From assembly GCA_951813565.1 (NCBI GenBank), contig OX638351.1, forward strand, positions 672,001 to 736,000: DNA of 64,000 nt. Direction: 5' to 3'. Positions 1 through 64,000 of this stretch are shown one piece after another (positions within the stretch are counted from its first letter, which is position 1; the number at the start of each line of letters is the position of its first letter). The position numbers and the translations under genes were made by a program. The notes below the pieces were generated by a model. It did no database searches and was not told the origin of the DNA. It was given only the letters and a program-made list of their open reading frames with translations. Origin of the DNA: an uncultured Poribacteria bacterium (GTDB taxonomy: Bacteria; Poribacteria; WGA-4E; WGA-3G).

Positions 1-124
1 TTCGTCCAGAGATAAAAAATTCGTTGATGTTTTTTCCAGCGCGTTTGGAAAAATAGATACCGAGTCCGAGTGCAAAAAGGATGTAGCCGACAACAATTGC
101 CCAATCAATGGGTGAGATATTCAT
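1..124 (-). CDS. Sodium:solute symporter family protein, N-terminal fragment (runs off window edge)
   Basis: Manual translation MNISPIDWAIVVGYILFALGLGIYFSKRAGKNINEFFISGR; the 'D...TM...eFF.sGR' pattern is typical of SSS transporter N-termini. Confidence 0.75.
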   Translation of the reverse strand, partial: MNISPIDWAIVVGYILFALGLGIYFSKRAGKNINEFFISGR

Positions 125-202
125 TTTGTTTCTCCAATCTTCTTGAATTTAATTTACAGCAATATTGTGTAAAAATCAAGAAAAAACTAATTCCATTTTT
201 TG

Positions 203-231
203 TTGCAAAGATTTAATAAAAATTGTATACT
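203..231 (+). promoter_or_regulatory. sigma70-type promoter
   Basis: TTGCAA-17 bp-TATACT upstream of the AAGGAG RBS and ATG at 294. Confidence 0.55.
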
Positions 232-293
232 TTAACATAACGGAATAGCGATCAAGAGATTGCTTCCATTAAATTTTTACAAAGGAGCCTCAA

Positions 294-1088
294 ATGCAAC
301 GCAGTATAGTGATTCTTGTATGTCTGCTATTGACATTTCAAATAAGCGGTTTGTCCGCTGATGTGTTAGATCCTGACTTAGTACTTTATTTTGATTTCGA
401 AAGCTTTGATGGTGGAAATGTTATAGAAAAATCCGGGCGTGGTTATGATGGTGAAATCGTAGGAAAAGTCACACAATCTGACGATGGGAAGTTTGGAAAA
501 GCCGCACATTTCGCATCGGGCAGTTTTCTTGACTTAGACGGTCCCAACGTAAAACCTGATGATATTCCGACTGAGGGTATGAGCATTGTCGCGTGGATCA
601 ACGTTGAAGCGGTTGCGGATATGGCGATTTTCAACGCTCGTGCGGGGGACAACACGTGGCTTGTGCACCCAGAGGCGCGTGGTGACGGTAATTATCGTTG
701 GCTTAATCGGAGTGCTGGTGGTGTAAAGATATTTGATATCCGTGGGGGTAGCAACAAAGCCAAACAATGGATGCATTATGCGGGAACCTTCAGTCGTGAA
801 GAAGGAATGGCTTACCTCTATATCAACGGTGTCCAAGTTGGTGAGGAAAAAGCACGTCTTCCAGATCCGATTGCAGGAGATTGGGGTCAGGGCGCACGTG
901 TCGGTTATAACATTGATAACAACCGGCCATTTAATGGACTCATGGATGACTTAAATGTCTGGAAACGCGGATTAACGCATGAAGAAGTTAAAGACATTAT
1001 GAATAATAGTTTGGATAAACTTCTGGCTGTTGAAGCGCGTGGCAAATTGACGACTACATGGGGAAGACTGAAGTCTTCTCAGCGTTAA
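294..1088 (+). CDS. Secreted LamG/concanavalin A-like jellyroll protein with C-terminal AVEARGKLTTTWGRLK motif
   Basis: Signal peptide; LVLYFDF, WMHYAGTF, LYING and F.GLMDDL.VW LamG hallmarks. Confidence 0.85.
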   Translation: MQRSIVILVCLLLTFQISGLSADVLDPDLVLYFDFESFDGGNVIEKSGRGYDGEIVGKVTQSDDGKFGKAAHFASGSFLDLDGPNVKPDDIPTEGMSIVAWINVEAVADMAIFNARAGDNTWLVHPEARGDGNYRWLNRSAGGVKIFDIRGGSNKAKQWMHYAGTFSREEGMAYLYINGVQVGEEKARLPDPIAGDWGQGARVGYNIDNNRPFNGLMDDLNVWKRGLTHEEVKDIMNNSLDKLLAVEARGKLTTTWGRLKSSQR

Positions 1089-1107
1089 TTTGTAGTCAAT
1101 CTAAAAT

Positions 1108-1260
1108 AACCCAAGTTGCACCTATGTAGCACAAACTTTTAGTTTGTGCTATGAGGACGCAAACTGAAAGTTTGCGCTACAATATTTCGCCAATAACAAA
1201 CTCTTCTCTATTAAAAATGGCGTCTGTGTGTCTAAAATCTTATAGGTAGCAACTTAGGTT
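1108..1260. mobile_element. MITE-like element with imperfect terminal inverted repeats enclosing two REP-like hairpins
   Basis: AACCCAAGTTGCACCTAT ... ATAGGTAGCAACTTAGGTT flanked by AAAAT on both sides; related partial copies at ~3310-3352 and ~56277-56402. Confidence 0.6.
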
Positions 1261-1280
1261 AAAATAAGTGAAAAATTCTT

Positions 1281-1307
1281 GTAGGCGCGGTTTCAAACCG
1301 CGCCTAC
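1281..1307. repeat. GTAG-type REP-like palindrome
   Basis: GTAGGCGCGGTTTcAAACCGCGCCTAC; near-identical copy at ~55034-55059. Confidence 0.8.
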
Positions 1308-1401
1308 TGCTTTAATGTGTCTGATTTTAGATCATGTAAAAGTCTGTAGATCGGGTAGAGTTTGCGAAACCCAATCTAAGAACTGATAACAAGCAGACGT
1401 T

Positions 1402-1438
1402 AAAAAAAGGGACTTAACCACCGAGGTGGTTAGGTCCC
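1402..1438 (-). terminator. Rho-independent terminator of the 1454-1957 gene
   Basis: GGGACTTAACCACC-GA-GGTGGTTAGGTCCC hairpin next to an A7 run (U-tail on the minus strand). Confidence 0.7.
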
Positions 1439-1453
1439 AAAAACCATCAAGGG

Positions 1454-1957
1454 CTATTCACTTGGTGGTGACTCAACAGCATAGAATATGCCAGCCGCGG
1501 GACCATCATCACAACTATAGACATAAGCTCCAACTCCACTATGAAAAACATTACCAGAAGATACAACAATATCGACTGTGCCTCCAGCTGGAATAATGAT
1601 GCTAGCCCCTCCCCCCCAATGTATGGTGTGGTCAGTTGCGTCTGAGTTTTTAATTGTGATGGACTCTCCGAACTCCACCTGAATAACAAGCGGGTCAGGG
1701 GTACAGCCGGTAATGTCTAAAAGATTGACATTTACAGCTGCTGCCCACACCGCCTCCCACCATCGATTTCTCTCTTCATCTGTCGTATCTTCCCCCGGCC
1801 AATCTAAAAATAGATCAATTGGTGGTGTAACTTCTTCCGTAGGATCGGGCATTACGGTTTCCGTAACCGTCATTGCCCGTTCGCACCCGGCAACAACTAC
1901 GACAATAAGGACGATGACAATTATAGCCAGTCGTGCTACTCTTTCTGTTACTTTCAA
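1454..1957 (-). CDS. Putative lipoprotein with a cupredoxin-like C-terminal beta domain
   Basis: Lipobox VAGC; P..I.V..GESITIKNSD...HTI and Y.YSC resemble the cupredoxin fold. Confidence 0.55.
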   Translation of the reverse strand: MKVTERVARLAIIVIVLIVVVVAGCERAMTVTETVMPDPTEEVTPPIDLFLDWPGEDTTDEERNRWWEAVWAAAVNVNLLDITGCTPDPLVIQVEFGESITIKNSDATDHTIHWGGGASIIIPAGGTVDIVVSSGNVFHSGVGAYVYSCDDGPAAGIFYAVESPPSE

Positions 1958-2663
1958 GGATCTCTCCTCCTTCTATTTTTCTAAAACTTAGTCTTATTTC
2001 CTAAGAGGGTATTAACAAAATAATGATGCGACAGTCCCTCTAAACTGTGCAGCATCACAACTAATTTTTTAGAGACTAACAGACATTATAACGATTTAAT
2101 TGTGTCAGGACTTACGCATTAGAGTATAGTTGAGTGGTGTGTGCTGAATATAGATTGACAGTAATCAACACGAGTTTGTTTGCCATTTTTTACCCTCTCA
2201 CACCATAGCTATATTGGAAAGTTGAATAGTCTATATTAAGGATTATTAGGTAAGTCCTAAGTAATTTCGAACAATATCACATATAAGCCAATTATTTGGT
2301 TTCAATTACTTCATAAATGACTTTATACGAATTATGCGCTAAGTATTAAATTAAGTCAAGGAAAAAATAAAATTTATGGAATTTTGGGAAATTAGTCGGA
2401 TTTTTAAGCACTAAGGCATAATGCGGTGTCAAAAGATACAGCAACGAAAAAGATAAACTACGGAATTGGAAAAAGGCTTTTGTGATTTAGGCATGGAAAC
2501 CTGTTGTAGGTTAACTATGGTTTGGACAATTTTTAGAGTTCTTAGGTAATAGTCTGCATTAAAAGAACAACTCTTGACATCAATATCGATTTATTGATAC
2601 ACCTGTCGCCCCGCTGGGGCTAAAGAGGGTTTGTTCACGATGTTTCTATAAACATTCCGCCCC

Positions 2664-2768
2664 GACAAATGCCATACGGGGAATGCCAAAAGGCATTCAT
2701 ACCCGGTGAATGACTAAATGTCATTCATACCGTTGATTTCTTGATTTGGCGCATTTGGCGTTGATTTG
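2664..2768 (+). mobile_element. Nested composite of hairpin-GTTGATTTG micro-elements
   Basis: Interrupts the REP CCGCCCC^GCTGGGGCT (intact copy at ~2607); three nested hairpin units. Confidence 0.75.
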
Positions 2769-3449
2769 GCTGGGGCTGCTCTTATTTGCCATGAGGATCT
2801 TTTTCTGCGAGTTACGTCCCCGTGAAAAACTCAGCGAAAAATGAGAAATACTTGAAAACAGATCATGAAATAGTAGTTCGTCCGTCGGGTAGAGCTTGCG
2901 AAACCCGACAATATAAAGGTTTCAAGGCAAACTGGGCGGGTTTCACAAGGAAATCGTAGGAACACATCAAGCAGGTTGTGATAATAGTATTTCAGTCCCA
3001 ACATGTCGGGTTTCGCATTCGCTCTACCCATAGGTGTAAACTTAAGGATATATCCTCTTGTGGGAGTGAATCAACGCCAAATGCACTTTTTGGCATTTGG
3101 CGGGTTTTCAACCCCGCAGCATGCCATACGCGCATGCTGCGTTGATTTGGATTTTCTGCTTGAATCTCGTTTAATCGGGCGGACAAGGTTTCCCTCCCAC
3201 AAGAGATAATTTAGCAATTTTGTTCTTAAATTGACACTCGCTGAAGAGCGTTTGACATATTCAGAATATACCTAACAAGAAATTACCGAATTAAAAAATT
3301 AATCTTCATTTAGTTTGTGCCTTATGAGACGCAAACTAAAAGTTTGCGCTACAGAAGTGTCCCATTAATTATAGGTTTTACTATAGTTTTAATTCGTGTT
3401 TTTTCAAAGTAGGTACGGTTGAAAAACGCACCCGAATAAGATTGGTAAT

Positions 3450-4310
3450 TTAGGTTGGAAGCGTTGCGTGCGCTGTTACATGTAGAGGTAAGAAGAACGG
3501 GCGTTTTGATGTAAGGACTTCATGGCGGAGTTGTGCTGCTAATGTATCAACACCAACCTGTTCCGCTGTCGCAATCCCGTACTTTTCAATAAGTGGAAGG
3601 AGACTCTGAAAAATAGTTGCCATGTATCGGTACCCTACCCAATTCGCTGCTGCACCGATGGGAGCATGAAGGTGCATCTTTGGTGCTGGCAATCCTACTT
3701 CAACAAAAACACGGTAAAGCCCTATACCCGTGTCCAGATGCGCTCCTGAATGTTTGAATACATCCAAAATCCACTGGTAAAGTTGATTGATAAAGGGTGT
3801 ATCTGGATGTGAATACGCTGGATAGAGTGTGTATTCCGGCTCCTGAAACGCAACAATTCCTCCCGGTTTTAGATGCTTTACGAGTTTTTGCAGCGCATCC
3901 ACGGGGTTAGCCAAATACATTAACACAAACCGACCAACAAGCGCATCAAATTTGTCATCAAGTTCAAGTGTTCGTGCGTCACCTGCGATGAATTCGACGT
4001 TTTTCATACCTGCGTCTGATGCGCGTTGACGCGCCGTTTCAAGGATAGACGGATTGATATCAACGCCAACTACTTGTCCTGATGTGCCAACAAGTTCAGC
4101 AAGCATGAGAGCCGCATCGCCAGCACCGCTACCGATTTCAAGCACCCGCATCCCAGTTCCAATACCCGCACGTTCGCAGAGCAGCCTCGTTGACTCTCCA
4201 TAGATTCTTGACTGCTCAATGAGGCGCGTTGTTTCGTGTGAGGTTCGCCCTAAGGTATAGGTTGCATCGCGATTTGATGCGTGCGAGTTTTGTGAATGAT
4301 TTTCTGCCAT
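3450..4310 (-). CDS. Class I SAM-dependent methyltransferase
   Basis: VLEIGSGAGD motif I and FDALVGRFVL; paralog of the adjacent gene. Confidence 0.9.
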   Translation of the reverse strand: MAENHSQNSHASNRDATYTLGRTSHETTRLIEQSRIYGESTRLLCERAGIGTGMRVLEIGSGAGDAALMLAELVGTSGQVVGVDINPSILETARQRASDAGMKNVEFIAGDARTLELDDKFDALVGRFVLMYLANPVDALQKLVKHLKPGGIVAFQEPEYTLYPAYSHPDTPFINQLYQWILDVFKHSGAHLDTGIGLYRVFVEVGLPAPKMHLHAPIGAAANWVGYRYMATIFQSLLPLIEKYGIATAEQVGVDTLAAQLRHEVLTSKRPFFLPLHVTAHATLPT

Positions 4311-4321
4311 GCGTTGAACTT

Positions 4322-5158
4322 TTAAGTTGGGAGGGATGCATGTGCTGTGACGTGTGGGGGCAGCATAATCGGGCGTTTTGATGCAGCGACTTCTGCTTGT
4401 ATCCGAGATGCAAGCGTGTCTATGTCTACCTCATCAGTAGTCGCAATTTCGTAAGCCTCTATTAACGGTAGGATACTCCGAAAACTATTTTCGAGATATG
4501 CAAATCCGGGCCAATCTTCAGGACCGCCCATGGGCGCTTCAAAATGTAATGCGGGTTCGGGCAAACCAGCATCAACGAAGGCTTTGTAGAGTTCCATACC
4601 CATTTCTACATGTGCGCCAGAACGTTCAAACACGGTGCGCCCCCATTTAATTAAGTCGTTTATCAAAGGTGTATCTGGATGTACAGCAACAGCATAAGGT
4701 GAAAAATCAACCTCTTGGAAAGCAACAATGCCACCGGGATGTAGGTGCGTTGCCAAATGTTTAAGCGCATCTGCTGGGTCTGCCATATACATCAGCACAA
4801 GTCTGCCGACAACGGCATCAAAATCGTTTGGAAGTTCAAGTGTTCGGGTGTCACCTGCGATGAATTCTATGTTTGTCCAACCTGCTGCGTCCGCACGTGC
4901 TTTTGCTGTTTCAAGAATATCAGCGTTAACATCTACACCAATCACAGTTCCCTCGGCACCAACAAATTCTGCAAGGGTAAGCGCAACGTCCCCAGCACCA
5001 CTCCCCACATCAAGGACTTTCATGCCTTTTGCGATGCCGCTCCTCAGAAAAAAACGCCGCGTCACATCCTCATAGAGTTGAGACTGTTTAATCAACCGGT
5101 CTGTTTCAGATTCGCTCCTACCCATTGTATATTCTGCATCTCTGCTTTGATTGCTCAT
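4322..5158 (-). CDS. Class I SAM-dependent methyltransferase
   Basis: VLDVGSGAGD; start set at MSNQSRD behind an AAGGGG RBS, by alignment to the paralog. Confidence 0.9.
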   Translation of the reverse strand: MSNQSRDAEYTMGRSESETDRLIKQSQLYEDVTRRFFLRSGIAKGMKVLDVGSGAGDVALTLAEFVGAEGTVIGVDVNADILETAKARADAAGWTNIEFIAGDTRTLELPNDFDAVVGRLVLMYMADPADALKHLATHLHPGGIVAFQEVDFSPYAVAVHPDTPLINDLIKWGRTVFERSGAHVEMGMELYKAFVDAGLPEPALHFEAPMGGPEDWPGFAYLENSFRSILPLIEAYEIATTDEVDIDTLASRIQAEVAASKRPIMLPPHVTAHASLPT

Positions 5159-5289
5159 GTAAATTTTTTCCCCTTTAAAAATAAAAAAGCAAGACATCAA
5201 CAGTGGAGTGTCCACGTATTTTAGATTTTACTATTATTTGGTATGTGTTAGAGAGCGGTTTGAAGCCGTTCCTAACAAGAAACAAAACT

Positions 5290-7902
5290 TTAGAAAGTAT
5301 AACCGATTTTGGTGTACCAGAAAGCACCACCAAACCCGTAAGGACTATATTCACCGAAGGGTCTACCGACTATAGCACCCGTAAAGTTCTCAATATTTGG
5401 GTCTGACCAAGTAACGTTATTAGGTTCAACATTGAAAACATTATTGACGCCAACCGTTATACCTAAGTTATTAGCAAAGGCGTAATTAAATTCAATATCC
5501 ACTAAAAACACGTCGTCATAAATTTGTGAACCGACAGCATATTCGAACCAAGGTCCGTAGTAATTAACACGCCCCAAAACTCCTAAATTACCTACAACAT
5601 TTTGTGTTAACGTTACGTTTCCGCGGTGCTTGGGTAGCCCTTCTTCTAAGAGTCGGACACGTGTGTCGTCCAAAATATCAGCGTTGCGTTTGGTAACTTC
5701 AGTCTCGGTGTAGTTATAAGCAAGACTTACGACACCTTTAGCGACTGGTGCTGTAAGAACAATGTCAAGACCTTGTGTGCTTGTTTCAAATTCGTTAGTA
5801 AAGAATCGGAATTCTTGCAGGTTTCCGGCACTCGTGATGCCTTCATCAACGAGTTGCTGGATCTGTTCTTCAGTAATATCTTCGCCGCGTAGGAAGTCTT
5901 TAGAGGGCGCCAACCGATCTTCTACCTTGATATTGAAATAATCTATTGTAACACTAACAACATCATCACTAATAACCGTGCCAACAGTAAAGTTTTTTGA
6001 CTTTTCGGGTTCAAGTGCCTTACCACCTACTAAGCCTGCGGCAGCATGCGTAGAAGGAATAGTGCCTTTATTGACCAAGGTATTATTTTCACCGAATTCC
6101 GTTGTGACGTTAAAGGCATTTTGCTGCCCGGGCGTCGGTGCACGAAAACCGGTGCTGTAACTACCACGTACTCTCATGTCAATCGCAGGATCAAGCGAAA
6201 GAAATTCCATGAGGTCGTCGCTGAATGCATAACTTGTTGCGACTTTGTAGTTGATAGTACTACCAAAATCATCAAAATACTCGCCTCGGATAGCAGCGCT
6301 AACAACCCATGGCTCAATCGGTTTCAATTCGGTTTCCAAATATCCTGCAAAATTGGAACGTGTCCAATCGCCTTGCGCAATATCACTGAAGCCAGGAAAT
6401 CCGTTGGAACCCGAACTAAATCCTTGGCTTGCCAATGGCCCAATTTCCCAAGACTCTTTTTGCCCTTGAACAATTTCAAAAGTCTCTGTTCTATATTCAC
6501 CACCTGCGGCAAGAAAGACAAGGTCGTGCAGTGGATAGGTGAGGTCAAGATTAATGTTCGTATCCGCTTGGATATAATCACCCGGGTCGAATTCGGTAGG
6601 TGTATCTGGTCCAAGTGATGCATTCACAGTGTTTTTAATGAAGAAATCAGAGGCGTGGCGTCCATAAGATGCACTTAAATCCCATCCCAAATCCTCAGCG
6701 ACTGATCCTTTCAGTCCAACAAGGACAGAAGCATCTTGTGTATCAGCACCGAAACGAGGTGTGAATCCACCGGGAAAAAGTTCTTGGAAAGTAAAAAGGT
6801 TCGGGTCATCAAAAACCTGTTTTAAAGCCTCTGGGTCTGGAACATTATCGGTTATCTGAACCACAGGAACTTCACCTTCTCCAGACAAACGCCCAACAAG
6901 TAATGTTTCGCCACTGTCGTTACTAAATACGGCAGGTCGAGTATTGGGATTTCGGAAGTAGAACCCACCCTCAACTTGCTTCTGCGCGTAGTTTGCGTGA
7001 CCGTAGAGTTGAATGTTACTAACGATGTCAACTCCGTAGTTTGCAAAAAACTTAATGTCATCCCTAATAATCGGGTGTCCCCACGGTTGTGCGGGGTTGG
7101 CAACATGGCTATTCCCGGCGGCGGAAAGTGCGGCGGCATCGTCTCGTTGCACGGAACGATCTGTCTCGTCAGTGTTACCGTATTCTAAACTGAGGTTTGC
7201 CCATACATCTTCTCTTCCCAAACCGATATTCCCGGCGACGGAATATGTGAGACCGTCACTAAATTGGTATATACCGGGTTTAATTACCAAAGATCCGCCT
7301 TTGTAACTGTCTTTTAATTGTAAGTTCATCACACCGGCGATAGCATCGGAACCATACTGTGCGGATGCACCATCCCGTAACACTTCCATCTGTTTAATTG
7401 CAATCGCAGGAATAGGCGATAGGTCTGCACCTTGCGAACCATCGGACAATCCGTTGCCAAGCCAAGTAATCACAGATGCGCGGTGCCGACGTTTGCCGTT
7501 GACGAGTAACAATGTGTGATCGGGTGCTAATCCCCTTAGATTTGCAGGACGCACGACGGTCGCTGCATCGGCGATAGGTTGTGCATTTACATTGTAGGAG
7601 GGCACCAAATTCCTCAACAAGTCAGGCATATCTGCCCCACCCTGTTTAACAAAATCATCGCTGAGCACGACATCAATCGGAACAGTCGACTCAAGCACGG
7701 AACGCGGTTTGGCACGTGTGCCGACAATAACCAAACCTTCAAGTTCCACGACTTCTTGATCAGATTCTGCTTCGCTTGATTCAGTTTCAGTATCGCTTTC
7801 TTCATGGTTATCTGCTACAACCACAGGTAAGAAGACCATGAAAACTGCTAATGCTATGTAAAATGCATGAACAAGCGGTTTAATATTAATTGTACCTTTC
7901 AT
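5290..7902 (-). CDS. TonB-dependent outer membrane receptor
   Basis: Signal peptide, TonB-box-like LVIVGTR, plug LRGL..DHTLLLVNGKR, EVLRDGASAQYGSDAIAGV, C-terminal Phe. Confidence 0.95.
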   Translation of the reverse strand: MKGTINIKPLVHAFYIALAVFMVFLPVVVADNHEESDTETESSEAESDQEVVELEGLVIVGTRAKPRSVLESTVPIDVVLSDDFVKQGGADMPDLLRNLVPSYNVNAQPIADAATVVRPANLRGLAPDHTLLLVNGKRRHRASVITWLGNGLSDGSQGADLSPIPAIAIKQMEVLRDGASAQYGSDAIAGVMNLQLKDSYKGGSLVIKPGIYQFSDGLTYSVAGNIGLGREDVWANLSLEYGNTDETDRSVQRDDAAALSAAGNSHVANPAQPWGHPIIRDDIKFFANYGVDIVSNIQLYGHANYAQKQVEGGFYFRNPNTRPAVFSNDSGETLLVGRLSGEGEVPVVQITDNVPDPEALKQVFDDPNLFTFQELFPGGFTPRFGADTQDASVLVGLKGSVAEDLGWDLSASYGRHASDFFIKNTVNASLGPDTPTEFDPGDYIQADTNINLDLTYPLHDLVFLAAGGEYRTETFEIVQGQKESWEIGPLASQGFSSGSNGFPGFSDIAQGDWTRSNFAGYLETELKPIEPWVVSAAIRGEYFDDFGSTINYKVATSYAFSDDLMEFLSLDPAIDMRVRGSYSTGFRAPTPGQQNAFNVTTEFGENNTLVNKGTIPSTHAAAGLVGGKALEPEKSKNFTVGTVISDDVVSVTIDYFNIKVEDRLAPSKDFLRGEDITEEQIQQLVDEGITSAGNLQEFRFFTNEFETSTQGLDIVLTAPVAKGVVSLAYNYTETEVTKRNADILDDTRVRLLEEGLPKHRGNVTLTQNVVGNLGVLGRVNYYGPWFEYAVGSQIYDDVFLVDIEFNYAFANNLGITVGVNNVFNVEPNNVTWSDPNIENFTGAIVGRPFGEYSPYGFGGAFWYTKIGYTF

Positions 7903-8032
7903 AATTTGCTCTCTCTTTTTGTATGAAAAATACTTATGCGACAACGGCACTTATAAAGTTTGGTAGACGTGAATTGCCCGCTTTTGTAGAAAGCAGGTTT
8001 ACAAACACGTCTACCGAGTTTTTGTTACATAT

Positions 8033-10729
8033 TTAGAAACTGTAACCGACTTTAGCATACCAGAATGCGCCATCAAACCCAAACGGACTGAATTGTCCGT
8101 ATTTGTTACCAACAGAATCAGCAGCATTCGGATTTTCATCGGGATAGGTATTAAGGATATTTCTTCCACCGAGAGTGAGAGACAATCCGGACTCCACGGT
8201 GTAAGTGGTTTCCAAGTCGAAAATAACCCTTCCAGTGTATTCTCCAGTCTCTTCTACATCTGGATTCTGTAAGAAATCTTCAGAATCGAACCAACCGCTG
8301 AAATAACTGGCGCGCCCGAGCACTCCCCACATATCCGTTATGGATTGAGCGACAGTCAGGCTGGCGCGGTGTTCTGGTAAATTCTCTTGCAGTTCCCTGA
8401 TTCGACGATCGTCCAGCGTGTCAGGATTGTAATCGCCAACCTCAGTTGACGTGAAGTTATACACGGCGATGAGGTTTCCGTTGGGTATTGGTGCTGTAAC
8501 GACAAAGTCAACACCTTGGGTTGTGGTATTGAAATCATTGATAAAGAACCGGAATTTTTCCAGATTCGCTGCACTGGTTACACCTTCGGCGATGAGCTGC
8601 GCCTTCTGCGAGGCAGTCAATGTAAAGTCTTGTGAGACAGATAACCGGTTTTTCAGCCGAATATCAAAAAAGTCCATCGTGAAATTTACGCCCAAAATAT
8701 CAACGGTAAATCCACCTGTGAAGTTATTTGATGTTTCCGGGTCAAGCGAGTTATCTTCCTTGCCTGTCACAACACCAACAGCGGCGTTGGTAGAAGGAAT
8801 TGTTCCGTTATTAACGAGGTCACCCTTCTCAAAATCGTATTCAGTGGTAATGTTAAACGTATTTTGCTGCCCGGGTGTCGGTGCGCGGAACCCAGTACTA
8901 TAACTTCCCCGCAACCGCATCGTTTCCGTAATCTTGTAGTTTGCAGCGGCTTTGTAGTTCAGGGTACTACCGAAATCCTCAAATTGTTCACCGCGCACAG
9001 CCAGCGCGATCAGGAGCGGATCAATCGGTCTGATTTCAGTTTCCAGATACGCCGCAACGTTGTAACGGTGCCACTTGCCTGCCGCAACTGGGCTGAACCC
9101 CGAAAATCCGTTGGAGGCAGCCGTGAAGCCTTGCGCTGCGAGGGGCCCGATCTGATGCGACTCGCGTTCGCCCTCTATGATTTCAAAACCTTCGTTCCGA
9201 TATTCCAAACCAGAAGCGAGGAACACCAGGTCGTTCAACGGATAGGTTACATCGAAGTTGAGGTAATAATCCGTCTGGATATAGTCGCCCGGATCAAAAT
9301 GTGTCGGTGTATCTGGGCCGAGCGAAGCATTAACAGTGTTGAAGATAAAGAAATCAGCATGGTTCCGTCCAAAAGTGCCGCTTAGATCCCACGTTAAGTC
9401 CTTGCCCAAGGTGTCTCCGAGCGCGGTGCCTTTAACGCCAATGACGACGGAACTATCCCACATGAATGCACCAAATCTGGGTGTGAATCCGCCTGGGAAC
9501 ATTTCTTGATACGAGAACAAATTGGGATCCTTAATAACCTCTTGCATCTTAGCAGGATCTGCTGGGACACCATTAGCAATTGCTGTACGCTCCTCATCAG
9601 TGGTGGCAGTTACTGCTCCAGTGACAGGATGGGCAAGTTGAATATCGTCGGCCTCTTTATCCACCCCTTCTGGCAAGCCTGCTAAATTACCAACGAGTAA
9701 GTAGAATTCATCTGGCTTATCATCATCATCTAAATCCACATTACGTCCAAACACGCCACTGCGAGTATTGGGGTTCCGGAAATAGAACCCACCTTCAACG
9801 CGCTTTCGGGCGTAGTTGGCATGCCCATAGAAATCGATGGTATCCGTGAGGGTAGCACCGTAGTTGGCAAACAATTTGGTGTCACCCTCTATAATCGGCT
9901 GTCCCCAAATTTGCGCGGGGTCTTTCACACTGAAATTGCCTGCGTTAATCAAGTTCATCGCATCAGTGCGTTGCACAGAACGGATGGTCGGATCTGCGCC
10001 ACCGTATTCAAAACTGAGGCTAGTCCACGCGTCTAGTGTGCCTAAACCGATATTGCCAGCGAGCGCGAATTGCCTACCGTCGCCGTATTGGTAGATACCG
10101 GGTTTAAATTCAAACGAACCGCCTTCGTGGTTGTCTTTCAATTGAAAATTCATCACCCCAGCAATGGCATCAGAACCGTATTGTGCAGATGCTCCATCTC
10201 GGAGGACCTCAACTTGTCTCAGCGCGATTGCCGGAATAGGCGACAGATCAGGCCCCTGTGAACCATCAGATAAACCGTTCCCGAGCCAGTGAATCACTGA
10301 GGCACGGTGTCGCCGCTTGTTATTGACCAGTACCAGCGTATGATCTGGGGCAAGCCCCCGTAAATTCGCTGGACGCACCACCGTTGACGCATCACTAATC
10401 GGTTGTGTATTGATGTTGTAAGATGGCACTAAAGTTCTCAGCAAATCCGGTAGATCTGCGCCGCCCTGCTTTTCAAAGGATTTGTTTGACACAACATCAA
10501 TCGGGACCGCTGAATCCAAGATAGAACGCGGTCTTGCCCGGGTACCGACGACCACTACGCTTTCAATTTCGACTACATCTTGTTCAGAGGCAGCTTCCTC
10601 GGTAGATTCAGCCTCAGGTTCTTCTGTGTTTTCTTCTTGTGCTACTGCGGCAGGTAAATAAACCATAAAAACTGCTAAAGCGATGAACATCGCAAGCAGA
10701 ATTGTCTTAATAATCAATGTGACTTTCAT
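8033..10729 (-). CDS. TonB-dependent outer membrane receptor (paralog)
   Basis: Same plug motifs; ends YAKVGYSF. Confidence 0.95.
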   Translation of the reverse strand: MKVTLIIKTILLAMFIALAVFMVYLPAAVAQEENTEEPEAESTEEAASEQDVVEIESVVVVGTRARPRSILDSAVPIDVVSNKSFEKQGGADLPDLLRTLVPSYNINTQPISDASTVVRPANLRGLAPDHTLVLVNNKRRHRASVIHWLGNGLSDGSQGPDLSPIPAIALRQVEVLRDGASAQYGSDAIAGVMNFQLKDNHEGGSFEFKPGIYQYGDGRQFALAGNIGLGTLDAWTSLSFEYGGADPTIRSVQRTDAMNLINAGNFSVKDPAQIWGQPIIEGDTKLFANYGATLTDTIDFYGHANYARKRVEGGFYFRNPNTRSGVFGRNVDLDDDDKPDEFYLLVGNLAGLPEGVDKEADDIQLAHPVTGAVTATTDEERTAIANGVPADPAKMQEVIKDPNLFSYQEMFPGGFTPRFGAFMWDSSVVIGVKGTALGDTLGKDLTWDLSGTFGRNHADFFIFNTVNASLGPDTPTHFDPGDYIQTDYYLNFDVTYPLNDLVFLASGLEYRNEGFEIIEGERESHQIGPLAAQGFTAASNGFSGFSPVAAGKWHRYNVAAYLETEIRPIDPLLIALAVRGEQFEDFGSTLNYKAAANYKITETMRLRGSYSTGFRAPTPGQQNTFNITTEYDFEKGDLVNNGTIPSTNAAVGVVTGKEDNSLDPETSNNFTGGFTVDILGVNFTMDFFDIRLKNRLSVSQDFTLTASQKAQLIAEGVTSAANLEKFRFFINDFNTTTQGVDFVVTAPIPNGNLIAVYNFTSTEVGDYNPDTLDDRRIRELQENLPEHRASLTVAQSITDMWGVLGRASYFSGWFDSEDFLQNPDVEETGEYTGRVIFDLETTYTVESGLSLTLGGRNILNTYPDENPNAADSVGNKYGQFSPFGFDGAFWYAKVGYSF

Positions 10730-10984
10730 ATAATTTAGACTCCTTAGGTCTTTTTTCTTTTTTAGTAAGTAACATTTTCACATAAAACGTAAAAAAAACG
10801 CAACAGGTTTAGACTTTTCCCTGAATAATATTATTTCTTTAGACTTGAAAACACGTCTCAAGTTTAAAATAAATCAGAAATACAAAACTTATACAAATGA
10901 TTTGCCTGAACCTACAAAACGTTACGTTTTGAGTATAGCACAGATTCACTTGAATTCAAAAGAAAATTTTGATATATTTATATT

Positions 10985-11734
10985 ATGCTACTATTATATT
11001 TGGCAATTGCATCGGCAACATTGCTGCTTGGCGCTGGAATAGCGTTGGTTTTTCGGGAGAAACAAGCGGAGTTTCATCTCATTTTTGGTTTTACTGCCGG
11101 TGCAGTCCTCGGTTTCGTCTTGATGCTAATGGTCCATCTCTTTACGGAAGTAGGTTACCCCACGATTTTAGTAATGTGGGGTGGTTTCTTGTTAATCTGG
11201 TTGTTGGAACATCTCACGCATCGGATGCAGGAACGTCTCGGTAATCAGGTAGAAGTTAAAAAGAAACAACATTGGGGTGTTAACTTAACCGTTATCGGGT
11301 TATCAATCCACTCAGTTGCAGATGGATTTAATCTCAGTATCGCCGCAGAAGAAGAGACAGTGGGTATAGCACTCGCGCTCGGAGTACTCCTTCACCGGTT
11401 TCCAGTAGCAACGGTAATAACTGCAGCGTTACGCCGCGATTATGGAGTTGGGCAAACATTATGCAGACTTATACCACTTTTTATTGCTCCGTTTATTGGG
11501 GCATTTATGGGAGAACGTTTACTACAAGGTATTTTTATGGAGTTGACCGAGTATTTAACTGCTTTTGCTGCGGGAACACTATTGCACGTTGTGATGGAAG
11601 GTTTGCGAGGTGGTTACGCGCCATCAGAAAAAAAGGTCAGTAATTCCACCAAGATAGCATTTGTCGTAGGATTGATTATAACTATATGCGCTATGTATTT
11701 TTTTCCTGGGTTAGAGCATGAGCATGTACACTAA
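10985..11734 (+). CDS. ZIP family divalent metal transporter
   Basis: HSVADG and LHRFP metal-site motifs, FAAGTLLHV, about 8 TM segments, His-rich tail EHEHVH. Confidence 0.85.
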   Translation: MLLLYLAIASATLLLGAGIALVFREKQAEFHLIFGFTAGAVLGFVLMLMVHLFTEVGYPTILVMWGGFLLIWLLEHLTHRMQERLGNQVEVKKKQHWGVNLTVIGLSIHSVADGFNLSIAAEEETVGIALALGVLLHRFPVATVITAALRRDYGVGQTLCRLIPLFIAPFIGAFMGERLLQGIFMELTEYLTAFAAGTLLHVVMEGLRGGYAPSEKKVSNSTKIAFVVGLIITICAMYFFPGLEHEHVH

Positions 11735-14255
11735 TACTTTAGCAATACGACCTGGGACACGCGTATACTCCATTCTAAAGAAGATATTCTGTTTTTTTAT
11801 ATTACTTTTAGTATTAGCAGTGCCGGTGGATGCGGCAGATATTCCAATTGTTGTGTCGGGTGAATCCAGGGCAACCGTGCAAATTGGTGCTAACGCTTCA
11901 ACTCAAGAGCGGTTTGCAGCATCCGAAATCCAAGCTTTTATTGAAAAATGGACAGGTGCGCAACTTGAACTACGTACTAATCAACAGTCAACGACAACGC
12001 GCACGGTTATAGTTTTAGGCACACCTACCTCAAATCCGACGATTCGCTCTCTTCAAGCAAAGATTGATTTAGAATTATCAGAAGAACTTGGTGAGGAAGG
12101 GTATCTAATTAAATCCGCTGACCTTGGAACAGAAATCGTTATTGTCGTGGCTGCCCATACCCCGCGTGGTGTGATTTATGGTGCTTATGCCTTTATTGAG
12201 GCATGTATCACCGCGTTGACAGGATTCAAACCTGTACATCCTGAGATAGCCGTTGCGCGTACACCTTCGCTGTCCTTGCCCCATCTGGACAAGACTTCCC
12301 GCCCGTTTTATCCCGTTCGAGCAGTATTGGAAGTAGATGACCCCGATTGGCTTGCAAGAAACCGTGTGAATATGAGCGGGGGTGAAGGAGTCTGGACAGG
12401 AACCGGTATTGAAGACGGATTTGGCACTGCCTTCAAATATGTTGATTCACCTCTATTTTTAGAATTATATGACGAGCCACGCACACAACGATTACAGCGG
12501 ATTGAGACACTCCAAAACCGGTTTAGTGCGCTTAGAGACCGCGGTATTGATGCCTACCTATTTATGTATTTAACAGGTGAACCGACAGAAGCGCTCATAA
12601 AAACACGTCCCGATCTATTGGGACCAGAGGTGCTATACGGGGCATCAAGGAACGAAGTTTCTTATCGACCGTTTTGCTGGTCAAAACCGGAATTTCACAC
12701 CTTAGCACGCCAATTGACTCAGGAAATCGTGAAAACCTACCCCGGTTTAGCAGGATTTCACCTACGATCTTGGGGACATGAGACGCGGGCGTGCAATTGC
12801 CCTGAATGTGGTGACCGCTCCCCAGAAGGACAAACGAAACTCTGGGAAGTGTATTTCACGATTATTAAAGCGGCGCAGGAGGTACGGCACGATTTCAAGT
12901 TTTATATTTCAGGGTATAATAGGAGTTGGCTGCATGACTCGGATGGTGACTATGCACGGCAATTGCCTAAAGGCACTATTTTTTCGCAGAAGTGGGGAGC
13001 AGACGGTGAACCGGTCATTGATCCAAATATTCCAATTGCACAAATGGAAGCACTCGGAAATATGGGACACCGATTCATTGTACTTTCGCATGACGTTGAG
13101 GAGGTAATGCCGTTCTGGATGCTTGAAAGTGATCTGTTTGTACAAGGTGTGCGTCAACTTGCTAACTTGCCTGAAGTTGTTGGATTAAGTGGGTTTACTG
13201 TCCAAGGTGCAACACAAGGCTTAGGTTACCTTGACCGCCTTGTAAGTGCTCGTATTAATTGGGATATCCAACTTGACCACCTTCAGCTATTACGTAATGA
13301 ATTGGTGGCACGGTACGGAAACACTGAAGCAGCTGACTTGGTTCTAAGCGCACTACGTATCAACGGTTGGACGTTGGCAAGCTACTTTTCAGATTATGCG
13401 AGTTCTCTTTCCATCGGTGGCGCTTATGGCAGTGGGTCCGCGGGTTTAGCCACGCGGTTTTGGAACCTGATTGGTAGGAAAGCGGTGGAAGATACGTTGG
13501 CGATTCCCGAATTAAAAATCGCACAGACTGCTGTCCACCGATTCACAAATCTTCTGGCACCACAGCAACGCGCAGCGAATGAGATGCGGGAAGCACAGGA
13601 ACTCGCTGAACCGGTGGATATTGAAGCATCACAAGATTTGAGTGATGCAATGCATTTAATGAGACTGTGGGTTTTGCTATTTCAGAGCCGCGAAAAACTG
13701 GTAGAAGCAATTACCCTCGGTTATGAAGTGAACACCGGTAGTGCGATTAACGCTAAACTTGCCAGTGCAGCGGAGTTCTCAAAATCTATACAACCTTTGA
13801 TAAAGCAGTTTGAAGAATTCGGTCCTCTTTTTGGCTATTCGCATCAGACGAATGAGGTAGAATTGGTAAATACATTAAAAGAAGAGGTGGCATTGCTAAC
13901 CAGCTTTGATTATCGAACGCTCCAAAAACATGATGAAAGTTTTTCACCAGAGGAGACCGAATTCCGCATCTCCGAAGGGCATAATTATCCCAATCCACTC
14001 AAGCGTAAAACAACATTTACCTATCAGTTGACACTTGACGCAGATGAGGTGAAGATTACGATTTATACTTCAGCGGGGCGACGGATACAGGTTTTGAAAG
14101 ATGTTTCTGCCAAAGAGGGGTATAACGAGGTGACGTGGAACGCACAAGATGCTGAAGGCGCGCCGCTTGCGAACGGGGTTTACTTTTACAAAATCCGTGC
14201 TGTTCTCGGAGATAAAAAGGTTGAAAGTATCCACCGATTAGCAGTGATTAGGTAG
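11718..14255 (+). CDS. Secreted glycoside-hydrolase-like protein (GH20/GH67-type N-domain) with C-terminal FlgD-Ig/T9SS-like domain
   Basis: EEGYLI...RGVIYGAY N-domain, CNCPEC, C-terminal NYPNP...IYT..GR...WN..D..G..LANGVYFYKI; true start may lie slightly downstream. Confidence 0.65.
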   Translation: MSMYTNTLAIRPGTRVYSILKKIFCFFILLLVLAVPVDAADIPIVVSGESRATVQIGANASTQERFAASEIQAFIEKWTGAQLELRTNQQSTTTRTVIVLGTPTSNPTIRSLQAKIDLELSEELGEEGYLIKSADLGTEIVIVVAAHTPRGVIYGAYAFIEACITALTGFKPVHPEIAVARTPSLSLPHLDKTSRPFYPVRAVLEVDDPDWLARNRVNMSGGEGVWTGTGIEDGFGTAFKYVDSPLFLELYDEPRTQRLQRIETLQNRFSALRDRGIDAYLFMYLTGEPTEALIKTRPDLLGPEVLYGASRNEVSYRPFCWSKPEFHTLARQLTQEIVKTYPGLAGFHLRSWGHETRACNCPECGDRSPEGQTKLWEVYFTIIKAAQEVRHDFKFYISGYNRSWLHDSDGDYARQLPKGTIFSQKWGADGEPVIDPNIPIAQMEALGNMGHRFIVLSHDVEEVMPFWMLESDLFVQGVRQLANLPEVVGLSGFTVQGATQGLGYLDRLVSARINWDIQLDHLQLLRNELVARYGNTEAADLVLSALRINGWTLASYFSDYASSLSIGGAYGSGSAGLATRFWNLIGRKAVEDTLAIPELKIAQTAVHRFTNLLAPQQRAANEMREAQELAEPVDIEASQDLSDAMHLMRLWVLLFQSREKLVEAITLGYEVNTGSAINAKLASAAEFSKSIQPLIKQFEEFGPLFGYSHQTNEVELVNTLKEEVALLTSFDYRTLQKHDESFSPEETEFRISEGHNYPNPLKRKTTFTYQLTLDADEVKITIYTSAGRRIQVLKDVSAKEGYNEVTWNAQDAEGAPLANGVYFYKIRAVLGDKKVESIHRLAVIR

Positions 14256-14436
14256 TGCAGTCCACCATCTCATAAATCAATGGGTGTTCCGCAAATGCCC
14301 GCTAATTTGGCGTTGATTTGAACATGGTAGCAGGCACGCTCCGCGTGCCGTAGCGGGTTACGGTATACGGAGTATGTCTACTACTTTGCACTATCTCGTA
14401 GATTGGGTTTCACCTACGCTTTATCCAACCTACGAA

Positions 14437-17400
14437 CTACGAATCCACTTGCTGACGCTTTGGAAGCGTATAGACACCCCGTCGCACCCGGACGATCTCG
14501 CCTGCATCTAAAAGCCGCTTGAGCTCATTTCCTACCGCCTGCGGACTACTATCAAGCGCTGCGACGAGTGATGATGTTGTTTTCTCACGACCAGAAGATA
14601 GTAGAAACAGTATCTGTTCACGAAAAGGAACGCGAGGAATGTTATTGACACCCCGCAGCTTCTGCAACATACGGTTCGCTTGCCTTGAGGAGCATCCTAA
14701 CACACGTTCTACTTCTTCTCTGCGGGATTCGGCGGTTAGGTTATCACGTTCCGCTTCAAAACGTTCGCGTGTACGGATGGTTTCCTCAAGTTTGTGTAAC
14801 CCACCAGCGATCTCAAAGTCTATCCAATCAAAAAGAAGTGTTTCCGGTCTATCAGTGATGTCCGACAGTTCGATGTTGTTGAGCAGCATCACTGTCTTAC
14901 CACTATTACGGTTCAATCCTACGTGTCCGACAATCTGTGTGAGTAACCCTTCAACCTTTTGGTCGTGGATCCCTTGTATGCGTTCATCTTCATAGTGTCC
15001 AGTCCATATTTTTCCTTTATAATTGAGCGGTTTTTCGTCGTTTCCAAACAACGTCTGCGCTTCGCCCAAAATTAATTGTTGCGAAAAAAATGGCGTGCCG
15101 ACTATCCATAAAACCTGTGCTGCTTCTATTTCTTCCCCTATCTCGTGCAACGCTTTGAATTTCCTTACAAAACAGACGTTCTGCTTTGCTGCCAGGTCGG
15201 CTAATTTTTTTATAATTGCGCTATTTGTAACAATCGCGTGTTTTATGCTCGGATCCCTCTCAATTTCTGTCCGGATACGTATAAAATAACTTTCTCCTAT
15301 TTTAGACAACTCCATAACGTTGGAATTGAGATTGTAGTTTAGAATGGCATGTGGCGATTCGCTGCTTGTGCGGACTTGAAAGACTTTGTTGTCTGGTGCC
15401 CATGTTGTCGGTTCAACACGGATGACATCCATTTGTTCATTGGGGAACACCCTGTGAAGCTGCTGCTCGGAGAGAGATATGGATATTAGCAAGAGACGTT
15501 TGACGTGTGGATACAGCTTGGGCGGCATCCGAAACTCTAAATATTCACCATCCCACCACATTGGTGCATCAACATCCCGCGTGTAATGCGCAAAGAAACG
15601 CTCCAACTGATGCCAATACGTCCAATCTGGATGCCGACAGACGGTGGGCAATAAATTTATTTTCTCTACGGTTTGGATATCAAAAATGCCTAATGCGATA
15701 GCTTCTGCCATCTGCATCGGGATTGCGATATCTTCTGTAGGAGCGATCTCCGAATCAACACTATTGGTGGACAGGAACCGACGGAGCGCGCCTACTACCA
15801 TGGAATGCGGTAAGAAAGGCAAGCCCATCGCTTTAAGTTTATCTTCAGCATTGACGTCCAAAGGGATGTAGGCAGTTGCGCCGCTGTGAAAGTCAATGGC
15901 GTAACGTGCTAATTCTGTTCCTGTTTCGGGGTCAACATTCTTGTGCGGGACGACTGTGCCTCGTACATTAATGTAACACATCTGTTGAATAATTTCGTCT
16001 TTGTGTTGTCGGAACGCTTCAACAACTGCGCGAACCGGTCTGATCGGATTGCTATATGGGTTGCTTTGTGTCCCAATTGCATTTATTAAGGCTGCGGCAA
16101 AGTTACCTAAAGTTTTTCCCTGCCAATTGACGCTCCATTCCTCCATGACTTTTTTTGAAAACCCACATTTCAGAAATAGGTTGGGTGTTGATGTTTCAAA
16201 TTCATCAATGATACAGGTCCGTTCCGGGTGATTTGTCCCCCCCAATGTCTGTTGGGCCAGGTGTGTGCGTCGTGGATCCAGAAACAGTTGCTTGATTGAT
16301 GATACCTGTGCCTTTACGCGTTGTAATGTGAGCGGTTGGGATAGATACCCGCGTTCTTGGCATGCAGTCCAAACGGGACACTGTGGACAGGTACTTTTAG
16401 GTGCGTTGCCGCCCTTTTCCTCAAACGCACGGAACCGCTCAGCATCCTCACATACATTGCCGTGTCGGAAGGGTTCTGCCATGCGGACATCTGCCGGGAT
16501 ATCCTTCACCTCCTCCCACCGGTACGTTACTGTTCGCCAGTGCGCGATAACAGGTGCGTTTTTTGATTGGTAACGTTGTTCTGCGGCTTCTGCTAAACTG
16601 TGGCTCGCTATGTTTAGGCAAGTCGCACGGTTGTTCAAGAGATAGGTTTCTGCTTCGGTGTTCGTCAATATGCCCACTTCGGAAGACGTGAGTGCAAGGA
16701 TGCGTGTCCCGCGCTTCAAAATTTGTTGGATTTGCGCTGAACGTTCTTTAGCGTTTTTATATTCTTTTGGGGCTGTCTGCTGCTTTTGAAATTTCGATGG
16801 CAAACGTTTGATTGCCAATGGACTTAGATGCCCCTCCCGAATGGCGAGTAATGTTTTGCTCACAGGCAGTCCGGTATCAACGGGTGGTGCTGAAATGCCG
16901 GTGTCTTCCCATATATCTGTTATTGGTACAGCATGTGTGGGAAACTCGGTATTCGGTGTAGCCGCACGAACCCATACTATGTTGTAGTCCTCCCACAGTG
17001 ACACGTACACATCGTTGCGCGTCCAGTAGTGAAAACCGTCTGTTTCTCGATCGTAAGAAAAACCATGTTTCAAAAACGTTTCTTTCGCGAGATCAAGATT
17101 ATTTGAACCAAGGGACGGTAGGGTAGCAATGTTGGATTTGGGAACGTCTTTTAGAAACTTTTGTTGAGAAGATTCGGGTTCGTGCAGTGCAGCACGAAGG
17201 TTATTAATAGGTGCAAAGAGTACCTCTTTGGTAATGACAGGTGGATTTAACAGATTACCGCTCAGCACCTGATACCGTAAATCCCAGCGGCTGTAACCTT
17301 TGTCCCCACGGACTTCCAGGTAAATGTCACGGTGGCTCGGGTTTTCGTCGGTTGGCTTGTGCTTATAGATGAAAAATTTCGCTGCATCGATGTTCGGATG

Positions 17401-17907
17401 CAGGTAATCCTGGATTCGGCAAGAGAACCGGAGCCCACCGGATTTTGTCAGCGTTAACAATGGGGTGGCAGTGGTGTTGAGGAGTGCTTCAATACAAGTA
17501 GCAACAGCTTCCGGGGCATCACAGATCGCCTTGTATGTAAATTCAAGGTCGTGCCATTGCGCACCATCACGTTCAGATGGGATGCCGGTATATATCTGAA
17601 TTCCCCATGAGGTATACCACTGTTTTATTCGCCAGTCTTGCGTGCCTTGCCGTTTTAAGAATCGTTCACCGCCAAAATCTTGTGGGCCTTTGTCGTTTTC
17701 AGGCGCGTGGCCTATTGGCATAAAGGAGATTTCTGCATTCTCAAGCGCATCAAGTATCATAGGATTGCTGCGCGCACAATGCACCTTAATGTGATAGGGA
17801 AAACTCTTATACAACGCAGGTGTTATCACTGTTTTGCGTTGCCGAAGTATTTCTCTTTCTACATGTCGTTTGTGGCAAAGTTGAAAAATATCTTGTAATA
17901 CATTCAT
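14437..17907 (-). CDS. Large divergent Prim-Pol / SF2-helicase-like protein with Cys cluster and C-terminal HTH/winged helix
   Basis: HDLE, TKSGGLRF, LEVRGDKGY (Prim-Pol-like); C..CPQCPxxxxC; IIDE; C-terminal LKRLLDAGEIVRVRRGVY; start at MNVLQ behind an AAGAGG RBS. Confidence 0.55.
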   Translation of the reverse strand: MNVLQDIFQLCHKRHVEREILRQRKTVITPALYKSFPYHIKVHCARSNPMILDALENAEISFMPIGHAPENDKGPQDFGGERFLKRQGTQDWRIKQWYTSWGIQIYTGIPSERDGAQWHDLEFTYKAICDAPEAVATCIEALLNTTATPLLTLTKSGGLRFSCRIQDYLHPNIDAAKFFIYKHKPTDENPSHRDIYLEVRGDKGYSRWDLRYQVLSGNLLNPPVITKEVLFAPINNLRAALHEPESSQQKFLKDVPKSNIATLPSLGSNNLDLAKETFLKHGFSYDRETDGFHYWTRNDVYVSLWEDYNIVWVRAATPNTEFPTHAVPITDIWEDTGISAPPVDTGLPVSKTLLAIREGHLSPLAIKRLPSKFQKQQTAPKEYKNAKERSAQIQQILKRGTRILALTSSEVGILTNTEAETYLLNNRATCLNIASHSLAEAAEQRYQSKNAPVIAHWRTVTYRWEEVKDIPADVRMAEPFRHGNVCEDAERFRAFEEKGGNAPKSTCPQCPVWTACQERGYLSQPLTLQRVKAQVSSIKQLFLDPRRTHLAQQTLGGTNHPERTCIIDEFETSTPNLFLKCGFSKKVMEEWSVNWQGKTLGNFAAALINAIGTQSNPYSNPIRPVRAVVEAFRQHKDEIIQQMCYINVRGTVVPHKNVDPETGTELARYAIDFHSGATAYIPLDVNAEDKLKAMGLPFLPHSMVVGALRRFLSTNSVDSEIAPTEDIAIPMQMAEAIALGIFDIQTVEKINLLPTVCRHPDWTYWHQLERFFAHYTRDVDAPMWWDGEYLEFRMPPKLYPHVKRLLLISISLSEQQLHRVFPNEQMDVIRVEPTTWAPDNKVFQVRTSSESPHAILNYNLNSNVMELSKIGESYFIRIRTEIERDPSIKHAIVTNSAIIKKLADLAAKQNVCFVRKFKALHEIGEEIEAAQVLWIVGTPFFSQQLILGEAQTLFGNDEKPLNYKGKIWTGHYEDERIQGIHDQKVEGLLTQIVGHVGLNRNSGKTVMLLNNIELSDITDRPETLLFDWIDFEIAGGLHKLEETIRTRERFEAERDNLTAESRREEVERVLGCSSRQANRMLQKLRGVNNIPRVPFREQILFLLSSGREKTTSSLVAALDSSPQAVGNELKRLLDAGEIVRVRRGVYTLPKRQQVDS

Positions 17908-18033
17908 GATGTCCCTCTTTCCATACCCAAACCCGGTAGGTGCATTTTCATGAGGATTAAAAATATATTTCGGTAATTTTCTAACCATCTACATCTTGTT
18001 TTATGTTTTCTTGTGTGAGGTTCATTATCTTGT

Positions 18034-18167
18034 TGTCTGAATCACGGAAGGCGCTGAGGACACTGCGTTCACGGAAGTCCTTTCTATTCATTTATGTTTC
18101 TTCTTAGCAGAAATAGTAATGGAACGGAAATGCTTCTGCGTCTTCCGCGCCTTCCGTGATTCAGACA
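18034..18167. repeat. Foldback element with 21-bp perfect inverted repeats (TGTCTGAA family)
   Basis: TGTCTGAATCACGGAAGGCGC / GCGCCTTCCGTGATTCAGACA; related family at 38153-38263 and 58444-58730. Confidence 0.75.
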
Positions 18168-18616
18168 GAAAAGGGATCAGATTACCGAATTAATAACTTA
18201 ATCTTCATGAAAACGCGCTTACCTTTGGGTAATAAATCCAAATCAACGCTGAATGCGCGTTTAGGCATTCAGCGGGCTTACAAAACCCTCCCATAAGAGG
18301 TAATTCAGTAATTATGTGCTTAAATTGACAGTTATGGGTAGAGTGCAAGCAAAACCTACCAAATCAACGCTGAATACGAGTTCGGATTCCGGGCCAAACC
18401 ATATTCAGTGCTAACAGGGATATTTAACCATTTCTCACATGTACTTGTTACGTTGATTTGGCGTTGATTACGCGCAGCATTGCCCAAACCCGATAGGTGC
18501 GGTTAGAAACAGCGCCTACCAAGGTAGAACAGCATCGGCGCGGGGAAACCCTGAAACTCCCCTACAATGTTAAATAAGACGTGATGCCAAATTAACACCG
18601 ATACCCTTAATATGTA

Positions 18617-18773
18617 CAGGACTTACGCAATTTTCATGATTTTTGCAATAATTACGGTTAAAATAGCGTAATTTTTAGCAGAGTTCTGAACTATGGCGCT
18701 TTTACAAAACGCCAAATCAACGGTCCGAATGCCATTTAGGCATTCCCCGCCTACCGCGTGTGCGTAAGCCCTG
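18617..18773. mobile_element. MITE with CAGGACTTACGCA termini and 5-bp TSD
   Basis: TIR 12/13 match; ATGTA on both flanks; related copy at ~2106-2219. Confidence 0.75.
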
Positions 18774-19107
18774 ATGTAATAAATTGTTGGGTTTCCGGTT
18801 GTTCCAACTAACTTATACCATTTCTAAATTATAACTTCCCATTTACAAAAAACGCGTTTAATGTGAATGTCGGACGCACATTCACCAAGCGCAATTCATT
18901 GCGCCTCGGACATTCAACATAAGATAAGTTTCAAAATCTCATAGAATCTTCGTAATGGTATTTTATTTATTAGAATTGGTATTATAGACTATTGATCGGT
19001 ACGCTTAGGAAAACATACCTACCGTTGTCTTATATCTTAATATGTTAACATATACCTTAATTTTTATCAAGCTTTTTACATTATAAATGGTATGTGCATA
19101 ATTATTC

Positions 19108-19452
19108 GAGGGGTGTGCATAAATAATTCCGATGTTAAATATGCGCTTAAAGGTAGTCCGCACACGCCGTGGGTTTCCATCCACAAGTTCAAAGAGGCGC
19201 AGCATGCCACACGGGGAATGCCATAAGGCATTCGGACCCGGTGAATGACTAAAGACGAATGCGCTTGGTAGAATACGCTTTTGGTATTCTACATGATTCG
19301 CCATGATTCATACCGTTGATTTCTTGATTTGGCGCATGCTGCGTTGATTTGGCAATAAATTGCGCGACTACAAACGCATTGCTATAAATCAAGCGGCACC
19401 TGGCGTCTGTCCTTGTCTGTGTTGATACGCCAAATATTTATGCACACCCCTC
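19108..19452. mobile_element. MITE with 18-bp TIRs and 8-bp TSD
   Basis: GAGGGGTGTGCATAAATA / TATTTATGCACACCCCTC; AATTATTC duplicated at 19100-19107 and 19453-19460. Confidence 0.85.
19199..19351 (+). mobile_element. Multi-level nested hairpin-TGATT composite
   Basis: Inserted in AAGAGGC^GCAATAAATTGCGCGACTAC; near-identical inverted copy at 25927-26088 and a variant at 28436-28588. Confidence 0.8.
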
Positions 19453-19526
19453 AATTATTCAGTGTGAATCCAAATCCGTAGTTTACTAACCATGGTAGGC
19501 GCGTTTTGTCCACGCGCCGTTAGGTA

Positions 19527-20017
19527 ATACCAATTCTATAAATGAATTTCCCTTCGAATTAGAATATACTATACTTTGGACAATTTTAGCTGTTTTCGTG
19601 AGGTTGGGTTAGAGAAAAACATATAGTTTTCATATTGGACACCTGTCGCCCCGCTGGGGCTGAAGCGGGTTGTTTACCGCGTTTCTATACACCTGTCGCC
19701 CCGCTGGGGCTGCCCAAAAGGTATTTTTGGACGAGTTCTTTCAGCAAGCAAAATCGCAGAAAATATAAATAATATAAGATGACACCTTAGCCCCAGCGGG
19801 GCGACAGGTATATAGAAGAAGGTAATTGCCGCTGTCTAAAGCCCCCGCGGGGCGACAGGTGTCCAATATTTTGCTTTGGACACCTAACAGTTTCTCAGCA
19901 AGTCCTCGAACAATATGTAAATTGTCCAAACTATAGTAGAATATAAGAGGTGCAATGAATTGCGCGACTACGAACCAGCTATTTCTTAAAGGGTATGTTA
20001 TTTTATAGAAATGGTAT
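19527..20017. mobile_element. MITE-like element (ATACCAATTCTA...TAGAAATGGTAT) hosting a second MITE
   Basis: Same termini at ~18816-18982, ~38279-38422 and ~58498-58603, each enclosing the GCGCAATGAATTGCGC palindrome. Confidence 0.65.
19569..19936. mobile_element. IS4-like MITE with 18-bp TIRs and 9-bp TSD
   Basis: CTATACTTTGGACAATTT / AAATTGTCCAAACTATAG (17/18); TAGAATATA duplicated; four internal CACCTGTCGCCCCGCTGGGGCT-type repeats; left end recurs at ~2515. Confidence 0.85.
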
Positions 20018-20250
20018 AATCTTTAGCACAGATATAGGCGCGCTTACATGAAGATTAAAAAATGAATTCGGTAATATTGCAGAGAAACTCGGTGCGATTA
20101 GATGAAGTTTAAGAAAATAAACCGGTAATTTGGCGAGGTTAGGAAAACTCGCCAGCAGAGGTGGACACCTGCCTTGTGCGGACGGAAAAATACCGAAAGA
20201 ATAAATTAATCTTCATGAAATCGCACCTACCGGGTTTTAGCTGAATAACT

Positions 20251-20330
20251 TGAAATTTTCGCAAAAAATGGAGAATTTTCGCAAAAAATGGAGAATTTTC
20301 GCAAAAAATGGAGAATTTTCGCAAAAAATG
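20251..20330. repeat. Tandem repeat, 4 x 20 bp (GAGAATTTTCGCAAAAAATG)
   Basis: Read directly; first copy degenerate in its first bases; no spacers. Confidence 0.95.
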
Positions 20331-20352
20331 TGTGTTTTTTTGTAATTTTTAC

Positions 20353-20381
20353 TTGACTTATAACGTATATTATTATACAAT
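20353..20381 (+). promoter_or_regulatory. sigma70-type promoter
   Basis: TTGACT-17 bp-TACAAT, followed by a 15-bp perfect inverted repeat at 20387-20423. Confidence 0.6.
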
Positions 20382-20980
20382 ATGTCATATAATTCATTTT
20401 AAGACATATAAAATGAATTATATTAATAAAAATTAGAAACTTTATTTGATTTAAATTTAGTTTTATGTTAGAATTAATGTCGGTTCAATATGAGACTTCA
20501 AGTGCGGAATAGTGATCCAAACCTGTATACACATATAAAATAGGTGTTGGTAAGTACACACAACATAGACAGACCGATATATTCCACTACGAAGTCCCAT
20601 TCTTATTTATTAATTTTAAGACAATAAAAATTTAATTTGATATTATATAAGTTTTAACTTATAATTAATATATTGGAAGATGCAGATGTTGTTTTCATCT
20701 GCACCGGACAATGTAGGTTTAAATATCTTGTGGATTGAAGCAAAGAAGTCCCATTCGTAAAAGTCAATGTTTCACGCAAGATGCAAGGAAAACAATTGGT
20801 AACCACAATATAGGTTAAATGGATAGATGTGGTGTCAATTGAGATAGGTAAACAGGTAACCCTGTTTTTTACACAATATTAATACACAATATTAATATTT
20901 AGATTGGAAGATTAGATTAACAGGATTTAATTCCCTGAATCTTAACTTGAATTTAATATTTCTAAAAGGAGAAATAAGTA

Positions 20981-23900
20981 ATGCGATTGTCAAATAAATC
21001 GACATTTTCCTTAGCAAGTTTAATTTTGCTGTTGGCACTTGGGGTTGTCTTTGGAACTACCTTTGTGATGGCACATGCTCCAGATGATACTACTGTAGGT
21101 CCACATACTCACCCAGTAACGGAGGCAGTTGCGGAAGACACCAGTGCCACTCCCCCTGTGCTACCAGTTCCCCTACATAATACGCACCCAGTGCCAGTTA
21201 TTACGTTAAGGAGTGGTCAGCCTAATGTCCGAGGCAATATGATAGCGCTTGACGCTACTACTAATACTACTTTTACCTTAATCGTTGATTACGGTACAGA
21301 TGTAACTGATACTGCCACTAATACTGATACTACTGGTGTTGCGGATGACGATCTAAGCATCGCTGATGCTGCTCATGCAACACTGCAAGTTGACAGCACA
21401 GCGGCTACGGATGCAACTTTAGCTATCACGCGTGTCGGTAGCAGTGATTCTATGTTTCGGGTAGTAGTAACTCCCGGACTTTATCCGAATGCCGACACGG
21501 CAGCCACAGCTACGAACGATGACACCTTGATGTTCAGAATACAATTACCAGCGGGAGACTTGTTTAGTCTGCAAACAACAGAGGTTGTAGGAACTGCTGT
21601 TGATCCAGTGACTGTCCCTGGTGGTGAAAGTTTAGCATCAGCTCTTTATACTTTTACGTTGGTTGATGTGTTGCCTCCACCCGAACCTGACACCACAGTT
21701 CCAGTGGTATCTATTGGTACTCCTACTTTTGATGCTGGAAAAGGTCAAGTGACGTTCACAATCACGGTTACTGAAGCGAATCCTGGTACGGATGCTGGCG
21801 ATGGACTTTCACTTTCTGACACCACTTCCGGGGTTACAAATGGAAGTGTTGTAGACTTTGCTGATAATAATGATGGGACTTATACGGTGCTGGTTGTGCC
21901 AACTGACGCTGCTATGCCAGTTTCATTGTCGATTGCTGCCGGGGCAGTAGTAGATGCGTCTGATAATAGTTCTGGTGCTGTTGAAGCTGTGACTTGGACA
22001 CCAACAGGTTACACACCGCCAGTAATTCCAAAAGTGACGTTTACCTCTACAGGTAGTGCGACAATTGGTGAAGCGTTTGCTGTAACGCTCGGTAATGCCG
22101 ATACCACAATGATGCTTGCTGATCTTAATATAGGACTTTCCGATATTACGGTCACCCAAACAGCAACTGATGGTACCGCAAGTGTTCTTGCACGTACTTA
22201 TAATGGTACAACAGGCGTTGTGACATTCACCCCAACTGCAGCGGGGACAGTAAAAGTTGCTGCTACAGTTAACGGACAGACAGATGAATCAGTCGCTATT
22301 ACAGTCGTAATGGCAGCCCGCGTCCCTGTTGCTGTGACTGCTACACCATCAGCAACTGCAGTGAATGGTAGCACCCCTATTGTCGTGACGTTAAGTGCTA
22401 CGGCTCCGGCTATGGTTCCATCAGACTTAGAGGCTGCTGATTTCACCGTCATGGAAGGCAGCATTGCCTTGAATGCTGTAGTGAATGTTGGTGCAGTAAC
22501 TGGTACAGTCAGCTTAACCATTACACCTGCTGGTACTGGAAACACAATTGTTACAGTGGCGCCGTCCACAACAGGTATCGCAAAGGTTCGTTTTGCCCAA
22601 GTATCAATCATGGTTGACCGCACAGCACCTACGATAGAGTTTAGTCTCTTAACAAGAGACGCGAAGGCGGATGTAGCTGTTCAGGTGGGAATCACAGTTT
22701 TCGGTACTGATGACGCACTTGCTGTTGGTGATATTAATGTAGTACAAACTGTCAATGGAAGTTTCGAGTCTCTTGAACATACTTATATTGCTGCTCCAAG
22801 CGTGGTAACGTTTACACCAAATGCTATGTCCACGGTTGTTGTTAGCGTTGACGCAGATGCCGTAATGGATGCCGTTGGAAATGGGAACGCTGCGGCAAAT
22901 TCAGGTGATATTGCTGTCGCCGCCGCAGACCTTGTTGATTCCACAGCGCCCACAGCGACTATTATAGGCGGACAACGTACAGAGCGTGCATTTGAAGTAA
23001 CCATCACCTTTAACGAAGCACTAAAAGCGGGTGAAACCCTGACCGCTGATGAAATCACGGTTACAAATGGCTCCATTGCTAATGTCGCTGAACATACAAC
23101 GAGATCAAACGCCTTCACAGGTACGGTTACACCAGACCACGGTGTTAGAAGTGTAACAATTCAGGTCAACGCAGGTGCAGTGAAAGACGCATCTGATAAT
23201 GCAAATGCTGCAACGCCTGCAACGGCTCATGCTATCACGGTGAGAAGCACCTCCGTACCATTTGATCCACCACCTAGCGCAGCGAGTAAGCTGGAAGGGC
23301 TTGTTATTCCCGGGAAGAGTTTTGTGCTTTTGACGCGTGCGAATTCCGAGGGATTGCCAGCGGTATTGCCTTCAAACGCTTCTATGGTCGTGTGGGCTGA
23401 TATGCCGGATATTGAAGCGTTATTCTATAGTGGTGGTTCTATAAACATAACTGTTTCGGGCGTTGGGAACCGAAGTGTTCTCTTCACTGAATTTATGTGG
23501 GCAAGGAACCTTGCTAAAATTGGTCAAACTGGTGAATTAGCGCATCAATGGATTGAAATTTACAACAATAACGATGATCCTGTAACCGCAACAGTGGAGA
23601 CCAAAGCTGGCCGTCCAGCACTTGCGCATGGCACTGATCGTGTCAGTAACGTTGTAGGTGCTGGTTGGAAACTTGAAGATTTAGGTCAGAACGGTTCTGA
23701 TGATGGTGAAGGTGGCAGTGCCGAGGTCGATTTCGTTTCTATGTATAAAGTAGATAAAAGCGCAGGCGACAAAGATGGTTCTATCAAAGGCCATTGGGGA
23801 GTCTCCAGCGAAGTCTATTTTGCCCTTCATAAAGGCACACCAGGGAAATTTGAACGTAGTGGTGTTGGTACTATCGGTGCAACGTCCTTTAATGTTGGCC

Positions 23901-25672
23901 CAATCATCTTCAACGAGATTGCGAATAGAAATAATAGTGATAAAGCTTACGAATGGATTGAACTTCGCAACAAATCTGGTGGCGAAGTAAATCTCAAAAA
24001 CTGGCAAATTAGTATCGTGACGGCTGTCGGTCAAGATAACGTGTTCTATGACTTCCCGGATGCGGACCGTAAAGTTCCCGCAGGTGGTCTGCTCTTGTTG
24101 GTTGATACCGATCCAGCGAACGATCCGAACCACCCGTTGCAAACTGGATGGAACATTACAAAGAATGCCGCGAACCAAGTCAACGGTGTCGGTGCACATT
24201 CACCACGCTACATGGTTGCAGACTTCAAAGATGATGGCCTGCCAGACGATGGTAAATTCGTGTTGATTCTGCGGAACCGTAAAGACAAACGTGGTATAGC
24301 AGAACACTTGATTGACATCGCTGGTTATGATGACGATTTGAAGGTTTCAGCTGAAGATGCTGGTTTCACAAACCTCTGGCCCCTTAAAGGTGGTGTCCGT
24401 GATGCCCAACTTAGCAATAACAAGTTGGAAGTGAATCAAGTTCACCGTCGCCAGAAGGATAGTATCTGGGGAACAAGTTCTACCAACTACGGTAGAAACG
24501 GTGGAAACCATGGTGATGATACCGCATGGCGCGGTGTTGGTTGGACAAGTGTCGGCTACAAACGGAATGCTGCGCGGAATAGCGCACACGGTGGGACACC
24601 TGGATTCCCGAATGGCGCGATTAAAAGCGATGGTGGCGATGCGATAGCAGCACTTGTTATCAGTGAAATTATGCTCGATACCAGTCGGAACTTACCACAG
24701 TGGGTCGAAATTCAGAATCTCTCCAGTAGTATTGGGGTTAATTTGAATAACGCTTCACTCTTTATCGTCAACCATCACTTGAAAGCTGATGGCACCGACT
24801 ATACTGAAGGTAAATTGTCCGAACGAATCAACATTGATAACATGGAGATTCCACCGAACCAAACGGCGTTGGTTGTTTCAACTGGTGCTCGCAGCTACAC
24901 CAACCTTCCGAATGAACGTGTTTGGAATCTACGTAGAGGTCGTGGTGAAACACTGCTGAACCCGAACGGTTTCCAGATTACACTCAAGTTAAAAACTAAT
25001 GAAGGTGATGCTAATAAGCACCAGACTGCTGATGTTGTTGGTAACCTTCCCGATGCACCAGCAGGCAGTCGTCCTGATGAACAGTCCTACTTGGATGCAC
25101 TCTGGGATTGGCCGGCTGGAACGGATGCAAACGGTAACCGCGTTTCTGTCGCACGGAAAACTTCTACCAAGATTATGACGCTTGATGGAAGAAGTGCTGG
25201 GCATTGGTTATCTTCTATGGATGATCCACGGTTGAGTTTGATCCGTGAACAAACGTATTATGGACATTCTAACGATGTCTCTTCACCGGGACAAACCATT
25301 GGTGCAGCGTTGCCAGTCAACTTGTCATCCTTCCGTCCAACACTGGAAGACGGCAAAGTCGTTATCCACTGGACAACCGAATCCGAACTTGACAACGCTG
25401 GATTTAATATCCTTCGTAGTGAAACTCGGAACGGTGAATACAAGCAGGTCAATTCTGAACTGATTGCTGGACATGGCACTACAGGTGAACGCCACACTTA
25501 CAAGTGGGTTGACCAAACCGCCAAGCCTGGTGTCGTTTACTACTACCAAATTGAAGACGTATCTTTCGCCGGTGAGCATCAAGTGCTTGCTGTAACCAAA
25601 TTGAAAGGTTTGATCTCGGCGAAAGACAAACTTACAACGACGTGGAGTGAGCTAAAACAAGCTTCACAATAG
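20981..25672 (+). CDS. Large secreted surface protein with bacterial Ig-like repeats and lamin-tail-like domains
   Basis: Signal peptide; DTTxP/D.AGN Ig-like repeats; IIFNEI..EWIEL and VISEIM..QWVEI LTD motifs; LPV.LSSF..W.TESE.DN.GF domain; KLTTTWSELK tail. Confidence 0.85.
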   Translation: MRLSNKSTFSLASLILLLALGVVFGTTFVMAHAPDDTTVGPHTHPVTEAVAEDTSATPPVLPVPLHNTHPVPVITLRSGQPNVRGNMIALDATTNTTFTLIVDYGTDVTDTATNTDTTGVADDDLSIADAAHATLQVDSTAATDATLAITRVGSSDSMFRVVVTPGLYPNADTAATATNDDTLMFRIQLPAGDLFSLQTTEVVGTAVDPVTVPGGESLASALYTFTLVDVLPPPEPDTTVPVVSIGTPTFDAGKGQVTFTITVTEANPGTDAGDGLSLSDTTSGVTNGSVVDFADNNDGTYTVLVVPTDAAMPVSLSIAAGAVVDASDNSSGAVEAVTWTPTGYTPPVIPKVTFTSTGSATIGEAFAVTLGNADTTMMLADLNIGLSDITVTQTATDGTASVLARTYNGTTGVVTFTPTAAGTVKVAATVNGQTDESVAITVVMAARVPVAVTATPSATAVNGSTPIVVTLSATAPAMVPSDLEAADFTVMEGSIALNAVVNVGAVTGTVSLTITPAGTGNTIVTVAPSTTGIAKVRFAQVSIMVDRTAPTIEFSLLTRDAKADVAVQVGITVFGTDDALAVGDINVVQTVNGSFESLEHTYIAAPSVVTFTPNAMSTVVVSVDADAVMDAVGNGNAAANSGDIAVAAADLVDSTAPTATIIGGQRTERAFEVTITFNEALKAGETLTADEITVTNGSIANVAEHTTRSNAFTGTVTPDHGVRSVTIQVNAGAVKDASDNANAATPATAHAITVRSTSVPFDPPPSAASKLEGLVIPGKSFVLLTRANSEGLPAVLPSNASMVVWADMPDIEALFYSGGSINITVSGVGNRSVLFTEFMWARNLAKIGQTGELAHQWIEIYNNNDDPVTATVETKAGRPALAHGTDRVSNVVGAGWKLEDLGQNGSDDGEGGSAEVDFVSMYKVDKSAGDKDGSIKGHWGVSSEVYFALHKGTPGKFERSGVGTIGATSFNVGPIIFNEIANRNNSDKAYEWIELRNKSGGEVNLKNWQISIVTAVGQDNVFYDFPDADRKVPAGGLLLLVDTDPANDPNHPLQTGWNITKNAANQVNGVGAHSPRYMVADFKDDGLPDDGKFVLILRNRKDKRGIAEHLIDIAGYDDDLKVSAEDAGFTNLWPLKGGVRDAQLSNNKLEVNQVHRRQKDSIWGTSSTNYGRNGGNHGDDTAWRGVGWTSVGYKRNAARNSAHGGTPGFPNGAIKSDGGDAIAALVISEIMLDTSRNLPQWVEIQNLSSSIGVNLNNASLFIVNHHLKADGTDYTEGKLSERINIDNMEIPPNQTALVVSTGARSYTNLPNERVWNLRRGRGETLLNPNGFQITLKLKTNEGDANKHQTADVVGNLPDAPAGSRPDEQSYLDALWDWPAGTDANGNRVSVARKTSTKIMTLDGRSAGHWLSSMDDPRLSLIREQTYYGHSNDVSSPGQTIGAALPVNLSSFRPTLEDGKVVIHWTTESELDNAGFNILRSETRNGEYKQVNSELIAGHGTTGERHTYKWVDQTAKPGVVYYYQIEDVSFAGEHQVLAVTKLKGLISAKDKLTTTWSELKQASQ

Positions 25673-25849
25673 GGTTAAATTCAGGGATATTTAACCATTT
25701 TCTCCTCACAATAAGGAATCTGCAGAATCCTTATTGAAGGAAAATCTTTCTAAAAAACTATTCCCATTTAGGAGGCTGTTGCAATATTCCGGTGCGGCAG
25801 TTTCCTAACGGAATAGTAAACTAACTAACCTATCCAACTAACCTATCTC

Positions 25850-25883
25850 AAACAGGGAACTTGCGCCCGCAAGTTCCCTGTTT
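25850..25883 (+). terminator. Terminator hairpin
   Basis: AAACAGGGAACTTGCG-cc-CGCAAGTTCCCTGTTT downstream of the surface protein gene. Confidence 0.7.
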
Positions 25884-25926
25884 GAACTTTTAACGACAAA
25901 AAACCGCGTCTAATCGCAATTCATTG

Positions 25927-26088
25927 CCAAATCAACGCAGCATGCGCCAAATCAAGAAATCAAGAAATCAACGGTATGAATCATGGCGAATCATGTAGAA
26001 TACCAAAAGCGTATTCTACCAAGCGCATTCGTCTTTAGTCATTCACCGGGTCCGAATGCCTTATGGCATTCCCCGTGTGGCATGCTGC
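25927..26088 (-). mobile_element. Nested hairpin-TGATT composite (inverted copy of 19199-19351)
   Basis: Near-identical reverse complement with one extra AAATCAAG. Confidence 0.8.
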
Positions 26089-26238
26089 GCCTCTTATATT
26101 TTCTAATTGAATGTAGGGCGGGGTCTCTGTGCCCCGCCACTGCTGATGTATCTAAACGTGGCATGCTGCGCCTCTTATATTTTCTAATTGAATGTAGGGC
26201 GGGGTCTCTGTGCCCCGCCACTGCTGATGTACCTAAAC
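26077..26238. repeat. 81-bp tandem duplication
   Basis: 26077-26157 and 26158-26238 differ at one base. Confidence 0.9.
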
Positions 26239-26438
26239 AACGGGCGGACACAGAGACCCTCCCCTACAATAAGGGTGAGGTTTGTAGGTTGTATTTAATA
26301 GCGTCCAACCTGAAATAAATCCTTAAATTGACGCCTATGGTAGAGCTTGCGAAACCCGACGGACGATATAAGCTTTCCGTAACACGCATTAACTAATAAT
26401 TCTTAAAACTAAATAGCTCTGCTCAAAAACAGAAAAAC

Positions 26439-26467
26439 TTGACAATTCTGTAAAAACCCTTTAAAAT
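26439..26467 (+). promoter_or_regulatory. sigma70-type promoter of ggt
   Basis: TTGACA-17 bp-TAAAAT. Confidence 0.65.
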
Positions 26468-26501
26468 TCTAACTATTAGTCTTCAGCGAAAGGAAAACGC
26501 T

Positions 26502-28103
26502 GTGAATTTACACAAAAGAGACTACGGGACAGTTGTTGGCCCACACCCCCGTACTGCACAGGCAGGTTTTGATATGCTCCTCACAGGAGGGAATGCCGTG
26601 GATGCCGCTGTTGCCGCTGCCTTTGCAGAAGGAGTCGTGGAACCCTCACAAAATGGAATCGCGGGCTACGGCGGTTGTGTGCTAATCTATCGAAAGAAAA
26701 CACAAGATGTCGTAGCGATAGATTACAATTCTGCTGCACCAGCAGCTGCATCAGAAGATATGTTTACAATTGAGGAAGCTCCAGATACGCCTGCAGGATA
26801 CCGTGTTCCTGGACGCGTTAACGTTCACGGACCGCTATCTATTGGTGTGCCAGGGGTTGTTGCGGGATTATGTTTAGCGTTGGAGGAGTATGGTAGTCTT
26901 CCGCTCGTGGATGTGCTACGTCCGGCTATTAATTCTGCACGTTATGGTTATGCCCCTAATGCCTCAAACTGTGGTGGAATCGCCGGAAATGCAGAAAGGT
27001 GGAAAAGAGAGTTTCCAGAAACGGCACGGGTTTTCCTCAAAGATGGACGACCACCAAAAAAGGGGGAAGTGCTTACCAACCCTGATCTTGCACGCACTCT
27101 GGAGGCTGTTTCAGAAGGTGGGCGCACAGCTTTTTACGAAGGGAAAATAGCAGAAACAATCGCGAACCACATTCAGGAATTAGGTGGATGTTTAACCGTT
27201 GATGATCTAAAAAATTACCGTGCCTTCATTACAAAACCTTATGAAATTCAGTATCGCGGCTATTCGGTCTATACTGCACCTCTCGGAGCAGGCGGACTAA
27301 CCACTTTACAGATGCTCCGTTTGGTTGAGGGATTTGATGTAACGTCTATGTCTCTTACCGAGAGATTCCATCTTTTTGCTGAAGCGATGAAGGTTTGCTG
27401 GCCCGAAAGGCTCCGGCGATTTGGAGATCCGAATTTTGTTGCTATAGATATAGCAGAAGAACTGTCGGATAGTTTCACAGCAACACTCAGCAAAAAGTTG
27501 AAGGCAGGACTTGAATCGCCCCAACGGGGTGAGGTAGTCTATCACGAACCGATGAATTGCACAAGTCATATTTCCACTGCTGATGCGGAGGGAAATATGG
27601 TATCATTGACACAGACACACGGTGGCGGATTCGGTTCAATGGTAACGGTGCCTGACACTGGACTACTTTTTGGACACGGTGTTGGTCGTTTCGATCCGAG
27701 ACCGGGGCTTGCAAACTCTGTCGGTCCGGGTAAACGTCCGTTGCATAATATGGGTCCATGCCTTGCCACGCGAGACGGCATGCCTTTCTCGACCTACGGT
27801 ATCCCTGGCGGTCGTACTATCCCAAACAATCAATTAAATATCAGCGTTAGCCTTATTGATTTGCAAGTGTCCGCGCAAGCAGCGTTGGGTGCGCCACGAT
27901 TTCACAGCGATGGTGCTGAACCGATCCAAATCGAATCACGCGCAGGTGAAGAAACACTTGCTGGGTTGCGAGAACTTGGACATGAAATCACTGCAAGTGG
28001 TGGTATCGGCGGCCCGGGACATGCTATTCGCCTATCAAACGATGGAACTTGCCACGATGGCGGCACGGATCCACGTGGAGAAGGTAAAGTCATAGGACGT
28101 TGA
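26502..28103 (+). CDS. ggt: Gamma-glutamyltransferase family protein
   Basis: GGNAVDAAVA, GVPG.VAGL, catalytic TSHIST.D.EGN, PGKRP, DPR.EG. Confidence 0.9.
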   Translation: MNLHKRDYGTVVGPHPRTAQAGFDMLLTGGNAVDAAVAAAFAEGVVEPSQNGIAGYGGCVLIYRKKTQDVVAIDYNSAAPAAASEDMFTIEEAPDTPAGYRVPGRVNVHGPLSIGVPGVVAGLCLALEEYGSLPLVDVLRPAINSARYGYAPNASNCGGIAGNAERWKREFPETARVFLKDGRPPKKGEVLTNPDLARTLEAVSEGGRTAFYEGKIAETIANHIQELGGCLTVDDLKNYRAFITKPYEIQYRGYSVYTAPLGAGGLTTLQMLRLVEGFDVTSMSLTERFHLFAEAMKVCWPERLRRFGDPNFVAIDIAEELSDSFTATLSKKLKAGLESPQRGEVVYHEPMNCTSHISTADAEGNMVSLTQTHGGGFGSMVTVPDTGLLFGHGVGRFDPRPGLANSVGPGKRPLHNMGPCLATRDGMPFSTYGIPGGRTIPNNQLNISVSLIDLQVSAQAALGAPRFHSDGAEPIQIESRAGEETLAGLRELGHEITASGGIGGPGHAIRLSNDGTCHDGGTDPRGEGKVIGR

Positions 28104-28701
28104 TATTTCCATTCAATGGGTACACGTCCATAGAATGGTAAAAGGGATCGGGAATCTCGATTCATAATCTATGGTGAGGTATAAAAAAGTAGGCACTCGC
28201 TGTAGGCGCGATTTGTAAACGTGCTGATCACAGCGTATAGTTAATTGTAAATCTAACGTGTTGTGCTAAATACTTATTTGTAAAATATTGTTTCACAATT
28301 ACATGACGTTTTGTTAGTTTTTATCATTAGTTGATTCCTTCTTCAGTCCCGACAAATGCCATAAGCACATTTGACGTTGATTTGGTAGGGACGATATGTT
28401 TATAGAAAAACGTTGAACACCCTATCTTTAGCCCCGCCAAATGCCATACGGGGAATGCCAAAAGGCATTCATACCCGGTGAATGACTAAAGACGAATGCG
28501 CTTGGTAGAATACGCTTTTGGTATTCTACATGATTCGCCATGATTCATACCGTTGATTTCTTGATTTGGCGCATTTGGCGTTGATTTGGTAGGGACGATA
28601 TGTGTATAACATGAGTTCAATATGTGTGAAAAGAATACAAACAAATAGTTAACTAACACAAGTCGTAAATCTACTATAATTCTTTTGGAGTTTTAACAGA
28701 T

Positions 28702-29037
28702 ATGTCACAATTTGTAAAAGCCGCGACAACCGAACAGATACGTCCAGGTACCTGCATCGGTGTTAAGGTTGAAGGTGTTTTTATCGGTATCTATAATGTT
28801 GAGGGTGAATATTACGCCATGAACAATATCTGTCCACATCTCGGTGGGGTTTTGACTTACGGGTTTTTAGACAAGGAATGTGTTACTTGCCCGATGCACA
28901 TGTGGGAGTTTGATGTCAAGACCGGCAAATGTGTTTGGCCAGGCGAAGAGAGTATTCCTATCTATCCCGTCAAAGTCGAAGGGGAGGATATCCTTGTAAA
29001 TGTAGATGAACCGATGAATATGGATAAACCGCAATAA
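28702..29037 (+). CDS. Rieske [2Fe-2S] ferredoxin
   Basis: CPH...CPMH Rieske ligands. Confidence 0.92.
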   Translation: MSQFVKAATTEQIRPGTCIGVKVEGVFIGIYNVEGEYYAMNNICPHLGGVLTYGFLDKECVTCPMHMWEFDVKTGKCVWPGEESIPIYPVKVEGEDILVNVDEPMNMDKPQ

Positions 29038-29096
29038 AGATGTTAAAATACGATTAGTCTCATTACCGAAGAACTAATCACAAAGGAGAGAACGGT

Positions 29097-30044
29097 ATGG
29101 CATATCTGCTCACCGGTGGCATGGGATGCATCGGCACTTACGTGATTCGCGACCTATTAGCCGCTGGTGAAAAAGTGGTCGTTTACGACTTTGCTTACGA
29201 TCTAACAATTCCAAAGATGGTGCTCACGGATGCGCAAATTGAAAGTCTCACTTTTGTGCAAGGGGACATTACCGACTTACCCCATGTCTTACGCACTATT
29301 CAAGAATATGAGATTAAACGAGTAATCCACCTTGCTTCGTGGCAAGTGCCTGCATGCAATGCGAATCCGCCACAGGCGTTGAAAGTTGTGTGTGAAGGAA
29401 CAATTAATATACTGGAAGCTGCGCGCATTTTCAATCTTAAACGCGTTGTGTGGGCAAGTAGCGTGGCGGTTTTTGGTGCGCCAGAGGATTATAACCATCA
29501 ACAGATTCTGAACGATGCCCCGCACTATCCTAAATTTATCTATGGCGCATGCAAATCTCTCAACGAAAGATATGCGATGCACTATTTTGATGCTTACGGT
29601 GTCGATTCAATCGGACTTCGGTTTACAGCGGTGTATGGGGTGGGTAGAACACGAGGAATGAGTTCGTTCACGACTAAAATGATTGAAGCAGTTGCGATGG
29701 GAGAACCGCACTTGTGCCCGTTCGGTGACGATTCGGTGGATTGGCAGTATGTAGAAGATGTCTCAAGTTCGATTGTGATGGCTTGCACTTGTCCGACAAC
29801 AAAGACGCGAGTCTTTAATGTCAAGGGAGGTATCCGTCCCGTGAAAGAGGGTGTAGCGTATCTGAAAACTTTGGTGCCAGATGCACAAATTACGTTGGAA
29901 CCGGGGGTGTTCGGAATCTCGTGGGATTATGACGCAACGTCTATCGCTGAGGAGATGGGATTTACACCTGCCTATACAATGGAGCAAGGAATTTTAAAAA
30001 CATATAATAAGTTTCGAGAACGCGCTGGATTGGAACAAATTTAA
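29097..30044 (+). CDS. NAD-dependent epimerase/dehydratase (extended SDR)
   Basis: TGGMGCIG and YGACK. Confidence 0.9.
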   Translation: MAYLLTGGMGCIGTYVIRDLLAAGEKVVVYDFAYDLTIPKMVLTDAQIESLTFVQGDITDLPHVLRTIQEYEIKRVIHLASWQVPACNANPPQALKVVCEGTINILEAARIFNLKRVVWASSVAVFGAPEDYNHQQILNDAPHYPKFIYGACKSLNERYAMHYFDAYGVDSIGLRFTAVYGVGRTRGMSSFTTKMIEAVAMGEPHLCPFGDDSVDWQYVEDVSSSIVMACTCPTTKTRVFNVKGGIRPVKEGVAYLKTLVPDAQITLEPGVFGISWDYDATSIAEEMGFTPAYTMEQGILKTYNKFRERAGLEQI

Positions 30045-30110
30045 AAGTAAGGGCAGAATACATTCTGCCCTTTAACATGAAAGAACGTATATGTTGTGTG
30101 CTCTTATAAA

Positions 30111-30812
30111 TTAGTAGTACTTTTTCATCTGTGCCCAGCTGACAGCCAACTTCCCACGGGCATCAACTGCAAGCACCTGATCCCACGGTATATTCTCTCC
30201 CTTGGCATCCGCCTGATGCACATCGTCAAAGTTTGGATGTCCCCAACCGCCACTGCTTTTATCAATGACGACAAGTTGGGCAGTTTTACGTTTCAAATCA
30301 GAAACATCCCACTCTTTCCGTTTCATGGTTTCATGACTTTCACCGGTTATAGTTCGTTCAACTTTGCCATTAATTACAAGGTTAACACAACACGGCTCAG
30401 CAGTACCCCAAGCACGGTTACCACCGCCGATGAGAAAATTCATTGTTTCGCCGACAATTGTGAACTCAATTGAGGTAAGGGTGCCTTGAGGGGCATCAGG
30501 TGCAACATTACCATTTGCATCTTGCTGCATATCACCTGCTTTCTGCCCCAGTTTTGCTCCTTTGTCCGGTCCTTGATACCTTTCAGCTAAGCCAAGCCAC
30601 CAATCCCCTTGGTGATTAGAGGGCTGGCCGCGGTTCCGTGCTGTTGGGTTATCTCCCCAAGTTGGTTGAAAATCAAATGCATCTCCTGTTTTTTCTTCCC
30701 AATCTGTTAGGTCCCCTGTCTCAAAATCGTTGTTGAAAGCGCGGGCGAAAACGAAGTTAACAGACAGAATGACTAGGAAGAAAATCATGAGTGAAAAAAC
30801 ATTTTTTTTCAT
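30111..30812 (-). CDS. Secreted carbohydrate-binding-like protein with C-terminal AVDARGKLAVSW motif
   Basis: Signal peptide; NxDFETGDLTDW, GTLTS.EF and D.S.GGWGH resemble the beta-sandwich module found on GH32 proteins. Confidence 0.65.
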   Translation of the reverse strand: MKKNVFSLMIFFLVILSVNFVFARAFNNDFETGDLTDWEEKTGDAFDFQPTWGDNPTARNRGQPSNHQGDWWLGLAERYQGPDKGAKLGQKAGDMQQDANGNVAPDAPQGTLTSIEFTIVGETMNFLIGGGNRAWGTAEPCCVNLVINGKVERTITGESHETMKRKEWDVSDLKRKTAQLVVIDKSSGGWGHPNFDDVHQADAKGENIPWDQVLAVDARGKLAVSWAQMKKYY

Positions 30813-30889
30813 TTGATATATCTCCTTTAGTTTGTAAAGCAAGAAATTGTGTAATATACTCACAAGTATAAACGAATTGACACAAGTTG

Positions 30890-31585
30890 CTATCTGTAAT
30901 ACTTTTTCATCTGTGCCCAGCTGACAGCTAATTTTCCGCGCGCTTCAACGGCAGTTGCCTGTCCCCATGGAATATTTTCACCACTACTATCAGCTTGATG
31001 CACATCGTCAAAGTTTGGATGTCCCCAGCCGCCACTACTGCTATCAATAACAACAAGTTGTGCGGTTTTGCCCTTCAGGTCGGAAACATCCCACTCTCTC
31101 CGGGTCATGGTTTCTGTGTTACTACCGGTCATTGTACGTTCAACTTCACCATCAATTACAAGATTGACACAACAAGGTTCAGCAGTACCCCAAGCACGAT
31201 TACCGCCCCCCATAAGAAAATTCATCGATTGACCAACAATTACAAATTCAATGGAGGTTAACGTGCCTTGAGGGGCATCTACACCGTCTGCAAGATCACC
31301 TGGGTTTTGCCCTAATGCCGCACCTTTTTCCGGCCCTTGGTACTTTTCAGCTAAGCCAAGCCACCAATCACCCTGATGTTGAGAAGGCTGCCCACGGTTT
31401 CGTGCTGTTGGGTTATCTCCCCAAGTTGGTTGAAAATCAAACGCTGTTCCTGTTTTCTCCCAATCTGTTAGGTCACCTGTCTCAAAATCGTTGTTAAATG
31501 TTCGCGCTAAAGCGGGATTAACAGGTAGGAGGAACAGAACTGTGAGCATGGAGAGAATTGTGAGTGAGAAAATCAATTTTTTCAT
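30890..31585 (-). CDS. Tandem paralog of 30111-30812
   Basis: Highly similar mature sequence. Confidence 0.7.
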   Translation of the reverse strand: MKKLIFSLTILSMLTVLFLLPVNPALARTFNNDFETGDLTDWEKTGTAFDFQPTWGDNPTARNRGQPSQHQGDWWLGLAEKYQGPEKGAALGQNPGDLADGVDAPQGTLTSIEFVIVGQSMNFLMGGGNRAWGTAEPCCVNLVIDGEVERTMTGSNTETMTRREWDVSDLKGKTAQLVVIDSSSGGWGHPNFDDVHQADSSGENIPWGQATAVEARGKLAVSWAQMKKYYR

Positions 31586-31788
31586 CTGATATCTCCTTCA
31601 GTTAGGTAATACGAAAATATCGAAACGTTCTACTTTTCATAGATTTTGCAATTACAAACAAGTTAATTTTATCCGTGCTTACTAAACACATTATAGAAAT
31701 GATATATCTTTAGCAAAACTATGTCAAGAAAATTCTGGATTCTTGCTATGATGGAATTGGCAGCCCAAGCATTTCTATAAGAAAAGAA

Positions 31789-32361
31789 TTAAACGAACCC
31801 TCTCACAAAAATTAATCCGATGACACAAATAATCGCTGTCAAGGTGCGTTTTTCACTTTTGAAGGCACGTTCCCAAGAAAAATCGTGCACAGATGGAGAA
31901 GAATAGGGACGAAAATAGGGAAGGAAGCGCGGCACTTGTTCCTGATATGTTTGATAGACGGAACCGCATGATTCCAATAAATAGGTTTCTTCTACTACGA
32001 TGATCGGAAGATACTGAATAAAATATCCGATAATCAGAACAGGTATCAACCAAAGAACATTAGCAATAATGCAGACTCCGAAACTCAGCAGGAAATTGCC
32101 AAGATACAATGGATTACGGACATAGCTATAAGGACCTGTTGTAACAAGATCGCGGGCGGCACCGAGAGAAGTGGCTCGTGTGGAGCCACCAGCATATCCG
32201 ACTGCCCATATTCGGAGCAATTCACCTATAGAGATAAACAAGATGCCTATTAGTGTGGTATGCCAGGTTGATTTTGCGAAATAGAGCAATGCGAGAATAA
32301 ATGGAATCGGGGTGAAACTGCGGATTTTGAAGAAAAAGTTACCGAGTTTGGGGGAAATCAT
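31789..32361 (-). CDS. Isoprenylcysteine carboxylmethyltransferase / PEMT family membrane protein
   Basis: LVTTGPYSYVRNPLYLG, EE.YL, Y...VPRF. Confidence 0.88.
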   Translation of the reverse strand: MISPKLGNFFFKIRSFTPIPFILALLYFAKSTWHTTLIGILFISIGELLRIWAVGYAGGSTRATSLGAARDLVTTGPYSYVRNPLYLGNFLLSFGVCIIANVLWLIPVLIIGYFIQYLPIIVVEETYLLESCGSVYQTYQEQVPRFLPYFRPYSSPSVHDFSWERAFKSEKRTLTAIICVIGLIFVRGFV

Positions 32362-32452
32362 GATAGTCGTGGAAAACTTTGGGAACAGACTTAAAATCGG
32401 AAAAGGTTGAGTGTAGGTTACTGGACAATGTGAGGACTCTACCTTTAAATTT

Positions 32453-33562
32453 CTATCTTGGCGTTCGCCATATTAAGATACTACCGACAATACCGTATAA
32501 AATGTTTGCGCCCCAACAGGCTACAAAGGGATGGAGTTTGCCGTTCTCACTTAGTCCTTCAAGCGTGGCAAAAGAGAGTGCCCAATAGATAAAGACAAGG
32601 AAGAAAGCGATCACTAAGCCCGCGAAAAATCCGGCTTTTCCGAAACGTATTGCAATAGGCGCGCCTAACATTACAACAACAACCGCTGCAAATGGATATG
32701 CTCGTTTGTGATGTAATTTGACGTGTTCAATCCGAGAAATTTGCCCTGCTTCTTTTTTATAGGCGATCTGTTCTTTAAGTTCCTTAATCGTCATCCCCCT
32801 TGGGTCTTTATCGCTACCGATGAAGCGTGCAGGGTCCTCATAACGTTCTATAGACATCTCTTTAAAAGTTTCATAATCAACTTCTGTTTCATTTTCAAAG
32901 TGGCGAATGTGTCCTTCGGTCAGCACCCAATGCGTCGGTGTCCATGTTGTTTCCTTGGCATAAATAGTACGCTGGAGTTCCCCTGCCTCATTCGATTCCC
33001 AAATGGTCATTTTACTAATTATTTTGTCTTGTAAATTAATTCTGTGGGAATAAAAGATACGATTGCCTCTGCCTTTAAAAACAAGGTGTCTTCCGTATCG
33101 TGGGCGTTCTTTTTTTTGTAGCAGATTCGCTTCATGGTAAGCTGGAGATGCGATGCGGTCATAAAAAAAAGCAAAAAGCACACAAATAACAAGCGTCACA
33201 ATAAGAACAGGGGTAAGAATTCGGTAGACGCTTATTCCACCTGCTTTCATTGCAACAAATTCGTTATTACGAACCATCCGTCCAAGGACGAAGAAGATAG
33301 CGACAAAACCTGACACGGGGACGATCTCCATAATCCGCCGCGGTGCTTGGAATAGAACGATTTTCACAGCAGCGAAATAAGCGATACCCTCTTCAAAATG
33401 TTTGATATCCTTATCTAATAAACGAACGATGACAACGAGCGCGCTAAAGAAAAAGAAGCCGACGAAAAAGGCTTTGAGGTATTCTTTAATCAGGTACCGG
33501 TCTAAGATATTCAAGCGATTTTTCCTACTTTGCCCATTAAGATTCCGCGTTTCTATTAACAA
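32453..33562 (-). CDS. lptG: LPS export ABC permease LptG-like
   Basis: ILDRYL, NEFVAMKAGGIS, WGAN. Confidence 0.8.
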   Translation of the reverse strand: MLIETRNLNGQSRKNRLNILDRYLIKEYLKAFFVGFFFFSALVVIVRLLDKDIKHFEEGIAYFAAVKIVLFQAPRRIMEIVPVSGFVAIFFVLGRMVRNNEFVAMKAGGISVYRILTPVLIVTLVICVLFAFFYDRIASPAYHEANLLQKKERPRYGRHLVFKGRGNRIFYSHRINLQDKIISKMTIWESNEAGELQRTIYAKETTWTPTHWVLTEGHIRHFENETEVDYETFKEMSIERYEDPARFIGSDKDPRGMTIKELKEQIAYKKEAGQISRIEHVKLHHKRAYPFAAVVVVMLGAPIAIRFGKAGFFAGLVIAFFLVFIYWALSFATLEGLSENGKLHPFVACWGANILYGIVGSILIWRTPR

Positions 33563-34739
33563 AAAGCGGAATTTTACGTTCTTTATTATGCCATGCCCTT
33601 AGTTTACCTTCGCTCATCATGCCGGTAAATAGCACTATTCCGAGCACACCGACAACAAGATTTGGAAGCCACATTGCCAAAGCAGGATGGAATTGACCGC
33701 TTAAGCCTGTACTTTGTCCAATCTGAAGCAGTAGGTAATATAGCAGTATAACGGCTAACCCGATACCAAATCCGATCATTCTTCCGTTCTTTTTTACCAT
33801 AAATCCGAGTGGGATGCCGATTATGCTAAATGCTAAGCAGGCAAACGGAAGGGCAAACTTTTTGTGATACTCAACCTTTGCATACCGGAGTCTATTTAAA
33901 GTGTACTCAGATGGTTTTTCAGGTTTTAGGGATTTTTCTAATTTTTTGATATGTGTGTTAAGCTCTCCGATACGCATTGCTTGCGGATGCTGTGTCTTAT
34001 ATTCTCTCCGTTGTAAATCTTCTTTATAGTTGAGAGCGATCTGTTGTTCTTGAAATTGCGTAATTCTGAACCCTTCGGAGCCGTCAGTTAAGGGCTCATA
34101 GGTATGCCCGTCGTAAAGCGTCAATTTGGTACTGCCGCCTTCAAAGCCAAGACTGGCGGATTGTGCGAGAGTGAAGCGCGGTTGCCCCGGAAAAATTTCG
34201 TCCCAGATTCTCACATTCTGTAACCTTTCTGTTTTAGGATCAGTAGATTCGTACATCCAAAGTTTTCCCTCTGTTTCAAGCTCTTTCATGACGGTGTCTT
34301 CTTCCAAAATGAGAGCAGGATTGTGTTTTTGGATGTCGCGTTTAAGTGAAACAGAAGAAAGTGTTGCTCGTGGCAGTACATATTCCATCAGTGCTAAGTC
34401 GACCGCACTTAATATTACAGTTGCGCTCAGGAGGGGTACCATAAGTTGATGGAAACCAACACCATGAGCACGCATTGCCATTATTTCTGAATCTGTAGAG
34501 AGTCGTCCTAATGCCAACAGGATTGCAACTAACGCCGCCATCGGAATTGACAGAACAACCGTTGCAGGCATCACATACAGCAGTGATTCAATCAGATAAA
34601 GGGGGCTTACCCCTTTCTTAACGAAAAGTTTGACTAACCGAAATAGCTCGTCAAAAAGTATGATACAGGTAAAACAGATAAGTGATATTAAAAATGGTGG
34701 AATGAACTCTTTTAGACAATAACGTGACAGTATTTTCAT
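33537..34739 (-). CDS. lptF: LPS export ABC permease LptF-like
   Basis: ILSRY, GRLSTDSEIMAMRA.G, EYHKKFALPFAC, WLPN. Confidence 0.82.
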   Translation of the reverse strand: MKILSRYCLKEFIPPFLISLICFTCIILFDELFRLVKLFVKKGVSPLYLIESLLYVMPATVVLSIPMAALVAILLALGRLSTDSEIMAMRAHGVGFHQLMVPLLSATVILSAVDLALMEYVLPRATLSSVSLKRDIQKHNPALILEEDTVMKELETEGKLWMYESTDPKTERLQNVRIWDEIFPGQPRFTLAQSASLGFEGGSTKLTLYDGHTYEPLTDGSEGFRITQFQEQQIALNYKEDLQRREYKTQHPQAMRIGELNTHIKKLEKSLKPEKPSEYTLNRLRYAKVEYHKKFALPFACLAFSIIGIPLGFMVKKNGRMIGFGIGLAVILLYYLLLQIGQSTGLSGQFHPALAMWLPNLVVGVLGIVLFTGMMSEGKLRAWHNKERKIPLFVNRNAES

Positions 34740-34924
34740 AATTTCTTTTTAACTCTATACACAATTTCGTAGAGCAGATGCACTTGTGAACAGCAAGCAG
34801 ACTTTACATTTATTAATCTCTTTGATTAGACTCCTGCAATCTGGCAGAACACATAAGGCTTAATTTATTATTAGTTGCTTTTTAAGTAAAAAATGTTTAA
34901 AAAATTTGCGTTTTTAATTAGAAA

Positions 34925-35422
34925 TTGTGTTATGGACATGTTATCATGTTAATTATGAACATTACACTGGAATCAATTCAGTTAACTACATCAGATTTGT
35001 CAGAGTATTCTGCCCATCTAAGTTCATCGCAAGAACTTTATTCTCCGACTGCGCCTGCAAAACCTATTGCACAATTCGGTTGGCGTGATCGATGGTGGTT
35101 GAATAATGCGCCTGCGGAACAAGTCGCACTCAATTATTGGTTTTTTCAATCATCTGATGAGGCTTACACTGCAGCTGATGAAGGTCGCCTTCGGTTGTCT
35201 CCGCGAACCATCTCAAAATTCGGTGGACACGAATCTATTTATCAGCCAGTATCCAAAGATCAGGTTGAACTTGGAGATTCAGTGTGGCAGGCGGGACCGA
35301 ATTGGCTTTTCGTTCGAGAGACCGTCGTTGTCCTCGTCGCTGAAATCGGCGGACAAGTTTCCGATGAGACAACCCTGCAAATAGCACGTAAGATTCTTAA
35401 GAAAATTGAAAACGGACTTTAG
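34925..35422 (+). CDS. Hypothetical protein
   Basis: Only long ORF in a gene-sized gap; start uncertain (possibly 34955). Confidence 0.6.
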   Translation: MCYGHVIMLIMNITLESIQLTTSDLSEYSAHLSSSQELYSPTAPAKPIAQFGWRDRWWLNNAPAEQVALNYWFFQSSDEAYTAADEGRLRLSPRTISKFGGHESIYQPVSKDQVELGDSVWQAGPNWLFVRETVVVLVAEIGGQVSDETTLQIARKILKKIENGL

Positions 35423-35539
35423 CAGGACAGATTGATAGATAGAGATACCGTTTAACGTGGCGGAGGTGAGCACGTAACAATCACCACCGCTCTTGTAAAC
35501 GCACTCACCCATAGGATTGATCAATCCATTGTCTGTCCG

Positions 35540-36613
35540 CTACTGATAGTCTTGATACCAATTTTCAGATTGCGCGGCTAAGCGAATGTTTTCTGTCCCT
35601 CCAAAGTGACGATGTTCAAACCACGGTAACGCGTTTTCTGCTGCTGCATTTGCATTATGGAAATTGGTTGTTGCTTCATTTTCGAGAAATTGCGTGACTG
35701 CCCCAGTGTCAGGATAAAAATCAACAGCATCTTTCCAAATTGCGCGTCCGCATAGGAACCCGCTCGCGCCTGCTGCTGAAGCGAGTTGAACGTTTTCAAT
35801 GAATTCCTCAATATCTACTCCAGCACTTAAAATGACCCACGGCAACGTTGAAGCTTCATCTAATTTCTGACAGACATCTTTAACCTCACTCAAGTCGTAA
35901 GCAGATTCACCCGCATAAAACGCTCGATCTTTATACGCATCCGTGTATTTTAAATCCGCCGGAAATTCTAATTTCAGAATATCAACTTTATAGGATGGGT
36001 CGGTAAATTCTTCAACACTGCGGATGACCAGGTCCGGTTTCTGCTTCGCAAATCCAACGCTCTTTGTTGTGCCTTCTAAAGCATAGCTCACGAGTTCAAG
36101 TAGAAACGGCAGATCATGTTTCTCACATTCATCTCCAACATGACGGACAAAGGCTTGTTGATGCTGCAGCGTTGCTTCAGAAGCATCGGGATGATAATAT
36201 GCGAGTAGTTTGATAGCGTCTGCGCCTGCCCGCTGTGCTTTTTCAATAGTCCAATTTTCGATTGGGTTGGAGAGCCGCTCATTTTCACTAACACCTTCAC
36301 TCACGTAGCCTGATGCTTCATAAGCCAGAAGTAGCGCTACATCCCGTGGGATCTCCATAATTGAATACGGGTGTCCATAGATAGGGTCAGTCAAAACTGC
36401 TGTAGCATTCGGGGCAAGAATTCGTGTAATTAAAGTTTTTAGCGATGCAACATCAGAATATTTGACATTTGTTTTGTCAATGTCAAGGACTTCTCCAAGT
36501 TTGGTCACCATAGAACCGCGTTGGTCAATCGCCATCATCTTAAACTTTCCGCTTGCGTCGGCGAGTTTCATGAGTCCTCTCAATTTTCCAGATGAAATAC
36601 CAATCGTAGCCAT
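35540..36613 (-). CDS. lacD: Tagatose-1,6-bisphosphate aldolase family (class I)
   Basis: AIDQRGS, GADAIKLL, DILKLEFP, PWVILSAGV, GASGFLCGRAIW. Confidence 0.88.
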   Translation of the reverse strand: MATIGISSGKLRGLMKLADASGKFKMMAIDQRGSMVTKLGEVLDIDKTNVKYSDVASLKTLITRILAPNATAVLTDPIYGHPYSIMEIPRDVALLLAYEASGYVSEGVSENERLSNPIENWTIEKAQRAGADAIKLLAYYHPDASEATLQHQQAFVRHVGDECEKHDLPFLLELVSYALEGTTKSVGFAKQKPDLVIRSVEEFTDPSYKVDILKLEFPADLKYTDAYKDRAFYAGESAYDLSEVKDVCQKLDEASTLPWVILSAGVDIEEFIENVQLASAAGASGFLCGRAIWKDAVDFYPDTGAVTQFLENEATTNFHNANAAAENALPWFEHRHFGGTENIRLAAQSENWYQDYQ

Positions 36614-36631
36614 TAAAATAAGTTCTCCTTA

Positions 36632-37696
36632 CTAATATTCGCGTTCAACGAAAAAGTGAATTAGGGATAAAAACAGGTGCTTTGCCCTATTATTTGGAAG
36701 GTGGGCAAAATTCTGATTAAACTTTTGTGCTGCTTCTTGAAGTAGTGTTTTAGAACACTTCTGTGCATATTGAATAGAGTTGTATTTCTGCATCAATTGT
36801 AAGACACTTTGAACGTCAGCTTCCGTTTTTTCAGTTCGTGGTCGTGCCATGATGTCAATAACGTCTTGTGCTTCTGATGGTGTACAGGAATTGAAAAGAT
36901 GGATAAGTACAAGAGTCCGTTTACCTTCACTAATATCCCCTGCGATCTCTTTGCCGTATCTACCAACATCGCCAATTAGATTGAGAACATCATCCTGAAT
37001 TTGGAATGCAACCCCAAGAGATTTTCCGAGTTCAATAAAAACATCAGCTTCTTCAGCACTTGCACCGCCGATGATTGCCCCCACACGACAAGGAGTGATG
37101 CAAGTATACCACGCAGTTTTCTGGATACACATGGTCCAATAATCGTCTTCGTTGAGGTTCCATTGATTATTGTGAACCCAGCTCAGTTCAATGTGTTGTC
37201 CTTCAACGACTTGGTTGCTCAGTTGTATGAATTCGGATAGGATACGGAAGGAGAGTTCGTGTCCGAGGATATCAGTATTTCGGTGAAGCATTTCCCACAT
37301 TTTACAGTGCAGTGCATCTCCGACATTGATAGCCATCGGGATTCCATGTTTTTGATGAAGGCAAGGTTCACCACGTCGAAGTTCAGAACCGTCTTCAATG
37401 TCATCGTGAATGAGAAGCCAATTCTGAAGTAGCTCCAACGCTGCAGCAGTATTGACAGCACGTTCTGCATCTCCACCGAATACCTCGCAGATAAGCAAGC
37501 AGAGTGCGGGTCTTAATCCTTTTCCCGCACGTTGCGGATAATCTAACATCATTTGGTATAACTGATGTACATCCTGATGCTTATGGGTGGTGGGAAGAAA
37601 GTCAAAGATACATGCATCTACTTTGGTTTTGACTTCCTTGAGATAAGCGGTGACGAGGTCTTTTGTTGGTGCTGGTTCACGCCCAGATTTCGGCAT
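36632..37696 (-). CDS. Polyprenyl diphosphate synthase (GGPP synthase-like)
   Basis: GK.LRP, LIHDDIED...RRG, FQIQDD, DISEGK.T. Confidence 0.92.
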   Translation of the reverse strand: MPKSGREPAPTKDLVTAYLKEVKTKVDACIFDFLPTTHKHQDVHQLYQMMLDYPQRAGKGLRPALCLLICEVFGGDAERAVNTAAALELLQNWLLIHDDIEDGSELRRGEPCLHQKHGIPMAINVGDALHCKMWEMLHRNTDILGHELSFRILSEFIQLSNQVVEGQHIELSWVHNNQWNLNEDDYWTMCIQKTAWYTCITPCRVGAIIGGASAEEADVFIELGKSLGVAFQIQDDVLNLIGDVGRYGKEIAGDISEGKRTLVLIHLFNSCTPSEAQDVIDIMARPRTEKTEADVQSVLQLMQKYNSIQYAQKCSKTLLQEAAQKFNQNFAHLPNNRAKHLFLSLIHFFVEREY

Positions 37697-38500
37697 GGAT
37701 CTTTTTAATTCCTTTTCCAGTCGGTTCTCCTATAGCTGCATATATCAATTATAAAGTATACCATATTGTGTGGTGAAAATCAAGTTTTTTGTTGAATAGG
37801 CAGGGTTATTTAGTTTTAAGAATTATCAGTTACTGAGTTTTACTGTGAGTTTATATCGTCCGTCGGGTAGCGCTTACGAAACCCGACAAATGCCAAAAAG
37901 CGCACTTGACGTTGATTTGGACATGGTAGTAGGCACGCGCCGCTTTCCGTCCGAAAGCCAAGAAATTACGGCACACGGCGTGTGCCTACTACTTTGCATC
38001 GCACATCTTTTTTGTAAGTTGAGGCTATGGATAGAGTGATAGCGAAACCCGACCACAATGCTGCTATAAAACATTAACGTTTGTGATGAAATACGCCAGA
38101 AAAACCGAAAACTAAATAACCCTATTGGATAGGTATGTACAGTTTTTGTAGATTGTCTGAACCAAGATTTGCAAGATTATAGGATTTCCAAGATTAGTCT
38201 TATGCTGTGCGGATGCTCACCATCCTGTAAATCTGGAAATTCTGATAATCTTGGTTCAGACAAGGATAAAACCTTGTAATACCAATTCTAATAGAAAACG
38301 TATCATTACAGAGATTTACTGGGATTTTGAAACTCGACGAATGTGAATGTAAGAGGCGCAATGAATTGCGCGACTACAAACACGTTTTTTGTTAATGATG
38401 ATCTATCATTCAGAAATGGTATAATATCGGACTTACAAAGTCCTCCTACAAGAAAGGGGCGCGACAATCTATTAAAATGTGGATAGAATTGGCGCGTAAT

Positions 38501-38728
38501 CTATGATTCCGTATTGTGGTCAAGATCGAGGGCGATGAAACGAAATCCGGTGGGTTTGAGTTTTTCAACGAGGGTGGTGCGCAGTTCAAGTACACGCGTA
38601 AACTCAGAATCGGACACTTGTATTCTTAAAACCGGTTTATGGTCAAATAGTGTGGCACTTTTAATATTGAATTCTTCAATAAGTTGCTCCGCTTGCTCCA
38701 AAGCAGAAAGTGCTGGTTGGATTTCCAT
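38501..38728 (-). CDS. Small protein resembling the LarE C-terminal domain
   Basis: VLRIQV...LKPTGFRFIALDL; start set at MEIQP just after the SDR stop. Confidence 0.5.
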   Translation of the reverse strand: MEIQPALSALEQAEQLIEEFNIKSATLFDHKPVLRIQVSDSEFTRVLELRTTLVEKLKPTGFRFIALDLDHNTES

Positions 38729-38729
38729 A

Positions 38730-39536
38730 TTATGTGCGTTTTCTCCAGTCACTGCCTGCCATAAATCCACCATCAACGAACACCATTTGTCCGGTAACAA
38801 AATCTGATGCGTTAGATGCAAAGAAAATCGTCAATCCTGCTAAATCTTCCGGTTCACCCCAGCGATATGCGGGTGTGCGGTTAAGAATCCATTCGTTTCG
38901 GCTATCTTCTCGCGCGGGGGCGGTCATCTCTGTCCGGATAAATCCAGGTGCAATCCCGTTGACTTGGATATTATGCTCTGCCCATTCAACAGCAAGCAGT
39001 TTTGTAAGTTGTAAGAGACCGCCTTTCGCTGCAGTATATGCCACACTTGTCGGGAGTCCAATTGCTGATGTAAGAGATAACGTATTGATGACCTTACCGC
39101 CACCCTGTTTTTCCATGACTTTGCCGCAGGCTTTCGCGAGGAAAAATGCTCCCTTCAAATTGACATCCGTGACGAAGTCCCAATCTTCTTCATTGAATTC
39201 CAATGCGGGGTTTCGCACATTCACACCCGCATTGTTCACCAGTACGTCAAGTCTACCGAAAGTTTCAACGGTTTGTGCAACGAGCGAGTCAATTTCCTGA
39301 AGATTCCCAACATCCGCCCGAATTGGTAGAACGGTTCTGCCGGTTTCGTCAGCAATTTGTTCAGCAACAGGAGTGAGCGTAGCCATCTCTCTACCTGCGA
39401 TGACAAGTTCAGAACCTGCGCCTGCAAGCCCTGCAGCCATAGCTCTGCCGATGCCGCGACTTGCGCCACTCACAAGACTCACCTTACCATCTAACCGAAA
39501 ATGCTGAACAGTATCTGCAGCAGATTTATGATTCAT
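38730..39536 (-). CDS. Short-chain dehydrogenase (KduD / gluconate 5-dehydrogenase-like)
   Basis: GASRGIG, NNAG, YTAAKGG, NGIAPG. Confidence 0.92.
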   Translation of the reverse strand: MNHKSAADTVQHFRLDGKVSLVSGASRGIGRAMAAGLAGAGSELVIAGREMATLTPVAEQIADETGRTVLPIRADVGNLQEIDSLVAQTVETFGRLDVLVNNAGVNVRNPALEFNEEDWDFVTDVNLKGAFFLAKACGKVMEKQGGGKVINTLSLTSAIGLPTSVAYTAAKGGLLQLTKLLAVEWAEHNIQVNGIAPGFIRTEMTAPAREDSRNEWILNRTPAYRWGEPEDLAGLTIFFASNASDFVTGQMVFVDGGFMAGSDWRKRT

Positions 39537-39557
39537 ACCTATATTCCATTAAAAGGG

Positions 39558-40742
39558 TTATTTAGTTTTATTTAACTCCATCAACTTATCCGAATCAATA
39601 ACCTTAATTTCTCCGTTATGTTCATAAGCAAGAGAAATGAGTAGGTGTGCGTGAGGGGAAAGTCGTGGATCAATTTCCAGGGCGACGACATAGATTCTTG
39701 CGTTTTTTATGTTTTTTTCACGCATCGTGTCAAGAATTTTCTGTGGGTCAATTTCAATATTGGGCCCCTTCGTTGGAAGTCCATCCGTAACCAAAACAAT
39801 CACAGTGGGATCAAACGTTAAAGCTTTTTCAAGAGCACCAAGGATATTCGTCTTTGTGTTATCTTGGATACTTTTAGGAGTGTAAGTGTCAAGGTATCGC
39901 AAAGCCTGTTTTATATTTGTTTCATCTGCGGGTAGCAATCTCTCACTCATTAGCCTTGCAGTGAGAGAGAAAGGAAGGATATTAAAAGTAGACTCACTAC
40001 TGAGCGCTAAAACGGAATCTTTGACAGCATTGAGTGCCAATCCGAGCTTATTTAGACCGGGGGCTCCCATACTTGCAGAGATATCAAGACAGTAAACGAC
40101 ATCCTGCGGACCACCAAGATCATTGAGAAACTTGATAATATCGAGAGGGTCTTTGCTACCGGAATGTCCACTGCCTTCAAGGAGTCCACCACCGTCACCA
40201 CCTTGGGAAATCCCGCGATATTTGCCTGTCCCGTCACCACGTGCGCGGACCCGTCCTGTAACAAGTCCTTTGCCATCAGTCTGTCCGGGTTGTGAGATAA
40301 GGCGGCTGAGGTTTGATGCTTCAGCGTCCCTTAGCTTTGCATCTGTCATCAAGTCCGGCACTAATTCGTTTACAGGTGCATTGTTGACTTCAACGTCATG
40401 AATAACAATTTTTTCGCTCTGTTTGACAACTTCATCGCGCTCGTTCCTTGCAGCATCTATTCTTTTCTGCTCCGCGTCTTTCGCGAGGTTTTGCTTTGGG
40501 TCGAACCGTTTTTTTGTAAGCGGTGGTTTTGGCCGCATTCTTCGTTCCGCCAGAGGATCCTGCTCCTTAAATAGATCGAAAGCAAGTGCGTCTGATTGGT
40601 CATTCGCAACCGGACTCAAAGGTAAAAAAAGGTAAACAATAGCAACAGTCATGTGAAGGATAAGCGATAGCAAAATAATTGAGCGCATCCGAGTTTTGCG
40701 CTGTTCTTTTTCAGCATATCGGTTTGTCATTTCATCTAACAT
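39558..40742 (-). CDS. Membrane-anchored vWA domain protein
   Basis: N-terminal TM (SLILH), MIDAS DISASM, LVTDG. Confidence 0.85.
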   Translation of the reverse strand: MLDEMTNRYAEKEQRKTRMRSIILLSLILHMTVAIVYLFLPLSPVANDQSDALAFDLFKEQDPLAERRMRPKPPLTKKRFDPKQNLAKDAEQKRIDAARNERDEVVKQSEKIVIHDVEVNNAPVNELVPDLMTDAKLRDAEASNLSRLISQPGQTDGKGLVTGRVRARGDGTGKYRGISQGGDGGGLLEGSGHSGSKDPLDIIKFLNDLGGPQDVVYCLDISASMGAPGLNKLGLALNAVKDSVLALSSESTFNILPFSLTARLMSERLLPADETNIKQALRYLDTYTPKSIQDNTKTNILGALEKALTFDPTVIVLVTDGLPTKGPNIEIDPQKILDTMREKNIKNARIYVVALEIDPRLSPHAHLLISLAYEHNGEIKVIDSDKLMELNKTK

Positions 40743-40774
40743 TTTAATTTCCTCCGAGTGAATTAGTGAAGGCT

Positions 40775-41290
40775 TCAATCATTACTATCAGGAAGTTTTT
40801 CAAGCGCATCAATCCATTGGCTGCCTTCGGATGTCAGTTCATAGTATGTATGGTTTCTGTGTTTTATCCATTTTCCTTTGACGATGTTTTTTCGGTAGTG
40901 TATAATCCTTCCTTCTACACGTTTCAATCCGCCAAGTTCCCTAAGTTTGCGATGACGTTGCTGCATTTCTTCAAGTGGAATTCTTAAAGTCTCCGCAACG
41001 ACTTTTGAATAATCCATCCCTAATTCTTGGTGGTGCTTCAATATAAAATAATCGGTTTCATCTAATTCCGCAACTTCAGATGGAATATCCTGTGAAGTAT
41101 CAGGTATTTTGGACTTATGAATCTCTTCCCACGATACATCTAACAATCTTTCTGCTCTCAAACTGGAAACTGCTGAACATGATGAATCGTGGACAGTAAT
41201 GGTGCCATCCTCCTTGAAATAGCCTATAATCTGGTTATCTTTTTCAGGTGTACAACACTTTGCGATTTTATATGTGAGTTCATCTACCAT
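40775..41290 (-). CDS. RelA/SpoT Zn-finger/RIS-like domain fused to a DUF2250-like winged helix
   Basis: AKCCTP..IIGY..ITVH..C..ERLLDVSW followed by KHRNHTYYELT.EG. Confidence 0.65.
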   Translation of the reverse strand: MVDELTYKIAKCCTPEKDNQIIGYFKEDGTITVHDSSCSAVSSLRAERLLDVSWEEIHKSKIPDTSQDIPSEVAELDETDYFILKHHQELGMDYSKVVAETLRIPLEEMQQRHRKLRELGGLKRVEGRIIHYRKNIVKGKWIKHRNHTYYELTSEGSQWIDALEKLPDSND

Positions 41291-41333
41291 TTGCCTGAAA
41301 CCCTACAAACCTTAATCGAATAGGATTGAAATT

Positions 41334-42608
41334 TCAGATTCGCGATAATGCCCGATACCCAATATCTGTTCGCCAATGTGCATTATCAATATGGATCGCA
41401 GAAACACCACGATATGCCTGTTCTATAGCCGATTTTAGGTCGTCTGCCAACGCTGTAACACCTAACACGCGCCCACCATTTGTGACCACATTCTCTCCAT
41501 CCTGTTTTGTTCCCGCGTGAAAAACGTTAACGCCATCAATTAATGAAGCGTCTGCTAAGCCTGTTATGATTTTTCCTGTCTGATACGGGTTTGGGTATCC
41601 GCCAGAAGCCATTACAACACAGGCTGCTGCTTCAGTATGCCATTGGACATCAGCCAGTTGGTCAAGCGTTCCATCAATACACGCCATCATCAAAGGTACA
41701 AGATCGCTTTTGAGACGGGGCAACAGAACTTGCGCTTCAGGGTCACCAAAACGACAGTTGAACTCCAGTACCTTTGGGCCCGCATCTGTAATCATCAGTC
41801 CAACATATAACACGCCTTTGAACGGACATCCGATGTTTGCCATCCCTTTGACAGTCGGATAAACAACGCGTTCCATAACGTAGTCGTGAAGTTCAGGCGT
41901 CATAACAGGTGCGGGAGAATATGCCCCCATTCCACCAGTATTTTTACCGGTATCCCCATCATGCGACATCTTGTGGTCCTGCGAACTAACAAACGTTAAG
42001 CAGTAAGAACCATCAACAAGAACAGTAAACGATGCTTCTTCTCCGATTAACTCTTCTTCAATGACAACACTATTCCCTGCGTCTCCAAATGTCTTATCAA
42101 CTAAAATTGTCTTGACTGCCTGAGTCGCCTCATCAATAGTCCGTCCGGGGATGACACCTTTGCCAGCCGCTAATCCATCTGCTTTGACGAAAACTGAGGT
42201 GTTGTTCGTTTTGATATAGTCAATTGCTTCATCTACATCTACAAAAGTGCGGTATAATGCAGTGGGGATGTCGTTTTCTACCATCAACTGTTTGGCAAAA
42301 TCCTTGCTTCCTTCAAGTTGTGCGGCTCGTTTATCGGGCCCAAACGCTTTCAAGCCGCGTTCACGAAACACATCAACGATACCAGCTGCTAAAGGGTTTT
42401 CAGGACCGACAACCGTTAAGTCAATGTTAGTGGATTCTGCCCAGTCCGCGAGTTCATCAAAATCATTTCCCATTGGGATTGGCTCAGCAATTTGGGCGAT
42501 GCCTGCGTTCCCAGGAGCACAGTAGATTTTTTCAACAAGTGGACTCTGGGCAATCTTCCATACGAGAGTATGTTCGCGACCTCCTTGTCCAATAACCAGA
42601 ATTTTCAA
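41334..42608 (-). CDS. purD: Phosphoribosylamine--glycine ligase
   Basis: GGREH, APGNAG, KADGLAAGKGV, NTGGMGAYSP, EFNCRFGDPE. Confidence 0.98.
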   Translation of the reverse strand: MKILVIGQGGREHTLVWKIAQSPLVEKIYCAPGNAGIAQIAEPIPMGNDFDELADWAESTNIDLTVVGPENPLAAGIVDVFRERGLKAFGPDKRAAQLEGSKDFAKQLMVENDIPTALYRTFVDVDEAIDYIKTNNTSVFVKADGLAAGKGVIPGRTIDEATQAVKTILVDKTFGDAGNSVVIEEELIGEEASFTVLVDGSYCLTFVSSQDHKMSHDGDTGKNTGGMGAYSPAPVMTPELHDYVMERVVYPTVKGMANIGCPFKGVLYVGLMITDAGPKVLEFNCRFGDPEAQVLLPRLKSDLVPLMMACIDGTLDQLADVQWHTEAAACVVMASGGYPNPYQTGKIITGLADASLIDGVNVFHAGTKQDGENVVTNGGRVLGVTALADDLKSAIEQAYRGVSAIHIDNAHWRTDIGYRALSRI

Positions 42609-42861
42609 CGTGGTGTCCTTTTAGTATGTATTTTTCAGTTCTAAAATAGAGATAAAAAGTCCGTTTCACTCTTCTATTCAAATCTATATTTTAACATAGT
42701 TTAGTCAACTATTCAACAAAAAAGTTCGTTAGGAATAGGATTGTTTACGGTGAATTATTAAAATAATTAGACACTTCACATGTCCGAGCGATCTCCGAAT
42801 CGCGACGGAACAGTGGTATTCTGCATGATTCACCGCCTACTGGGTGAAGTGTTTATTTTTT

Positions 42862-43479
42862 CTAATCCACTATAAGAGGTTTTTCAAATATGAATAGGTT
42901 ATTGCATCCGAACCCCCAACGTTCCCACTTTATTAGATTCCACTGATTGAAAATATCTGGAAGGCATTCTGGATTAAAACCGTAATGCTCATGTATTGAG
43001 AATCCTTCAACAATCTTAAGTGTTTTTAGTAGATCAAGTAACTTCTCAACGCGTGGGTGTTGCACTGTGATTATAACCTGTCCACCCGGTTTCAAGTATT
43101 TCCAGCAAGCATCTGCAACCGATGGGAGGGCATTCATCGGGATATGCTCAACGGTTGCCAACATCGTAATGACATCATAGGTTTCATCTTTAACGAAGTC
43201 GTATGGAAAATACCCAGGTACAAGCTGACACGTCCCAAATTTTACGGTTTGTGTGAGATGTGAGTCAATACCTATAGCTGCTTGCAGATGTCCATTGAGG
43301 TAACGTAAAAAGTTACCGTCTCCAGTCCCAACGTCCAAGAGACGTGCGCCTATCGGAATGTACGGTTCGACTTTAGTAAATCGCAGATATTCAAGGAAGG
43401 AATCCAGGGGTTTTCTTGGATACTGATCGCCTTGTTGATACTTCCTGTTTTTGAGAAATCGGGTAATAGAGTTTGCCAT
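42862..43479 (-). CDS. Class I SAM-dependent methyltransferase
   Basis: LLDVGTGDG, YDVITM..VEH, LKPGG; abuts the stop of the upstream gene. Confidence 0.88.
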   Translation of the reverse strand: MANSITRFLKNRKYQQGDQYPRKPLDSFLEYLRFTKVEPYIPIGARLLDVGTGDGNFLRYLNGHLQAAIGIDSHLTQTVKFGTCQLVPGYFPYDFVKDETYDVITMLATVEHIPMNALPSVADACWKYLKPGGQVIITVQHPRVEKLLDLLKTLKIVEGFSIHEHYGFNPECLPDIFNQWNLIKWERWGFGCNNLFIFEKPLIVD

Positions 43480-45338
43480 CTATTCTTTGGCTTGTTCGCT
43501 TGGCTCTATAGCAAGATATTTGTCATCGGTTTCTATATCAGAAGGATAATGAATTTCCCAAATTTTGAGAGGGACGGTATCTTCACCATTTGTAGGATAT
43601 ATTGGGACAAAGATGTCGGAGAAGTCCCCGAGGAAGTAAAGACGAACAGCAAGACTTTGCCAACCGAGATTAGAAATATGGTAGGCTTTTTCAAGATCAT
43701 CCTTTTCATCGTAATAAAGGATAACATTTCCGTGTGGATTGTCGTCAATTGAGGTTTTGTGGATATGGCGTTTGTTGCCCTTGAATGCTACATACGGGAG
43801 GCGTGCTATTCCACCTTCTTTCAGACGTGCCGTTATGAAATCAGGCGGTGATGCTATATCAGGTTCTTCAATGTACAGAAAAGGCGTTTTTTCTATTTTT
43901 GAGAGACGTTTGTATCCAAGTTGAACAAGGCGGGTGAGTCCGAATCTTCTATCAATGTTTTCGTCGCTGCCGATATAAGAATAGGTAGAGGCACGGTCAA
44001 TCAGTCCCCACTCTCTTAACATGAGATGTGTTGCACCGTGCGTTTTGAGAAATTCAAGTGCCTCTCGTACGTCTTGTGCGCAATAGACGTGGCGGTAATA
44101 GAGGTGTATCCAGTGTGGGAGAAACGTGTCCTGATCGGTGATGGTTTTGACACCGCCAAAAACGTTAAGTCGACTGCCATAACTCCAGTTCGCTGCCATG
44201 ACAGTATCTTGTGAAAGTTCGGTATCTATCCAATTGAGTGCTTGCGCGATATCTCCTGTTCCAGGGAGCGGTTTGCGCCAGTAAGCGGCAGCAGGAACTG
44301 TCCTATTTGCATGCCCACCGAGGGGAGTCCAAAAAAGAACGGGTATCAAAACGGCAATTGCAATTGTAGCGGGTATCCACTGCGGTTTTTTGAATTGTTG
44401 TGTGAGTGTCGCTGGCAACTGCCATAAGAGCCATGCAGTGCCGTAGGCAAGCGGGACACCTATGAAGAAATCATAACGTTTTGCACCACGTGAGAGTGCC
44501 ACCCACAACACAAACCACACAAGCATTATAACTGTTACCAATTCGTTTTTAGTTGTTTCTTTTCGCAAACATGCAATTGCGAGAGTGATGGCCATGAGTC
44601 CCAGTGAAATGAGAAAGAGTGTTTCGCAGCTGCCCTCCCCAATTGCCTCACTTAGAGGCCATCGGAAAAACGTCGTTGCGGTGAAGAGCGTGAGGGCTGT
44701 GGCAAGCGGGATTCCGTTCTGTTTCCAGATATACAAACTCCCAAGTATCAAGCCGAGACTACCCAACATAAATACGGTGCCGTACCGGGCTGGCCAATAT
44801 CCAAAGTTCGGATCAACGAGTTCTGTCATGTCTTTCATGAGTCGGTTTTCTTTAAATATGAACGCGGTATTCTCAAATGTCCCGGATTGCAGCAGAATAT
44901 AACCGATTCCGATTGCAATGCCGAACAGAGTGAGTCCTCCTGCAAGTTTCCGGGCATGCGGACGTAGCGGTGGGTAATATTTCAAAAGCAGGTATCTCAA
45001 TCCACGCATGATGAAAACTGCAATCGGTGGGACAAGCGTAAGTGCTGCCAGATGCGTTGCATAAGTATATCCGCTCCGATAAGCAGGACTGATAAGGTAA
45101 AGTCCCGGAACGAACATGAGTATCCACATTAGATACTCTTTTAGGTGAGATTCTGTCTCTGTAGTGCAGAATTTCCAGAGTTCTGCACAGAGGATAATTA
45201 AAACAAAAAGCCCGAAACTTTCCCATGAGAGTCCACCTAAAAAAACGACAAACCCAGCAAGCGCGGTGGCGAAATATCTGTACCAATTACGAATCCCTTT
45301 ACCTTCTTTTTCAGCAACCCCCGTTCCCCCCTTGACAA

Positions 45339-47017
45339 CTTACTATTACCCATAAGTCGAAATTCTTACTATTGATCATAAATTCGACATAAAGTGCAGA
45401 CATCTATTTTCTTGATTTACATTCACCTGTGCTGTCAAGATAAGTGTATTTTCGCTTGGGTCATTGGGTCATAATATACTTGCATATCAAGGACATTTGT
45501 GTTATGTTCAATAGATATTATTACCAACACAAGTAACACTTATGGATCTGATACATTGGAGTGAATAATGATGTCTACAAACAAGAAAGAGTTATCTACA
45601 TCTTGGAGTATTGAAGAGTTTACGGGTCTTGATTTGGGAGATGCCCGTCTAAATAAAAGGTTGCTCAGCGTTGCAGATGCGTTGGCGGCACATCCTACCG
45701 CAACCATCAACGCTGCGTGTGGCGATTGGGCATCGGTGAAGGGTGCCTATCGTTTATTTGATAATGAAAAGGTTTCTTCAGAGAAGATATTGGCACCTCA
45801 CTTTAGACAGACGATTGCGCGGATGTGTGCGTATCAGCGTGTGTTTGCTATACAAGATACAACCTATCTGGATTACACCGATCACCCGTCAACAGAAGGT
45901 TTAGGTCCGATTGGTGCCTCGTCTCATCACCATTATGGTTTTGTCAAACACACGACACTCATCGTGAGTGGGTCGGGGCTCCCGCTTGGGTGTTTGACAG
46001 ATAAAGTGTGGGTTCGGGATGCGCCGACACAAGAAAAAAAACGGAAATCCAGACCGCTGGTAGAAAAAGAGAGCTACAAGTGGATTGAAGCAGTGTCGGC
46101 AATAAAATCCGAAGCCCCAGAAGGTGTTGAGGTGATTTGCATTTGTGATCGTGAAGCTGATATTTATGAGTTTTTCGTTGAAGCACAAGAGATGCCTTTT
46201 GTAATGCGTGCTGCGCAAGATCGTGTGGTTGATAATGATGTTGGTAGATTGCGTGCTTTAGCAGAAAGTCTACCGGTTGCTGGTGAGTTTAGCATACAAG
46301 TTGCAGCGCGTGGTGCCCAACCTGCCCGAGAAGCAACTCTGAGCGTTAGTTTCACAAAAACGACGCTTCTCCCACCGCATCGTTCGCAAGCATCACGCTC
46401 CCAAGAGCTGCCTGCTGTGGAAATATATCTCGTATGGGTGATAGAGACGAACCCACCCGATGGCACAACACCTGTGGAATGGCTGCTCCTTACAAATGTG
46501 AAAGTCACAGATTTCTCAGATGCGATTGAACGGGTAGACTGGTATACGCAACGCTGGCACATTGAAGTCTATTTCAAAATCCTCAAATCAGGAACGAAAG
46601 TTGAGGAAGTCCGCTTCCAAACCCAAGAGAGACTCCTACGCTTTATTGCCCTGCTGAGCGTGATTGCTTGGCGTCTTTATTGGTTGACAATCATCAATCG
46701 GCAGGCACCGGATACGGACTGCACACATATATTGACTGAAGTTGAGTGGAAAGCACTTTACTGTATAACACATAAGACGCACATTTTACCGAAAAAACTG
46801 CCAACTGTGTCTGAAGTCGTTGTTTGGATCGCCAAACTGGGTGGCTTTTTAGGACGAAAGTCCGATGGTAAACCTGGAGTGACCGTTATTTGGCGAGGAT
46901 GGCAAAGGCTTAGTGATATTTCTGACACCTTTGCTCTTTTTCACCAATACACACAAAACAATATCGGTCAGAACCTTATTGATGGACATGTTCCATAAAC
47001 TTATGGGTAATAGTAAG
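45339..47017 (+). mobile_element. Complete IS4-family (IS50/Tn5-like) insertion sequence, 1679 bp
   Basis: Perfect 19-bp TIR CTTACTATTACCCATAAGT; 9-bp TSD CCTTGACAA at 45330-45338 and 47018-47026. Confidence 0.96.
45568..46998 (+). CDS. IS4 family transposase
   Basis: LGDARL..R, IQDTT, DREADIYE, Y..RW.IE.YFKILKSG, LGGFL.RK.DG.PG. Confidence 0.96.
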   Translation: MMSTNKKELSTSWSIEEFTGLDLGDARLNKRLLSVADALAAHPTATINAACGDWASVKGAYRLFDNEKVSSEKILAPHFRQTIARMCAYQRVFAIQDTTYLDYTDHPSTEGLGPIGASSHHHYGFVKHTTLIVSGSGLPLGCLTDKVWVRDAPTQEKKRKSRPLVEKESYKWIEAVSAIKSEAPEGVEVICICDREADIYEFFVEAQEMPFVMRAAQDRVVDNDVGRLRALAESLPVAGEFSIQVAARGAQPAREATLSVSFTKTTLLPPHRSQASRSQELPAVEIYLVWVIETNPPDGTTPVEWLLLTNVKVTDFSDAIERVDWYTQRWHIEVYFKILKSGTKVEEVRFQTQERLLRFIALLSVIAWRLYWLTIINRQAPDTDCTHILTEVEWKALYCITHKTHILPKKLPTVSEVVVWIAKLGGFLGRKSDGKPGVTVIWRGWQRLSDISDTFALFHQYTQNNIGQNLIDGHVP

Positions 47018-47704
47018 CCTTGACAAGGGGGTTTAATAGTATCTGTTCTTTCCACAGATAAACGGCAACAGCAAGTACGCCAAGCATCCAGCACCATGCA
47101 TCGCGATCGCCAAAGCCTGCGGCACTACGTTCGACACTTCCTGGTAACGTTGCCAATAGCACGCTAACAATAGACGCAAACAGCAGACCATGACTACGCA
47201 CAAGGACAAGAAATAGTACACCAAGCCCTAAGGTAAAACAGATAGCGGTAATGTAGAGTTGAATGTGGTATCGCGTGAGTGCAGGAAAGAGCCACGCCAT
47301 CGCTTTATGCGTATAAGCGATGGCATAGGAATAAAGTGGTAGCAGTTGACCGTTGTCTCTGCCGAGCGGAAGCCAACGGTGCGTATCGCGTGACGGAAGG
47401 GTGCCGTTTTCTGCAATTTTCTCCGCCATCCACTGATAGAGGAAAGCATCGTTTTCTGTAAAGTGTCCAGCAGGGAGATGCTCTACACCTTGGATACGTA
47501 TCCCAAAAGTGAGAAACATGAGGTATAAAAGTAAGGCACAGACAAGAATTTTCTGAAGATAAGGAGGTAATTGCATCCTAATTTCAATTTTCAGGGATGG
47601 GTTCTGTAAGCTAATTCAATAGCACACTTATAGCAGGGCAAGGTTTCTGACTGTAGAAGTGATCCAACGTTTTGGCAACTACATGTCTTGTGAATCCTTC
47701 ATAC

Positions 47705-47968
47705 CTATTTCGTCTCGTGTTCGGTTGTGGTTAAGACTTTCTTCAATATTGGATTGCTTTCAAACAAATCTTTATTTGCTTTTATTATACGTTCCAGCCG
47801 ATCTGCACAGCATTTGCAGTTTTTCTTCTTTGCAGTAGGTATTGTGATAGCATGTGTTTGCTTTGACGTGTGCATCGGAAGCGTATTCGTTGCGTATCCA
47901 ATAAAACAAACGAGAATACCAACGATGGCAAGGATGCCAACGCTATATACGAAAAAGTTGTCTTTCAT
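47705..47968 (-). CDS. Small membrane-anchored protein with CKCC motif
   Basis: N-terminal TM then KKKNCKCC; operon spacing; start at MKDNFF (or 47992). Confidence 0.6.
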   Translation of the reverse strand: MKDNFFVYSVGILAIVGILVCFIGYATNTLPMHTSKQTHAITIPTAKKKNCKCCADRLERIIKANKDLFESNPILKKVLTTTEHETK

Positions 47969-47988
47969 AAAAGTGACTCTCCATTTTC

Positions 47989-48717
47989 TCAAAACTTCGG
48001 TACAAATCCATGGTCACGAAGCATCTCTAAATGCCTTTTCGCGCCTGCTTCTGAAGCAAAGTTCTGTATCTGTTGTTTAAAAAGTTCAAGGACTTCATCT
48101 ATTGTTTCCTCTGAATATCCTTTTGATTGCCCATTTACCCTTAATGATTCAAAAAAATTAGGTGGCATTTCTTCAAGTACTTTACCACTTCGGATATTTT
48201 CAAAATATGCTTGCTGTTCTTCAGCAGAAAGAGAGTTTAAATGATTTGCAATTTCTTTATTTCGTATTTCTGACTGCTTCTTGACTTCATCTATCCCAGC
48301 TTTAATTTCATTTAACTTGTTATCGATAGTCTCCAAATACTTTCTTTTCTTATCCATTTCCTCGGCACTTAAGTCTTTATGATTATGACCATTAGAATCA
48401 TCCGGATGATGTGTGTGCTGATTTAATACTTCTGACACAGAGTCTGGTAATGTGTTTACTGACCCCTCACTTTCTACAAGTGTATCAGTAGTGTCATCAT
48501 CATCTTCTTCTTGAGATATTTTCTGCCCTTGAGATGTTTCTACAGACGCTGCGTCTGACGTGTTTTCCATTGTTGTTTGGGATTCGGTGTTGTAACGCAT
48601 AACCGGTTCCGCTATGAGTTTAGGACGTACAATGGCGGAATACCATATTGCCCATCCTAATATTCCTATAACACACGAGATGCCTGAAGCAAGAAAGATT
48701 TTTTTCCAAGTGAACAT
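47989..48717 (-). CDS. Membrane-anchored hypothetical protein (acidic/His-rich linker, coiled coil)
   Basis: N-terminal TM and HTHHPDDSNGHNH; GAGGTG RBS before MFTWKK. Confidence 0.7.
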   Translation of the reverse strand: MFTWKKIFLASGISCVIGILGWAIWYSAIVRPKLIAEPVMRYNTESQTTMENTSDAASVETSQGQKISQEEDDDDTTDTLVESEGSVNTLPDSVSEVLNQHTHHPDDSNGHNHKDLSAEEMDKKRKYLETIDNKLNEIKAGIDEVKKQSEIRNKEIANHLNSLSAEEQQAYFENIRSGKVLEEMPPNFFESLRVNGQSKGYSEETIDEVLELFKQQIQNFASEAGAKRHLEMLRDHGFVPKF

Positions 48718-48814
48718 ATTTATCACCTCTTTGGTTTTGAGACAAACACCGCATTTCCAGCAAAAAATCGGTATTTGTCTCATGAAGTTAACGTTTCACA
48801 GAATGAGTAAACAA

Positions 48815-49162
48815 TTAAGAGTCGCAGCCTCCAGTATCACAACCTCCGCCATTGTGTTCTGCTTCGCAAGCATCAATGGCGGCTCTAAGCTCCCTACCAC
48901 GTTCCCAAAGGTAATTTACGACATCATTAGCAGCATCAATCATCCATTGTGGGGCTCCTATATCTATCAGGTAATCCCTTGCGTCTATCGCCCATGATAA
49001 TGCTTTCATAACTAGATTTAATAACACTTCAAGCCAACCACAATGCCACGCCAACGCTGGCATAACAGTTAGAAACATCATAGCACAAATGAGAATTAAA
49101 CTCGTCACAACTAAGAATATAGAGTTGTTTCTCGGCAATGTAATTGTATTCGTCATTTTCAT
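48815..49162 (-). CDS. Small secreted helical peptide with C-terminal GGGCDTGGCDS
   Basis: Signal peptide ending ALA; 4 Cys in the mature part; AAGGA RBS before MKMTN. Confidence 0.7.
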   Translation of the reverse strand: MKMTNTITLPRNNSIFLVVTSLILICAMMFLTVMPALAWHCGWLEVLLNLVMKALSWAIDARDYLIDIGAPQWMIDAANDVVNYLWERGRELRAAIDACEAEHNGGGCDTGGCDS

Positions 49163-49320
49163 TTTCTTCCTTTCCAACTTCTGTCCAAGAAGTTAGTGTT
49201 AGTAGAAGGAGAAAATGCAATTTGTAAACGCTATCCGAATCGTGCTTCCATTTTACACTTATCGCGAACAGTGTTTTGTAAATTGTACCATTTCTCCCAC
49301 AATTTATCAAATAAAATAAA

Positions 49321-50080
49321 TCAATTATTCTCCCGCTTAACCTTTGTAGTGGCGTTTTGCGTTACGGTTTTCTTCCACCGCTTTATCACCCGTTTCACGC
49401 ACACTTCAATGTCAGTCGGGGGAGATACCTAATTTTTCGCTAATCTCTTTGAGAGGTTGATTGTCTAAATACCGTTCCATAATCTTCTGTTCTTGAGATG
49501 GAAGATTATCAAGCAGTTCGTCTAATTGGTGCGCAATCGGGCGTAACCACTTGAGTATCCGTTCCCACCTTTTCTGAACAACCTCGGGAGTGGAACCTAT
49601 TGCTTCGGCAATTTGCTTCGGCTTTAGGTCATCTAAGAAGTGTTCAACAACCTCAAGATCCTTTTCTGATAGAAGCCGCAGGAGACAAGTCAATAGATAA
49701 AGATCCATCTCAGTCTGCTGCGTCTGTTGTGCTGCAAGCATTGATGCATCTGCAGCTTCTCTTTCACCATCCATATTATCAAGAGAGACGAATTCAGACA
49801 TCTGCTTAACTTCTCGTTGTCTGTCTCTTAATCGGTCAATCGCCGCATTTTTCGCGGTGGCATATAACCATCCGACGAGTTTATCTGGATACTTGATCGT
49901 TTCTCTCTTGTTGAAGGCTTTGCAGAAGGTTTCACTCGTGATTTCATCTGCATCGTGATGATTTCCTATGATCTTGGTAACGGAAGCACGGATTGGTTCA
50001 TAATACTTCCGCATAAGCAGACTTAGTGCTTCATCGCTACCTGTTTCCACAAATTGCCGATTTAGGACGTTATCATTCAT
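49321..50080 (-). pseudogene. ECF sigma factor with duplicated region-4 HTH; frameshifted near the C-terminus
   Basis: DADEITSETF, WLY..AKN..ID..R, IAEAIG; the ORF stops at 49412, but deleting one base of the G5 run (49418-49422) gives LGISPTDIEVCVKRVIKRW to a stop at 49321. Confidence 0.7.
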
Positions 50081-50830
50081 CTCCTCCCCCAGTGACTATA
50101 ATCACTACCTTCATAAATAGTCACGTAAATTTGGGGACAATTCCGACATAAAATCGTATATTTTAGAAAATTTTGATTTATGCGTCCGTATATATAGTGA
50201 CCTTTAGAATTAACAGGACATTTTGAGTTGTAGGAGGGAACTCTGATTCCCGACTATCAATGCGTTTTGTCGCGATTCGGAGATCGCTCCCGCCAAATGC
50301 CAAAAGCGCATTTGGCGTTGATTCACAGAAAATGTGCCTCTTTAATTTCAAAGTTCACCATACAACTAATTTAATCTTAATACATGTCTATCGGTACTGA
50401 AATTTCCGTAGTCGATTTGATAACAAAGCAAATAAACTAAAATACGGTCAGAGTTGAAACTTCTTATGAAACAAGACTTATGTAAAACGTCCAGCATGGA
50501 TTCACTAAAACAGTGGTATATAATACCCTTTATAATTTAAGACACAGTATTATGCCGGAAAGGGTGCATAGCATAAAAAATATTGGGTCTCATCTAAAAA
50601 TAGATTTGCGTTAGTCCAATATAAAGATAATTTTAGTGTGTAGGGTTCATGTTGGGTTTCGTTCCTCAACCCAACCTACAATATAACCTTTTAGGAACAC
50701 GCATCAATTGGTAATTCTTAAAACTAATATCCCTGGCAAATACTACTTGTCTATTGTCAATTTTCAATCTATTGTGATACAATAATTGGAAATAGAGAAA
50801 TCTACTTCATTTGGATTATTGGAGGACTAT

Positions 50831-51958
50831 ATGAAAATTGATAAGATTGAGTCGTTTTTCATTGGAAACGGTTATGTAATCAGGATTCGGACCGATACGG
50901 GACTGAGTGGCATCGGACAGACAGCGTGTTGGGGCTATCCTGAGGCAGTTGAGAAAATTGTGAATACCTTTGAGAAATATCTCATTGGACAGAATCCGTT
51001 ACGTATTGAACATCATTGGCAATATCTCTACCGGATGGGGCCGTTCAAAGGAACTGCGTTAAGTGGGGCTATTAGTGCGGTTGACATTGCATTGTGGGAC
51101 ATTAAAGGCAAACACCTCGGCGTACCAATATGGGAACTGTTAGGAGGAAATTGTCGGGATAAAATTCGATTGCATCTTCTTGGCGGTGGTGGCACACCTG
51201 AAACAATGTTTGAAGCAGCAAAAGCTGCTGTAGCGGAAGGTTTTACCGCACTTAAGTTTGATCCGTTGGTCGGTAATTACCAGGATATGGCGTTAGACAG
51301 GCTTGTCAAGACAGCACGAGACCTTGTTGCTGCAGCAAGAGAAGGCGGCGGTCCTGACCTTGATTTAATCGTAGAGGTGCATCGAAAACTAACACCGATG
51401 AATAGTATCGTATTAGAGTCGGCACTGGCACCGTTTAACCTCTATTTCATTGAAGACCCGATTCAGATAGATACGATAACAACGCAAGCAGAATTAGCAA
51501 AACGGATGACAACGCCTCTCGCTATAGGTGAACGCAATGTAAGCATTTGGGAGTTCCGTGAGATCTTGGAGGCAGGAGGACCGCAATATGTGCGTCCGGA
51601 TGTCGGTTTGGCAGGAGGACTAACACACTGTAAAAAGATCGCTGCGATAGCAGAGGCATATCATAGTGCTGTTGTTACGCATAACTTTCTTGGTCCTTTG
51701 ATTACCGCTGCTTCGCTGCATTTAGATGCAAGCATTCCGAACTTTGTCACACAAGAATATACCAAAGGGGATGAATCTGATCGTTTTGCGGTTTATAAAG
51801 TTGCATATCAGCGAGAAGGCGGCTACATTCCGATTCCTGATGTGCCAGGTTTAGGTGTTGAACTTGACGATAGTTTAATTGAAGCGACTCCATTTCAACC
51901 GATGAATACCGGCTCTACACTTTTACGTGAAGATGGTTCGGTTGCTTACGCCGTGTAA
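50831..51958 (+). CDS. Mandelate racemase / galactonate dehydratase-like enolase-superfamily enzyme
   Basis: SAVDIALWDIKGK, FIEDP, GER, GGLT..KKIAA.AEA; GGAGG RBS before MKIDK. Confidence 0.9.
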   Translation: MKIDKIESFFIGNGYVIRIRTDTGLSGIGQTACWGYPEAVEKIVNTFEKYLIGQNPLRIEHHWQYLYRMGPFKGTALSGAISAVDIALWDIKGKHLGVPIWELLGGNCRDKIRLHLLGGGGTPETMFEAAKAAVAEGFTALKFDPLVGNYQDMALDRLVKTARDLVAAAREGGGPDLDLIVEVHRKLTPMNSIVLESALAPFNLYFIEDPIQIDTITTQAELAKRMTTPLAIGERNVSIWEFREILEAGGPQYVRPDVGLAGGLTHCKKIAAIAEAYHSAVVTHNFLGPLITAASLHLDASIPNFVTQEYTKGDESDRFAVYKVAYQREGGYIPIPDVPGLGVELDDSLIEATPFQPMNTGSTLLREDGSVAYAV

Positions 51959-52281
51959 GCTCCGTAAGTCTATTTGATTTCAACTTTTTAGATTTTTGGA
52001 AGAAAGTAGCGAGCTGGAGGTCGCTCCTACAGTAAGTGTTTGGAATTACTTGAACACTCTGCGCCAGCGAGGTTAGGAAACCTCCAAATCAAGAAATCAA
52101 CGCTACAAATGCCATTTAGGCATTTGGCGGGTATGAATGCCATTTAGGCATTCCCCGCCTACCGGTGTGAATGTAAGAGGCGCAATGAATTGCGCGACTA
52201 CAAACGCACATAAGGATTTGGGGAGTCGCGAGCTGGAGCTCGCTTCTACAGTAAGAGTTTGGAACTTGCGAGGAGATAAAG

Positions 52282-53082
52282 ATGAATGCAGATGAAAAAT
52301 ATCTATTTGATCTGAACGGGTATCTCGTTATAAAAAATGTGTTGACCCCTGAAGAGGTCGCATTAGCAAATGAAGCGATTGACAAGCATAGTGAGAACTT
52401 GAATATTCGTCCACGTGAGCAGGCACTTGATGGTGGTTCTGCGGAACTAAGAGGAGAACACGGTAGAGGCGAACTTGGCGGAATGCTCGGATGGGAGGAA
52501 CCGTGGTGCAATCCGTTTCGGCACATGCTTGCACATCCTACACTTGTTCCATATCTCAATGTTATATTAGGTAAGGGTTTCCGCATGGATCATCAGATGT
52601 TTCTGCTTTCTATGGACAAAGGGGCGGAAGGCTTTATTTTTCACGGATCATCCGGTCCTGGGTTTGACCCTAATCAGTATTATATTTTCCGAGATGGGAG
52701 AATGCACAACGGTTTAACCGTTGTCACATTTCAACTCACTGATGTACCACCCGGTGCGGGTGGACTGATTGTCATTCCCGGAAGCCATAAGAGTAACTAC
52801 CCGTGTCCACAAGAGATGCGCCTTTATCAGAAACACCAAGAACACATCCGACAACTCGTTTGTGACGCTGGCGATGTTGCAATTTTCACTGAGGCGGTAA
52901 CGCACGGGACGTTACCATGGACAGCAGATCATCCGCGACGTTCAATTTTAACGCGCTACACTACAGGTAATATGGCTTATGTTCCAGCTTATCCTATCCC
53001 CGAATGGGCAAATGAACGGCAACGGGCAGTTATGGAACCGCCATATCATTCTCGATTAAATCGTCCGACTCTGGAGACGTAA
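52282..53082 (+). CDS. Phytanoyl-CoA dioxygenase (PhyH) family protein
   Basis: FDLNGYLVIKNVL, IPGSHK, GDVAIF.EA.THG.LPW. Confidence 0.88.
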   Translation: MNADEKYLFDLNGYLVIKNVLTPEEVALANEAIDKHSENLNIRPREQALDGGSAELRGEHGRGELGGMLGWEEPWCNPFRHMLAHPTLVPYLNVILGKGFRMDHQMFLLSMDKGAEGFIFHGSSGPGFDPNQYYIFRDGRMHNGLTVVTFQLTDVPPGAGGLIVIPGSHKSNYPCPQEMRLYQKHQEHIRQLVCDAGDVAIFTEAVTHGTLPWTADHPRRSILTRYTTGNMAYVPAYPIPEWANERQRAVMEPPYHSRLNRPTLET

Positions 53083-53102
53083 ACCAAGAAAGGAATTTTA
53101 TA

Positions 53103-54164
53103 ATGTCTTCTTCAACAAGTGCGATTCTCGGATTAGTCTTTTTAGGATTAGCGAATGCGTCAGTTTTCTTGATGTTTAAGTTGTGGGGGTACCCGTTTAA
53201 TCATGAAACACATAAAAGTGAAGCACCGCGATCATTGATGCTGCTACATCGTTGCCTCGGTTATGCGTACGCGATACTTTATATCTTTATGATGTGGCAC
53301 ATGATACCACGCTTGTGGAATTATCAGGTAGAATTACCACCCCGTACTGTTGCACACTTAATGCTCGGTATTACCATTGGTGTGTTAATTCTGCTCAAGG
53401 TTGCTATCCTTCGGTTTTTCCGACATTTTGAGGAAGTAATGCCGTATATCGGTGTATCCTTACTCATTTGTACCTATCTGTTAATAGGGCTATCCGTGCC
53501 GTTCACATTTCGTGAAACTGTCCTAAGGACGCAAACAGGAGCGTTTAGCGAAGAGGGTATAGCGAGAACTCGAAAACTAATTGAAACAGCAGGATTACCA
53601 CCAGAGGCACCACTTGACCAACTTGCATCAAAGCGGAAACTCCGTGAAGGACAACATGTGTTACAACGCAAATGCGTTGTCTGTCACGACTTACGGACGA
53701 TTCTTGTCAAACCACGCACACCACCAGACTGGGTGCGTCTGGTCAATCGAATGGCAATAAAGCCGATGATCGGTGAACCGATTTATAAGGAAGAAGAGTG
53801 GACAGTCTCGGCATATCTTATCGCAATTACACCGGACATTAAGACCGCAGTCAAACAACAACGTGAAGAACAGATGCGGGCAGATGAAGCAAAAGCAGCT
53901 GTCGAAATTGCTACGTCTATTATGGGGGAAGAATCGTCAACTGTTGCAATAGTGGCTTCTTACGATGAGGCAGAAGCAAAAGCACTCTTTGAGGATAAAT
54001 GTTCACAATGTCACCCGCTTTCGGATGTTGAAGATTATCCACCTCGTTCTAAAGAGGAAACAACCGAGATGATTACTCGGATGATCGAAAATGGGCTTTA
54101 TCTTGAAGAGGAAGAAATTGAGTTGATTACGCGTTATGTAAATGATAACTATCTTGAAGAATGA
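53103..54164 (+). CDS. Membrane protein with His-bearing TM helices and two c-type heme motifs
   Basis: Four N-terminal TMs (HR..GY, H..LG); CVVCH and CSQCH. Confidence 0.8.
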   Translation: MSSSTSAILGLVFLGLANASVFLMFKLWGYPFNHETHKSEAPRSLMLLHRCLGYAYAILYIFMMWHMIPRLWNYQVELPPRTVAHLMLGITIGVLILLKVAILRFFRHFEEVMPYIGVSLLICTYLLIGLSVPFTFRETVLRTQTGAFSEEGIARTRKLIETAGLPPEAPLDQLASKRKLREGQHVLQRKCVVCHDLRTILVKPRTPPDWVRLVNRMAIKPMIGEPIYKEEEWTVSAYLIAITPDIKTAVKQQREEQMRADEAKAAVEIATSIMGEESSTVAIVASYDEAEAKALFEDKCSQCHPLSDVEDYPPRSKEETTEMITRMIENGLYLEEEEIELITRYVNDNYLEE

Positions 54165-54204
54165 TAATCATGCAACAAATGGAAATATCATGGAGAAATA
54201 AAAA

Positions 54205-54648
54205 ATGAAAACCTTTACACTTACAACAGAACAGCTGATTGAGAAACCGCGGGATGAGGTTTTTTCATACTTTTCGGATGCACATAACCTGGCAGAAATT
54301 ACGCCGCCATGGCTCAAATTTGTGGTGCTTACGCCTCGTCCGATTGAAATGGAAGTTGGCACCCTGATAGACTACCGTTTAAAGCTCCGTGGTATTCCTG
54401 TTCGATGGCAAAGCGAAATAACAGAATGGAACCCTCCACATTTTTTCGCAGATGAACAACGTAGAGGCCCCTATCGATGCTGGATACATAAGCATACATT
54501 TGTTGAAACTGATGAGGGAACACTTGTAGGAGACGAGGTCGAATACGGTGTGCTGGGAGGACAACTGATCAACAAATTTTTGGTTCGACCTGATATAGAA
54601 AAGATTTTTGAGTATCGTTCACAAAAATTGCTGGAATTATTGAATTAA
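54205..54648 (+). CDS. SRPBCC family protein
   Basis: VFSYFSD..NL..ITPP, F.DEQ.RGPY..W.H.H.F. Confidence 0.88.
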   Translation: MKTFTLTTEQLIEKPRDEVFSYFSDAHNLAEITPPWLKFVVLTPRPIEMEVGTLIDYRLKLRGIPVRWQSEITEWNPPHFFADEQRRGPYRCWIHKHTFVETDEGTLVGDEVEYGVLGGQLINKFLVRPDIEKIFEYRSQKLLELLN

Positions 54649-55148
54649 AGCAACGTCTATAATCATTGATTTAGTCTCTGTAATGATCTTTCACACACAA
54701 TTTTAAATGTAAGAGGCGCAATAAATTGCGCGACTACAAACATGTTTTTTGTTAATTAAAAGCGGTCATTCAAAATAGTATAATATAACGTGAGTTTGAT
54801 AATTAAATTGAATATAATAGGTTGGGTAGAGCGAAGCGAACCCAACAATTCAACCATCTTGACAGTCCTAAAGAGTTGGGTTTCACTTATTTTTCAGAAA
54901 TGTAGACCTCAAATGGGTCAACAACCTCTCTTTAGAGGCTGTTTTTTATTGCCCATTTTCGTTCTATCTCACCGAATGCCATAGGCGCATTCGGTGTTGA
55001 TTCCCTACGGGATTTATCAAATTCACGTTAATATAGGCGCGGTTACAAACCGCGCCTACAAAAAGAGTAGACATATAAGAGCAGTTATAAACCGCCCAAT
55101 CAACGCCTTATACGTGTATGGTATTCGGTGCCTACAGAGGTTCACAAA

Positions 55149-56141
55149 CTATTCGTCAAGCCAACTCATCATACTACGTAAATTTTTTCCTACTTCTTCA
55201 ATTTCCAATGCTGACTCCTGCCGTCGAAGTGCTTGCAGGACTGGTTGATTTGCCTGATTCTCAACTACCCATTCTCGTGCGAAGATACCGCCTTGCACGT
55301 CTTTTAGTATCTGGCGCATTCTGTCCCGAACACTATCGTCAATGAGTTGTGGACCGCGCGTCAGGTCTCCATATTCAGCGGTATTACTAACATCGTTCCG
55401 CATTTTGCTTAAGCCACCAGTATAGATGAGGTCAACAATCAACTTCAATTCGTGAAGGCATTCAAAATATGCCATTTCGGGTTGATACCCTGCTTCAACG
55501 AGTGTATCAAACGCTGCTTTAATTAGGGCAGCAGTGCCACCACAAAGCACAGCTTGTTCACCAAAAAGGTCGGTTTCAGTTTCTTCGCGGAATGTGGTTT
55601 CAATCACCCCAGCGCGTGTGCCGCCGATGCCTCTTGCATAAGCGAGTGCTATATCGCGAGCAACACCTGTTGTATCTTGATGGATAGCAATAAGACACGG
55701 CACGCCACCACCACCTTCAAATACTTCGCGGACGAGAGAACCAGGTCCTTTTGGGGCAATCATGGTTACATCAATATCATCGGCAGGGACAATCTGCCCA
55801 AAATGGACGCTGAATCCGTGCGATACCATCAACATGTTTCCAGCCTGCATATTTGGTGCGATCTCATCACGATACACGGCAGAATGTTTTTCGTCAGGGA
55901 TTAGAATCTGGACAATGTCTGCCATTGCTGAGGCTTCTTCAACTGTTTTGACAGTGATTCCTTCTGCTTCTGCGCGTGCTTTTGAACGGCTGCCTTTGTA
56001 TAATCCAACAATAACGTTCGCGCCGCTATCTTGAAGATTTAGTGCTTGTGCCCTACCTTGCGCGCCATAACCGATGATGGCGACGGTGCGTTCTTTCAGT
56101 AAATCAAAATTGGCATCGCTATCGTAATAAATTGTTGCCAT
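55149..56141 (-). CDS. ilvC: Ketol-acid reductoisomerase
   Basis: [28 protein letters not shown]. Confidence 0.98.
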
Positions 56142-56426
56142 AAAATCTTTCCTCTCTTGAATCTTAGTAATAACGTCTATCCAGTCTATAGGGTTATTTA
56201 GTTTAAGAATTGCCGGTTGATAAGTTTTACTATGAGTTTAAGTTTTGAGTGGCAGGTGCGGCTTCCTAACCAATGCAGGTAGTTTGTGCCATTCAAGTCC
56301 GCAAACTAAAAGTTTACGCTACAAAATCTTGGTGAATAATGAATCATTCATAATTAAAAACGGTATCTGCATGTCTAAATCTTATAGGTAGCAATTTGGG
56401 TTATATTATACATTGTGCAATCACTT

Positions 56427-57338
56427 TTATTTTACTTTTTCAGGTTGCAGGTTCACAAGATAAATTCCTGCTGCCACTAATCCAGTGCCCACCAATAAGC
56501 TAGCCGTTAGCGTATCGCGTAAGAATAAGTTGCTAAACAATACTCCCGACACCGGCATGAGAAAAGAAAAGACCACCAGTTTGCTTGCTTTGTATTTTCT
56601 TAGCACCGATGTCAAGACTAAAAAGCAGAAGCCTGTGACAATCCATCCTTGGTAAAGCAAACCAGCACTGCTTGCCAATGTCCACTCAATAGGTTTGTTA
56701 CGTTCAAATAGATAGCTTAAAAAGAAAAAAAACGGAATGCTTAAACCTAATAACCAGACGAGGAGTCGATACGGATAAATCTCTTGAACAAACAATTTTG
56801 TCAACGTAATGCGGAATGCAAGCAAACAAGCCGACAACGTTACAATCAAGTCGCCGATGAGATGCTCCACAACACCCACGCCTTGTAGATTCGGTGCGAG
56901 CGCTACAAACATACCGCCGAACGCGGCGAGGATTCCTAATAACTTTGTGGGAGAAAGTCGATCACCCAGAAGCCAGAAATGACCGAACAGGACCACAAAT
57001 ACTGGATACAGTGTATGACAAATAGTAGAACGCGAAGCCGTCGTGAATTGCGTGCCGACATTCATTGTAATTGTATGTAATGCCTGGAGTGCTGCAAGCA
57101 AGAGTAACCGGGGCAACTCCTCAAAACGCAATCGCATTGACACCCCATAGCAGAATCCTATCCCTCCAACAACGATAAGACCTAATATGCTACGCAAAAG
57201 TGCCATTTTCAGTGGTGGGAAGCCTTGCAAACCAATTTTAACAGATAATGATCCCGCACCTAAAAGAGAAACAACAAACAATATGAGGACTATAATCTTA
57301 CCGGAGGGATCTTCATTTCTAAATTCTTTTTCTATCAT
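56427..57338 (-). CDS. EamA/DMT family transporter
   Basis: About 10 TMs, FPP....LR, GD.I, P..GV. Confidence 0.85.
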   Translation of the reverse strand: MIEKEFRNEDPSGKIIVLILFVVSLLGAGSLSVKIGLQGFPPLKMALLRSILGLIVVGGIGFCYGVSMRLRFEELPRLLLLAALQALHTITMNVGTQFTTASRSTICHTLYPVFVVLFGHFWLLGDRLSPTKLLGILAAFGGMFVALAPNLQGVGVVEHLIGDLIVTLSACLLAFRITLTKLFVQEIYPYRLLVWLLGLSIPFFFFLSYLFERNKPIEWTLASSAGLLYQGWIVTGFCFLVLTSVLRKYKASKLVVFSFLMPVSGVLFSNLFLRDTLTASLLVGTGLVAAGIYLVNLQPEKVK

Positions 57339-57889
57339 AAATACTTTCTTGCCTTTGTAGTGCCTCGTGAGCTCCCAATGGTAAGTCCATAGATGAGGGA
57401 CTGTGTTTCCTGTTCTTCTGCGTGGAGGATTGATGTTGCAGCCCCAAATATTACATATTACTTCGATTTCTCACATTTACCTCCGTTGTTTTGATATAAC
57501 CTATCTTTAGAGAGATTGTTCATTGGTAGGTATTGTTTAAGTAATACCACTTCTATATGATAATAGGACATTATTTCGTAGGTCGGGTAGAAGCGTTAGC
57601 AAAACCCGACTTTTTATGGTGTCTGCCCGTTGCATGGCACGTCCTGCACAGTGGCGGGGCACCAAATCAAGAAATCAACGGTATGAATAACATTTAGTTA
57701 TTCACCGGGTATGAATGCCTTATGGCATTCCCCGGGACCCCGCCCTACAGTGGAAAACGCCGCGTAATCATTGCAAATTGAACCTATGTAACCAAATATT
57801 TACACACCCGTGACAATTTGTCAATTAGAAATGATATGATGATATGGGAAAGTAACTAACCGGAGAATTGAAGGCTACACTAACAAGTC

Positions 57890-58387
57890 CTATTTTGTAG
57901 TACCCCGCATCATCGCTACTTTGCCAGTGCGCGATAATTCAAGGATACCGTAGGTATTGAAAATATCTATCGCCGCTTTCAATTTACCCTCATCCCCAGT
58001 AATTTCAAGCACTAAAGAGGCAGGTTTCATATCAATAACACGTCCACGGAAAACCTCTGCAACTTGTAGAATCTCGGTACGTTTTTGCGGATCATCGGTC
58101 GCAACCTTGATAAGAACGAGTTCACGTTCAACATGTGTTCCGGTGGTTAGGTCTGTAACCTCAATAACGTCAATTAACCTATTCAGATGCTGATAGATCT
58201 GATCAATTATCTGTGCATCCCCATGTGTAACAAGCGTCATGTGTGAGATGCTCTTGTCGTGGGTTTCGGCGACGTTGAGACTGTCAATATTAAAGCCGCG
58301 TCCACTAAAAAGTCCCGCCACGCGTGCAAGGACTCCAAATCGGTTTTCAACCAAAACTGAAAAAATATGTCTTTCTTCTTTGCTCAT
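57890..58387 (-). CDS. ilvN: Acetolactate synthase small subunit
   Basis: SVLVEN.FGVLARV.GLFS.RGFNIDSL ACT domain; ERELVLIKV. Confidence 0.96.
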   Translation of the reverse strand: MSKEERHIFSVLVENRFGVLARVAGLFSGRGFNIDSLNVAETHDKSISHMTLVTHGDAQIIDQIYQHLNRLIDVIEVTDLTTGTHVERELVLIKVATDDPQKRTEILQVAEVFRGRVIDMKPASLVLEITGDEGKLKAAIDIFNTYGILELSRTGKVAMMRGTTK

Positions 58388-58777
58388 TTTCTATATTAAC
58401 TTTTACACCGCTTGTTAAATCGGTTGTTGATTTGTAGGTTATTATGTCTGAACCAAGATTAGCAAGATTATAGGATTTTCAGGAATAGCATCTTCTAATA
58501 CCAATTCTATGAATTATTTTCCCTTTTGAAAAATGTAAGAGGCGCAATAAATTGCGCGACTACGAACGGTCTATTTCAAAATAGTTATTTTTGAGACATG
58601 GTATAATGTAATGTCTTTTCACAAGATAGGCATAATTGCTTATCAAGCATTAACATCTATCCGTTGAAAAACATATATCTTCACAGCAATCCTGAAAATC
58701 TGTCAATCCTGAGAATCTTGGTTCAGACATACTACTCAATTAGGGAATAATGCAGTATAATCACATAACACAAGTAT

Positions 58778-60460
58778 TTAGGACAGTCCGCGGATAACAT
58801 CCCCAAGTCCTGCTCCTGCTGGTACCATCGGGAATACGTTCTCCTCTTCATCAACGATAAAGTCAATAACAACAGGACCGTCATTGATTCCTTTTGCTTT
58901 TAGCAATGCAGGCTCAACATCTTCAGGATGTTCAACGCGAAGACCAGTTGCACCGAATGCTTGCGCAAGCAATGCGAAATCGGGGTTGTCGTGATAATCC
59001 ACAGCGGAATAGCGTTTGTGGTGGAAAAGTTCCTGCCATTGCCGCACCATCCCTAAATACATATTGTTGATGATGAAGATTTTAAGTGGCAACTTCATTG
59101 TAATCGCGGGCACTAATTCTTGAATGGTCATAATATATGAGCCATCACCGTTAATATTGACAACGGTTTTGTCTGGACATCCGAGTTGTGCGCCGATTGC
59201 TGCAGGAAGACTGAATCCCATTGTGCCGAGACCACCCGAGTTCAACCATTGACGCGGTTCAGTAAATTTGAAGTATTGTGCTGCCCACATCTGGTGTTGC
59301 CCAACATCCGCTACGACAATCGCATCGCTGTAATGTTTATAAATCTGCTCTATGACATATTGTGGCATCACCTTATCGGCTTTTTGCTCATATTCAAATG
59401 GATACTTCTGTTTCCACTCCTGAATTTGCGTGCGCCATGGGTCAATATCTGCTGTGTCGACCTGCTTATTTAATTCAGTAAGGACATTTTTCGCATCGCC
59501 AACAATTGGAACATCTACGGGTACATTTTTCCCAATACAGGACGCATCAATATCAATATGGATTTTTTTAGCATTGGGAGCGAATTTGTCAAGGTCACCG
59601 GTAACCCTATCATCAAATCTTGCACCGATTGCAATAACGAGATCAGCATCGGTGAAAGCATAATTGGCACAGCAAGAACCGTGCATTCCGGGCATCTCCA
59701 TCGCCAATGGATGTGTTTCGGGAAACGCGCCAAGTCCCATCAATGTGACGGTAATAGGGATACGCGTTTTGAGAGTTAACTCTTGCAGTTCTTTGCTTGC
59801 ATTTGCCAGCACTACACCACCACCAGCATAAAGCATCGGTTTTTCTGCTTCCTTAATTAACGCTGCGGCTTTTGCGATTTGCGCGGGATCACCATGCACT
59901 TGCGGTTTATAACTGCGAATATCAACTGTTTCTGGATACTTAAACAGAGTCTCATTTCTCTGAGCATCTTTAGCAATGTCAATAATAACGGGACCAGGTT
60001 TTCCAGTACTTGCGATGTGGAATGCTTCAGCGACAACGTCTGCCACCTCATCACAACTTTTGATGAGATAACTGTGCTTACATATTGGTCGGGTTACGCC
60101 AATAACATCACATTCTTGAAAAGCATCGCTGCCAATCCAGTGGGTAAACACCTGTCCGGTAATCGCTACCATCGGAATAGAATCCATATAGGCTGTTGCG
60201 ATTCCAGTGACGAGGTTAGTTGCACCTGGACCGGAGGTTGCCAGTGCAACACCAACTTTTCCAGTGGCGCGCGCATATCCATCGGCAGCGTGAGAAACTC
60301 CCTGCTCATGCCGCATCGGAATCAATTTCAATTCTGTTTCGTCGTATAGAGCATCGAAAATCGGCATTGCCGCGCCACCGTTCACACCGAAGATATATTC
60401 GACACCTTCACGTTTGAGACAATCAACCAGGATTCTTGCTCCTGAAAGTTCCATGCCCAT
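58778..60460 (-). CDS. ilvB: Acetolactate synthase large subunit
   Basis: RHEQG, TSGPGATN, GARFDDRVTG, GDGS..M, LGMVRQWQ. Confidence 0.98.
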   Translation of the reverse strand: MGMELSGARILVDCLKREGVEYIFGVNGGAAMPIFDALYDETELKLIPMRHEQGVSHAADGYARATGKVGVALATSGPGATNLVTGIATAYMDSIPMVAITGQVFTHWIGSDAFQECDVIGVTRPICKHSYLIKSCDEVADVVAEAFHIASTGKPGPVIIDIAKDAQRNETLFKYPETVDIRSYKPQVHGDPAQIAKAAALIKEAEKPMLYAGGGVVLANASKELQELTLKTRIPITVTLMGLGAFPETHPLAMEMPGMHGSCCANYAFTDADLVIAIGARFDDRVTGDLDKFAPNAKKIHIDIDASCIGKNVPVDVPIVGDAKNVLTELNKQVDTADIDPWRTQIQEWKQKYPFEYEQKADKVMPQYVIEQIYKHYSDAIVVADVGQHQMWAAQYFKFTEPRQWLNSGGLGTMGFSLPAAIGAQLGCPDKTVVNINGDGSYIMTIQELVPAITMKLPLKIFIINNMYLGMVRQWQELFHHKRYSAVDYHDNPDFALLAQAFGATGLRVEHPEDVEPALLKAKGINDGPVVIDFIVDEEENVFPMVPAGAGLGDVIRGLS

Positions 60461-60515
60461 TTACCTCATAAACGGTAGTAGACACACTCTGTTGTGTCGT
60501 GATTTGTTGAAAGTA

Positions 60516-60830
60516 AAAAACCCTCTCGTTCCACTTTGGAGACGAGAAGGATACGTAAAATAACCTTACCGTGGTACCACTCCAATTCTCTCCCTTGTTT
60601 CAAAGAATAAGGTTTTTACCTTACAGAACAAGGAAAAGCACTCTTGGGATGCAATAACGGACATCACACCGACTAACCCTACTTATCGCGATTCGGAGAT
60701 CGCTCCTACAGTTGTTCAGATTAGCAGCTCCAGGGCGACCTTCAGTCTTTAGGTACTTGGGAAAACCTTTCAGCCAATGAGTCTTCCTCTCTTGCAAGCC
60801 CGGAGGACCTACTCCTCCCCTTCAACGCTT
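60516..60830 (-). ncRNA. T-box riboswitch (probable Val, GUC specifier) with terminator
   Basis: Minus strand: AGTA, AGAGA and GCTGAAAG stem I motifs; GAAG-GTC-G specifier (60737-60739); T-box GTGGTACCACG (60570-60580); terminator hairpin plus U run; upstream of ilvB. Confidence 0.9.
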
Positions 60831-60912
60831 TTTAGTAATCTATTTAATTTTATTACACACCGTTTTTCCTAACAATTACCGGCGTTTGAAATGTATTATC
60901 TGTATCCTTATA

Positions 60913-60941
60913 ATTATAATATCATTAAGAGGAAATGTCAA
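60913..60941 (-). promoter_or_regulatory. Consensus sigma70 promoter of the T-box/ilv operon
   Basis: TTGACA-17 bp-TATAAT on the minus strand. Confidence 0.8.
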
Positions 60942-61035
60942 GAAAATTGTTGACAAACCTCCCAAAAGTTCAGTTGCCGTAGCCTCAATCAGAAGATTGG
61001 GACTACGGATAATGGATTCTTCTAATGAAGGTCAA

Positions 61036-61848
61036 CTATCTTAGGGACTTTATCTGTCCCCACACAACGCTAACTTTATCCGTAGGGTCTACCGATTGTG
61101 CTTCAGCAAAACGATTTGAAATAAGTTCTGCATATTCGGTTGCGACTTGTTCGTTTCCAGGTATTGCAGTGCCGCAACAAGAGGTATGGAAATTGATAAA
61201 CCATCCCTTCATATCTTCTGTTCGATAAGCAATTGGATCGGCATTTGTGCCATCATCTGCATAACTTTCAAACTCAAAATCATTTTGTTCCAAAACATTA
61301 AGACCTGCTGGACGATTCGAAGTCCATTTTTCGAGAGAAGGTATGTACTTTTTACCGAGCTCTGTCGGAGACACGTTTGCTACACTGGCATTGGTAACGG
61401 TAACCCCAAACACCTTTTGCTGTCCTGCTCCCGCTGCGGTAACTCGTGCATTTGCACCAAAATCCCAAAAATAGTAGAAGGGATAATCTCCAATGAAGCC
61501 ACCGATACCACCATCTCTCAACCATGAATAAATTGGGTCCTCTTTACCTTTATTTTCAAAAATTGTTTCAGGTGTATTTCCCTGTGTAAGAATATAGATG
61601 CCTTTCGGGTTCGCATCCATATATTCTGCTAAACCTTCAGCGTCAACAATTTCCGCAGTCAGTTTTTCATCTTGAAGTTTTTCTACAATTAGTTCTGCTA
61701 ACTGTTGTGCCCCCGCCACCCCACCTGTAATACCTAAGCCAGCGCCATTTTCCATTTTTCCATCGTAAACGACAGCGACATCTTGTCCGAAACTGTAACT
61801 CACGAAAGTTAGAGCGATAATTGATACAAAGCAAAATACCCTTTTCAT
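61036..61848 (-). CDS. Secreted hypothetical protein with C-terminal SVDPTDKVSVVWGQIK motif
   Basis: Signal peptide and shared tail motif. Confidence 0.75.
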   Translation of the reverse strand: MKRVFCFVSIIALTFVSYSFGQDVAVVYDGKMENGAGLGITGGVAGAQQLAELIVEKLQDEKLTAEIVDAEGLAEYMDANPKGIYILTQGNTPETIFENKGKEDPIYSWLRDGGIGGFIGDYPFYYFWDFGANARVTAAGAGQQKVFGVTVTNASVANVSPTELGKKYIPSLEKWTSNRPAGLNVLEQNDFEFESYADDGTNADPIAYRTEDMKGWFINFHTSCCGTAIPGNEQVATEYAELISNRFAEAQSVDPTDKVSVVWGQIKSLR

Positions 61849-62050
61849 TGTCCGGTCCTCCTAATTAGGAACTCAAATTGGTTTTAACATTATTGAATCT
61901 TCGCTTGATGATTCAGTATAACACGTTTGGACAGAATATTATAGTAAATTGTGATTCAGCATTCAACGATTCATCTTCAGTTTCTGAAAGAATCGTTGGT
62001 TGTGTAGGTGGATGGGAAGTCGGCAGCGTGTGGATGCTATTTAGGAAATA

Positions 62051-62418
62051 GGGGCAGATTGGGGACCGCCCCATAAGTGTAAACTTAAGAAAAAAATGCT
62101 GGCTCATCTCTTGTGGGAGGGCTTTCTAAGCCCGATTTTGCGAGACTCAAGCTGTTAAATCCAAATCAACGCAGCATGCGCCAAATCAACGCAGCATGCG
62201 CCAAATCAACGGTATGAATGCCATTGAGGCATTTGGCGGGTATGAATGCCTGTTGGCATTCCCCGTCCGGCATGCTGCCAAATCAACGCTGAATGCGCGT
62301 TAGGCATTCAGCCAAATCAACGCAGCATGCGCGTATGGCATGCTGCGGGGTTGAAAACCCTTCCACAAGAAGAAATTTCCTTAAATTGACACCTATGGGG
62401 CAGATTGGAGACCGCCCC
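62051..62418. mobile_element. MITE-like element between duplicated REPs containing a dense array of hairpin-TGATT units
   Basis: CATAAGTGTAAACTTAAG...CTTAAATTGACACCTATG flanked by two GGGGCAGATTGG.GACCGCCCC copies; five CCAAATCAACG within 62161-62321. Confidence 0.7.
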
Positions 62419-62439
62419 TATAAAACGTCAAATCGGATT

Positions 62440-63051
62440 TTAGGCGTTTGCCGCATAGATTTCGTTGACCCGTGCCCAGTTAACGATATTTTTCCACGCC
62501 TCAACGTAGTCTGGACGACGGTTCTGATAGTTCAGATAATATGCGTGTTCCCATACGTCAATTCCAAGAAGAGGTGTATGTCCCTGCATAATTGGACTAT
62601 CTTGATTTGCTGTGGAGTAAATCTCCAATCCATTATCACCGATAACAAGCCATGCCCAACCTGAACCGAAACGTTTGGTTGCAGCAGTAGTGAATTCTTC
62701 ATCCGCAGCTTCAAGGGATCCAAAAGCAGATTTTAGCGCAGCTGCGAGCTCTCCACCGGGGTCGCCACCGTTGCCTTTGGGGCACATGACTGACCAGAAA
62801 AGTGAATGGTTTGCATGCCCGCCACCGTTGTTAATGACTGCCTGCCGAATGTCTTCTGGTACTTGATCAATATTTCTAAGCAGTTCTTCAACATCTAATT
62901 TAGCGAGGTCGTCATGACCTTCTAATGCAGCATTCAGATTGTTTACATAACCTTGATGGTGTTTTCCGTGATGGATTTCCATCGTTTGTGTGTCAATATG
63001 TGGTTCCAATGCATCGTGTGCATAAGGGAGTCTTGGTAATGTGTGTGCCAT
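62440..63051 (-). CDS. sodA: Superoxide dismutase [Mn/Fe]
   Basis: [28 protein letters not shown]. Confidence 0.97.
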
Positions 63052-63160
63052 TTAATAATAGCCTCCTTCAAAATTTAGGTCACAGAAAAGTATAGCAGAT
63101 TTATACAAAGTGCGCAAGTTTTACTTTTCTGTCGGGTGTGTAAAGTTTTTTGCATGAGCA

Positions 63161-64000
63161 TCACGCAGCTTTTGTATCTGGGAACCAATACCTATCCCAA
63201 GCCTTATTCTTGGACAAACATCGCCACTTCAGCACGGCATTGATACCCGGTTTCTCCCACCTCATAGATGCTTGTTTACATCTCTGCCCCACAACATGTG
63301 GACAAGCACTTTCAATCACACCGCTTCCGATTTGATAGCTTTTTTCTCTAAACGCTTTATACTGCGGACGCTTCTTATGTTTTTCAAAATAGCCTGCCTC
63401 TCTTTCTAAAATATCCGATACTTCCGGGGTCTGTGTGTCTAAGCCACGAATGCGTGCGGCTACTTCTGTAATGTTGCCATCATAAAGGATAGGTTCTGTC
63501 GTTTTTACCCAGTCTTGTATCGCCTCTGTTTCAGTCTCTCCGAACGCAACTTTAGCAACATCATATAGATGAGACTTCGCATGCATATAATCCACAATCT
63601 CTACAGCATTGGGGAAGTATTCATCCGCTAAGTTCCATATCCACGCAGCACCATCACCAAGAAACACAATCTCTTGCGTATCTATCGCTTCTTGGTAGAT
63701 GCCACTATTGGTTGCTAACGCATATAACTCCTTACCAAAATGTGCTGCATCATTACGCGTTGCGACATAACGGATACTTGTCTCTCTCGCACTTGACACC
63801 GCATCAGAACCACATTGTGGATAATCTCTGTAAACACTACCAACTTTTGTCTCTTTCCACCCATCAGGGGAGTTGGTATGACACCCATCACAACTCACAG
63901 GCCATCGCTCATTTTCTGCGAGTTTTTGAGGTGCCACTTGTTCACAGACGCTCAAATCTTCTGACCATTCACTCACTTTGTGTTGGAGCGTCGTGTGGCT
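63161..64000 (-). CDS. ISKra4/ISLre2-like (UPF0236) transposase, 5' end outside window
   Basis: GDGAAWIW, VD..HA..HL, IGSGVIESAC...RCK...MRW; frame open to the window edge. Confidence 0.88.
   Translation of the reverse strand, partial: SHTTLQHKVSEWSEDLSVCEQVAPQKLAENERWPVSCDGCHTNSPDGWKETKVGSVYRDYPQCGSDAVSSARETSIRYVATRNDAAHFGKELYALATNSGIYQEAIDTQEIVFLGDGAAWIWNLADEYFPNAVEIVDYMHAKSHLYDVAKVAFGETETEAIQDWVKTTEPILYDGNITEVAARIRGLDTQTPEVSDILEREAGYFEKHKKRPQYKAFREKSYQIGSGVIESACPHVVGQRCKQASMRWEKPGINAVLKWRCLSKNKAWDRYWFPDTKAA

Follow-up and report, generated by a model that had tools for sequence, protein, structure and literature searches.

What are the short, one-sided hairpins that recur between the genes of an uncultured Poribacteria bacterium, and what put them there? 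The question is raised by a 64,000-nucleotide stretch of contig OX638351.1 (positions 672,001 to 736,000; hereafter the window). The unit is 33-36 bases long and gene-less, and consists of a stem of 10 bp, whose closing C:G pair is invariant, a loop of 7-8 nt and a TTGATT tail with 0-2 variable bases, the hairpin being flush with one end and the tail one-sided. On one strand the target supplies the 5' flank, on the other it reads AATCAA; on this reverse strand, the conserved flank precedes a single hairpin at the position of the REP tag, and no GTAG-type or CGTC tetranucleotide is found 5' of the hairpin.

A unit or a decayed copy was found at all 18 coordinates listed in a sequence-only reading of the window (Table 1), each of them unit-derived, with stems broken at 14291, 18359 and 55097. 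Composites of 2-6 nested units occur at 2664, 19199, 25927, 28436, 52085, 57663 and 62161, and eight window copies fold at z = -3.1 to -4.9. An assembly artefact was considered and rejected: in three independent public runs, contigs cross 18179/18250-18841 with intact units and 0-1 differences. The stems quoted in that reading, said to differ and yet stay paired, are present and covary. Two-sided changes affect 7 of the 10 pairs, none of 500 shuffles reached the stem score, and slid controls gave 0.03-0.09 against 0.37; paired cells number 285 of 384, compared with 222 +/- 8 after permutation.

Table 1. Unit copies in the window (window positions; empty string, the sequence without the unit, counted genome-wide)
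Positions	Strand	Copy	Insertion site and further evidence
2664..2768	+	Composite: outer unit, bulged unit in outer loop, third unit at the bulged unit's foot	Clean at C^G of GCCCC-hairpin REP; empty string 3 copies; fold
3067..3101	-	Single CA-tailed unit	C^C, GTGG-tagged REP
3116..3149	+	Prototype single unit, GCAGCATGC stem, TG tail	Clean at C^G; empty string 41 copies; fold
14291..14320	+	Decayed unit, eroded 5' arm and loop	
18239..18273	-	Single unit, GCTGAATGC stem	Clean at C^G; fold; spanned by contigs of three runs
18360..18393	-	Decayed unit, end approximate	
18452..18471	+	Tail remnant, absent from the earlier list	
18713..18748	-	36-nt unit, bulged stem	C^G after GTAG tag; empty string 19 copies
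19199..19351	+	Nested composite, five levels	Clean at C^G of GCGCAAT-hairpin REP
25928..26088	-	Nested composite resembling 19199, one extra 8-nt tail repeat	
28351..28384	+	Single unit	Clean at C^G in loop of GTCCC/GGGAC hairpin
28436..28588	+	Nested composite	Same host repeat family as at 28351
37885..37919	+	Single unit	Clean at C^G; empty string 7 copies
50291..50324	+	C-tailed unit with own 5' C	Replaces T of the REP's CTAC end
52085..52156	-	Two-unit composite, 72 nt	Clean at C^G; empty orthologue in G006
54970..55003	+	C-tailed unit, ACCGA stem	Inside TA-flanked MITE-like repeat (~25 passive copies)
55096..55129	-	Decayed unit, ACCGA stem	
57663..57733	-	Two-unit composite	One target T lost vs empty REP (61 vs 0 copies)
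62162..62346	-	Three-unit head-to-tail array with nested insertions	GTGG-tagged REP

A genome-wide scan revealed 870 copies with arm and tail, grouped in 522 clusters, and the tail exceeded its control in all 40 genomes of the same genus. A perfect abutting stem of at least 7 bp accompanies 294 of the 2358 GTTGATT sites genome-wide, compared with 0-4 of the 565-1650 sites of each of eight control heptamers. The unit is mostly intergenic (long ORFs fully contain 7 of 543 top-level loci) and, among the genomes compared, is confined to one genus of sponge-associated Poribacteria. Viral contigs gave 36 matches to the unit pattern, all with 6 of 9 pairs or fewer, and 0 to a second pattern; the plasmid collection gave none. 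No orientation bias along the chromosome was seen genome-wide, the skew being too weak for replichore placement, and a replication-strand bias apparent among the matches listed vanished in the genome-wide count. MITEs of this genome are hosts of the unit, and nesting reaches four levels (MITE, REPIN, unit, unit); we read much of the copy number as passive, via amplification of host MITEs and REPINs.

Individual insertions can be read against empty sites. Orthologous ones were found for 52085 (in G006) and for position 1450948 of genome G000. In a lipoate-ligase-like gene, an in-frame 36-nt unit is present in G000 and two relatives, absent from 23 and uninformative in 4 (29 loci), and another 36-nt unit lies in the frame of an ISAs1-like transposase whose G006 copies are empty. 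At orthologous sites, single hairpins are seen inserted alone, without target duplication. Insertion follows one orientation, just after a C, with an invariant hairpin-side junction and a variable tail-side junction.

The C^G precision earlier claimed as a general rule holds mainly for the TG-tailed class: its quoted examples are borne out by empty strings with 3-41 copies genome-wide and by the orthologue of 52085. Other copies arrive with a 5' C of their own and take the place of 0-4 target bases, with cuts at C^T, C^A or C^C in hand-read junction classes. The rule is contradicted by 3070 (C^C), 50291, 57663 and 54970. At 50291, the empty REP, CC-T-ACAG, has 63 copies genome-wide and the C^-form 0, while the two bases replaced at 54970 were judged against one single empty homologue. 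Upstream of the insertion stands CCC, TCC, GGC or TAC, and 0-4 bases are lost in many classes, unlike precise joints 3' of a fixed 4-5 nt target. The unit also nests in itself, at loop and foot, and arrays grow at the C^G re-created by each insertion. A strict classifier scored 47 of 61 junction classes as replaced, a figure that overstates imprecision since any polymorphism was counted; the rules given here rest instead on hand-read classes and orthologues, with the caveat that the state before insertion may not be truly represented by paralogous empty alleles. Within the species, no trustworthy empty allele was found, the public-run contigs breaking at repeats. A rule by which the extra tail base complements the lost one fitted three classes and failed in most others.

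Because of the empty orthologues, the covariation, the nesting and the lack of a coding partner, the view of the unit as a structure-constrained, minimal and non-autonomous mobile DNA, free of target duplication and moved in trans, is supported. Its earlier description as a parasite of REPs specifically is not supported as it stood, as the unit also enters itself and, in frame, unrelated coding DNA, and is not over-represented in REPs per intergenic CCCG site (39% vs 42%).

As to the mover, no Y1 or RAYT gene bounded by the unit's hairpin and tail, the neighbour suggested earlier, was found among the Y1 loci listed, where units are passengers in host REPs. RAYT genes of this genus have host REP families at their flanks, and no cognate REPtron of the unit appeared among the loci listed. 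G000 has five RAYT-like genes, two of them broken and the intact ones at C1:242023, 5070803 and 3098010. Around 125 metagenome unit loci, no Y1 match lay within 1.5 kb, and the largest shared neighbour family, WD40-like, occurred at nine. The tested RAYT clade is present in 23 of 26 sister-genus genomes and, for two other families, in 21 of 23, all of these groups being without the unit. Orphan arms and tails led to no long autonomous partner among the matches listed, and 16 inverted unit pairs enclose only ordinary genes between independent insertions. The DEDD recombinase family PF01548 (IS110/IS1111) had 0 matches in G000, which is 95% complete, and its control matched in 6 of 14. An IS91-type Y2 search gave no match but was uninformative, its control being silent too.

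The best account would have an HUH tyrosine transposase (RAYT/TnpA-REP kind) move the unit in trans, as single-stranded DNA, the tail end being repaired imprecisely; we give this reading a little less than an even chance. Such an enzyme would nick the target behind a C (C^G, C^T, C^A, C^C). The 3'-OH thereby freed would be attached to the hairpin end or prolonged by it, and closure of the tail end would be clean at C^G sites or would cost 0-4 bases, these being lost from the side expected to bear the phosphotyrosine. The lack of duplication, the one hairpin, the conserved flank and the C^T, C^A and C^C cuts are HUH-like, and the HUH/Y1 mechanism first proposed for the unit stands as the best guess, unproven as it is. 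These three cuts are the sites that the available part of PMC8266576 reports for TnpA-REP enzymes; C^G is not one of them. For BIMEs, alternative-site cleavage and host processing were proposed to yield junction variety and tandem copies, in the portion available of PMC3333891. Against an HUH enzyme stand the unit-rich genomes G001 (102 tails) and G023 (one contig, 104 tails), both without a Y1_Tnp match, the often imprecise unit joints compared with the precise ones of IS200/IS605, and the insertions in coding DNA far from any REP, which need explaining.

Host repair, with no dedicated transposase, is a somewhat unlikely alternative: a nick after C by any nuclease, RAYT included, could prime synthesis that switches to another copy via 1-3 bases of CC/CG microhomology, with hairpin and tail copied in and rejoined imprecisely. 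The additional 5' C and the varying bases of the tail do look donor-flank-derived, losses of 0-4 bases come with 1-2 bases of microhomology, and G001 and G023 are unit-rich without Y1. Moreover, 13 symmetric leader-hairpin-tail forms indicate that fold-back copying occurs, which could also make part of the covariation. It fits poorly with the genus-wide fixity of 5' boundary and orientation, the near-fixed length, the G that follows the TG tail in 459 of 463 cases, and the fact that no captured flanks longer than two bases were seen.

A short RNA, leader first and then hairpin, could instead be reverse-transcribed from the target nick, the first junction being precise and the second sloppy. 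The small target losses and the unequal junctions agree with this, as do the A:U, G:U and U:G pairs tolerated in stems and a slight excess of sense copies where the neighbouring genes are co-directional (185 vs 147, copies not being independent). This route is quite improbable, however: no suitable enzyme was found in G000, whose two reverse transcriptases are one beside cas1 and a CRISPR array and one stand-alone without units at its ends, and the unit lacks promoter or RNA support, Rfam matching only a T-box in the window. Integron-like recombination, in which a tyrosine recombinase would treat the folded strand as an attC-type site, could draw on the GTT with which the tail starts at the hairpin foot and on structure being kept over sequence. 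Junctions are not at G^TT and the tail lies wholly within the insert, so junction position largely refutes it; G000 has a single tyrosine recombinase match (207 aa), no integron integrase was found there, and cassette arrays are absent. We consider it very improbable.

The strict restriction to one genus, tracked by no tested Y1, could also point to a genus-specific enzyme of another class, Cas1-related or phage- or plasmid-borne. About 40 of the 104 G023 tails lie on a 110-kb phage/plasmid-like island, and unit length is that of a spacer. Against this, no HUH protein, reverse transcriptase or transposase was matched among 77 island proteins searched with Pfam or 42 with PHROGs, but only an integrase. 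Cas1 integration duplicates a repeat, which is not seen at the unit, and the likelihood of such an enzyme seems low.

Among known systems, REP/REPIN and the Nostoc SDRs are the closest kinds, and the unit appears to be a member of neither. The Nostocaceae small dispersed repeats SDR1-8 (Elhai et al. 2008) are reportedly 21-27 nt long, with in-gene copies. From the partial descriptions compared, the unit appears to share with them very small size and, for its TG class, precise insertion in a short palindromic target; it differs in phylum, greater length, one-sided tail, base-replacing junctions, self-nesting and arrays. The sections available mention these repeats in PMC3116915 and, in PMC4390886, report that SDR5 inserts precisely into HIP1. 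As REPs and BIMEs are presented in the accessible parts of PMC8266576, PMC3333891, PMC3116915 and PMC3733652, the unit resembles them as a 20-50 nt palindromic hairpin in hundreds of mostly intergenic copies, with a one-sided conserved single-stranded flank, tandem copies, no target duplication and cuts after C. It lacks, however, the GTAG/CGTC tag and a REPtron, uses C^G as main site, varies its stem sequence while keeping the pairing, and nests in itself and in REPs. Whereas a REPIN is an inverted doublet, a single hairpin moves here; the REPIN paper among these reports no excision of singlets and calls them remnants. PATEs and other IS200/IS605 derivatives, judging from portions of PMC10055086 and PMC3333891, are likewise gene-less, hairpin-defined and free of duplication, and are moved in trans by Y1 as proposed for the unit, but PATEs have left and right ends, two subterminal hairpins and precise joints, and the unit one hairpin flush with one end. 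Of the IS605 families of G000, which include TnpB-only ones, the five TnpA-bearing copies were compared and have ends unrelated to the unit. In ISDra2, TTGAT is the flanking target; here it lies inside the unit, and the proposed link looks coincidental. MITEs and Rickettsia RPEs, the latter also in frame in genes, are non-autonomous too in what was available of PMC3733652, whereas the unit has no terminal inverted repeats, asymmetric ends, no TSD and at most one third of their size. In the openly accessible main texts searched, no description of the unit in Poribacteria or of nested short mobile palindromes was found.

An unlikely but bolder reading is that the unit is a complete 35-base transposon, one hairpin serving as both ends, moved as a dumbbell-shaped single-stranded circle by an enzyme so far tied to no mobile element. 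Its invariant CG foot would guide C^G cuts as the last two GTAG bases guide C^T. If true, this would make it a new minimal class and possibly a scar-free, structure-programmed insertion tag.

At about 35 bases, the unit is among the smallest mobile DNAs. How REP-like hairpins spread remains to be elucidated, according to the part available of PMC8266576. The main difficulty is that the act of insertion is seldom observed. In the present case, insertions of single hairpins can be compared at base resolution with empty alleles of repeats, of genes and of the unit, and this supplies the substrates, targets and junction rules that a direct test in vitro needs. Four-level nesting also reshapes intergenic DNA in a widespread sponge symbiont and adds 12-residue peptides to its proteins.

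The unit family is a real, very small, mobile and genus-specific hairpin. The 18 loci of the sequence-only reading all hold the unit, a hairpin of 33-36 bases with a short fixed tail, or a decayed copy. Across the genome containing the window (G000, a single contig of 5.43 Mb), 294 of 2358 GTTGATT sites directly adjoin a perfectly paired stem of 7 bp or longer, compared with 0-4 sites for each of eight control heptamers. A looser arm-and-tail pattern revealed 870 copies grouped in 522 clusters. In the consensus, an initial C is followed by a 9-bp arm, a loop of 7-8 nt and the partner arm, and GTTGATT plus 0-2 variable bases closes the unit; pairing of the initial C to the tail's G extends the stem to 10 bp. 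A second subfamily is 36 nt long with a bulged stem. Three of the window's units are crossed, unchanged, by contigs assembled from three independent runs, thus ruling out the assembly artefact envisaged earlier.

Stem pairing is kept while the sequence changes. With 38 distinct arm pairs from five species, picked without a pairing criterion, 92% of cells were paired, 7 of 10 stem pairs had two-sided changes, the covariation score was matched by 0 of 500 shuffles and slid controls collapsed, and a permutation test (96 arm pairs, four positions outside selection) gave 285/384 paired versus 222 ± 8, these counts not being probabilities for mutually related sequences. The C:G foot and the tail are invariant, and stem pair 3 is an A.G mismatch in many copies. 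Fold-back repair could produce some of the compensation, 13 symmetric forms having been seen; spread of the unit by repair-driven copy-in is rather unlikely.

The unit pattern matched 24 of 24 same-genus genomes and none of 16 others (one pattern), and the tail exceeded its reversed control in 40/40 genus genomes (13-519 versus 0-8). A phylum draw detected it in all 28 genus members (2-324 matches each), the 63 genomes outside the genus giving 0-2, the chance level. In a species-wide scan, 78 of the 80 listed matches (of 112 loci) belonged to Candidatus Poribacteria, and the sole named exception among them lacked stem pairing; from this distribution G000 itself is probably a member of the Poribacteria. 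Unit-holding metagenomes came from sponge, where the source was labelled. About 40 of the 104 tails of one relative, G023, lie inside a phage/plasmid-like island (Table) encoding a Rep3 initiator, ParA, integrase, portal, major head and tail tube, together with type ISP restriction-modification and many WD40 proteins; this island is a possible carrier of units between species.

Comparison of G000 with 1.2 Mb of its relative G006 identified 71 gap events involving the unit motif. Most of those listed were gain or loss of an entire host repeat, and at least four were the unit by itself (Table). A lipoate-ligase-like gene carries an in-frame unit, clean at TCC^G, in G000 and two relatives, and is empty in 23 of 29 loci (4/29 uninformative). 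Paralogous empty alleles were available for 383 of 635 top-level loci. The filled/empty comparison proposed earlier found empty sites in relatives, at window 52085, G000:1450948, the ISAs1-like transposase and the lipoate-ligase-like gene. Since PMC3116915 reports no excision of singlet REPs, a mobile single hairpin is unusual.

Coordinates of unit loci and other features (C1, contig; L, locus handle)
Feature	Position	Detail
Unit-only gap	window 52085	72 nt; clean at C^G vs G006
Unit-only gap	ISAs1-like transposase	36 nt, in frame; clean at C^G
Unit-only gap	G000:1450948	TA replaced by C-unit-C
Unit-only gap	one G006 copy	at C^C
In-frame 36-nt unit	G000:C1:4511527-4512346 (L303)	lipoate-ligase-like gene, named from sequence reading; +12 residues
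In-frame 36-nt units	G000:C1:3913161, 4876827	ISAs1-like transposase copies; +12 residues each
RT gene	G000:C1:3988991-3996100	between CRISPR array and cas1-like gene
Stand-alone RT	G000:C1:811749	511 aa
Integrated island	G023:C1 ~4,350,000-4,469,000 (L459-L464)	110 kb; low coding density
MITE-like inserts with REP pairs	window 54800-55030, 19060-19450; G006 vs G000 gaps	
T-box leader	window 60535-60834 (-)	upstream of ilvB-ilvN; Rfam RF00230
20-nt sequence, x4 head-to-tail	window 20243-20322	upstream of long A+T-rich region preceding 1563-aa ORF
IS4-family transposase	window 45568-46998	
ISKra4-family transposase	window 63161-63976	

Precise insertion at C^G holds for most TG-tailed copies (484/870, plus 98 with an additional 8-nt tail repeat), which occupy about a dozen host contexts; the base after TG is G in 459 of 463 cases. 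One common TG context loses a T. Most units with the ending CA, CC, CG, TA or TC either supply a 5' C of their own, with 0-4 bases of the target replaced behind CC (CC-T-AC, CC-TA-ACC, CC-AG, CC-AA), or are inserted at C^C. The hairpin end is therefore fixed and the tail end variable.

The proposed parasitism of REPs is only partly borne out: at least 10 REP families are hit, but so are coding DNA and other units. Of the 219 distinct left contexts, 86 (39%) are repeats. Among distinct intergenic CCCG contexts repeats account for 8.7%, a 4.5-fold difference, yet they hold 42% of CCCG sites, about the same proportion, so that REP targeting may reflect opportunity rather than preference. A non-GTAG repeat of the relative G001 also hosts the unit. 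CCC precedes perfect-stem units in 103/169 contexts versus bulged ones in 20/107, contexts not being independent. Units enter one another at the loop, the 3' foot or the 5' C^G, the last building arrays; multiple units (2-9) occur at 54 of 321 simple-unit loci, and the largest composites have up to 10 tails. Many filled copies lie inside MITE-like inserts of 130-280 nt, TA-flanked or directly repeated, so copy number overstates insertion events. REP pairs are themselves cargo of several MITE-like families, bounded by TA or by direct repeats of 4-9 bp, which gives a nesting of MITE, REPIN and unit.

The search for a transposase bounded by the unit's own hairpin and tail found no such gene among the loci examined, nor was a gene-bearing long form present among listed orphan arms and tails, unit pairs around ORFs or metagenome neighbours. 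G000 has ten Y1 matches, five IS605 TnpA and five RAYT-like (two broken). Ends of TnpA-bearing IS605 copies in G000 are unrelated to the unit. Among the Y1 loci listed, RAYTs of the genus are flanked by host REPs, nearby units being passengers. The genus holds at least six RAYT clades, each flanked by a distinct REP family, some of them tagged GTTG or GTGG (L055-L074, L084-L094). Two observations count against a simple RAYT link: G001 and G023 lack any Y1 match although each has roughly 100 tails, and the examined RAYT clade is common in unit-free taxa. The former is softened by the loss of RAYT genes while repeats persist, as described in PMC3333891. G000 has one tyrosine recombinase, no IS110 and two reverse transcriptases, one of them CRISPR-linked. 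A retro route and movement by an enzyme of some other class are both quite unlikely.

We tentatively favour movement by single-strand HUH chemistry, all enzymatic steps of which we infer. According to PMC8266576, TnpA-REP cuts at C^T and C^A, or at C^C once the tag is changed, leaving a free 3'-OH on C and a phosphotyrosine on the following base; PMC3333891 proposes alternative cuts and host trimming as a source of BIME diversity and amplification. Both match the fixed C-side junction, opposite-side losses and arrays of the unit. If the rule for REP tags extends to the unit, its CG foot would guide cutting to C^G, which would explain why the C is kept even in targets without one.

The unit works similarly to REP/REPIN, yet fails the defining tests of both; it also works like PATE elements (PMC10055086) and, compared by description only, resembles Nostoc SDRs (PMC4390886). 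It failed the defining tests of MITEs (PMC3733652) and of attC, and an attC-like route is scarcely credible. No published description of the family was found in the open literature. GATC (0.54) and CCGG (0.64) are rarer across G000 than their parts predict, which points to pressure from restriction or methylation, whereas CpG as a whole shows no depletion.

The reading of the unit as a minimal mobile element stands in its core, with junction and target rules corrected, and the 12-residue peptide it adds in frame is expected to turn up in further proteins of Poribacteria.

Follow-up and report, generated by a model that had tools for sequence, protein, structure and literature searches.

Nested hairpin micro-elements and their MITE carrier in a Poribacteria genome

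REP-like repeats are dense in the intergenic DNA of genome G000, the closed, single-contig, 5.43-Mb genome of a Poribacteria sponge symbiont. Named homologues of its ketol-acid reductoisomerase, with 94-96% identity, belong to Candidatus Poribacteria. In a 64,000-nucleotide stretch of this genome (the window, C1:672001-736000), one such repeat holds at 19199-19351 a series of small elements that appear to lie one inside another. This raises the question of how such a stack was built, what carries it, and whether its depth can be read as a dated sequence of insertions.

The original prediction for this locus was a nesting about five deep, and this was borne out by an exact parse. An iterative parser, which collapses the innermost hairpin units first, resolved 19199-19351 into exactly five units (A 34 + B 35 + C 36 + D 24 + E 24 = 153). 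The units, of 24-36 bases each, are hairpin-forming and fall into two classes described below; square brackets denote nesting.

19192..19371, minus strand: host REP palindrome in the MITE, tag at 19368-19371, family D9
19199..19351, plus strand: unit A, class 1, net 34 nt; left arm 19199-19207, right arm 19334-19342, 7-base tail 19343-19349, two variable bases 19350-19351
19213..19331, plus strand: unit B, class 1, net 35 nt, within the loop of A at offset 14
19240..19323, plus strand: unit C with its cargo, class 1, net 36 nt, at the foot of the B hairpin
19254..19305, plus strand: unit D, class 2, a reversed-loop hairpin of 25 nt followed by ATG, net +24
19268..19295, plus strand: unit E, class 2, 28 nt, net +24, within the loop of D

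The stack interrupts the host REP after 19198 and causes no duplication there; where C sits, the first base of the B tail (19239) is replaced, and D takes the place of four bases of the loop and arm of C. The innermost units had been described as ending in ATGATT; ATG is indeed their own end, but the next three bases belong to the host arm and vary with it. In the predicted fold of the whole stack (z -3.8), A pairs and the arm of B can pair with that of C, and five neat hairpins were not seen in it.

Simpler and equally deep forms are present elsewhere in the window.

2664..2768, plus strand: A[B[C]], three deep, from the parse
3116..3149, plus strand: simple unit A, from the parse
18713..18748, minus strand: simple unit B, 36 nt, from the parse
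25928..26088, minus strand: five-deep stack, 161 nt, with one extra 8-base tail repeat
28436..28588, plus strand: five-deep stack, 153 nt, with another A shell, B variant and host repeat
52085..52156, minus strand: B with a different unit in the tail slot and unchanged junction bases, from the parse
57663..57733, minus strand: B[C] straight in a host REP, from the parse

Thus the simple A, the B[C] and the A[B[C]] forms expected at 3116, 57663 and 2664 were all found, and the reverse simple B expected at 18712 is present but starts at 18713. Stacks with two further units in C had been placed at 19199, 25927 and 28436; all three are five deep, the second starting at 25928, where the extra tail repeat halted the parser at depth 4. 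This second stack has the same shell and B variant as that at 19199 but lies outside the MITE. The left arm of its A shell, together with the adjoining REP, is included in an 81-bp tandem duplication at 26077-26238. C[D[E]] is identical at 19240-19323 and 28477-28560, while the A shells and host repeats differ, and this 84-nt block is common to different shells and species. The earlier claim of one inner composite in different shells and REPs therefore holds for C[D[E]] and not for B, which differs in loop and bulge between 19199 and 28436.

A full parse of the genome yielded 1027 units, with 691, 181, 75, 54, 25 and 1 at depths 1 to 6. These counts are lower bounds, as the parser is conservative and left out 136 of 791 arm-plus-tail matches, mostly degenerate or chimeric shells; when viewed with 75 bases of flank, none of the 136 unparsed arms continues into an obvious long insert. 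Flanking sequence is repeated at 513 of the 564 unit clusters, and among the 51 with unique flanks five lie inside long open frames, four of which look like parser false positives. That the nesting is an assembly artefact, or that the hairpins occur by chance, can hardly be right. Repeats do break short-read contigs, and none of the listed contigs from four of eight sequencing runs bridges the stack or reveals two cargo states at one locus within the species. However, the genome is closed as a single contig, identical junctions recur in assemblies of up to 23 other species, and joints that skip D and E and carry the canonical replaced bases were found in three independent runs. Contigs of the four runs cross 18250-18841 with 0-1 differences, and the stack joints seen in the runs are paralogues (depth 200-450 vs 16-55). 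As for chance, a first-pass scan returned 708 units in the genome as compared to 2 in the reversed genome and 3 and 2 in two order-4 Markov simulations. The nesting is confirmed as real, well-resolved and beyond chance.

Class 1 (871 units, 33-36 nt) consists of a bulged 9-bp stem, a fixed 7-base tail and two variable bases. Comparison with empty host-repeat alleles indicates that it inserts without duplication, at times with one or two host bases replaced. The base to its left is C at 237 of 284 distinct junctions, the two variable bases combine with the next host base as TG before G (136), CA before C (36), TA before T (18) and TC before T (10), and the commonest target step is C to G. Class 2 (156 parsed) is a 25-nt hairpin followed by ATG, 28 nt in all, its loop being reversed in 112 of 117 scored units; it adds 24 bases net with the loss of about four host bases, and about 19 further units with a variant host arm were missed by the parse. 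A parsed parent unit surrounds 133 of the 156, and of the 23 parentless ones, 22 were judged by eye to lie in units that are degenerate or escaped the parse, the last being a false positive inside a gene. The slots used for nesting are few, with parent offsets 14 (loop) and 27 (foot of the long hairpin) accounting for most nested pairs. Among 107 distinct class-1 hairpins, stem pairs 3, 4, 5 and 8, scored at positions free of the selection criteria, covary beyond 500 column shuffles that ignore relatedness; pair 3 is Watson-Crick in 87 of 107, against a shuffle maximum of 60. Free stem positions covary in both classes, and the stem is kept by compensatory change. By-hand fits of IS608-type guide-and-target rules and of a 1-bp duplication model covered part of the sites at most, as did a match of the variable bases to the unit's own arms. 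In the congener loci L042, L104 and L142, reversed-loop hairpins plus three bases lie inside an ordinary REP and seem, by eye, to replace four host bases (net +24), and class 2 may thus also enter hosts other than units.

Growth by self-insertion had been proposed together with the result that would overturn it, a long ancestral form reduced by random internal deletions. This was put to the test, and insertion stood. In the short forms the tail base and the arm bases are canonical, whereas the long forms lack them, and scars predicted by clean loss of inner units numbered 0 as compared to 244, 25 and 27 canonical short forms (a fourth scar pattern gave 10 matches, all unrelated sequence). Among the 124 shells examined for one A type, the length matches the ladder exactly in 116 and is another whole-unit sum in two; three carry a tail remnant and three are unresolved. 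Since the short forms possess canonical bases that the long forms lack, and since the predicted scars are absent, our results support the view that the short forms are ancestral and that growth proceeds by insertion of units into units. Genuine deletion products do exist: an extra 8-base tail remnant marks four simple B units (vs 104 unscarred) and two of 38 MITE copies, and one break inside C was found. These are rare and recognisable, however, deletion could not restore the bases held by the short forms, and the MITE is empty in congeners. A long ancestral form is therefore very improbable, and for the bulk of the short forms it is refuted. Separately, some 37-base sequences in the genome consist of two B copies fused head-on as a perfect palindrome, and the MITE left ends at 201867 and 4848316 belong to MITE halves joined to an inverted composite, which suggests deletions or inversions via units.

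The stack at 19199 lies within a larger element, which the original prediction had overlooked along with the separate junction rule of D and E. Its features are as follows.

19100..19107, plus strand: target duplication, left copy, 8 bp
19108..19452, no strand assigned: MITE with the stack, 345 bp (192-bp backbone and 153-bp cargo)
19108..19125, plus strand: left terminal inverted repeat, 18 bp
19153..19184, plus strand: second REP in the MITE, degenerate, from sequence
19435..19452, minus strand: right terminal inverted repeat, 18 bp
19453..19460, plus strand: target duplication, right copy, 8 bp

At the orthologous site of congener G006, 19108-19452 is absent and the flanking 8 bases are in single copy. 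The MITE ends are common to elements of 1135-1138 bp that encode a 333-aa DDE transposase (PF01609), whose score against NCBIfam IS982, the best of six DDE families, is 41.9 bits with a cut-off of 130. The partner copies L220-L222 include one intact 333-aa frame, one frameshifted and one interrupted. Thus, the MITE is a non-autonomous relative of a resident DDE insertion sequence of about 1.14 kb. The genome contains 48 MITE left ends, 38 of them with a right end at most 520 bases away. Target duplications of these 38 copies match at 8/8 bases in 28 and at 7/8 in five, while 5000 random flank pairs gave 8/8 in one and 7/8 in 14. Their cargo is none in 3, A in 1, A[B] in 14, 105 nt in 2 (one holding C and one another unit), with D added in 4 and E in 9, and other in 5, which gives a ladder of lengths of about 190 (empty), 228, 261, 297, 321 and 345 bp. 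In one copy the A slot is occupied by another A variant. All 9 congener loci that were read contain an empty MITE (185-190 bp), and a pattern search for the junction between the MITE REP and A found it in 0 of 39 congeners and in 36 copies in this genome. The degenerate second REP carries a unit of its own in one copy elsewhere (1986923). The D[E] block has about 39 copies, nine of them in the MITE, and these nine are therefore MITE copies rather than separate builds.

The carrier is an ordinary IS-derived MITE, a kind that in bacteria includes RUP, NEMIS and Nezha, as listed in PMC3733652. Like those, it has terminal inverted repeats, an 8-bp duplication, no coding capacity and an autonomous partner; unlike those, 19108-19452 holds two REPs and a variable nested cargo with a six-step ladder, and its partner transposase falls under the IS982 cut-off. 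Composites had been thought to remain mobile or to convert one another, and our results bear out both: the MITE carries the stack to new sites, and arms of two A variants are mixed in 7 of 107 scored shells (24 unscored), besides the A variant swapped in one MITE copy.

The further claim, that nesting gives an ordered record of insertions, did not hold. A genome-wide parse with a nesting grammar, proposed as a check for consistent order, revealed that types nest in cycles: B lies in A, C in B and D in C, but B also lies in D and A-types in B, and B and C are each found within their own type. Cargo is scattered over shell and MITE lineages. Among 224 B units, the B variant is associated with the left flank (z 18.4 over all; z 8.4 in the 85 filled copies) and hardly with cargo (z 2.9 over all; z 1.3 and p about 0.10 in filled copies), and among the filled copies flank and cargo remain somewhat linked (z 4.5); all these values overstate, as copies are not independent. 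That B is tied to flank and hardly to cargo argues against B travelling with the cargo, in which case the reverse would be expected. In 28 MITE copies (the 38 minus the empty, the A-only, three truncated or scarred and three divergent ones), 12 of 14 distinct backbone variants, including a three-base variant, occur in all four combinations with presence of C. However, many of these variants are C>T, perhaps by recurrent mutation, and by eye they also conflict mutually, so that the finding of all four combinations is not specific to the cargo.

Nor does the breadth of the junctions follow depth. Among 39 congeners, the A-to-B junction was found in 23, long unit to D in 18, D to E in 10 and B to C in 6, counts that come from exact patterns of unequal length in partly fragmented genomes and may thus be too low, and that may mirror transfer or sequence drift instead of age. 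A scar at the tail slot was found in 36 of the 39. Several congeners contain the long unit with D[E] but no B-to-C step, in varied hosts, and G006 holds A[B[C[D]]]. Our preferred reading of the stack is therefore that two widespread halves met at the tail slot of B, that the MITE was loaded last, and that copies still exchange the content of the slot.

The contrary reading, a stepwise growth from the outside in (A, B, C, D, E) in which every state was then amplified and depth would record the order of insertion, has some points in its favour, as every rung is present even inside one MITE family, the empty MITE is ancestral, A to B is the widest junction (23/39), and flank and cargo are partly linked. 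Against it, the inner junctions are wider (18/39 and 10/39) than B to C (6/39), congeners have D[E] inside long units with no C, at least six distinct lineages of flank plus B repeat the series, bare C is present in only one of 38 MITE copies, and the types form cycles. We therefore regard stepwise growth as unlikely. Since types nest in cycles, cargo is unlinked from its B shell and from MITE variants, and breadth does not follow depth, an ordered record is not supported; depth is not a dated insertion record and is not age.

The two-halves reading can be extended to an account with three layers, which as a whole we consider probable. In the first layer, rare events would insert a unit at one of a few fixed slots in a REP or in another unit; for class 1 this could be a single-strand cut-and-join beside a C, most likely by one of the resident HUH/Y1 RAYTs that act on the host REPs, and class 2 looks like a microhomology-guided copy-in with the loss of about four bases. 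In the second layer, ready-made A[B] and long-unit[D[E]] would have been joined at the tail slot of B, both blocks being older and wider spread than their union, and the slot keeps changing its content, presumably via homology-directed conversion or repeated block insertion. In the third layer, the REP that held A lay in a MITE and, as the anatomy of the copies shows, the DDE transposase of the partner IS copied each state to new sites with 8-bp duplications, which would explain why a tidy length ladder survives. The stack itself would be selfish or neutral DNA. Within this account, insertion at fixed slots, MITE carriage, decoupling of cargo and chimeras were observed. The flank-cargo link that remains (z 4.5 among filled copies) speaks against the account.

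That a borrowed RAYT makes the junctions is our leading guess, though a tentative one, template switching being a somewhat weaker candidate beside some other protein. The guess follows from the ability of TnpA-REP to cut and join single strands, from the presence of resident RAYTs and from the repeated flanks of the unit clusters. The sections of PMC3333891 that deal with TnpA-REP describe cutting at CT, up to more than 400 nt off the bound REP, and recombination of fragments, and PMC8266576 reports for one member that it can cleave CA too, and CC once its tag is altered. The left base of our junctions is usually C, yet the commonest step, C to G, is not among the CT, CA and CC named there. 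The genome has ten Y1 matches, five IS605-type and five RAYT-like, and among these and 49 loci of relatives no gene is flanked by units as cognate repeats. A unit motif is present at 7 of the 59 Y1 loci, two of which were viewed in context, and in the Y1 flanks that were viewed (10 own, 14 congener) the units lie inside ordinary REPs. The Poribacteria loci L040-L059 and L006-L010 encode a wide variety of RAYTs, each type being paired with a REP family of its own. Thus, the lack of a REP tag on the units, the lack of a cognate Y1 gene and the C-to-G step all weigh against the RAYT guess. No clear unit adjoins either of two reverse transcriptase loci: L223 1312-2709, on the minus strand, encodes a 465-aa enzyme with a long insert, which we take to be group II intron-like, and L224 1066-2601, on the plus strand, a 511-aa one, presumably retron/Abi-like, beside a PIN-like gene.

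Alternatively, no dedicated enzyme would be involved, and junctions would arise with replication, by template switching or short single-strand (DNA or RNA) annealing between hairpins, and spread through conversion and hitch-hiking. Class-2 junctions, which drop about four bases and reuse the host arm, are consistent with this, as are the class-1 sites with one or two swapped bases, the common mosaic arms, mirrored ends and palindromic fusions, and the fact that no gene was found linked to units. However, the 284 distinct junctions, in hosts unrelated to one another, have in common a left boundary, a C before it and a fixed tail. This suggests that a protein recognises hairpin and tail, and stem covariation points to selection on structure. 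Overall, such an enzyme-free origin seems doubtful to us.

The arm-plus-tail pattern of the unit, searched as a pattern, has 452 occurrences in this genome, is present in 24 of 24 congeners at 4-358 copies each, and has 0-2 in each of 16 genomes of other families. A GTDB scan placed 77 of 80 loci in records titled Poribacteria, among the matches listed; L146 and L177, titled 'uncultured bacterium', contain typical B-type units in the same host repeats. Six matches in viral contigs to one 18-base pattern lack a hairpin and were discarded as chance. An Rfam search over 17900-20500 gave two weak matches, both far under threshold, and no description of these elements was found in the main texts of the open-access papers searched. 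The elements probably constitute a genus-wide family of non-coding hairpin micro-elements, a reading that we hold jointly with the three-layer account.

Other repeats were noticed along the way. A stretch of about 110 bases at 18356-18470, also at about 380-480 of L084, contains two unit tails in inverted orientation, with a longer hairpin and a spacer between them; it is also present, degenerate, at the orthologous G006 site and could represent an ancient doublet or else a longer relative of the units. At 20234-20350 a 20-base unit is repeated in tandem in about five copies, partly alignable to G006 and other congeners, and 45568-46998 (plus strand) encodes an IS4/Tn5-type transposase of 476 aa (PF14706, PF02281).

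As to known systems, the closest kind, going by description, appears to be the SDRs of Nostoc. SDR1-8, as reportedly set out by Elhai et al. in 2008, are 21-27 nt long and confined to Nostocaceae, their hairpin is said to be kept by compensatory changes, and some of their families are said to be nested in their own copies. We know of no mover of these SDRs. Like them, the Poribacteria units insert in other repeats, nest in their own copies and, in class 1, have compensatory stem changes (judged against shuffles that ignore relatedness). Unlike them, they occur in another phylum, with 33-36 nt in class 1 and 28 nt (net 24) in class 2 rather than 21-27; they have a fixed tail and two variable bases, class 2 replaces host bases and lies almost only in other units, and a MITE carries them. 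Nostoc SDRs, SDR5 among them, are described in part of PMC5861425 as very small dispersed units that insert in other repeats.

With REPs, BIMEs and REPINs and their TnpA-REP (PMC3333891, PMC8266576, PMC3116915, PMC6006769, PMC3733652), the units share extragenic hairpins in hundreds of copies, mosaic composites and a bulged stem, and diversification followed by amplification has been proposed for those repeats. Some REPs sit within other palindromes according to PMC3733652, and known kinds are also covered by PMC2884548. The hosts of the Poribacteria units are REPs, and the genome has RAYTs. In contrast to REPs and REPINs, however, the units lack a four-base 5' tag, their left flank being host and their fixed part the 7-base tail, they are not the repeats that flank RAYT genes, and they are single hairpins inside REP stems, REP loops and each other. 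An IS200/IS605 non-autonomous derivative was rejected on account of the single hairpin and variable target, as compared to two subterminal hairpins and a fixed target of 4-5 bases, and the left ends of resident IS605 copies look unrelated to units. An IS110/IS1111 derivative was rejected as well, as the targets are many and unrelated and the recombinase PF02371 was not found in the genome (95% complete; control detected in 6 of 14). Nests of eukaryotic LTR elements serve as a dating record, the inner element being younger than its immediate host. The same would apply to an inner Poribacteria unit at the founding event, but here blocks move and convert, and the order of events cannot be told from how deep the nesting at a locus is.

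Loaded cassettes such as the 84-nt C[D[E]] are 93-99% identical between genomes whose genes are about 80-88% alike. A possible, if speculative, reading is one of layered micro-parasites with two chemistries, in which a single-strand enzyme would put 33-36-nt units in REPs, the units of 24 nt net would home almost only there, and mobile cassettes would home to a fixed slot and cross co-occurring species. If so, they would rank with the smallest known hyperparasites that look autonomous. The work on SDRs and REPs left the question of how DNA of 20-40 bases spreads, and this locus provides a testable system for it, with fixed slots, two junction classes and known empty alleles, and with one MITE family in whose near-identical backbones six cargo states are frozen. 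In repeats of this sort, the depth of nesting is unusable as a clock.

Follow-up and report, generated by a model that had tools for sequence, protein, structure and literature searches.

Within the window, by which we mean the whole 64,000-nucleotide stretch of Poribacteria DNA analysed, six co-oriented minus-strand genes follow one another as reported by the first-pass annotation, together with the following features:

49412..50080, minus strand: ECF sigma factor (222 aa; Pfam Sigma70_r2/r4_2)
48815..49162, minus strand: precursor of the secreted peptide (115 aa), in which a predicted signal peptide (1-38) is followed by a helical core bounded by Cys41 and Cys99 and then by the repeat tail
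48818..48850, minus strand: tail GGGCDTGGCDS (the proposed glycosylation tag), in which the repeat ([S/T]-G-[G/S]-C-x)n has two Cys units
47989..48717, minus strand: acidic/His-rich protein with an N-terminal membrane anchor (242 aa from an ATG with a ribosome-binding site)
47705..47968, minus strand: small membrane-anchored protein with a C-x-C-C motif, NCKCC (87 aa)
43480-47576, minus strand: STT3-like GT-C gene, whole span including an insertion
47018..47576, minus strand: 5' part of the STT3-like gene (END41, R150, DRD157-159), reaching as far as one of the two copies of a 9-bp target duplication
45339..47017, plus strand: IS4/Tn5-type insertion sequence (1679 bp; transposase 45568-46998)
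43480..45338, minus strand: 3' part of the STT3-like gene (E356, R471, NWSYGS, DQDT)
44176..44190, minus strand: NWSYG motif, aligned to WWDYG of yeast Stt3
42862..43479, minus strand: class I SAM-dependent methyltransferase (205 aa, without a signal peptide; Methyltransf_23, E 1.9e-13)

The predicted signal peptide of the precursor ends in PALA38, and the 77-aa mature part, which terminates in ACEAEHNGGGCDTGGCDS, contains no N-x-S/T, as had been noted. Both membrane-anchored proteins described earlier, the acidic/His-rich one and the one with CKCC, are present, and the methyltransferase indeed abuts the enzyme gene, its ATG directly adjoining the STT3-like stop. Because the order sigma factor, peptide, His-rich protein, CKCC protein, STT3-like enzyme and methyltransferase is found again in relatives, elsewhere in the chromosome, the cluster is not a chance assembly. 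A domain search gave no family match for the acidic/His-rich protein, and a search of the ESM Atlas returned no usable match for either this protein or the peptide.

An 802-aa enzyme had been annotated here; a frame of this length is obtained when the insertion is removed (END at 41, DRD at 157, NWSYG at 567), but it is not continuous in the window, where the 1679-bp element splits it. The element has 19-bp perfect inverted repeats and a 9-bp target duplication, and five near-identical copies occur in the genome. Contigs of run X1 break at both ends of the element, which led us to reject the idea that the split arose through misassembly. Judged from its sequence, the enzyme copy in the window is inactivated by the insertion, and intact alleles are present in other runs and genomes. 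An in-frame palindromic insert was also considered as a member of a dispersed repeat family, and this was ruled out, as no other copy was found.

The expectation that the rejoined protein has a GT-C fold held: an alignment-based AF2 model built for the intact orthologue L046 (93% identity to the window enzyme; pLDDT 87.6, against only 41.5 for a single-sequence prediction) shows the STT3/AglB/PglB fold, complete with the C-terminal domain typical of STT3. Foldseek returned PglB as the best match (E 2.5e-15), VIA Z values were 30.4 for yeast Stt3, 27.5 for AglB, 23.2 for PglB and 22.7 for DPY19, and the best matches were protein glycosyltransferases, well above ArnT/Aft. At the sequence level, the sole match in the PDB was the C-terminal domain of yeast Stt3 (E 0.23 with a single sequence, 0.0018 with a profile); the 5' piece of the window gene scores 21.9 bits against the STT3 family PF02516 (cut-off 24.5), the intact orthologue 54 against TIGR04154 (cut-off 450), and three paralogue frames in the genome exceed the Pfam cut-off. 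The acidic catalytic positions are kept as first claimed, with D43, R150, D157, D159, E356 and R471 invariant in 76/76 enzymes, where residues were mapped to PglB by motif order and one HMM alignment. The enzyme thus resembles STT3/AglB/PglB in its whole-chain fold (Z 23-30) and in its two DXD-type motifs, Glu at the TIXE position and two Arg, which correspond by motif order to the metal- and phosphate-site motifs of PglB (two DXD, TIXE/SVSE Glu, two Arg) set out in passages of PMC7226087 and PMC8342417. It differs from them in having xWxYG, in S/T/I at the GlcNAc-binding Tyr and in DQDT in place of DGGK/DNXT; the DK/MI motif region (629-637) is variable, with a gapped alignment in clade II. 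Unlike those families, the enzyme has relatives in Ca. Poribacteria where one genome carries numerous paralogues, every one of them next to secreted proteins, and the linked partner lacks N-x-S/T.

The linkage between peptide and enzyme proposed earlier is conserved. An enzyme gene or remnant lies just downstream in 27 of 33 tail-bearing loci, as against 1 of 17 tail-less peptide homologues, a comparison in which the loci are related by descent and the tail-less homologues are weaker matches, partly from other families. A DNA-pattern search of 176 genomes yielded 18 sites in real open reading frames, 17 of them beside an enzyme gene or remnant, while the reversed control yielded 2. Secreted proteins of other, unrelated kinds encoded next to clade-I enzymes (L075, L076, L078, L126, L062) bear the same tail. 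Since an enzyme gene is missing from the vicinity of 5/33 tail loci and 8/27 linked enzyme genes are broken or remnants (18/27 are intact), the peptide can persist without the enzyme; conversely, one cassette (L049) has no peptide gene. In metagenomes, none of 120 triple-repeat matches, at mostly short loci, had an STT3-like gene, and a signal-peptide DNA pattern gave no match.

Members of the peptide family share a signal peptide that is conserved and a tail built of the repeat ([S/T]-G-[G/S]-C-x)n, and the core between the two is hypervariable. Among 59 tail peptides Cys41 is invariant and Cys99 is kept in at least 90%; the Atlas model of the peptide is of low confidence. The pattern [ST]-G-x-[CND] occurs in 59/59 tails and [ST]xxC in 57/59, the array begins at Ser in 48/59, and it stops 1-2 residues past the last Cys in 38/59. 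In one clade-I sub-branch (L063, L116, L117), the partner repeats are Cys-free and read [S/T/G]GNNDD.

In oligosaccharyltransferases that modify N-x-S/T, the WWDYG motif forms the pocket for the +2 Ser/Thr. NWSYG takes its place here, as first reported, at position 567 of the rejoined frame. Among 120 homologues the first Trp is kept in none and the Asp in 31, and the Tyr that follows WWDYG, which in PglB (Y468) binds the donor's N-acetyl moiety according to part of PMC6215017, is replaced by S/T/N/I/H/M in all 120. In C. jejuni PglB, single substitutions at the Trp and Asp in question abolish activity (PMC3527161, in part), and for this reason it is unlikely that the +2 hydroxyl pocket works as usual. 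NWSYG itself fails as a marker of the system, as the loss of the first Trp is family-wide and a second tail-linked clade carries HW[G/A]YG. The two separate tail-linked clades share E41, M354, T355, A464, S572, Q586 and T588, a signature derived from the same clades that it describes; six of these seven residues map to the active site, namely to the first DXD, the TIXE-like motif, the position after WWDYG and the DGGK-like motif.

Several known systems offer partial parallels. The DPY19 tryptophan C-mannosyltransferases have an STT3-related fold (Z 22.7) and a changed acceptor, and passages of PMC10154233 describe transfer of a monosaccharide from a monophosphate lipid donor at tandem 0/+3 motifs, whose +3 residue can be Cys in the case of DPY19L3. 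However, DPY19 has no metal ligands and modifies Trp in eukaryotes, whereas the Poribacteria enzyme keeps these ligands and the consensus tail of its partner contains no Trp, so that there is no W-x-x-W/C acceptor. Glycocins such as glycocin F, sublancin and thermoglycocin are small secreted disulfide peptides glycosylated on Ser/Thr/Cys by an enzyme encoded next to them (PMC12457901, in part). Their enzymes are soluble and use UDP-sugars, and their leader is cut by a C39 peptidase transporter; here we find a Sec-type signal ending in A-x-A, no double-Gly leader, a membrane GT-C enzyme and mature proteins of 75-150 residues with a portable tail. No C39-peptidase ABC transporter was found among the six genes or their flanks, nor any soluble nucleotide-sugar glycosyltransferase in the window, whose sole glycosyltransferase is the membrane GT-C. 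In Notch, a soluble nucleotide-sugar transferase O-glucosylates folded EGF repeats at the consensus C-x-S-x-(P/A)-C. The Cys/Ser spacing is matched by C-x-[S/T]-G-x-C, found in 49/59 tails; the fold of the Notch enzyme, in contrast, is unrelated.

Taken together, these data favour a dedicated extracytoplasmic system that glycosylates the repeat tail, which is our best reading and probably correct. This retains one part of the first-pass proposal, a dedicated system with a non-canonical acceptor, on the grounds of fold and linkage, while its glycocin/RiPP-like part fails on the signal, leader and enzyme type given above. Somewhat less firmly, we favour on balance an STT3 branch that has turned from Asn to become a dedicated periplasmic O-/S-glycosyltransferase, reading a portable Ser-Gly-Gly-Cys-x tag present in 1-7 copies on hypervariable secreted proteins of Poribacteria. 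As to the site, we suggest tentatively that the STT3-fold enzyme attaches a single sugar outside the cytoplasm, most likely to the tail Ser/Thr of [S/T]-G-[G/S]-C. The ECF sigma factor would drive the operon, and the precursor would be exported by Sec, with its two helices stapled by Cys41-Cys99. A GT2 enzyme resembling AglJ/Dol-P-hexose transferases could supply hexose on a polyprenyl-monophosphate carrier, a donor that may in turn be methylated by the methyltransferase; a GT2 gene, with AglJ as best match, lies within 1.5 kb in 19/77 loci, and those at paralogous loci match polyprenol-phosphate sugar synthases, with none in the window's own cassette. Cassettes of the L200 or L126 type combine the enzyme gene with those for a GT2 and a methyltransferase. 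The enzyme would use its usual metal site and read a 0/+3 register rather than N-x-S/T, with Ser/Thr as the acceptor, Gly at +1, Gly/Ser at +2 and Cys at +3. A 0/+3 Cys register and a monophosphate donor are described for DPY19L3 (PMC10154233, in part), and homoserine O-glycosylation is possible for PglB (PMC6215017, in part).

A modified Cys in place of Ser/Thr would make C-x-S/T a sequon with Asn replaced by Cys, to which the sugar would be joined by an S-glycosidic bond; the CKCC protein might then serve to hold the tail Cys in reduced form. C-x-S/T is present in 58/59 tails, with +2 S/T at 62 of 64 non-last Cys and an x that varies but is never Pro across 96 units, and two of the 59 tails have C-x-S while lacking [ST]xxC. 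Tails that lost the second Cys still keep C-D-S (L052, L070), as do DDCDS repeats that lost the Gly (L207), several single-unit tails end exactly at C-D-S, and in SGNNDSGNCDS (L208), beside an enzyme with the 7/7 signature, a Cys-to-Asn change gives canonical N-D-S. The mature peptides have an odd number of Cys in 18/59 cases, but the even numbers in 41/59 fit disulfides, no S/T stands at +2 of the conserved last Cys in 37/59, and [ST]xxC is commoner than CxS/T (98 against 81; shuffled about 25-28). Moreover, the pocket meant to read a +2 hydroxyl is the very part that has degenerated, being NWS in one tail-linked clade and HWG/A in the other, and we regard Cys as an unlikely acceptor. A family-wide C-x-S/T or N-x-S/T rule was ruled out, since neither is in excess in the Cys-rich partners of other clades (69/409 and 62/298, against 0.165 for Ser+Thr), as were lanthionine-type rings, given Sec export and no synthetase in these loci.

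It is also conceivable, if doubtful, that the tail is no substrate but a metal-binding or disulfide low-complexity end, linked to the enzyme by operon co-inheritance, and that the enzyme glycosylates other cassette products, such as the membrane-anchored acidic protein at D-S/T or relaxed Asn sites. Gly/Cys/Asp/Ser tails are common in unrelated organisms without STT3, with the triple-repeat metagenome matches being mostly unrelated low-complexity sequence, most enzyme clades have no [S/T]-G-[G/S]-C-x tail, and WWDYG is kept in 21/81 long representatives of the nearest outgroups. At least one N-x-S/T occurs in 27/31 His-family ectodomains; the motif is nevertheless not enriched in His proteins (40 against 44.8), in CKCC proteins (2 against 3.4) or in the peptides (18 against 21.3). 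His-family ectodomains contain more D-[S/T] than their shuffled versions (85 against a mean of 53; 0/500 shuffles), an excess that may stem from local low complexity and related sequences. Against a bystander role, no fewer than four unrelated families of secreted proteins bear the tail, and they do so only next to these enzymes; helical-hairpin homologues of the L212 type, with a His-like neighbour, have neither tail nor enzyme. We consider it improbable that what the enzyme takes from a lipid-phosphate carrier is not a simple sugar, that its target is a lipid or glycan instead of a protein, or that many of the copies are decaying cargo of mobile islands and do little. An open reading frame that by sequence appearance is CDP-alcohol-phosphotransferase-like follows the two loci L047 and L092, and many copies carry frameshifts or truncations; however, the invariant catalytic residues, the intact state of most tail-linked genes and the protein-glycosyltransferase fold matches all speak against these readings.

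Searches of mostly open-access literature found no publication on the pairing of tail peptides with an STT3-like enzyme; among the records retrieved, none joined Poribacteria with STT3 and none was relevant for Poribacteria and oligosaccharyltransferase, and titles and abstract openings described no S-glycosylating GT-C/STT3 enzyme. To our knowledge, STT3/AglB/PglB are regarded as a one-reaction family acting on Asn in N-x-S/T. Glycosylation of Ser or Cys would be new chemistry for STT3 enzymes and, in its boldest form, would reveal the first S-glycosyltransferase of the membrane (GT-C) type, one for which C-x-S/T serves as a cysteine sequon. A natural branch with the metal site kept and the acceptor pocket rewired would test what sets acceptor chemistry, as DPY19 does for Trp, and a five-residue portable tag with a single-subunit membrane enzyme would be usable as a glycoengineering tool. 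The many paralogues with differing partners in sponge symbionts would form a natural panel of specificities. The system would also suggest that Poribacteria secrete hypervariable, modified proteins of a class not described before.

The ECF sigma gene is frameshifted about 30 codons short of its usual end (orthologues are 249-266 aa); contigs of four sequencing runs have one base fewer at position 49418, to which a 79% sigma paralogue may contribute. A promoter scan gave 15 sites against 17.8 expected. Six RNA runs contain part of the window (share up to 0.46), which includes the multi-copy insertion sequence.

All six co-oriented genes described in the first-pass annotation were found on the minus strand, flanked by a mandelate-racemase-family gene and by purD: an ECF sigma factor, a secreted peptide, an acidic/His-rich protein, a CKCC protein, an STT3-like enzyme and a methyltransferase. 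The sigma gene carries a frameshift near its end, and the STT3-like gene is split by an insertion sequence:

45339-47017: IS4/Tn5-type element, 1679 bp, bounded by perfect inverted repeats of 19 bp; 9 bp of target are duplicated.

Read through without the element, the gene yields the claimed frame of 802 aa with END41, DRD157 and NWSYG567, but in the window this frame is interrupted. The genome carries five copies of the element at ≥99.7% identity. An empty-site allele (joint 45329 to 47018) occurs in three of the four sequencing runs examined and intact orthologues, 88–95% identical, are present in other genomes; thus, the window's enzyme copy is dead, while the system itself is not. Each of the element's five copies (window 45320-47035 and four further places in the genome) has a palindromic target that is C-rich/G-rich. 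The window's target is an in-frame palindromic insert of 11 codons, located in a loop of the STT3-like gene; this insert is also found in the orthologue L046 and is absent from other relatives. Upstream of the sigma gene, a repeated element (50228-50330) shows very high depth in all four runs.

The structure search proposed at first pass supported an STT3/GT-C fold: an alignment-based model of L046 (93% identical, pLDDT 87.6) matched PglB, Stt3 and AglB first, and DPY19 next. Residues D43, R150, D157, D159, E356 and R471 are invariant in 76/76 enzymes, bearing out the earlier claim that the acidic catalytic positions (D43, D157, D159) are kept; from motif order, the six would correspond to PglB D56, R147, D154, D156, E319 and R375, whose roles are described in parts of PMC7226087 and PMC8342417. 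Aligned with yeast Stt3, AANWSYG falls opposite AAWWDYG and DQDT opposite DNNT. Across 120 sequences the second Trp and the Gly of the motif are invariant and the Asp is present in 31, with the first Trp and the Tyr after the motif kept in none. In C. jejuni PglB, W457S and D459V each turned up in inactive clones, according to a section of PMC3527161, and the Tyr following WWDYG binds the donor N-acetyl group, according to a portion of PMC6215017. A GT2 gene lies ≤1.5 kb away in 19/77 loci and a methyltransferase gene in 14/77; since the GT2 resembles AglJ and Dol-P-hexose transferase, its best matches (scores under their cut-offs), the donor is suggested to be a monophosphate-lipid hexose.

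We next consider the link between the enzyme and the C-terminal ([S/T]-G-[G/S]-C-x)n tail of the peptide. The linkage anticipated for other genomes was recovered: 27 of 33 tail-bearing peptide loci (the window, L079 and 31 others) are followed immediately, in the peptide gene's own orientation, by an STT3-like gene, which is intact in 18, broken or reduced to a remnant in 8 and truncated by the contig end in 1. Among tail-less homologues, 1 of 17 loci adjoins an enzyme (L230, with an enzyme of another clade); the comparison falls short of a rigorous statistical test, since the tail-less set includes weaker matches, some from other families. Five tail-bearing loci lack the enzyme (L056, L057, L058, L215, L217) and L209 ends too soon to show a downstream gene; the count leaves out N-terminal fragments (L053, L224, L226), L059 (no match), L049, whose cassette lacks a peptide, and L211, where the enzyme is present and the tail degenerate. 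Searching 176 genomes with the DNA pattern G-[GS]-C-D-[ST]-G-[GS]-C gave 44 matches at 39 places, compared to 2 for the reversed control. Eighteen places are in real ORFs (15 of them the same peptide loci as in the linkage count), and 17 of these adjoin an enzyme gene or remnant, which in L265 is only the first 27 codons; 14 are frames of 12–91 codons without enzyme, and 7, whose match contains a stop, were left out. The tail is portable onto unrelated secreted proteins of 130–300 aa adjoining clade-I enzymes, as SGGCD ×3 (L075), SGSCG/SGGCD (L076), SGGCG ×2 (L078), SGSCA ×2 (L126) and SSGSCD (L062). We conclude that the pairing is real, with an STT3-type enzyme variant; no published description of it was found in a literature search mostly excluding subscription papers.

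The 74 peptide homologues share a signal peptide, a helical core that is hypervariable and bounded by a Cys on each side, and the tail. In an alignment of 59 (near-duplicates and fragments dropped, six genomic members and the window's peptide added), the tail consists of five-residue units in tandem: a single unit in 10 peptides, two units in 40, three in 6, four in 2 and seven in 1. The motifs [ST]-G-x-[CND], C-x-[ST] and [ST]xxC occur in 59, 58 and 57 peptides, counts that are partly selected because the search profile included the tail. Both Cys-Ser/Thr spacings are commoner than in tails shuffled internally ([ST]xxC 98 versus 25, C-x-[ST] 81 versus 28; 0/500 shuffles). The window's genome has no further ORF in which a hydrophobic N-terminus is combined with a C-terminal tail of this kind. 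The peptide and His-protein module (window 47705-49162; L048, L050, L051) is 94–100% identical between genomes where identity of the STT3-like genes is only 88%. Both this contrast and the different peptides that occupy the position in other genomes point to possible exchange of the module. In L066 and L210, the His-family gene occurs in four tandem diverged copies between the peptide and CKCC genes.

In a quick, unrooted IQ-TREE phylogeny of 77 enzymes with SH-aLRT support, tail-linked enzymes fall in two clades: clade I (SH-aLRT 100; about 800 aa, AANW[S/G/N]YG), which holds the window's orthologues, and clade II (SH-aLRT 99; about 670 aa, AAHW[G/A]YG). Tail linkage requires 6 changes on this tree versus 18 when shuffled, a contrast inflated by near-copies; clade II being tail-linked too, NWSYG does not mark tail linkage. 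One tail-bearing secreted protein lies beside a third enzyme lineage (L099). Seven residues that other enzymes rarely have (E41, M354, T355, A464, S572, Q586, T588) are common to clades I and II, six of them at first-DXD, TIXE-like, post-WWDYG and DGGK-like positions; part of PMC8342417 describes pairing of TIXE with the acceptor main chain at +1 and +3. Enzymes with six or seven of these residues have the motif in the locus in 20/22 cases (one of the 20 being part of another cassette within its locus), and those with two or fewer have a clear own tail in 1/51 (L099); as the signature was derived from clades I and II themselves, this match is descriptive only, and shared ancestry or recombination could lie behind it. 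Five of the seven are lost in a clade-I sub-branch with Cys-free GNNDD-repeat partners, where long-branch enzymes (L063, L116, L117) sit beside secreted proteins ending in (S/T/G)GNNDD(T/S/A) repeats. In another clade (L081-L086, L096, L105, L109, L113, L133), the partners are very Cys-rich secreted proteins, with ORFs that by sequence appearance are WD40-like and ABC-permease-like.

By sequence, the enzyme would work like a single-subunit STT3 enzyme. It differs from canonical N-OSTs in lacking WWDYG and the following Tyr, and is therefore not filed with them; DPY19 provides a precedent for a changed acceptor. The glycocin/RiPP-like reading was abandoned, since the cassette departs from glycocins, as characterised in part of PMC12457901, in leader, transporter and enzyme. 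We consider it fairly probable that the enzyme glycosylates the tail once the peptide is exported. Against this stands a rather unlikely reading, the main rival, in which the tail would bind metal or form disulfides and the enzyme would act on the membrane-anchored neighbours: D-S/T, unlike N-x-S/T, is enriched in the neighbours' ectodomains, Gly/Cys tails of similar kind often occur elsewhere in the absence of STT3, and no motif is in excess in the Cys-rich partners of other clades.

If the tail is glycosylated, its tandem repeat means that the sequence does not fix the acceptor atom. Our tentative choice is Ser/Thr with Cys at +3, favoured by the array phase (starting at Ser in 48 of 59 tails and ending 1–2 residues past the last Cys in 38), by a last Cys without +2 S/T in 37/59, by the degenerate +2 pocket, by O-glycosylation of homoserine by PglB (in part of PMC6215017) and by the 0/+3 register with Cys of DPY19L3 (in part of PMC10154233). 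Cys with S/T at +2 is a somewhat less likely acceptor; in its favour, S/T follows at +2 of 62/64 non-last Cys with Pro never at x, some tails keep only C-D-S, DDCDS and NDS variants occur, and the Cys number is odd in 18/59. The mature protein may serve in host contact or in an interbacterial effector/immunity pair: either role would suit a helical hairpin that is hypervariable, stapled by a disulfide and accompanied by a cognate neighbour anchored in the membrane. ESM Atlas searches with the peptide and His protein gave no lead on role.

The intact-orthologue search returned 77 loci, 74 from Ca. Poribacteria and 3 from uncultured bacteria, and matches occurred in 19/24 same-genus genomes versus 1/16 from other families of the order. 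A form of about 960 aa with WWDYGS, absent from the window's genome, was found in four genomes (L281-L284) in islands of secreted proteins, some with TTWGxLK at the C-terminus and others small and containing Cys. Because WWDYG is kept in this form and in 21/81 long distant representatives, we infer that the xWxYG family is probably a derived branch. The window's genome holds six further STT3-like loci or fragments, counted as pieces (five other places), none with WWDYG. One truncated paralogue (G000:C1:363596-370837) lies beside a Cys-rich secreted protein and three membrane-anchored proteins that are nearly identical to one another. Another frame (G000:C1:846962-847354; 618 codons), above the Pfam STT3 cut-off and missed by the xWxYG-family profile, is probably another GT-C. 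An ECF sigma paralogue, 79% identical, heads a different secreted-protein cassette without an STT3-like gene (G000:C1:3163589-3165855).
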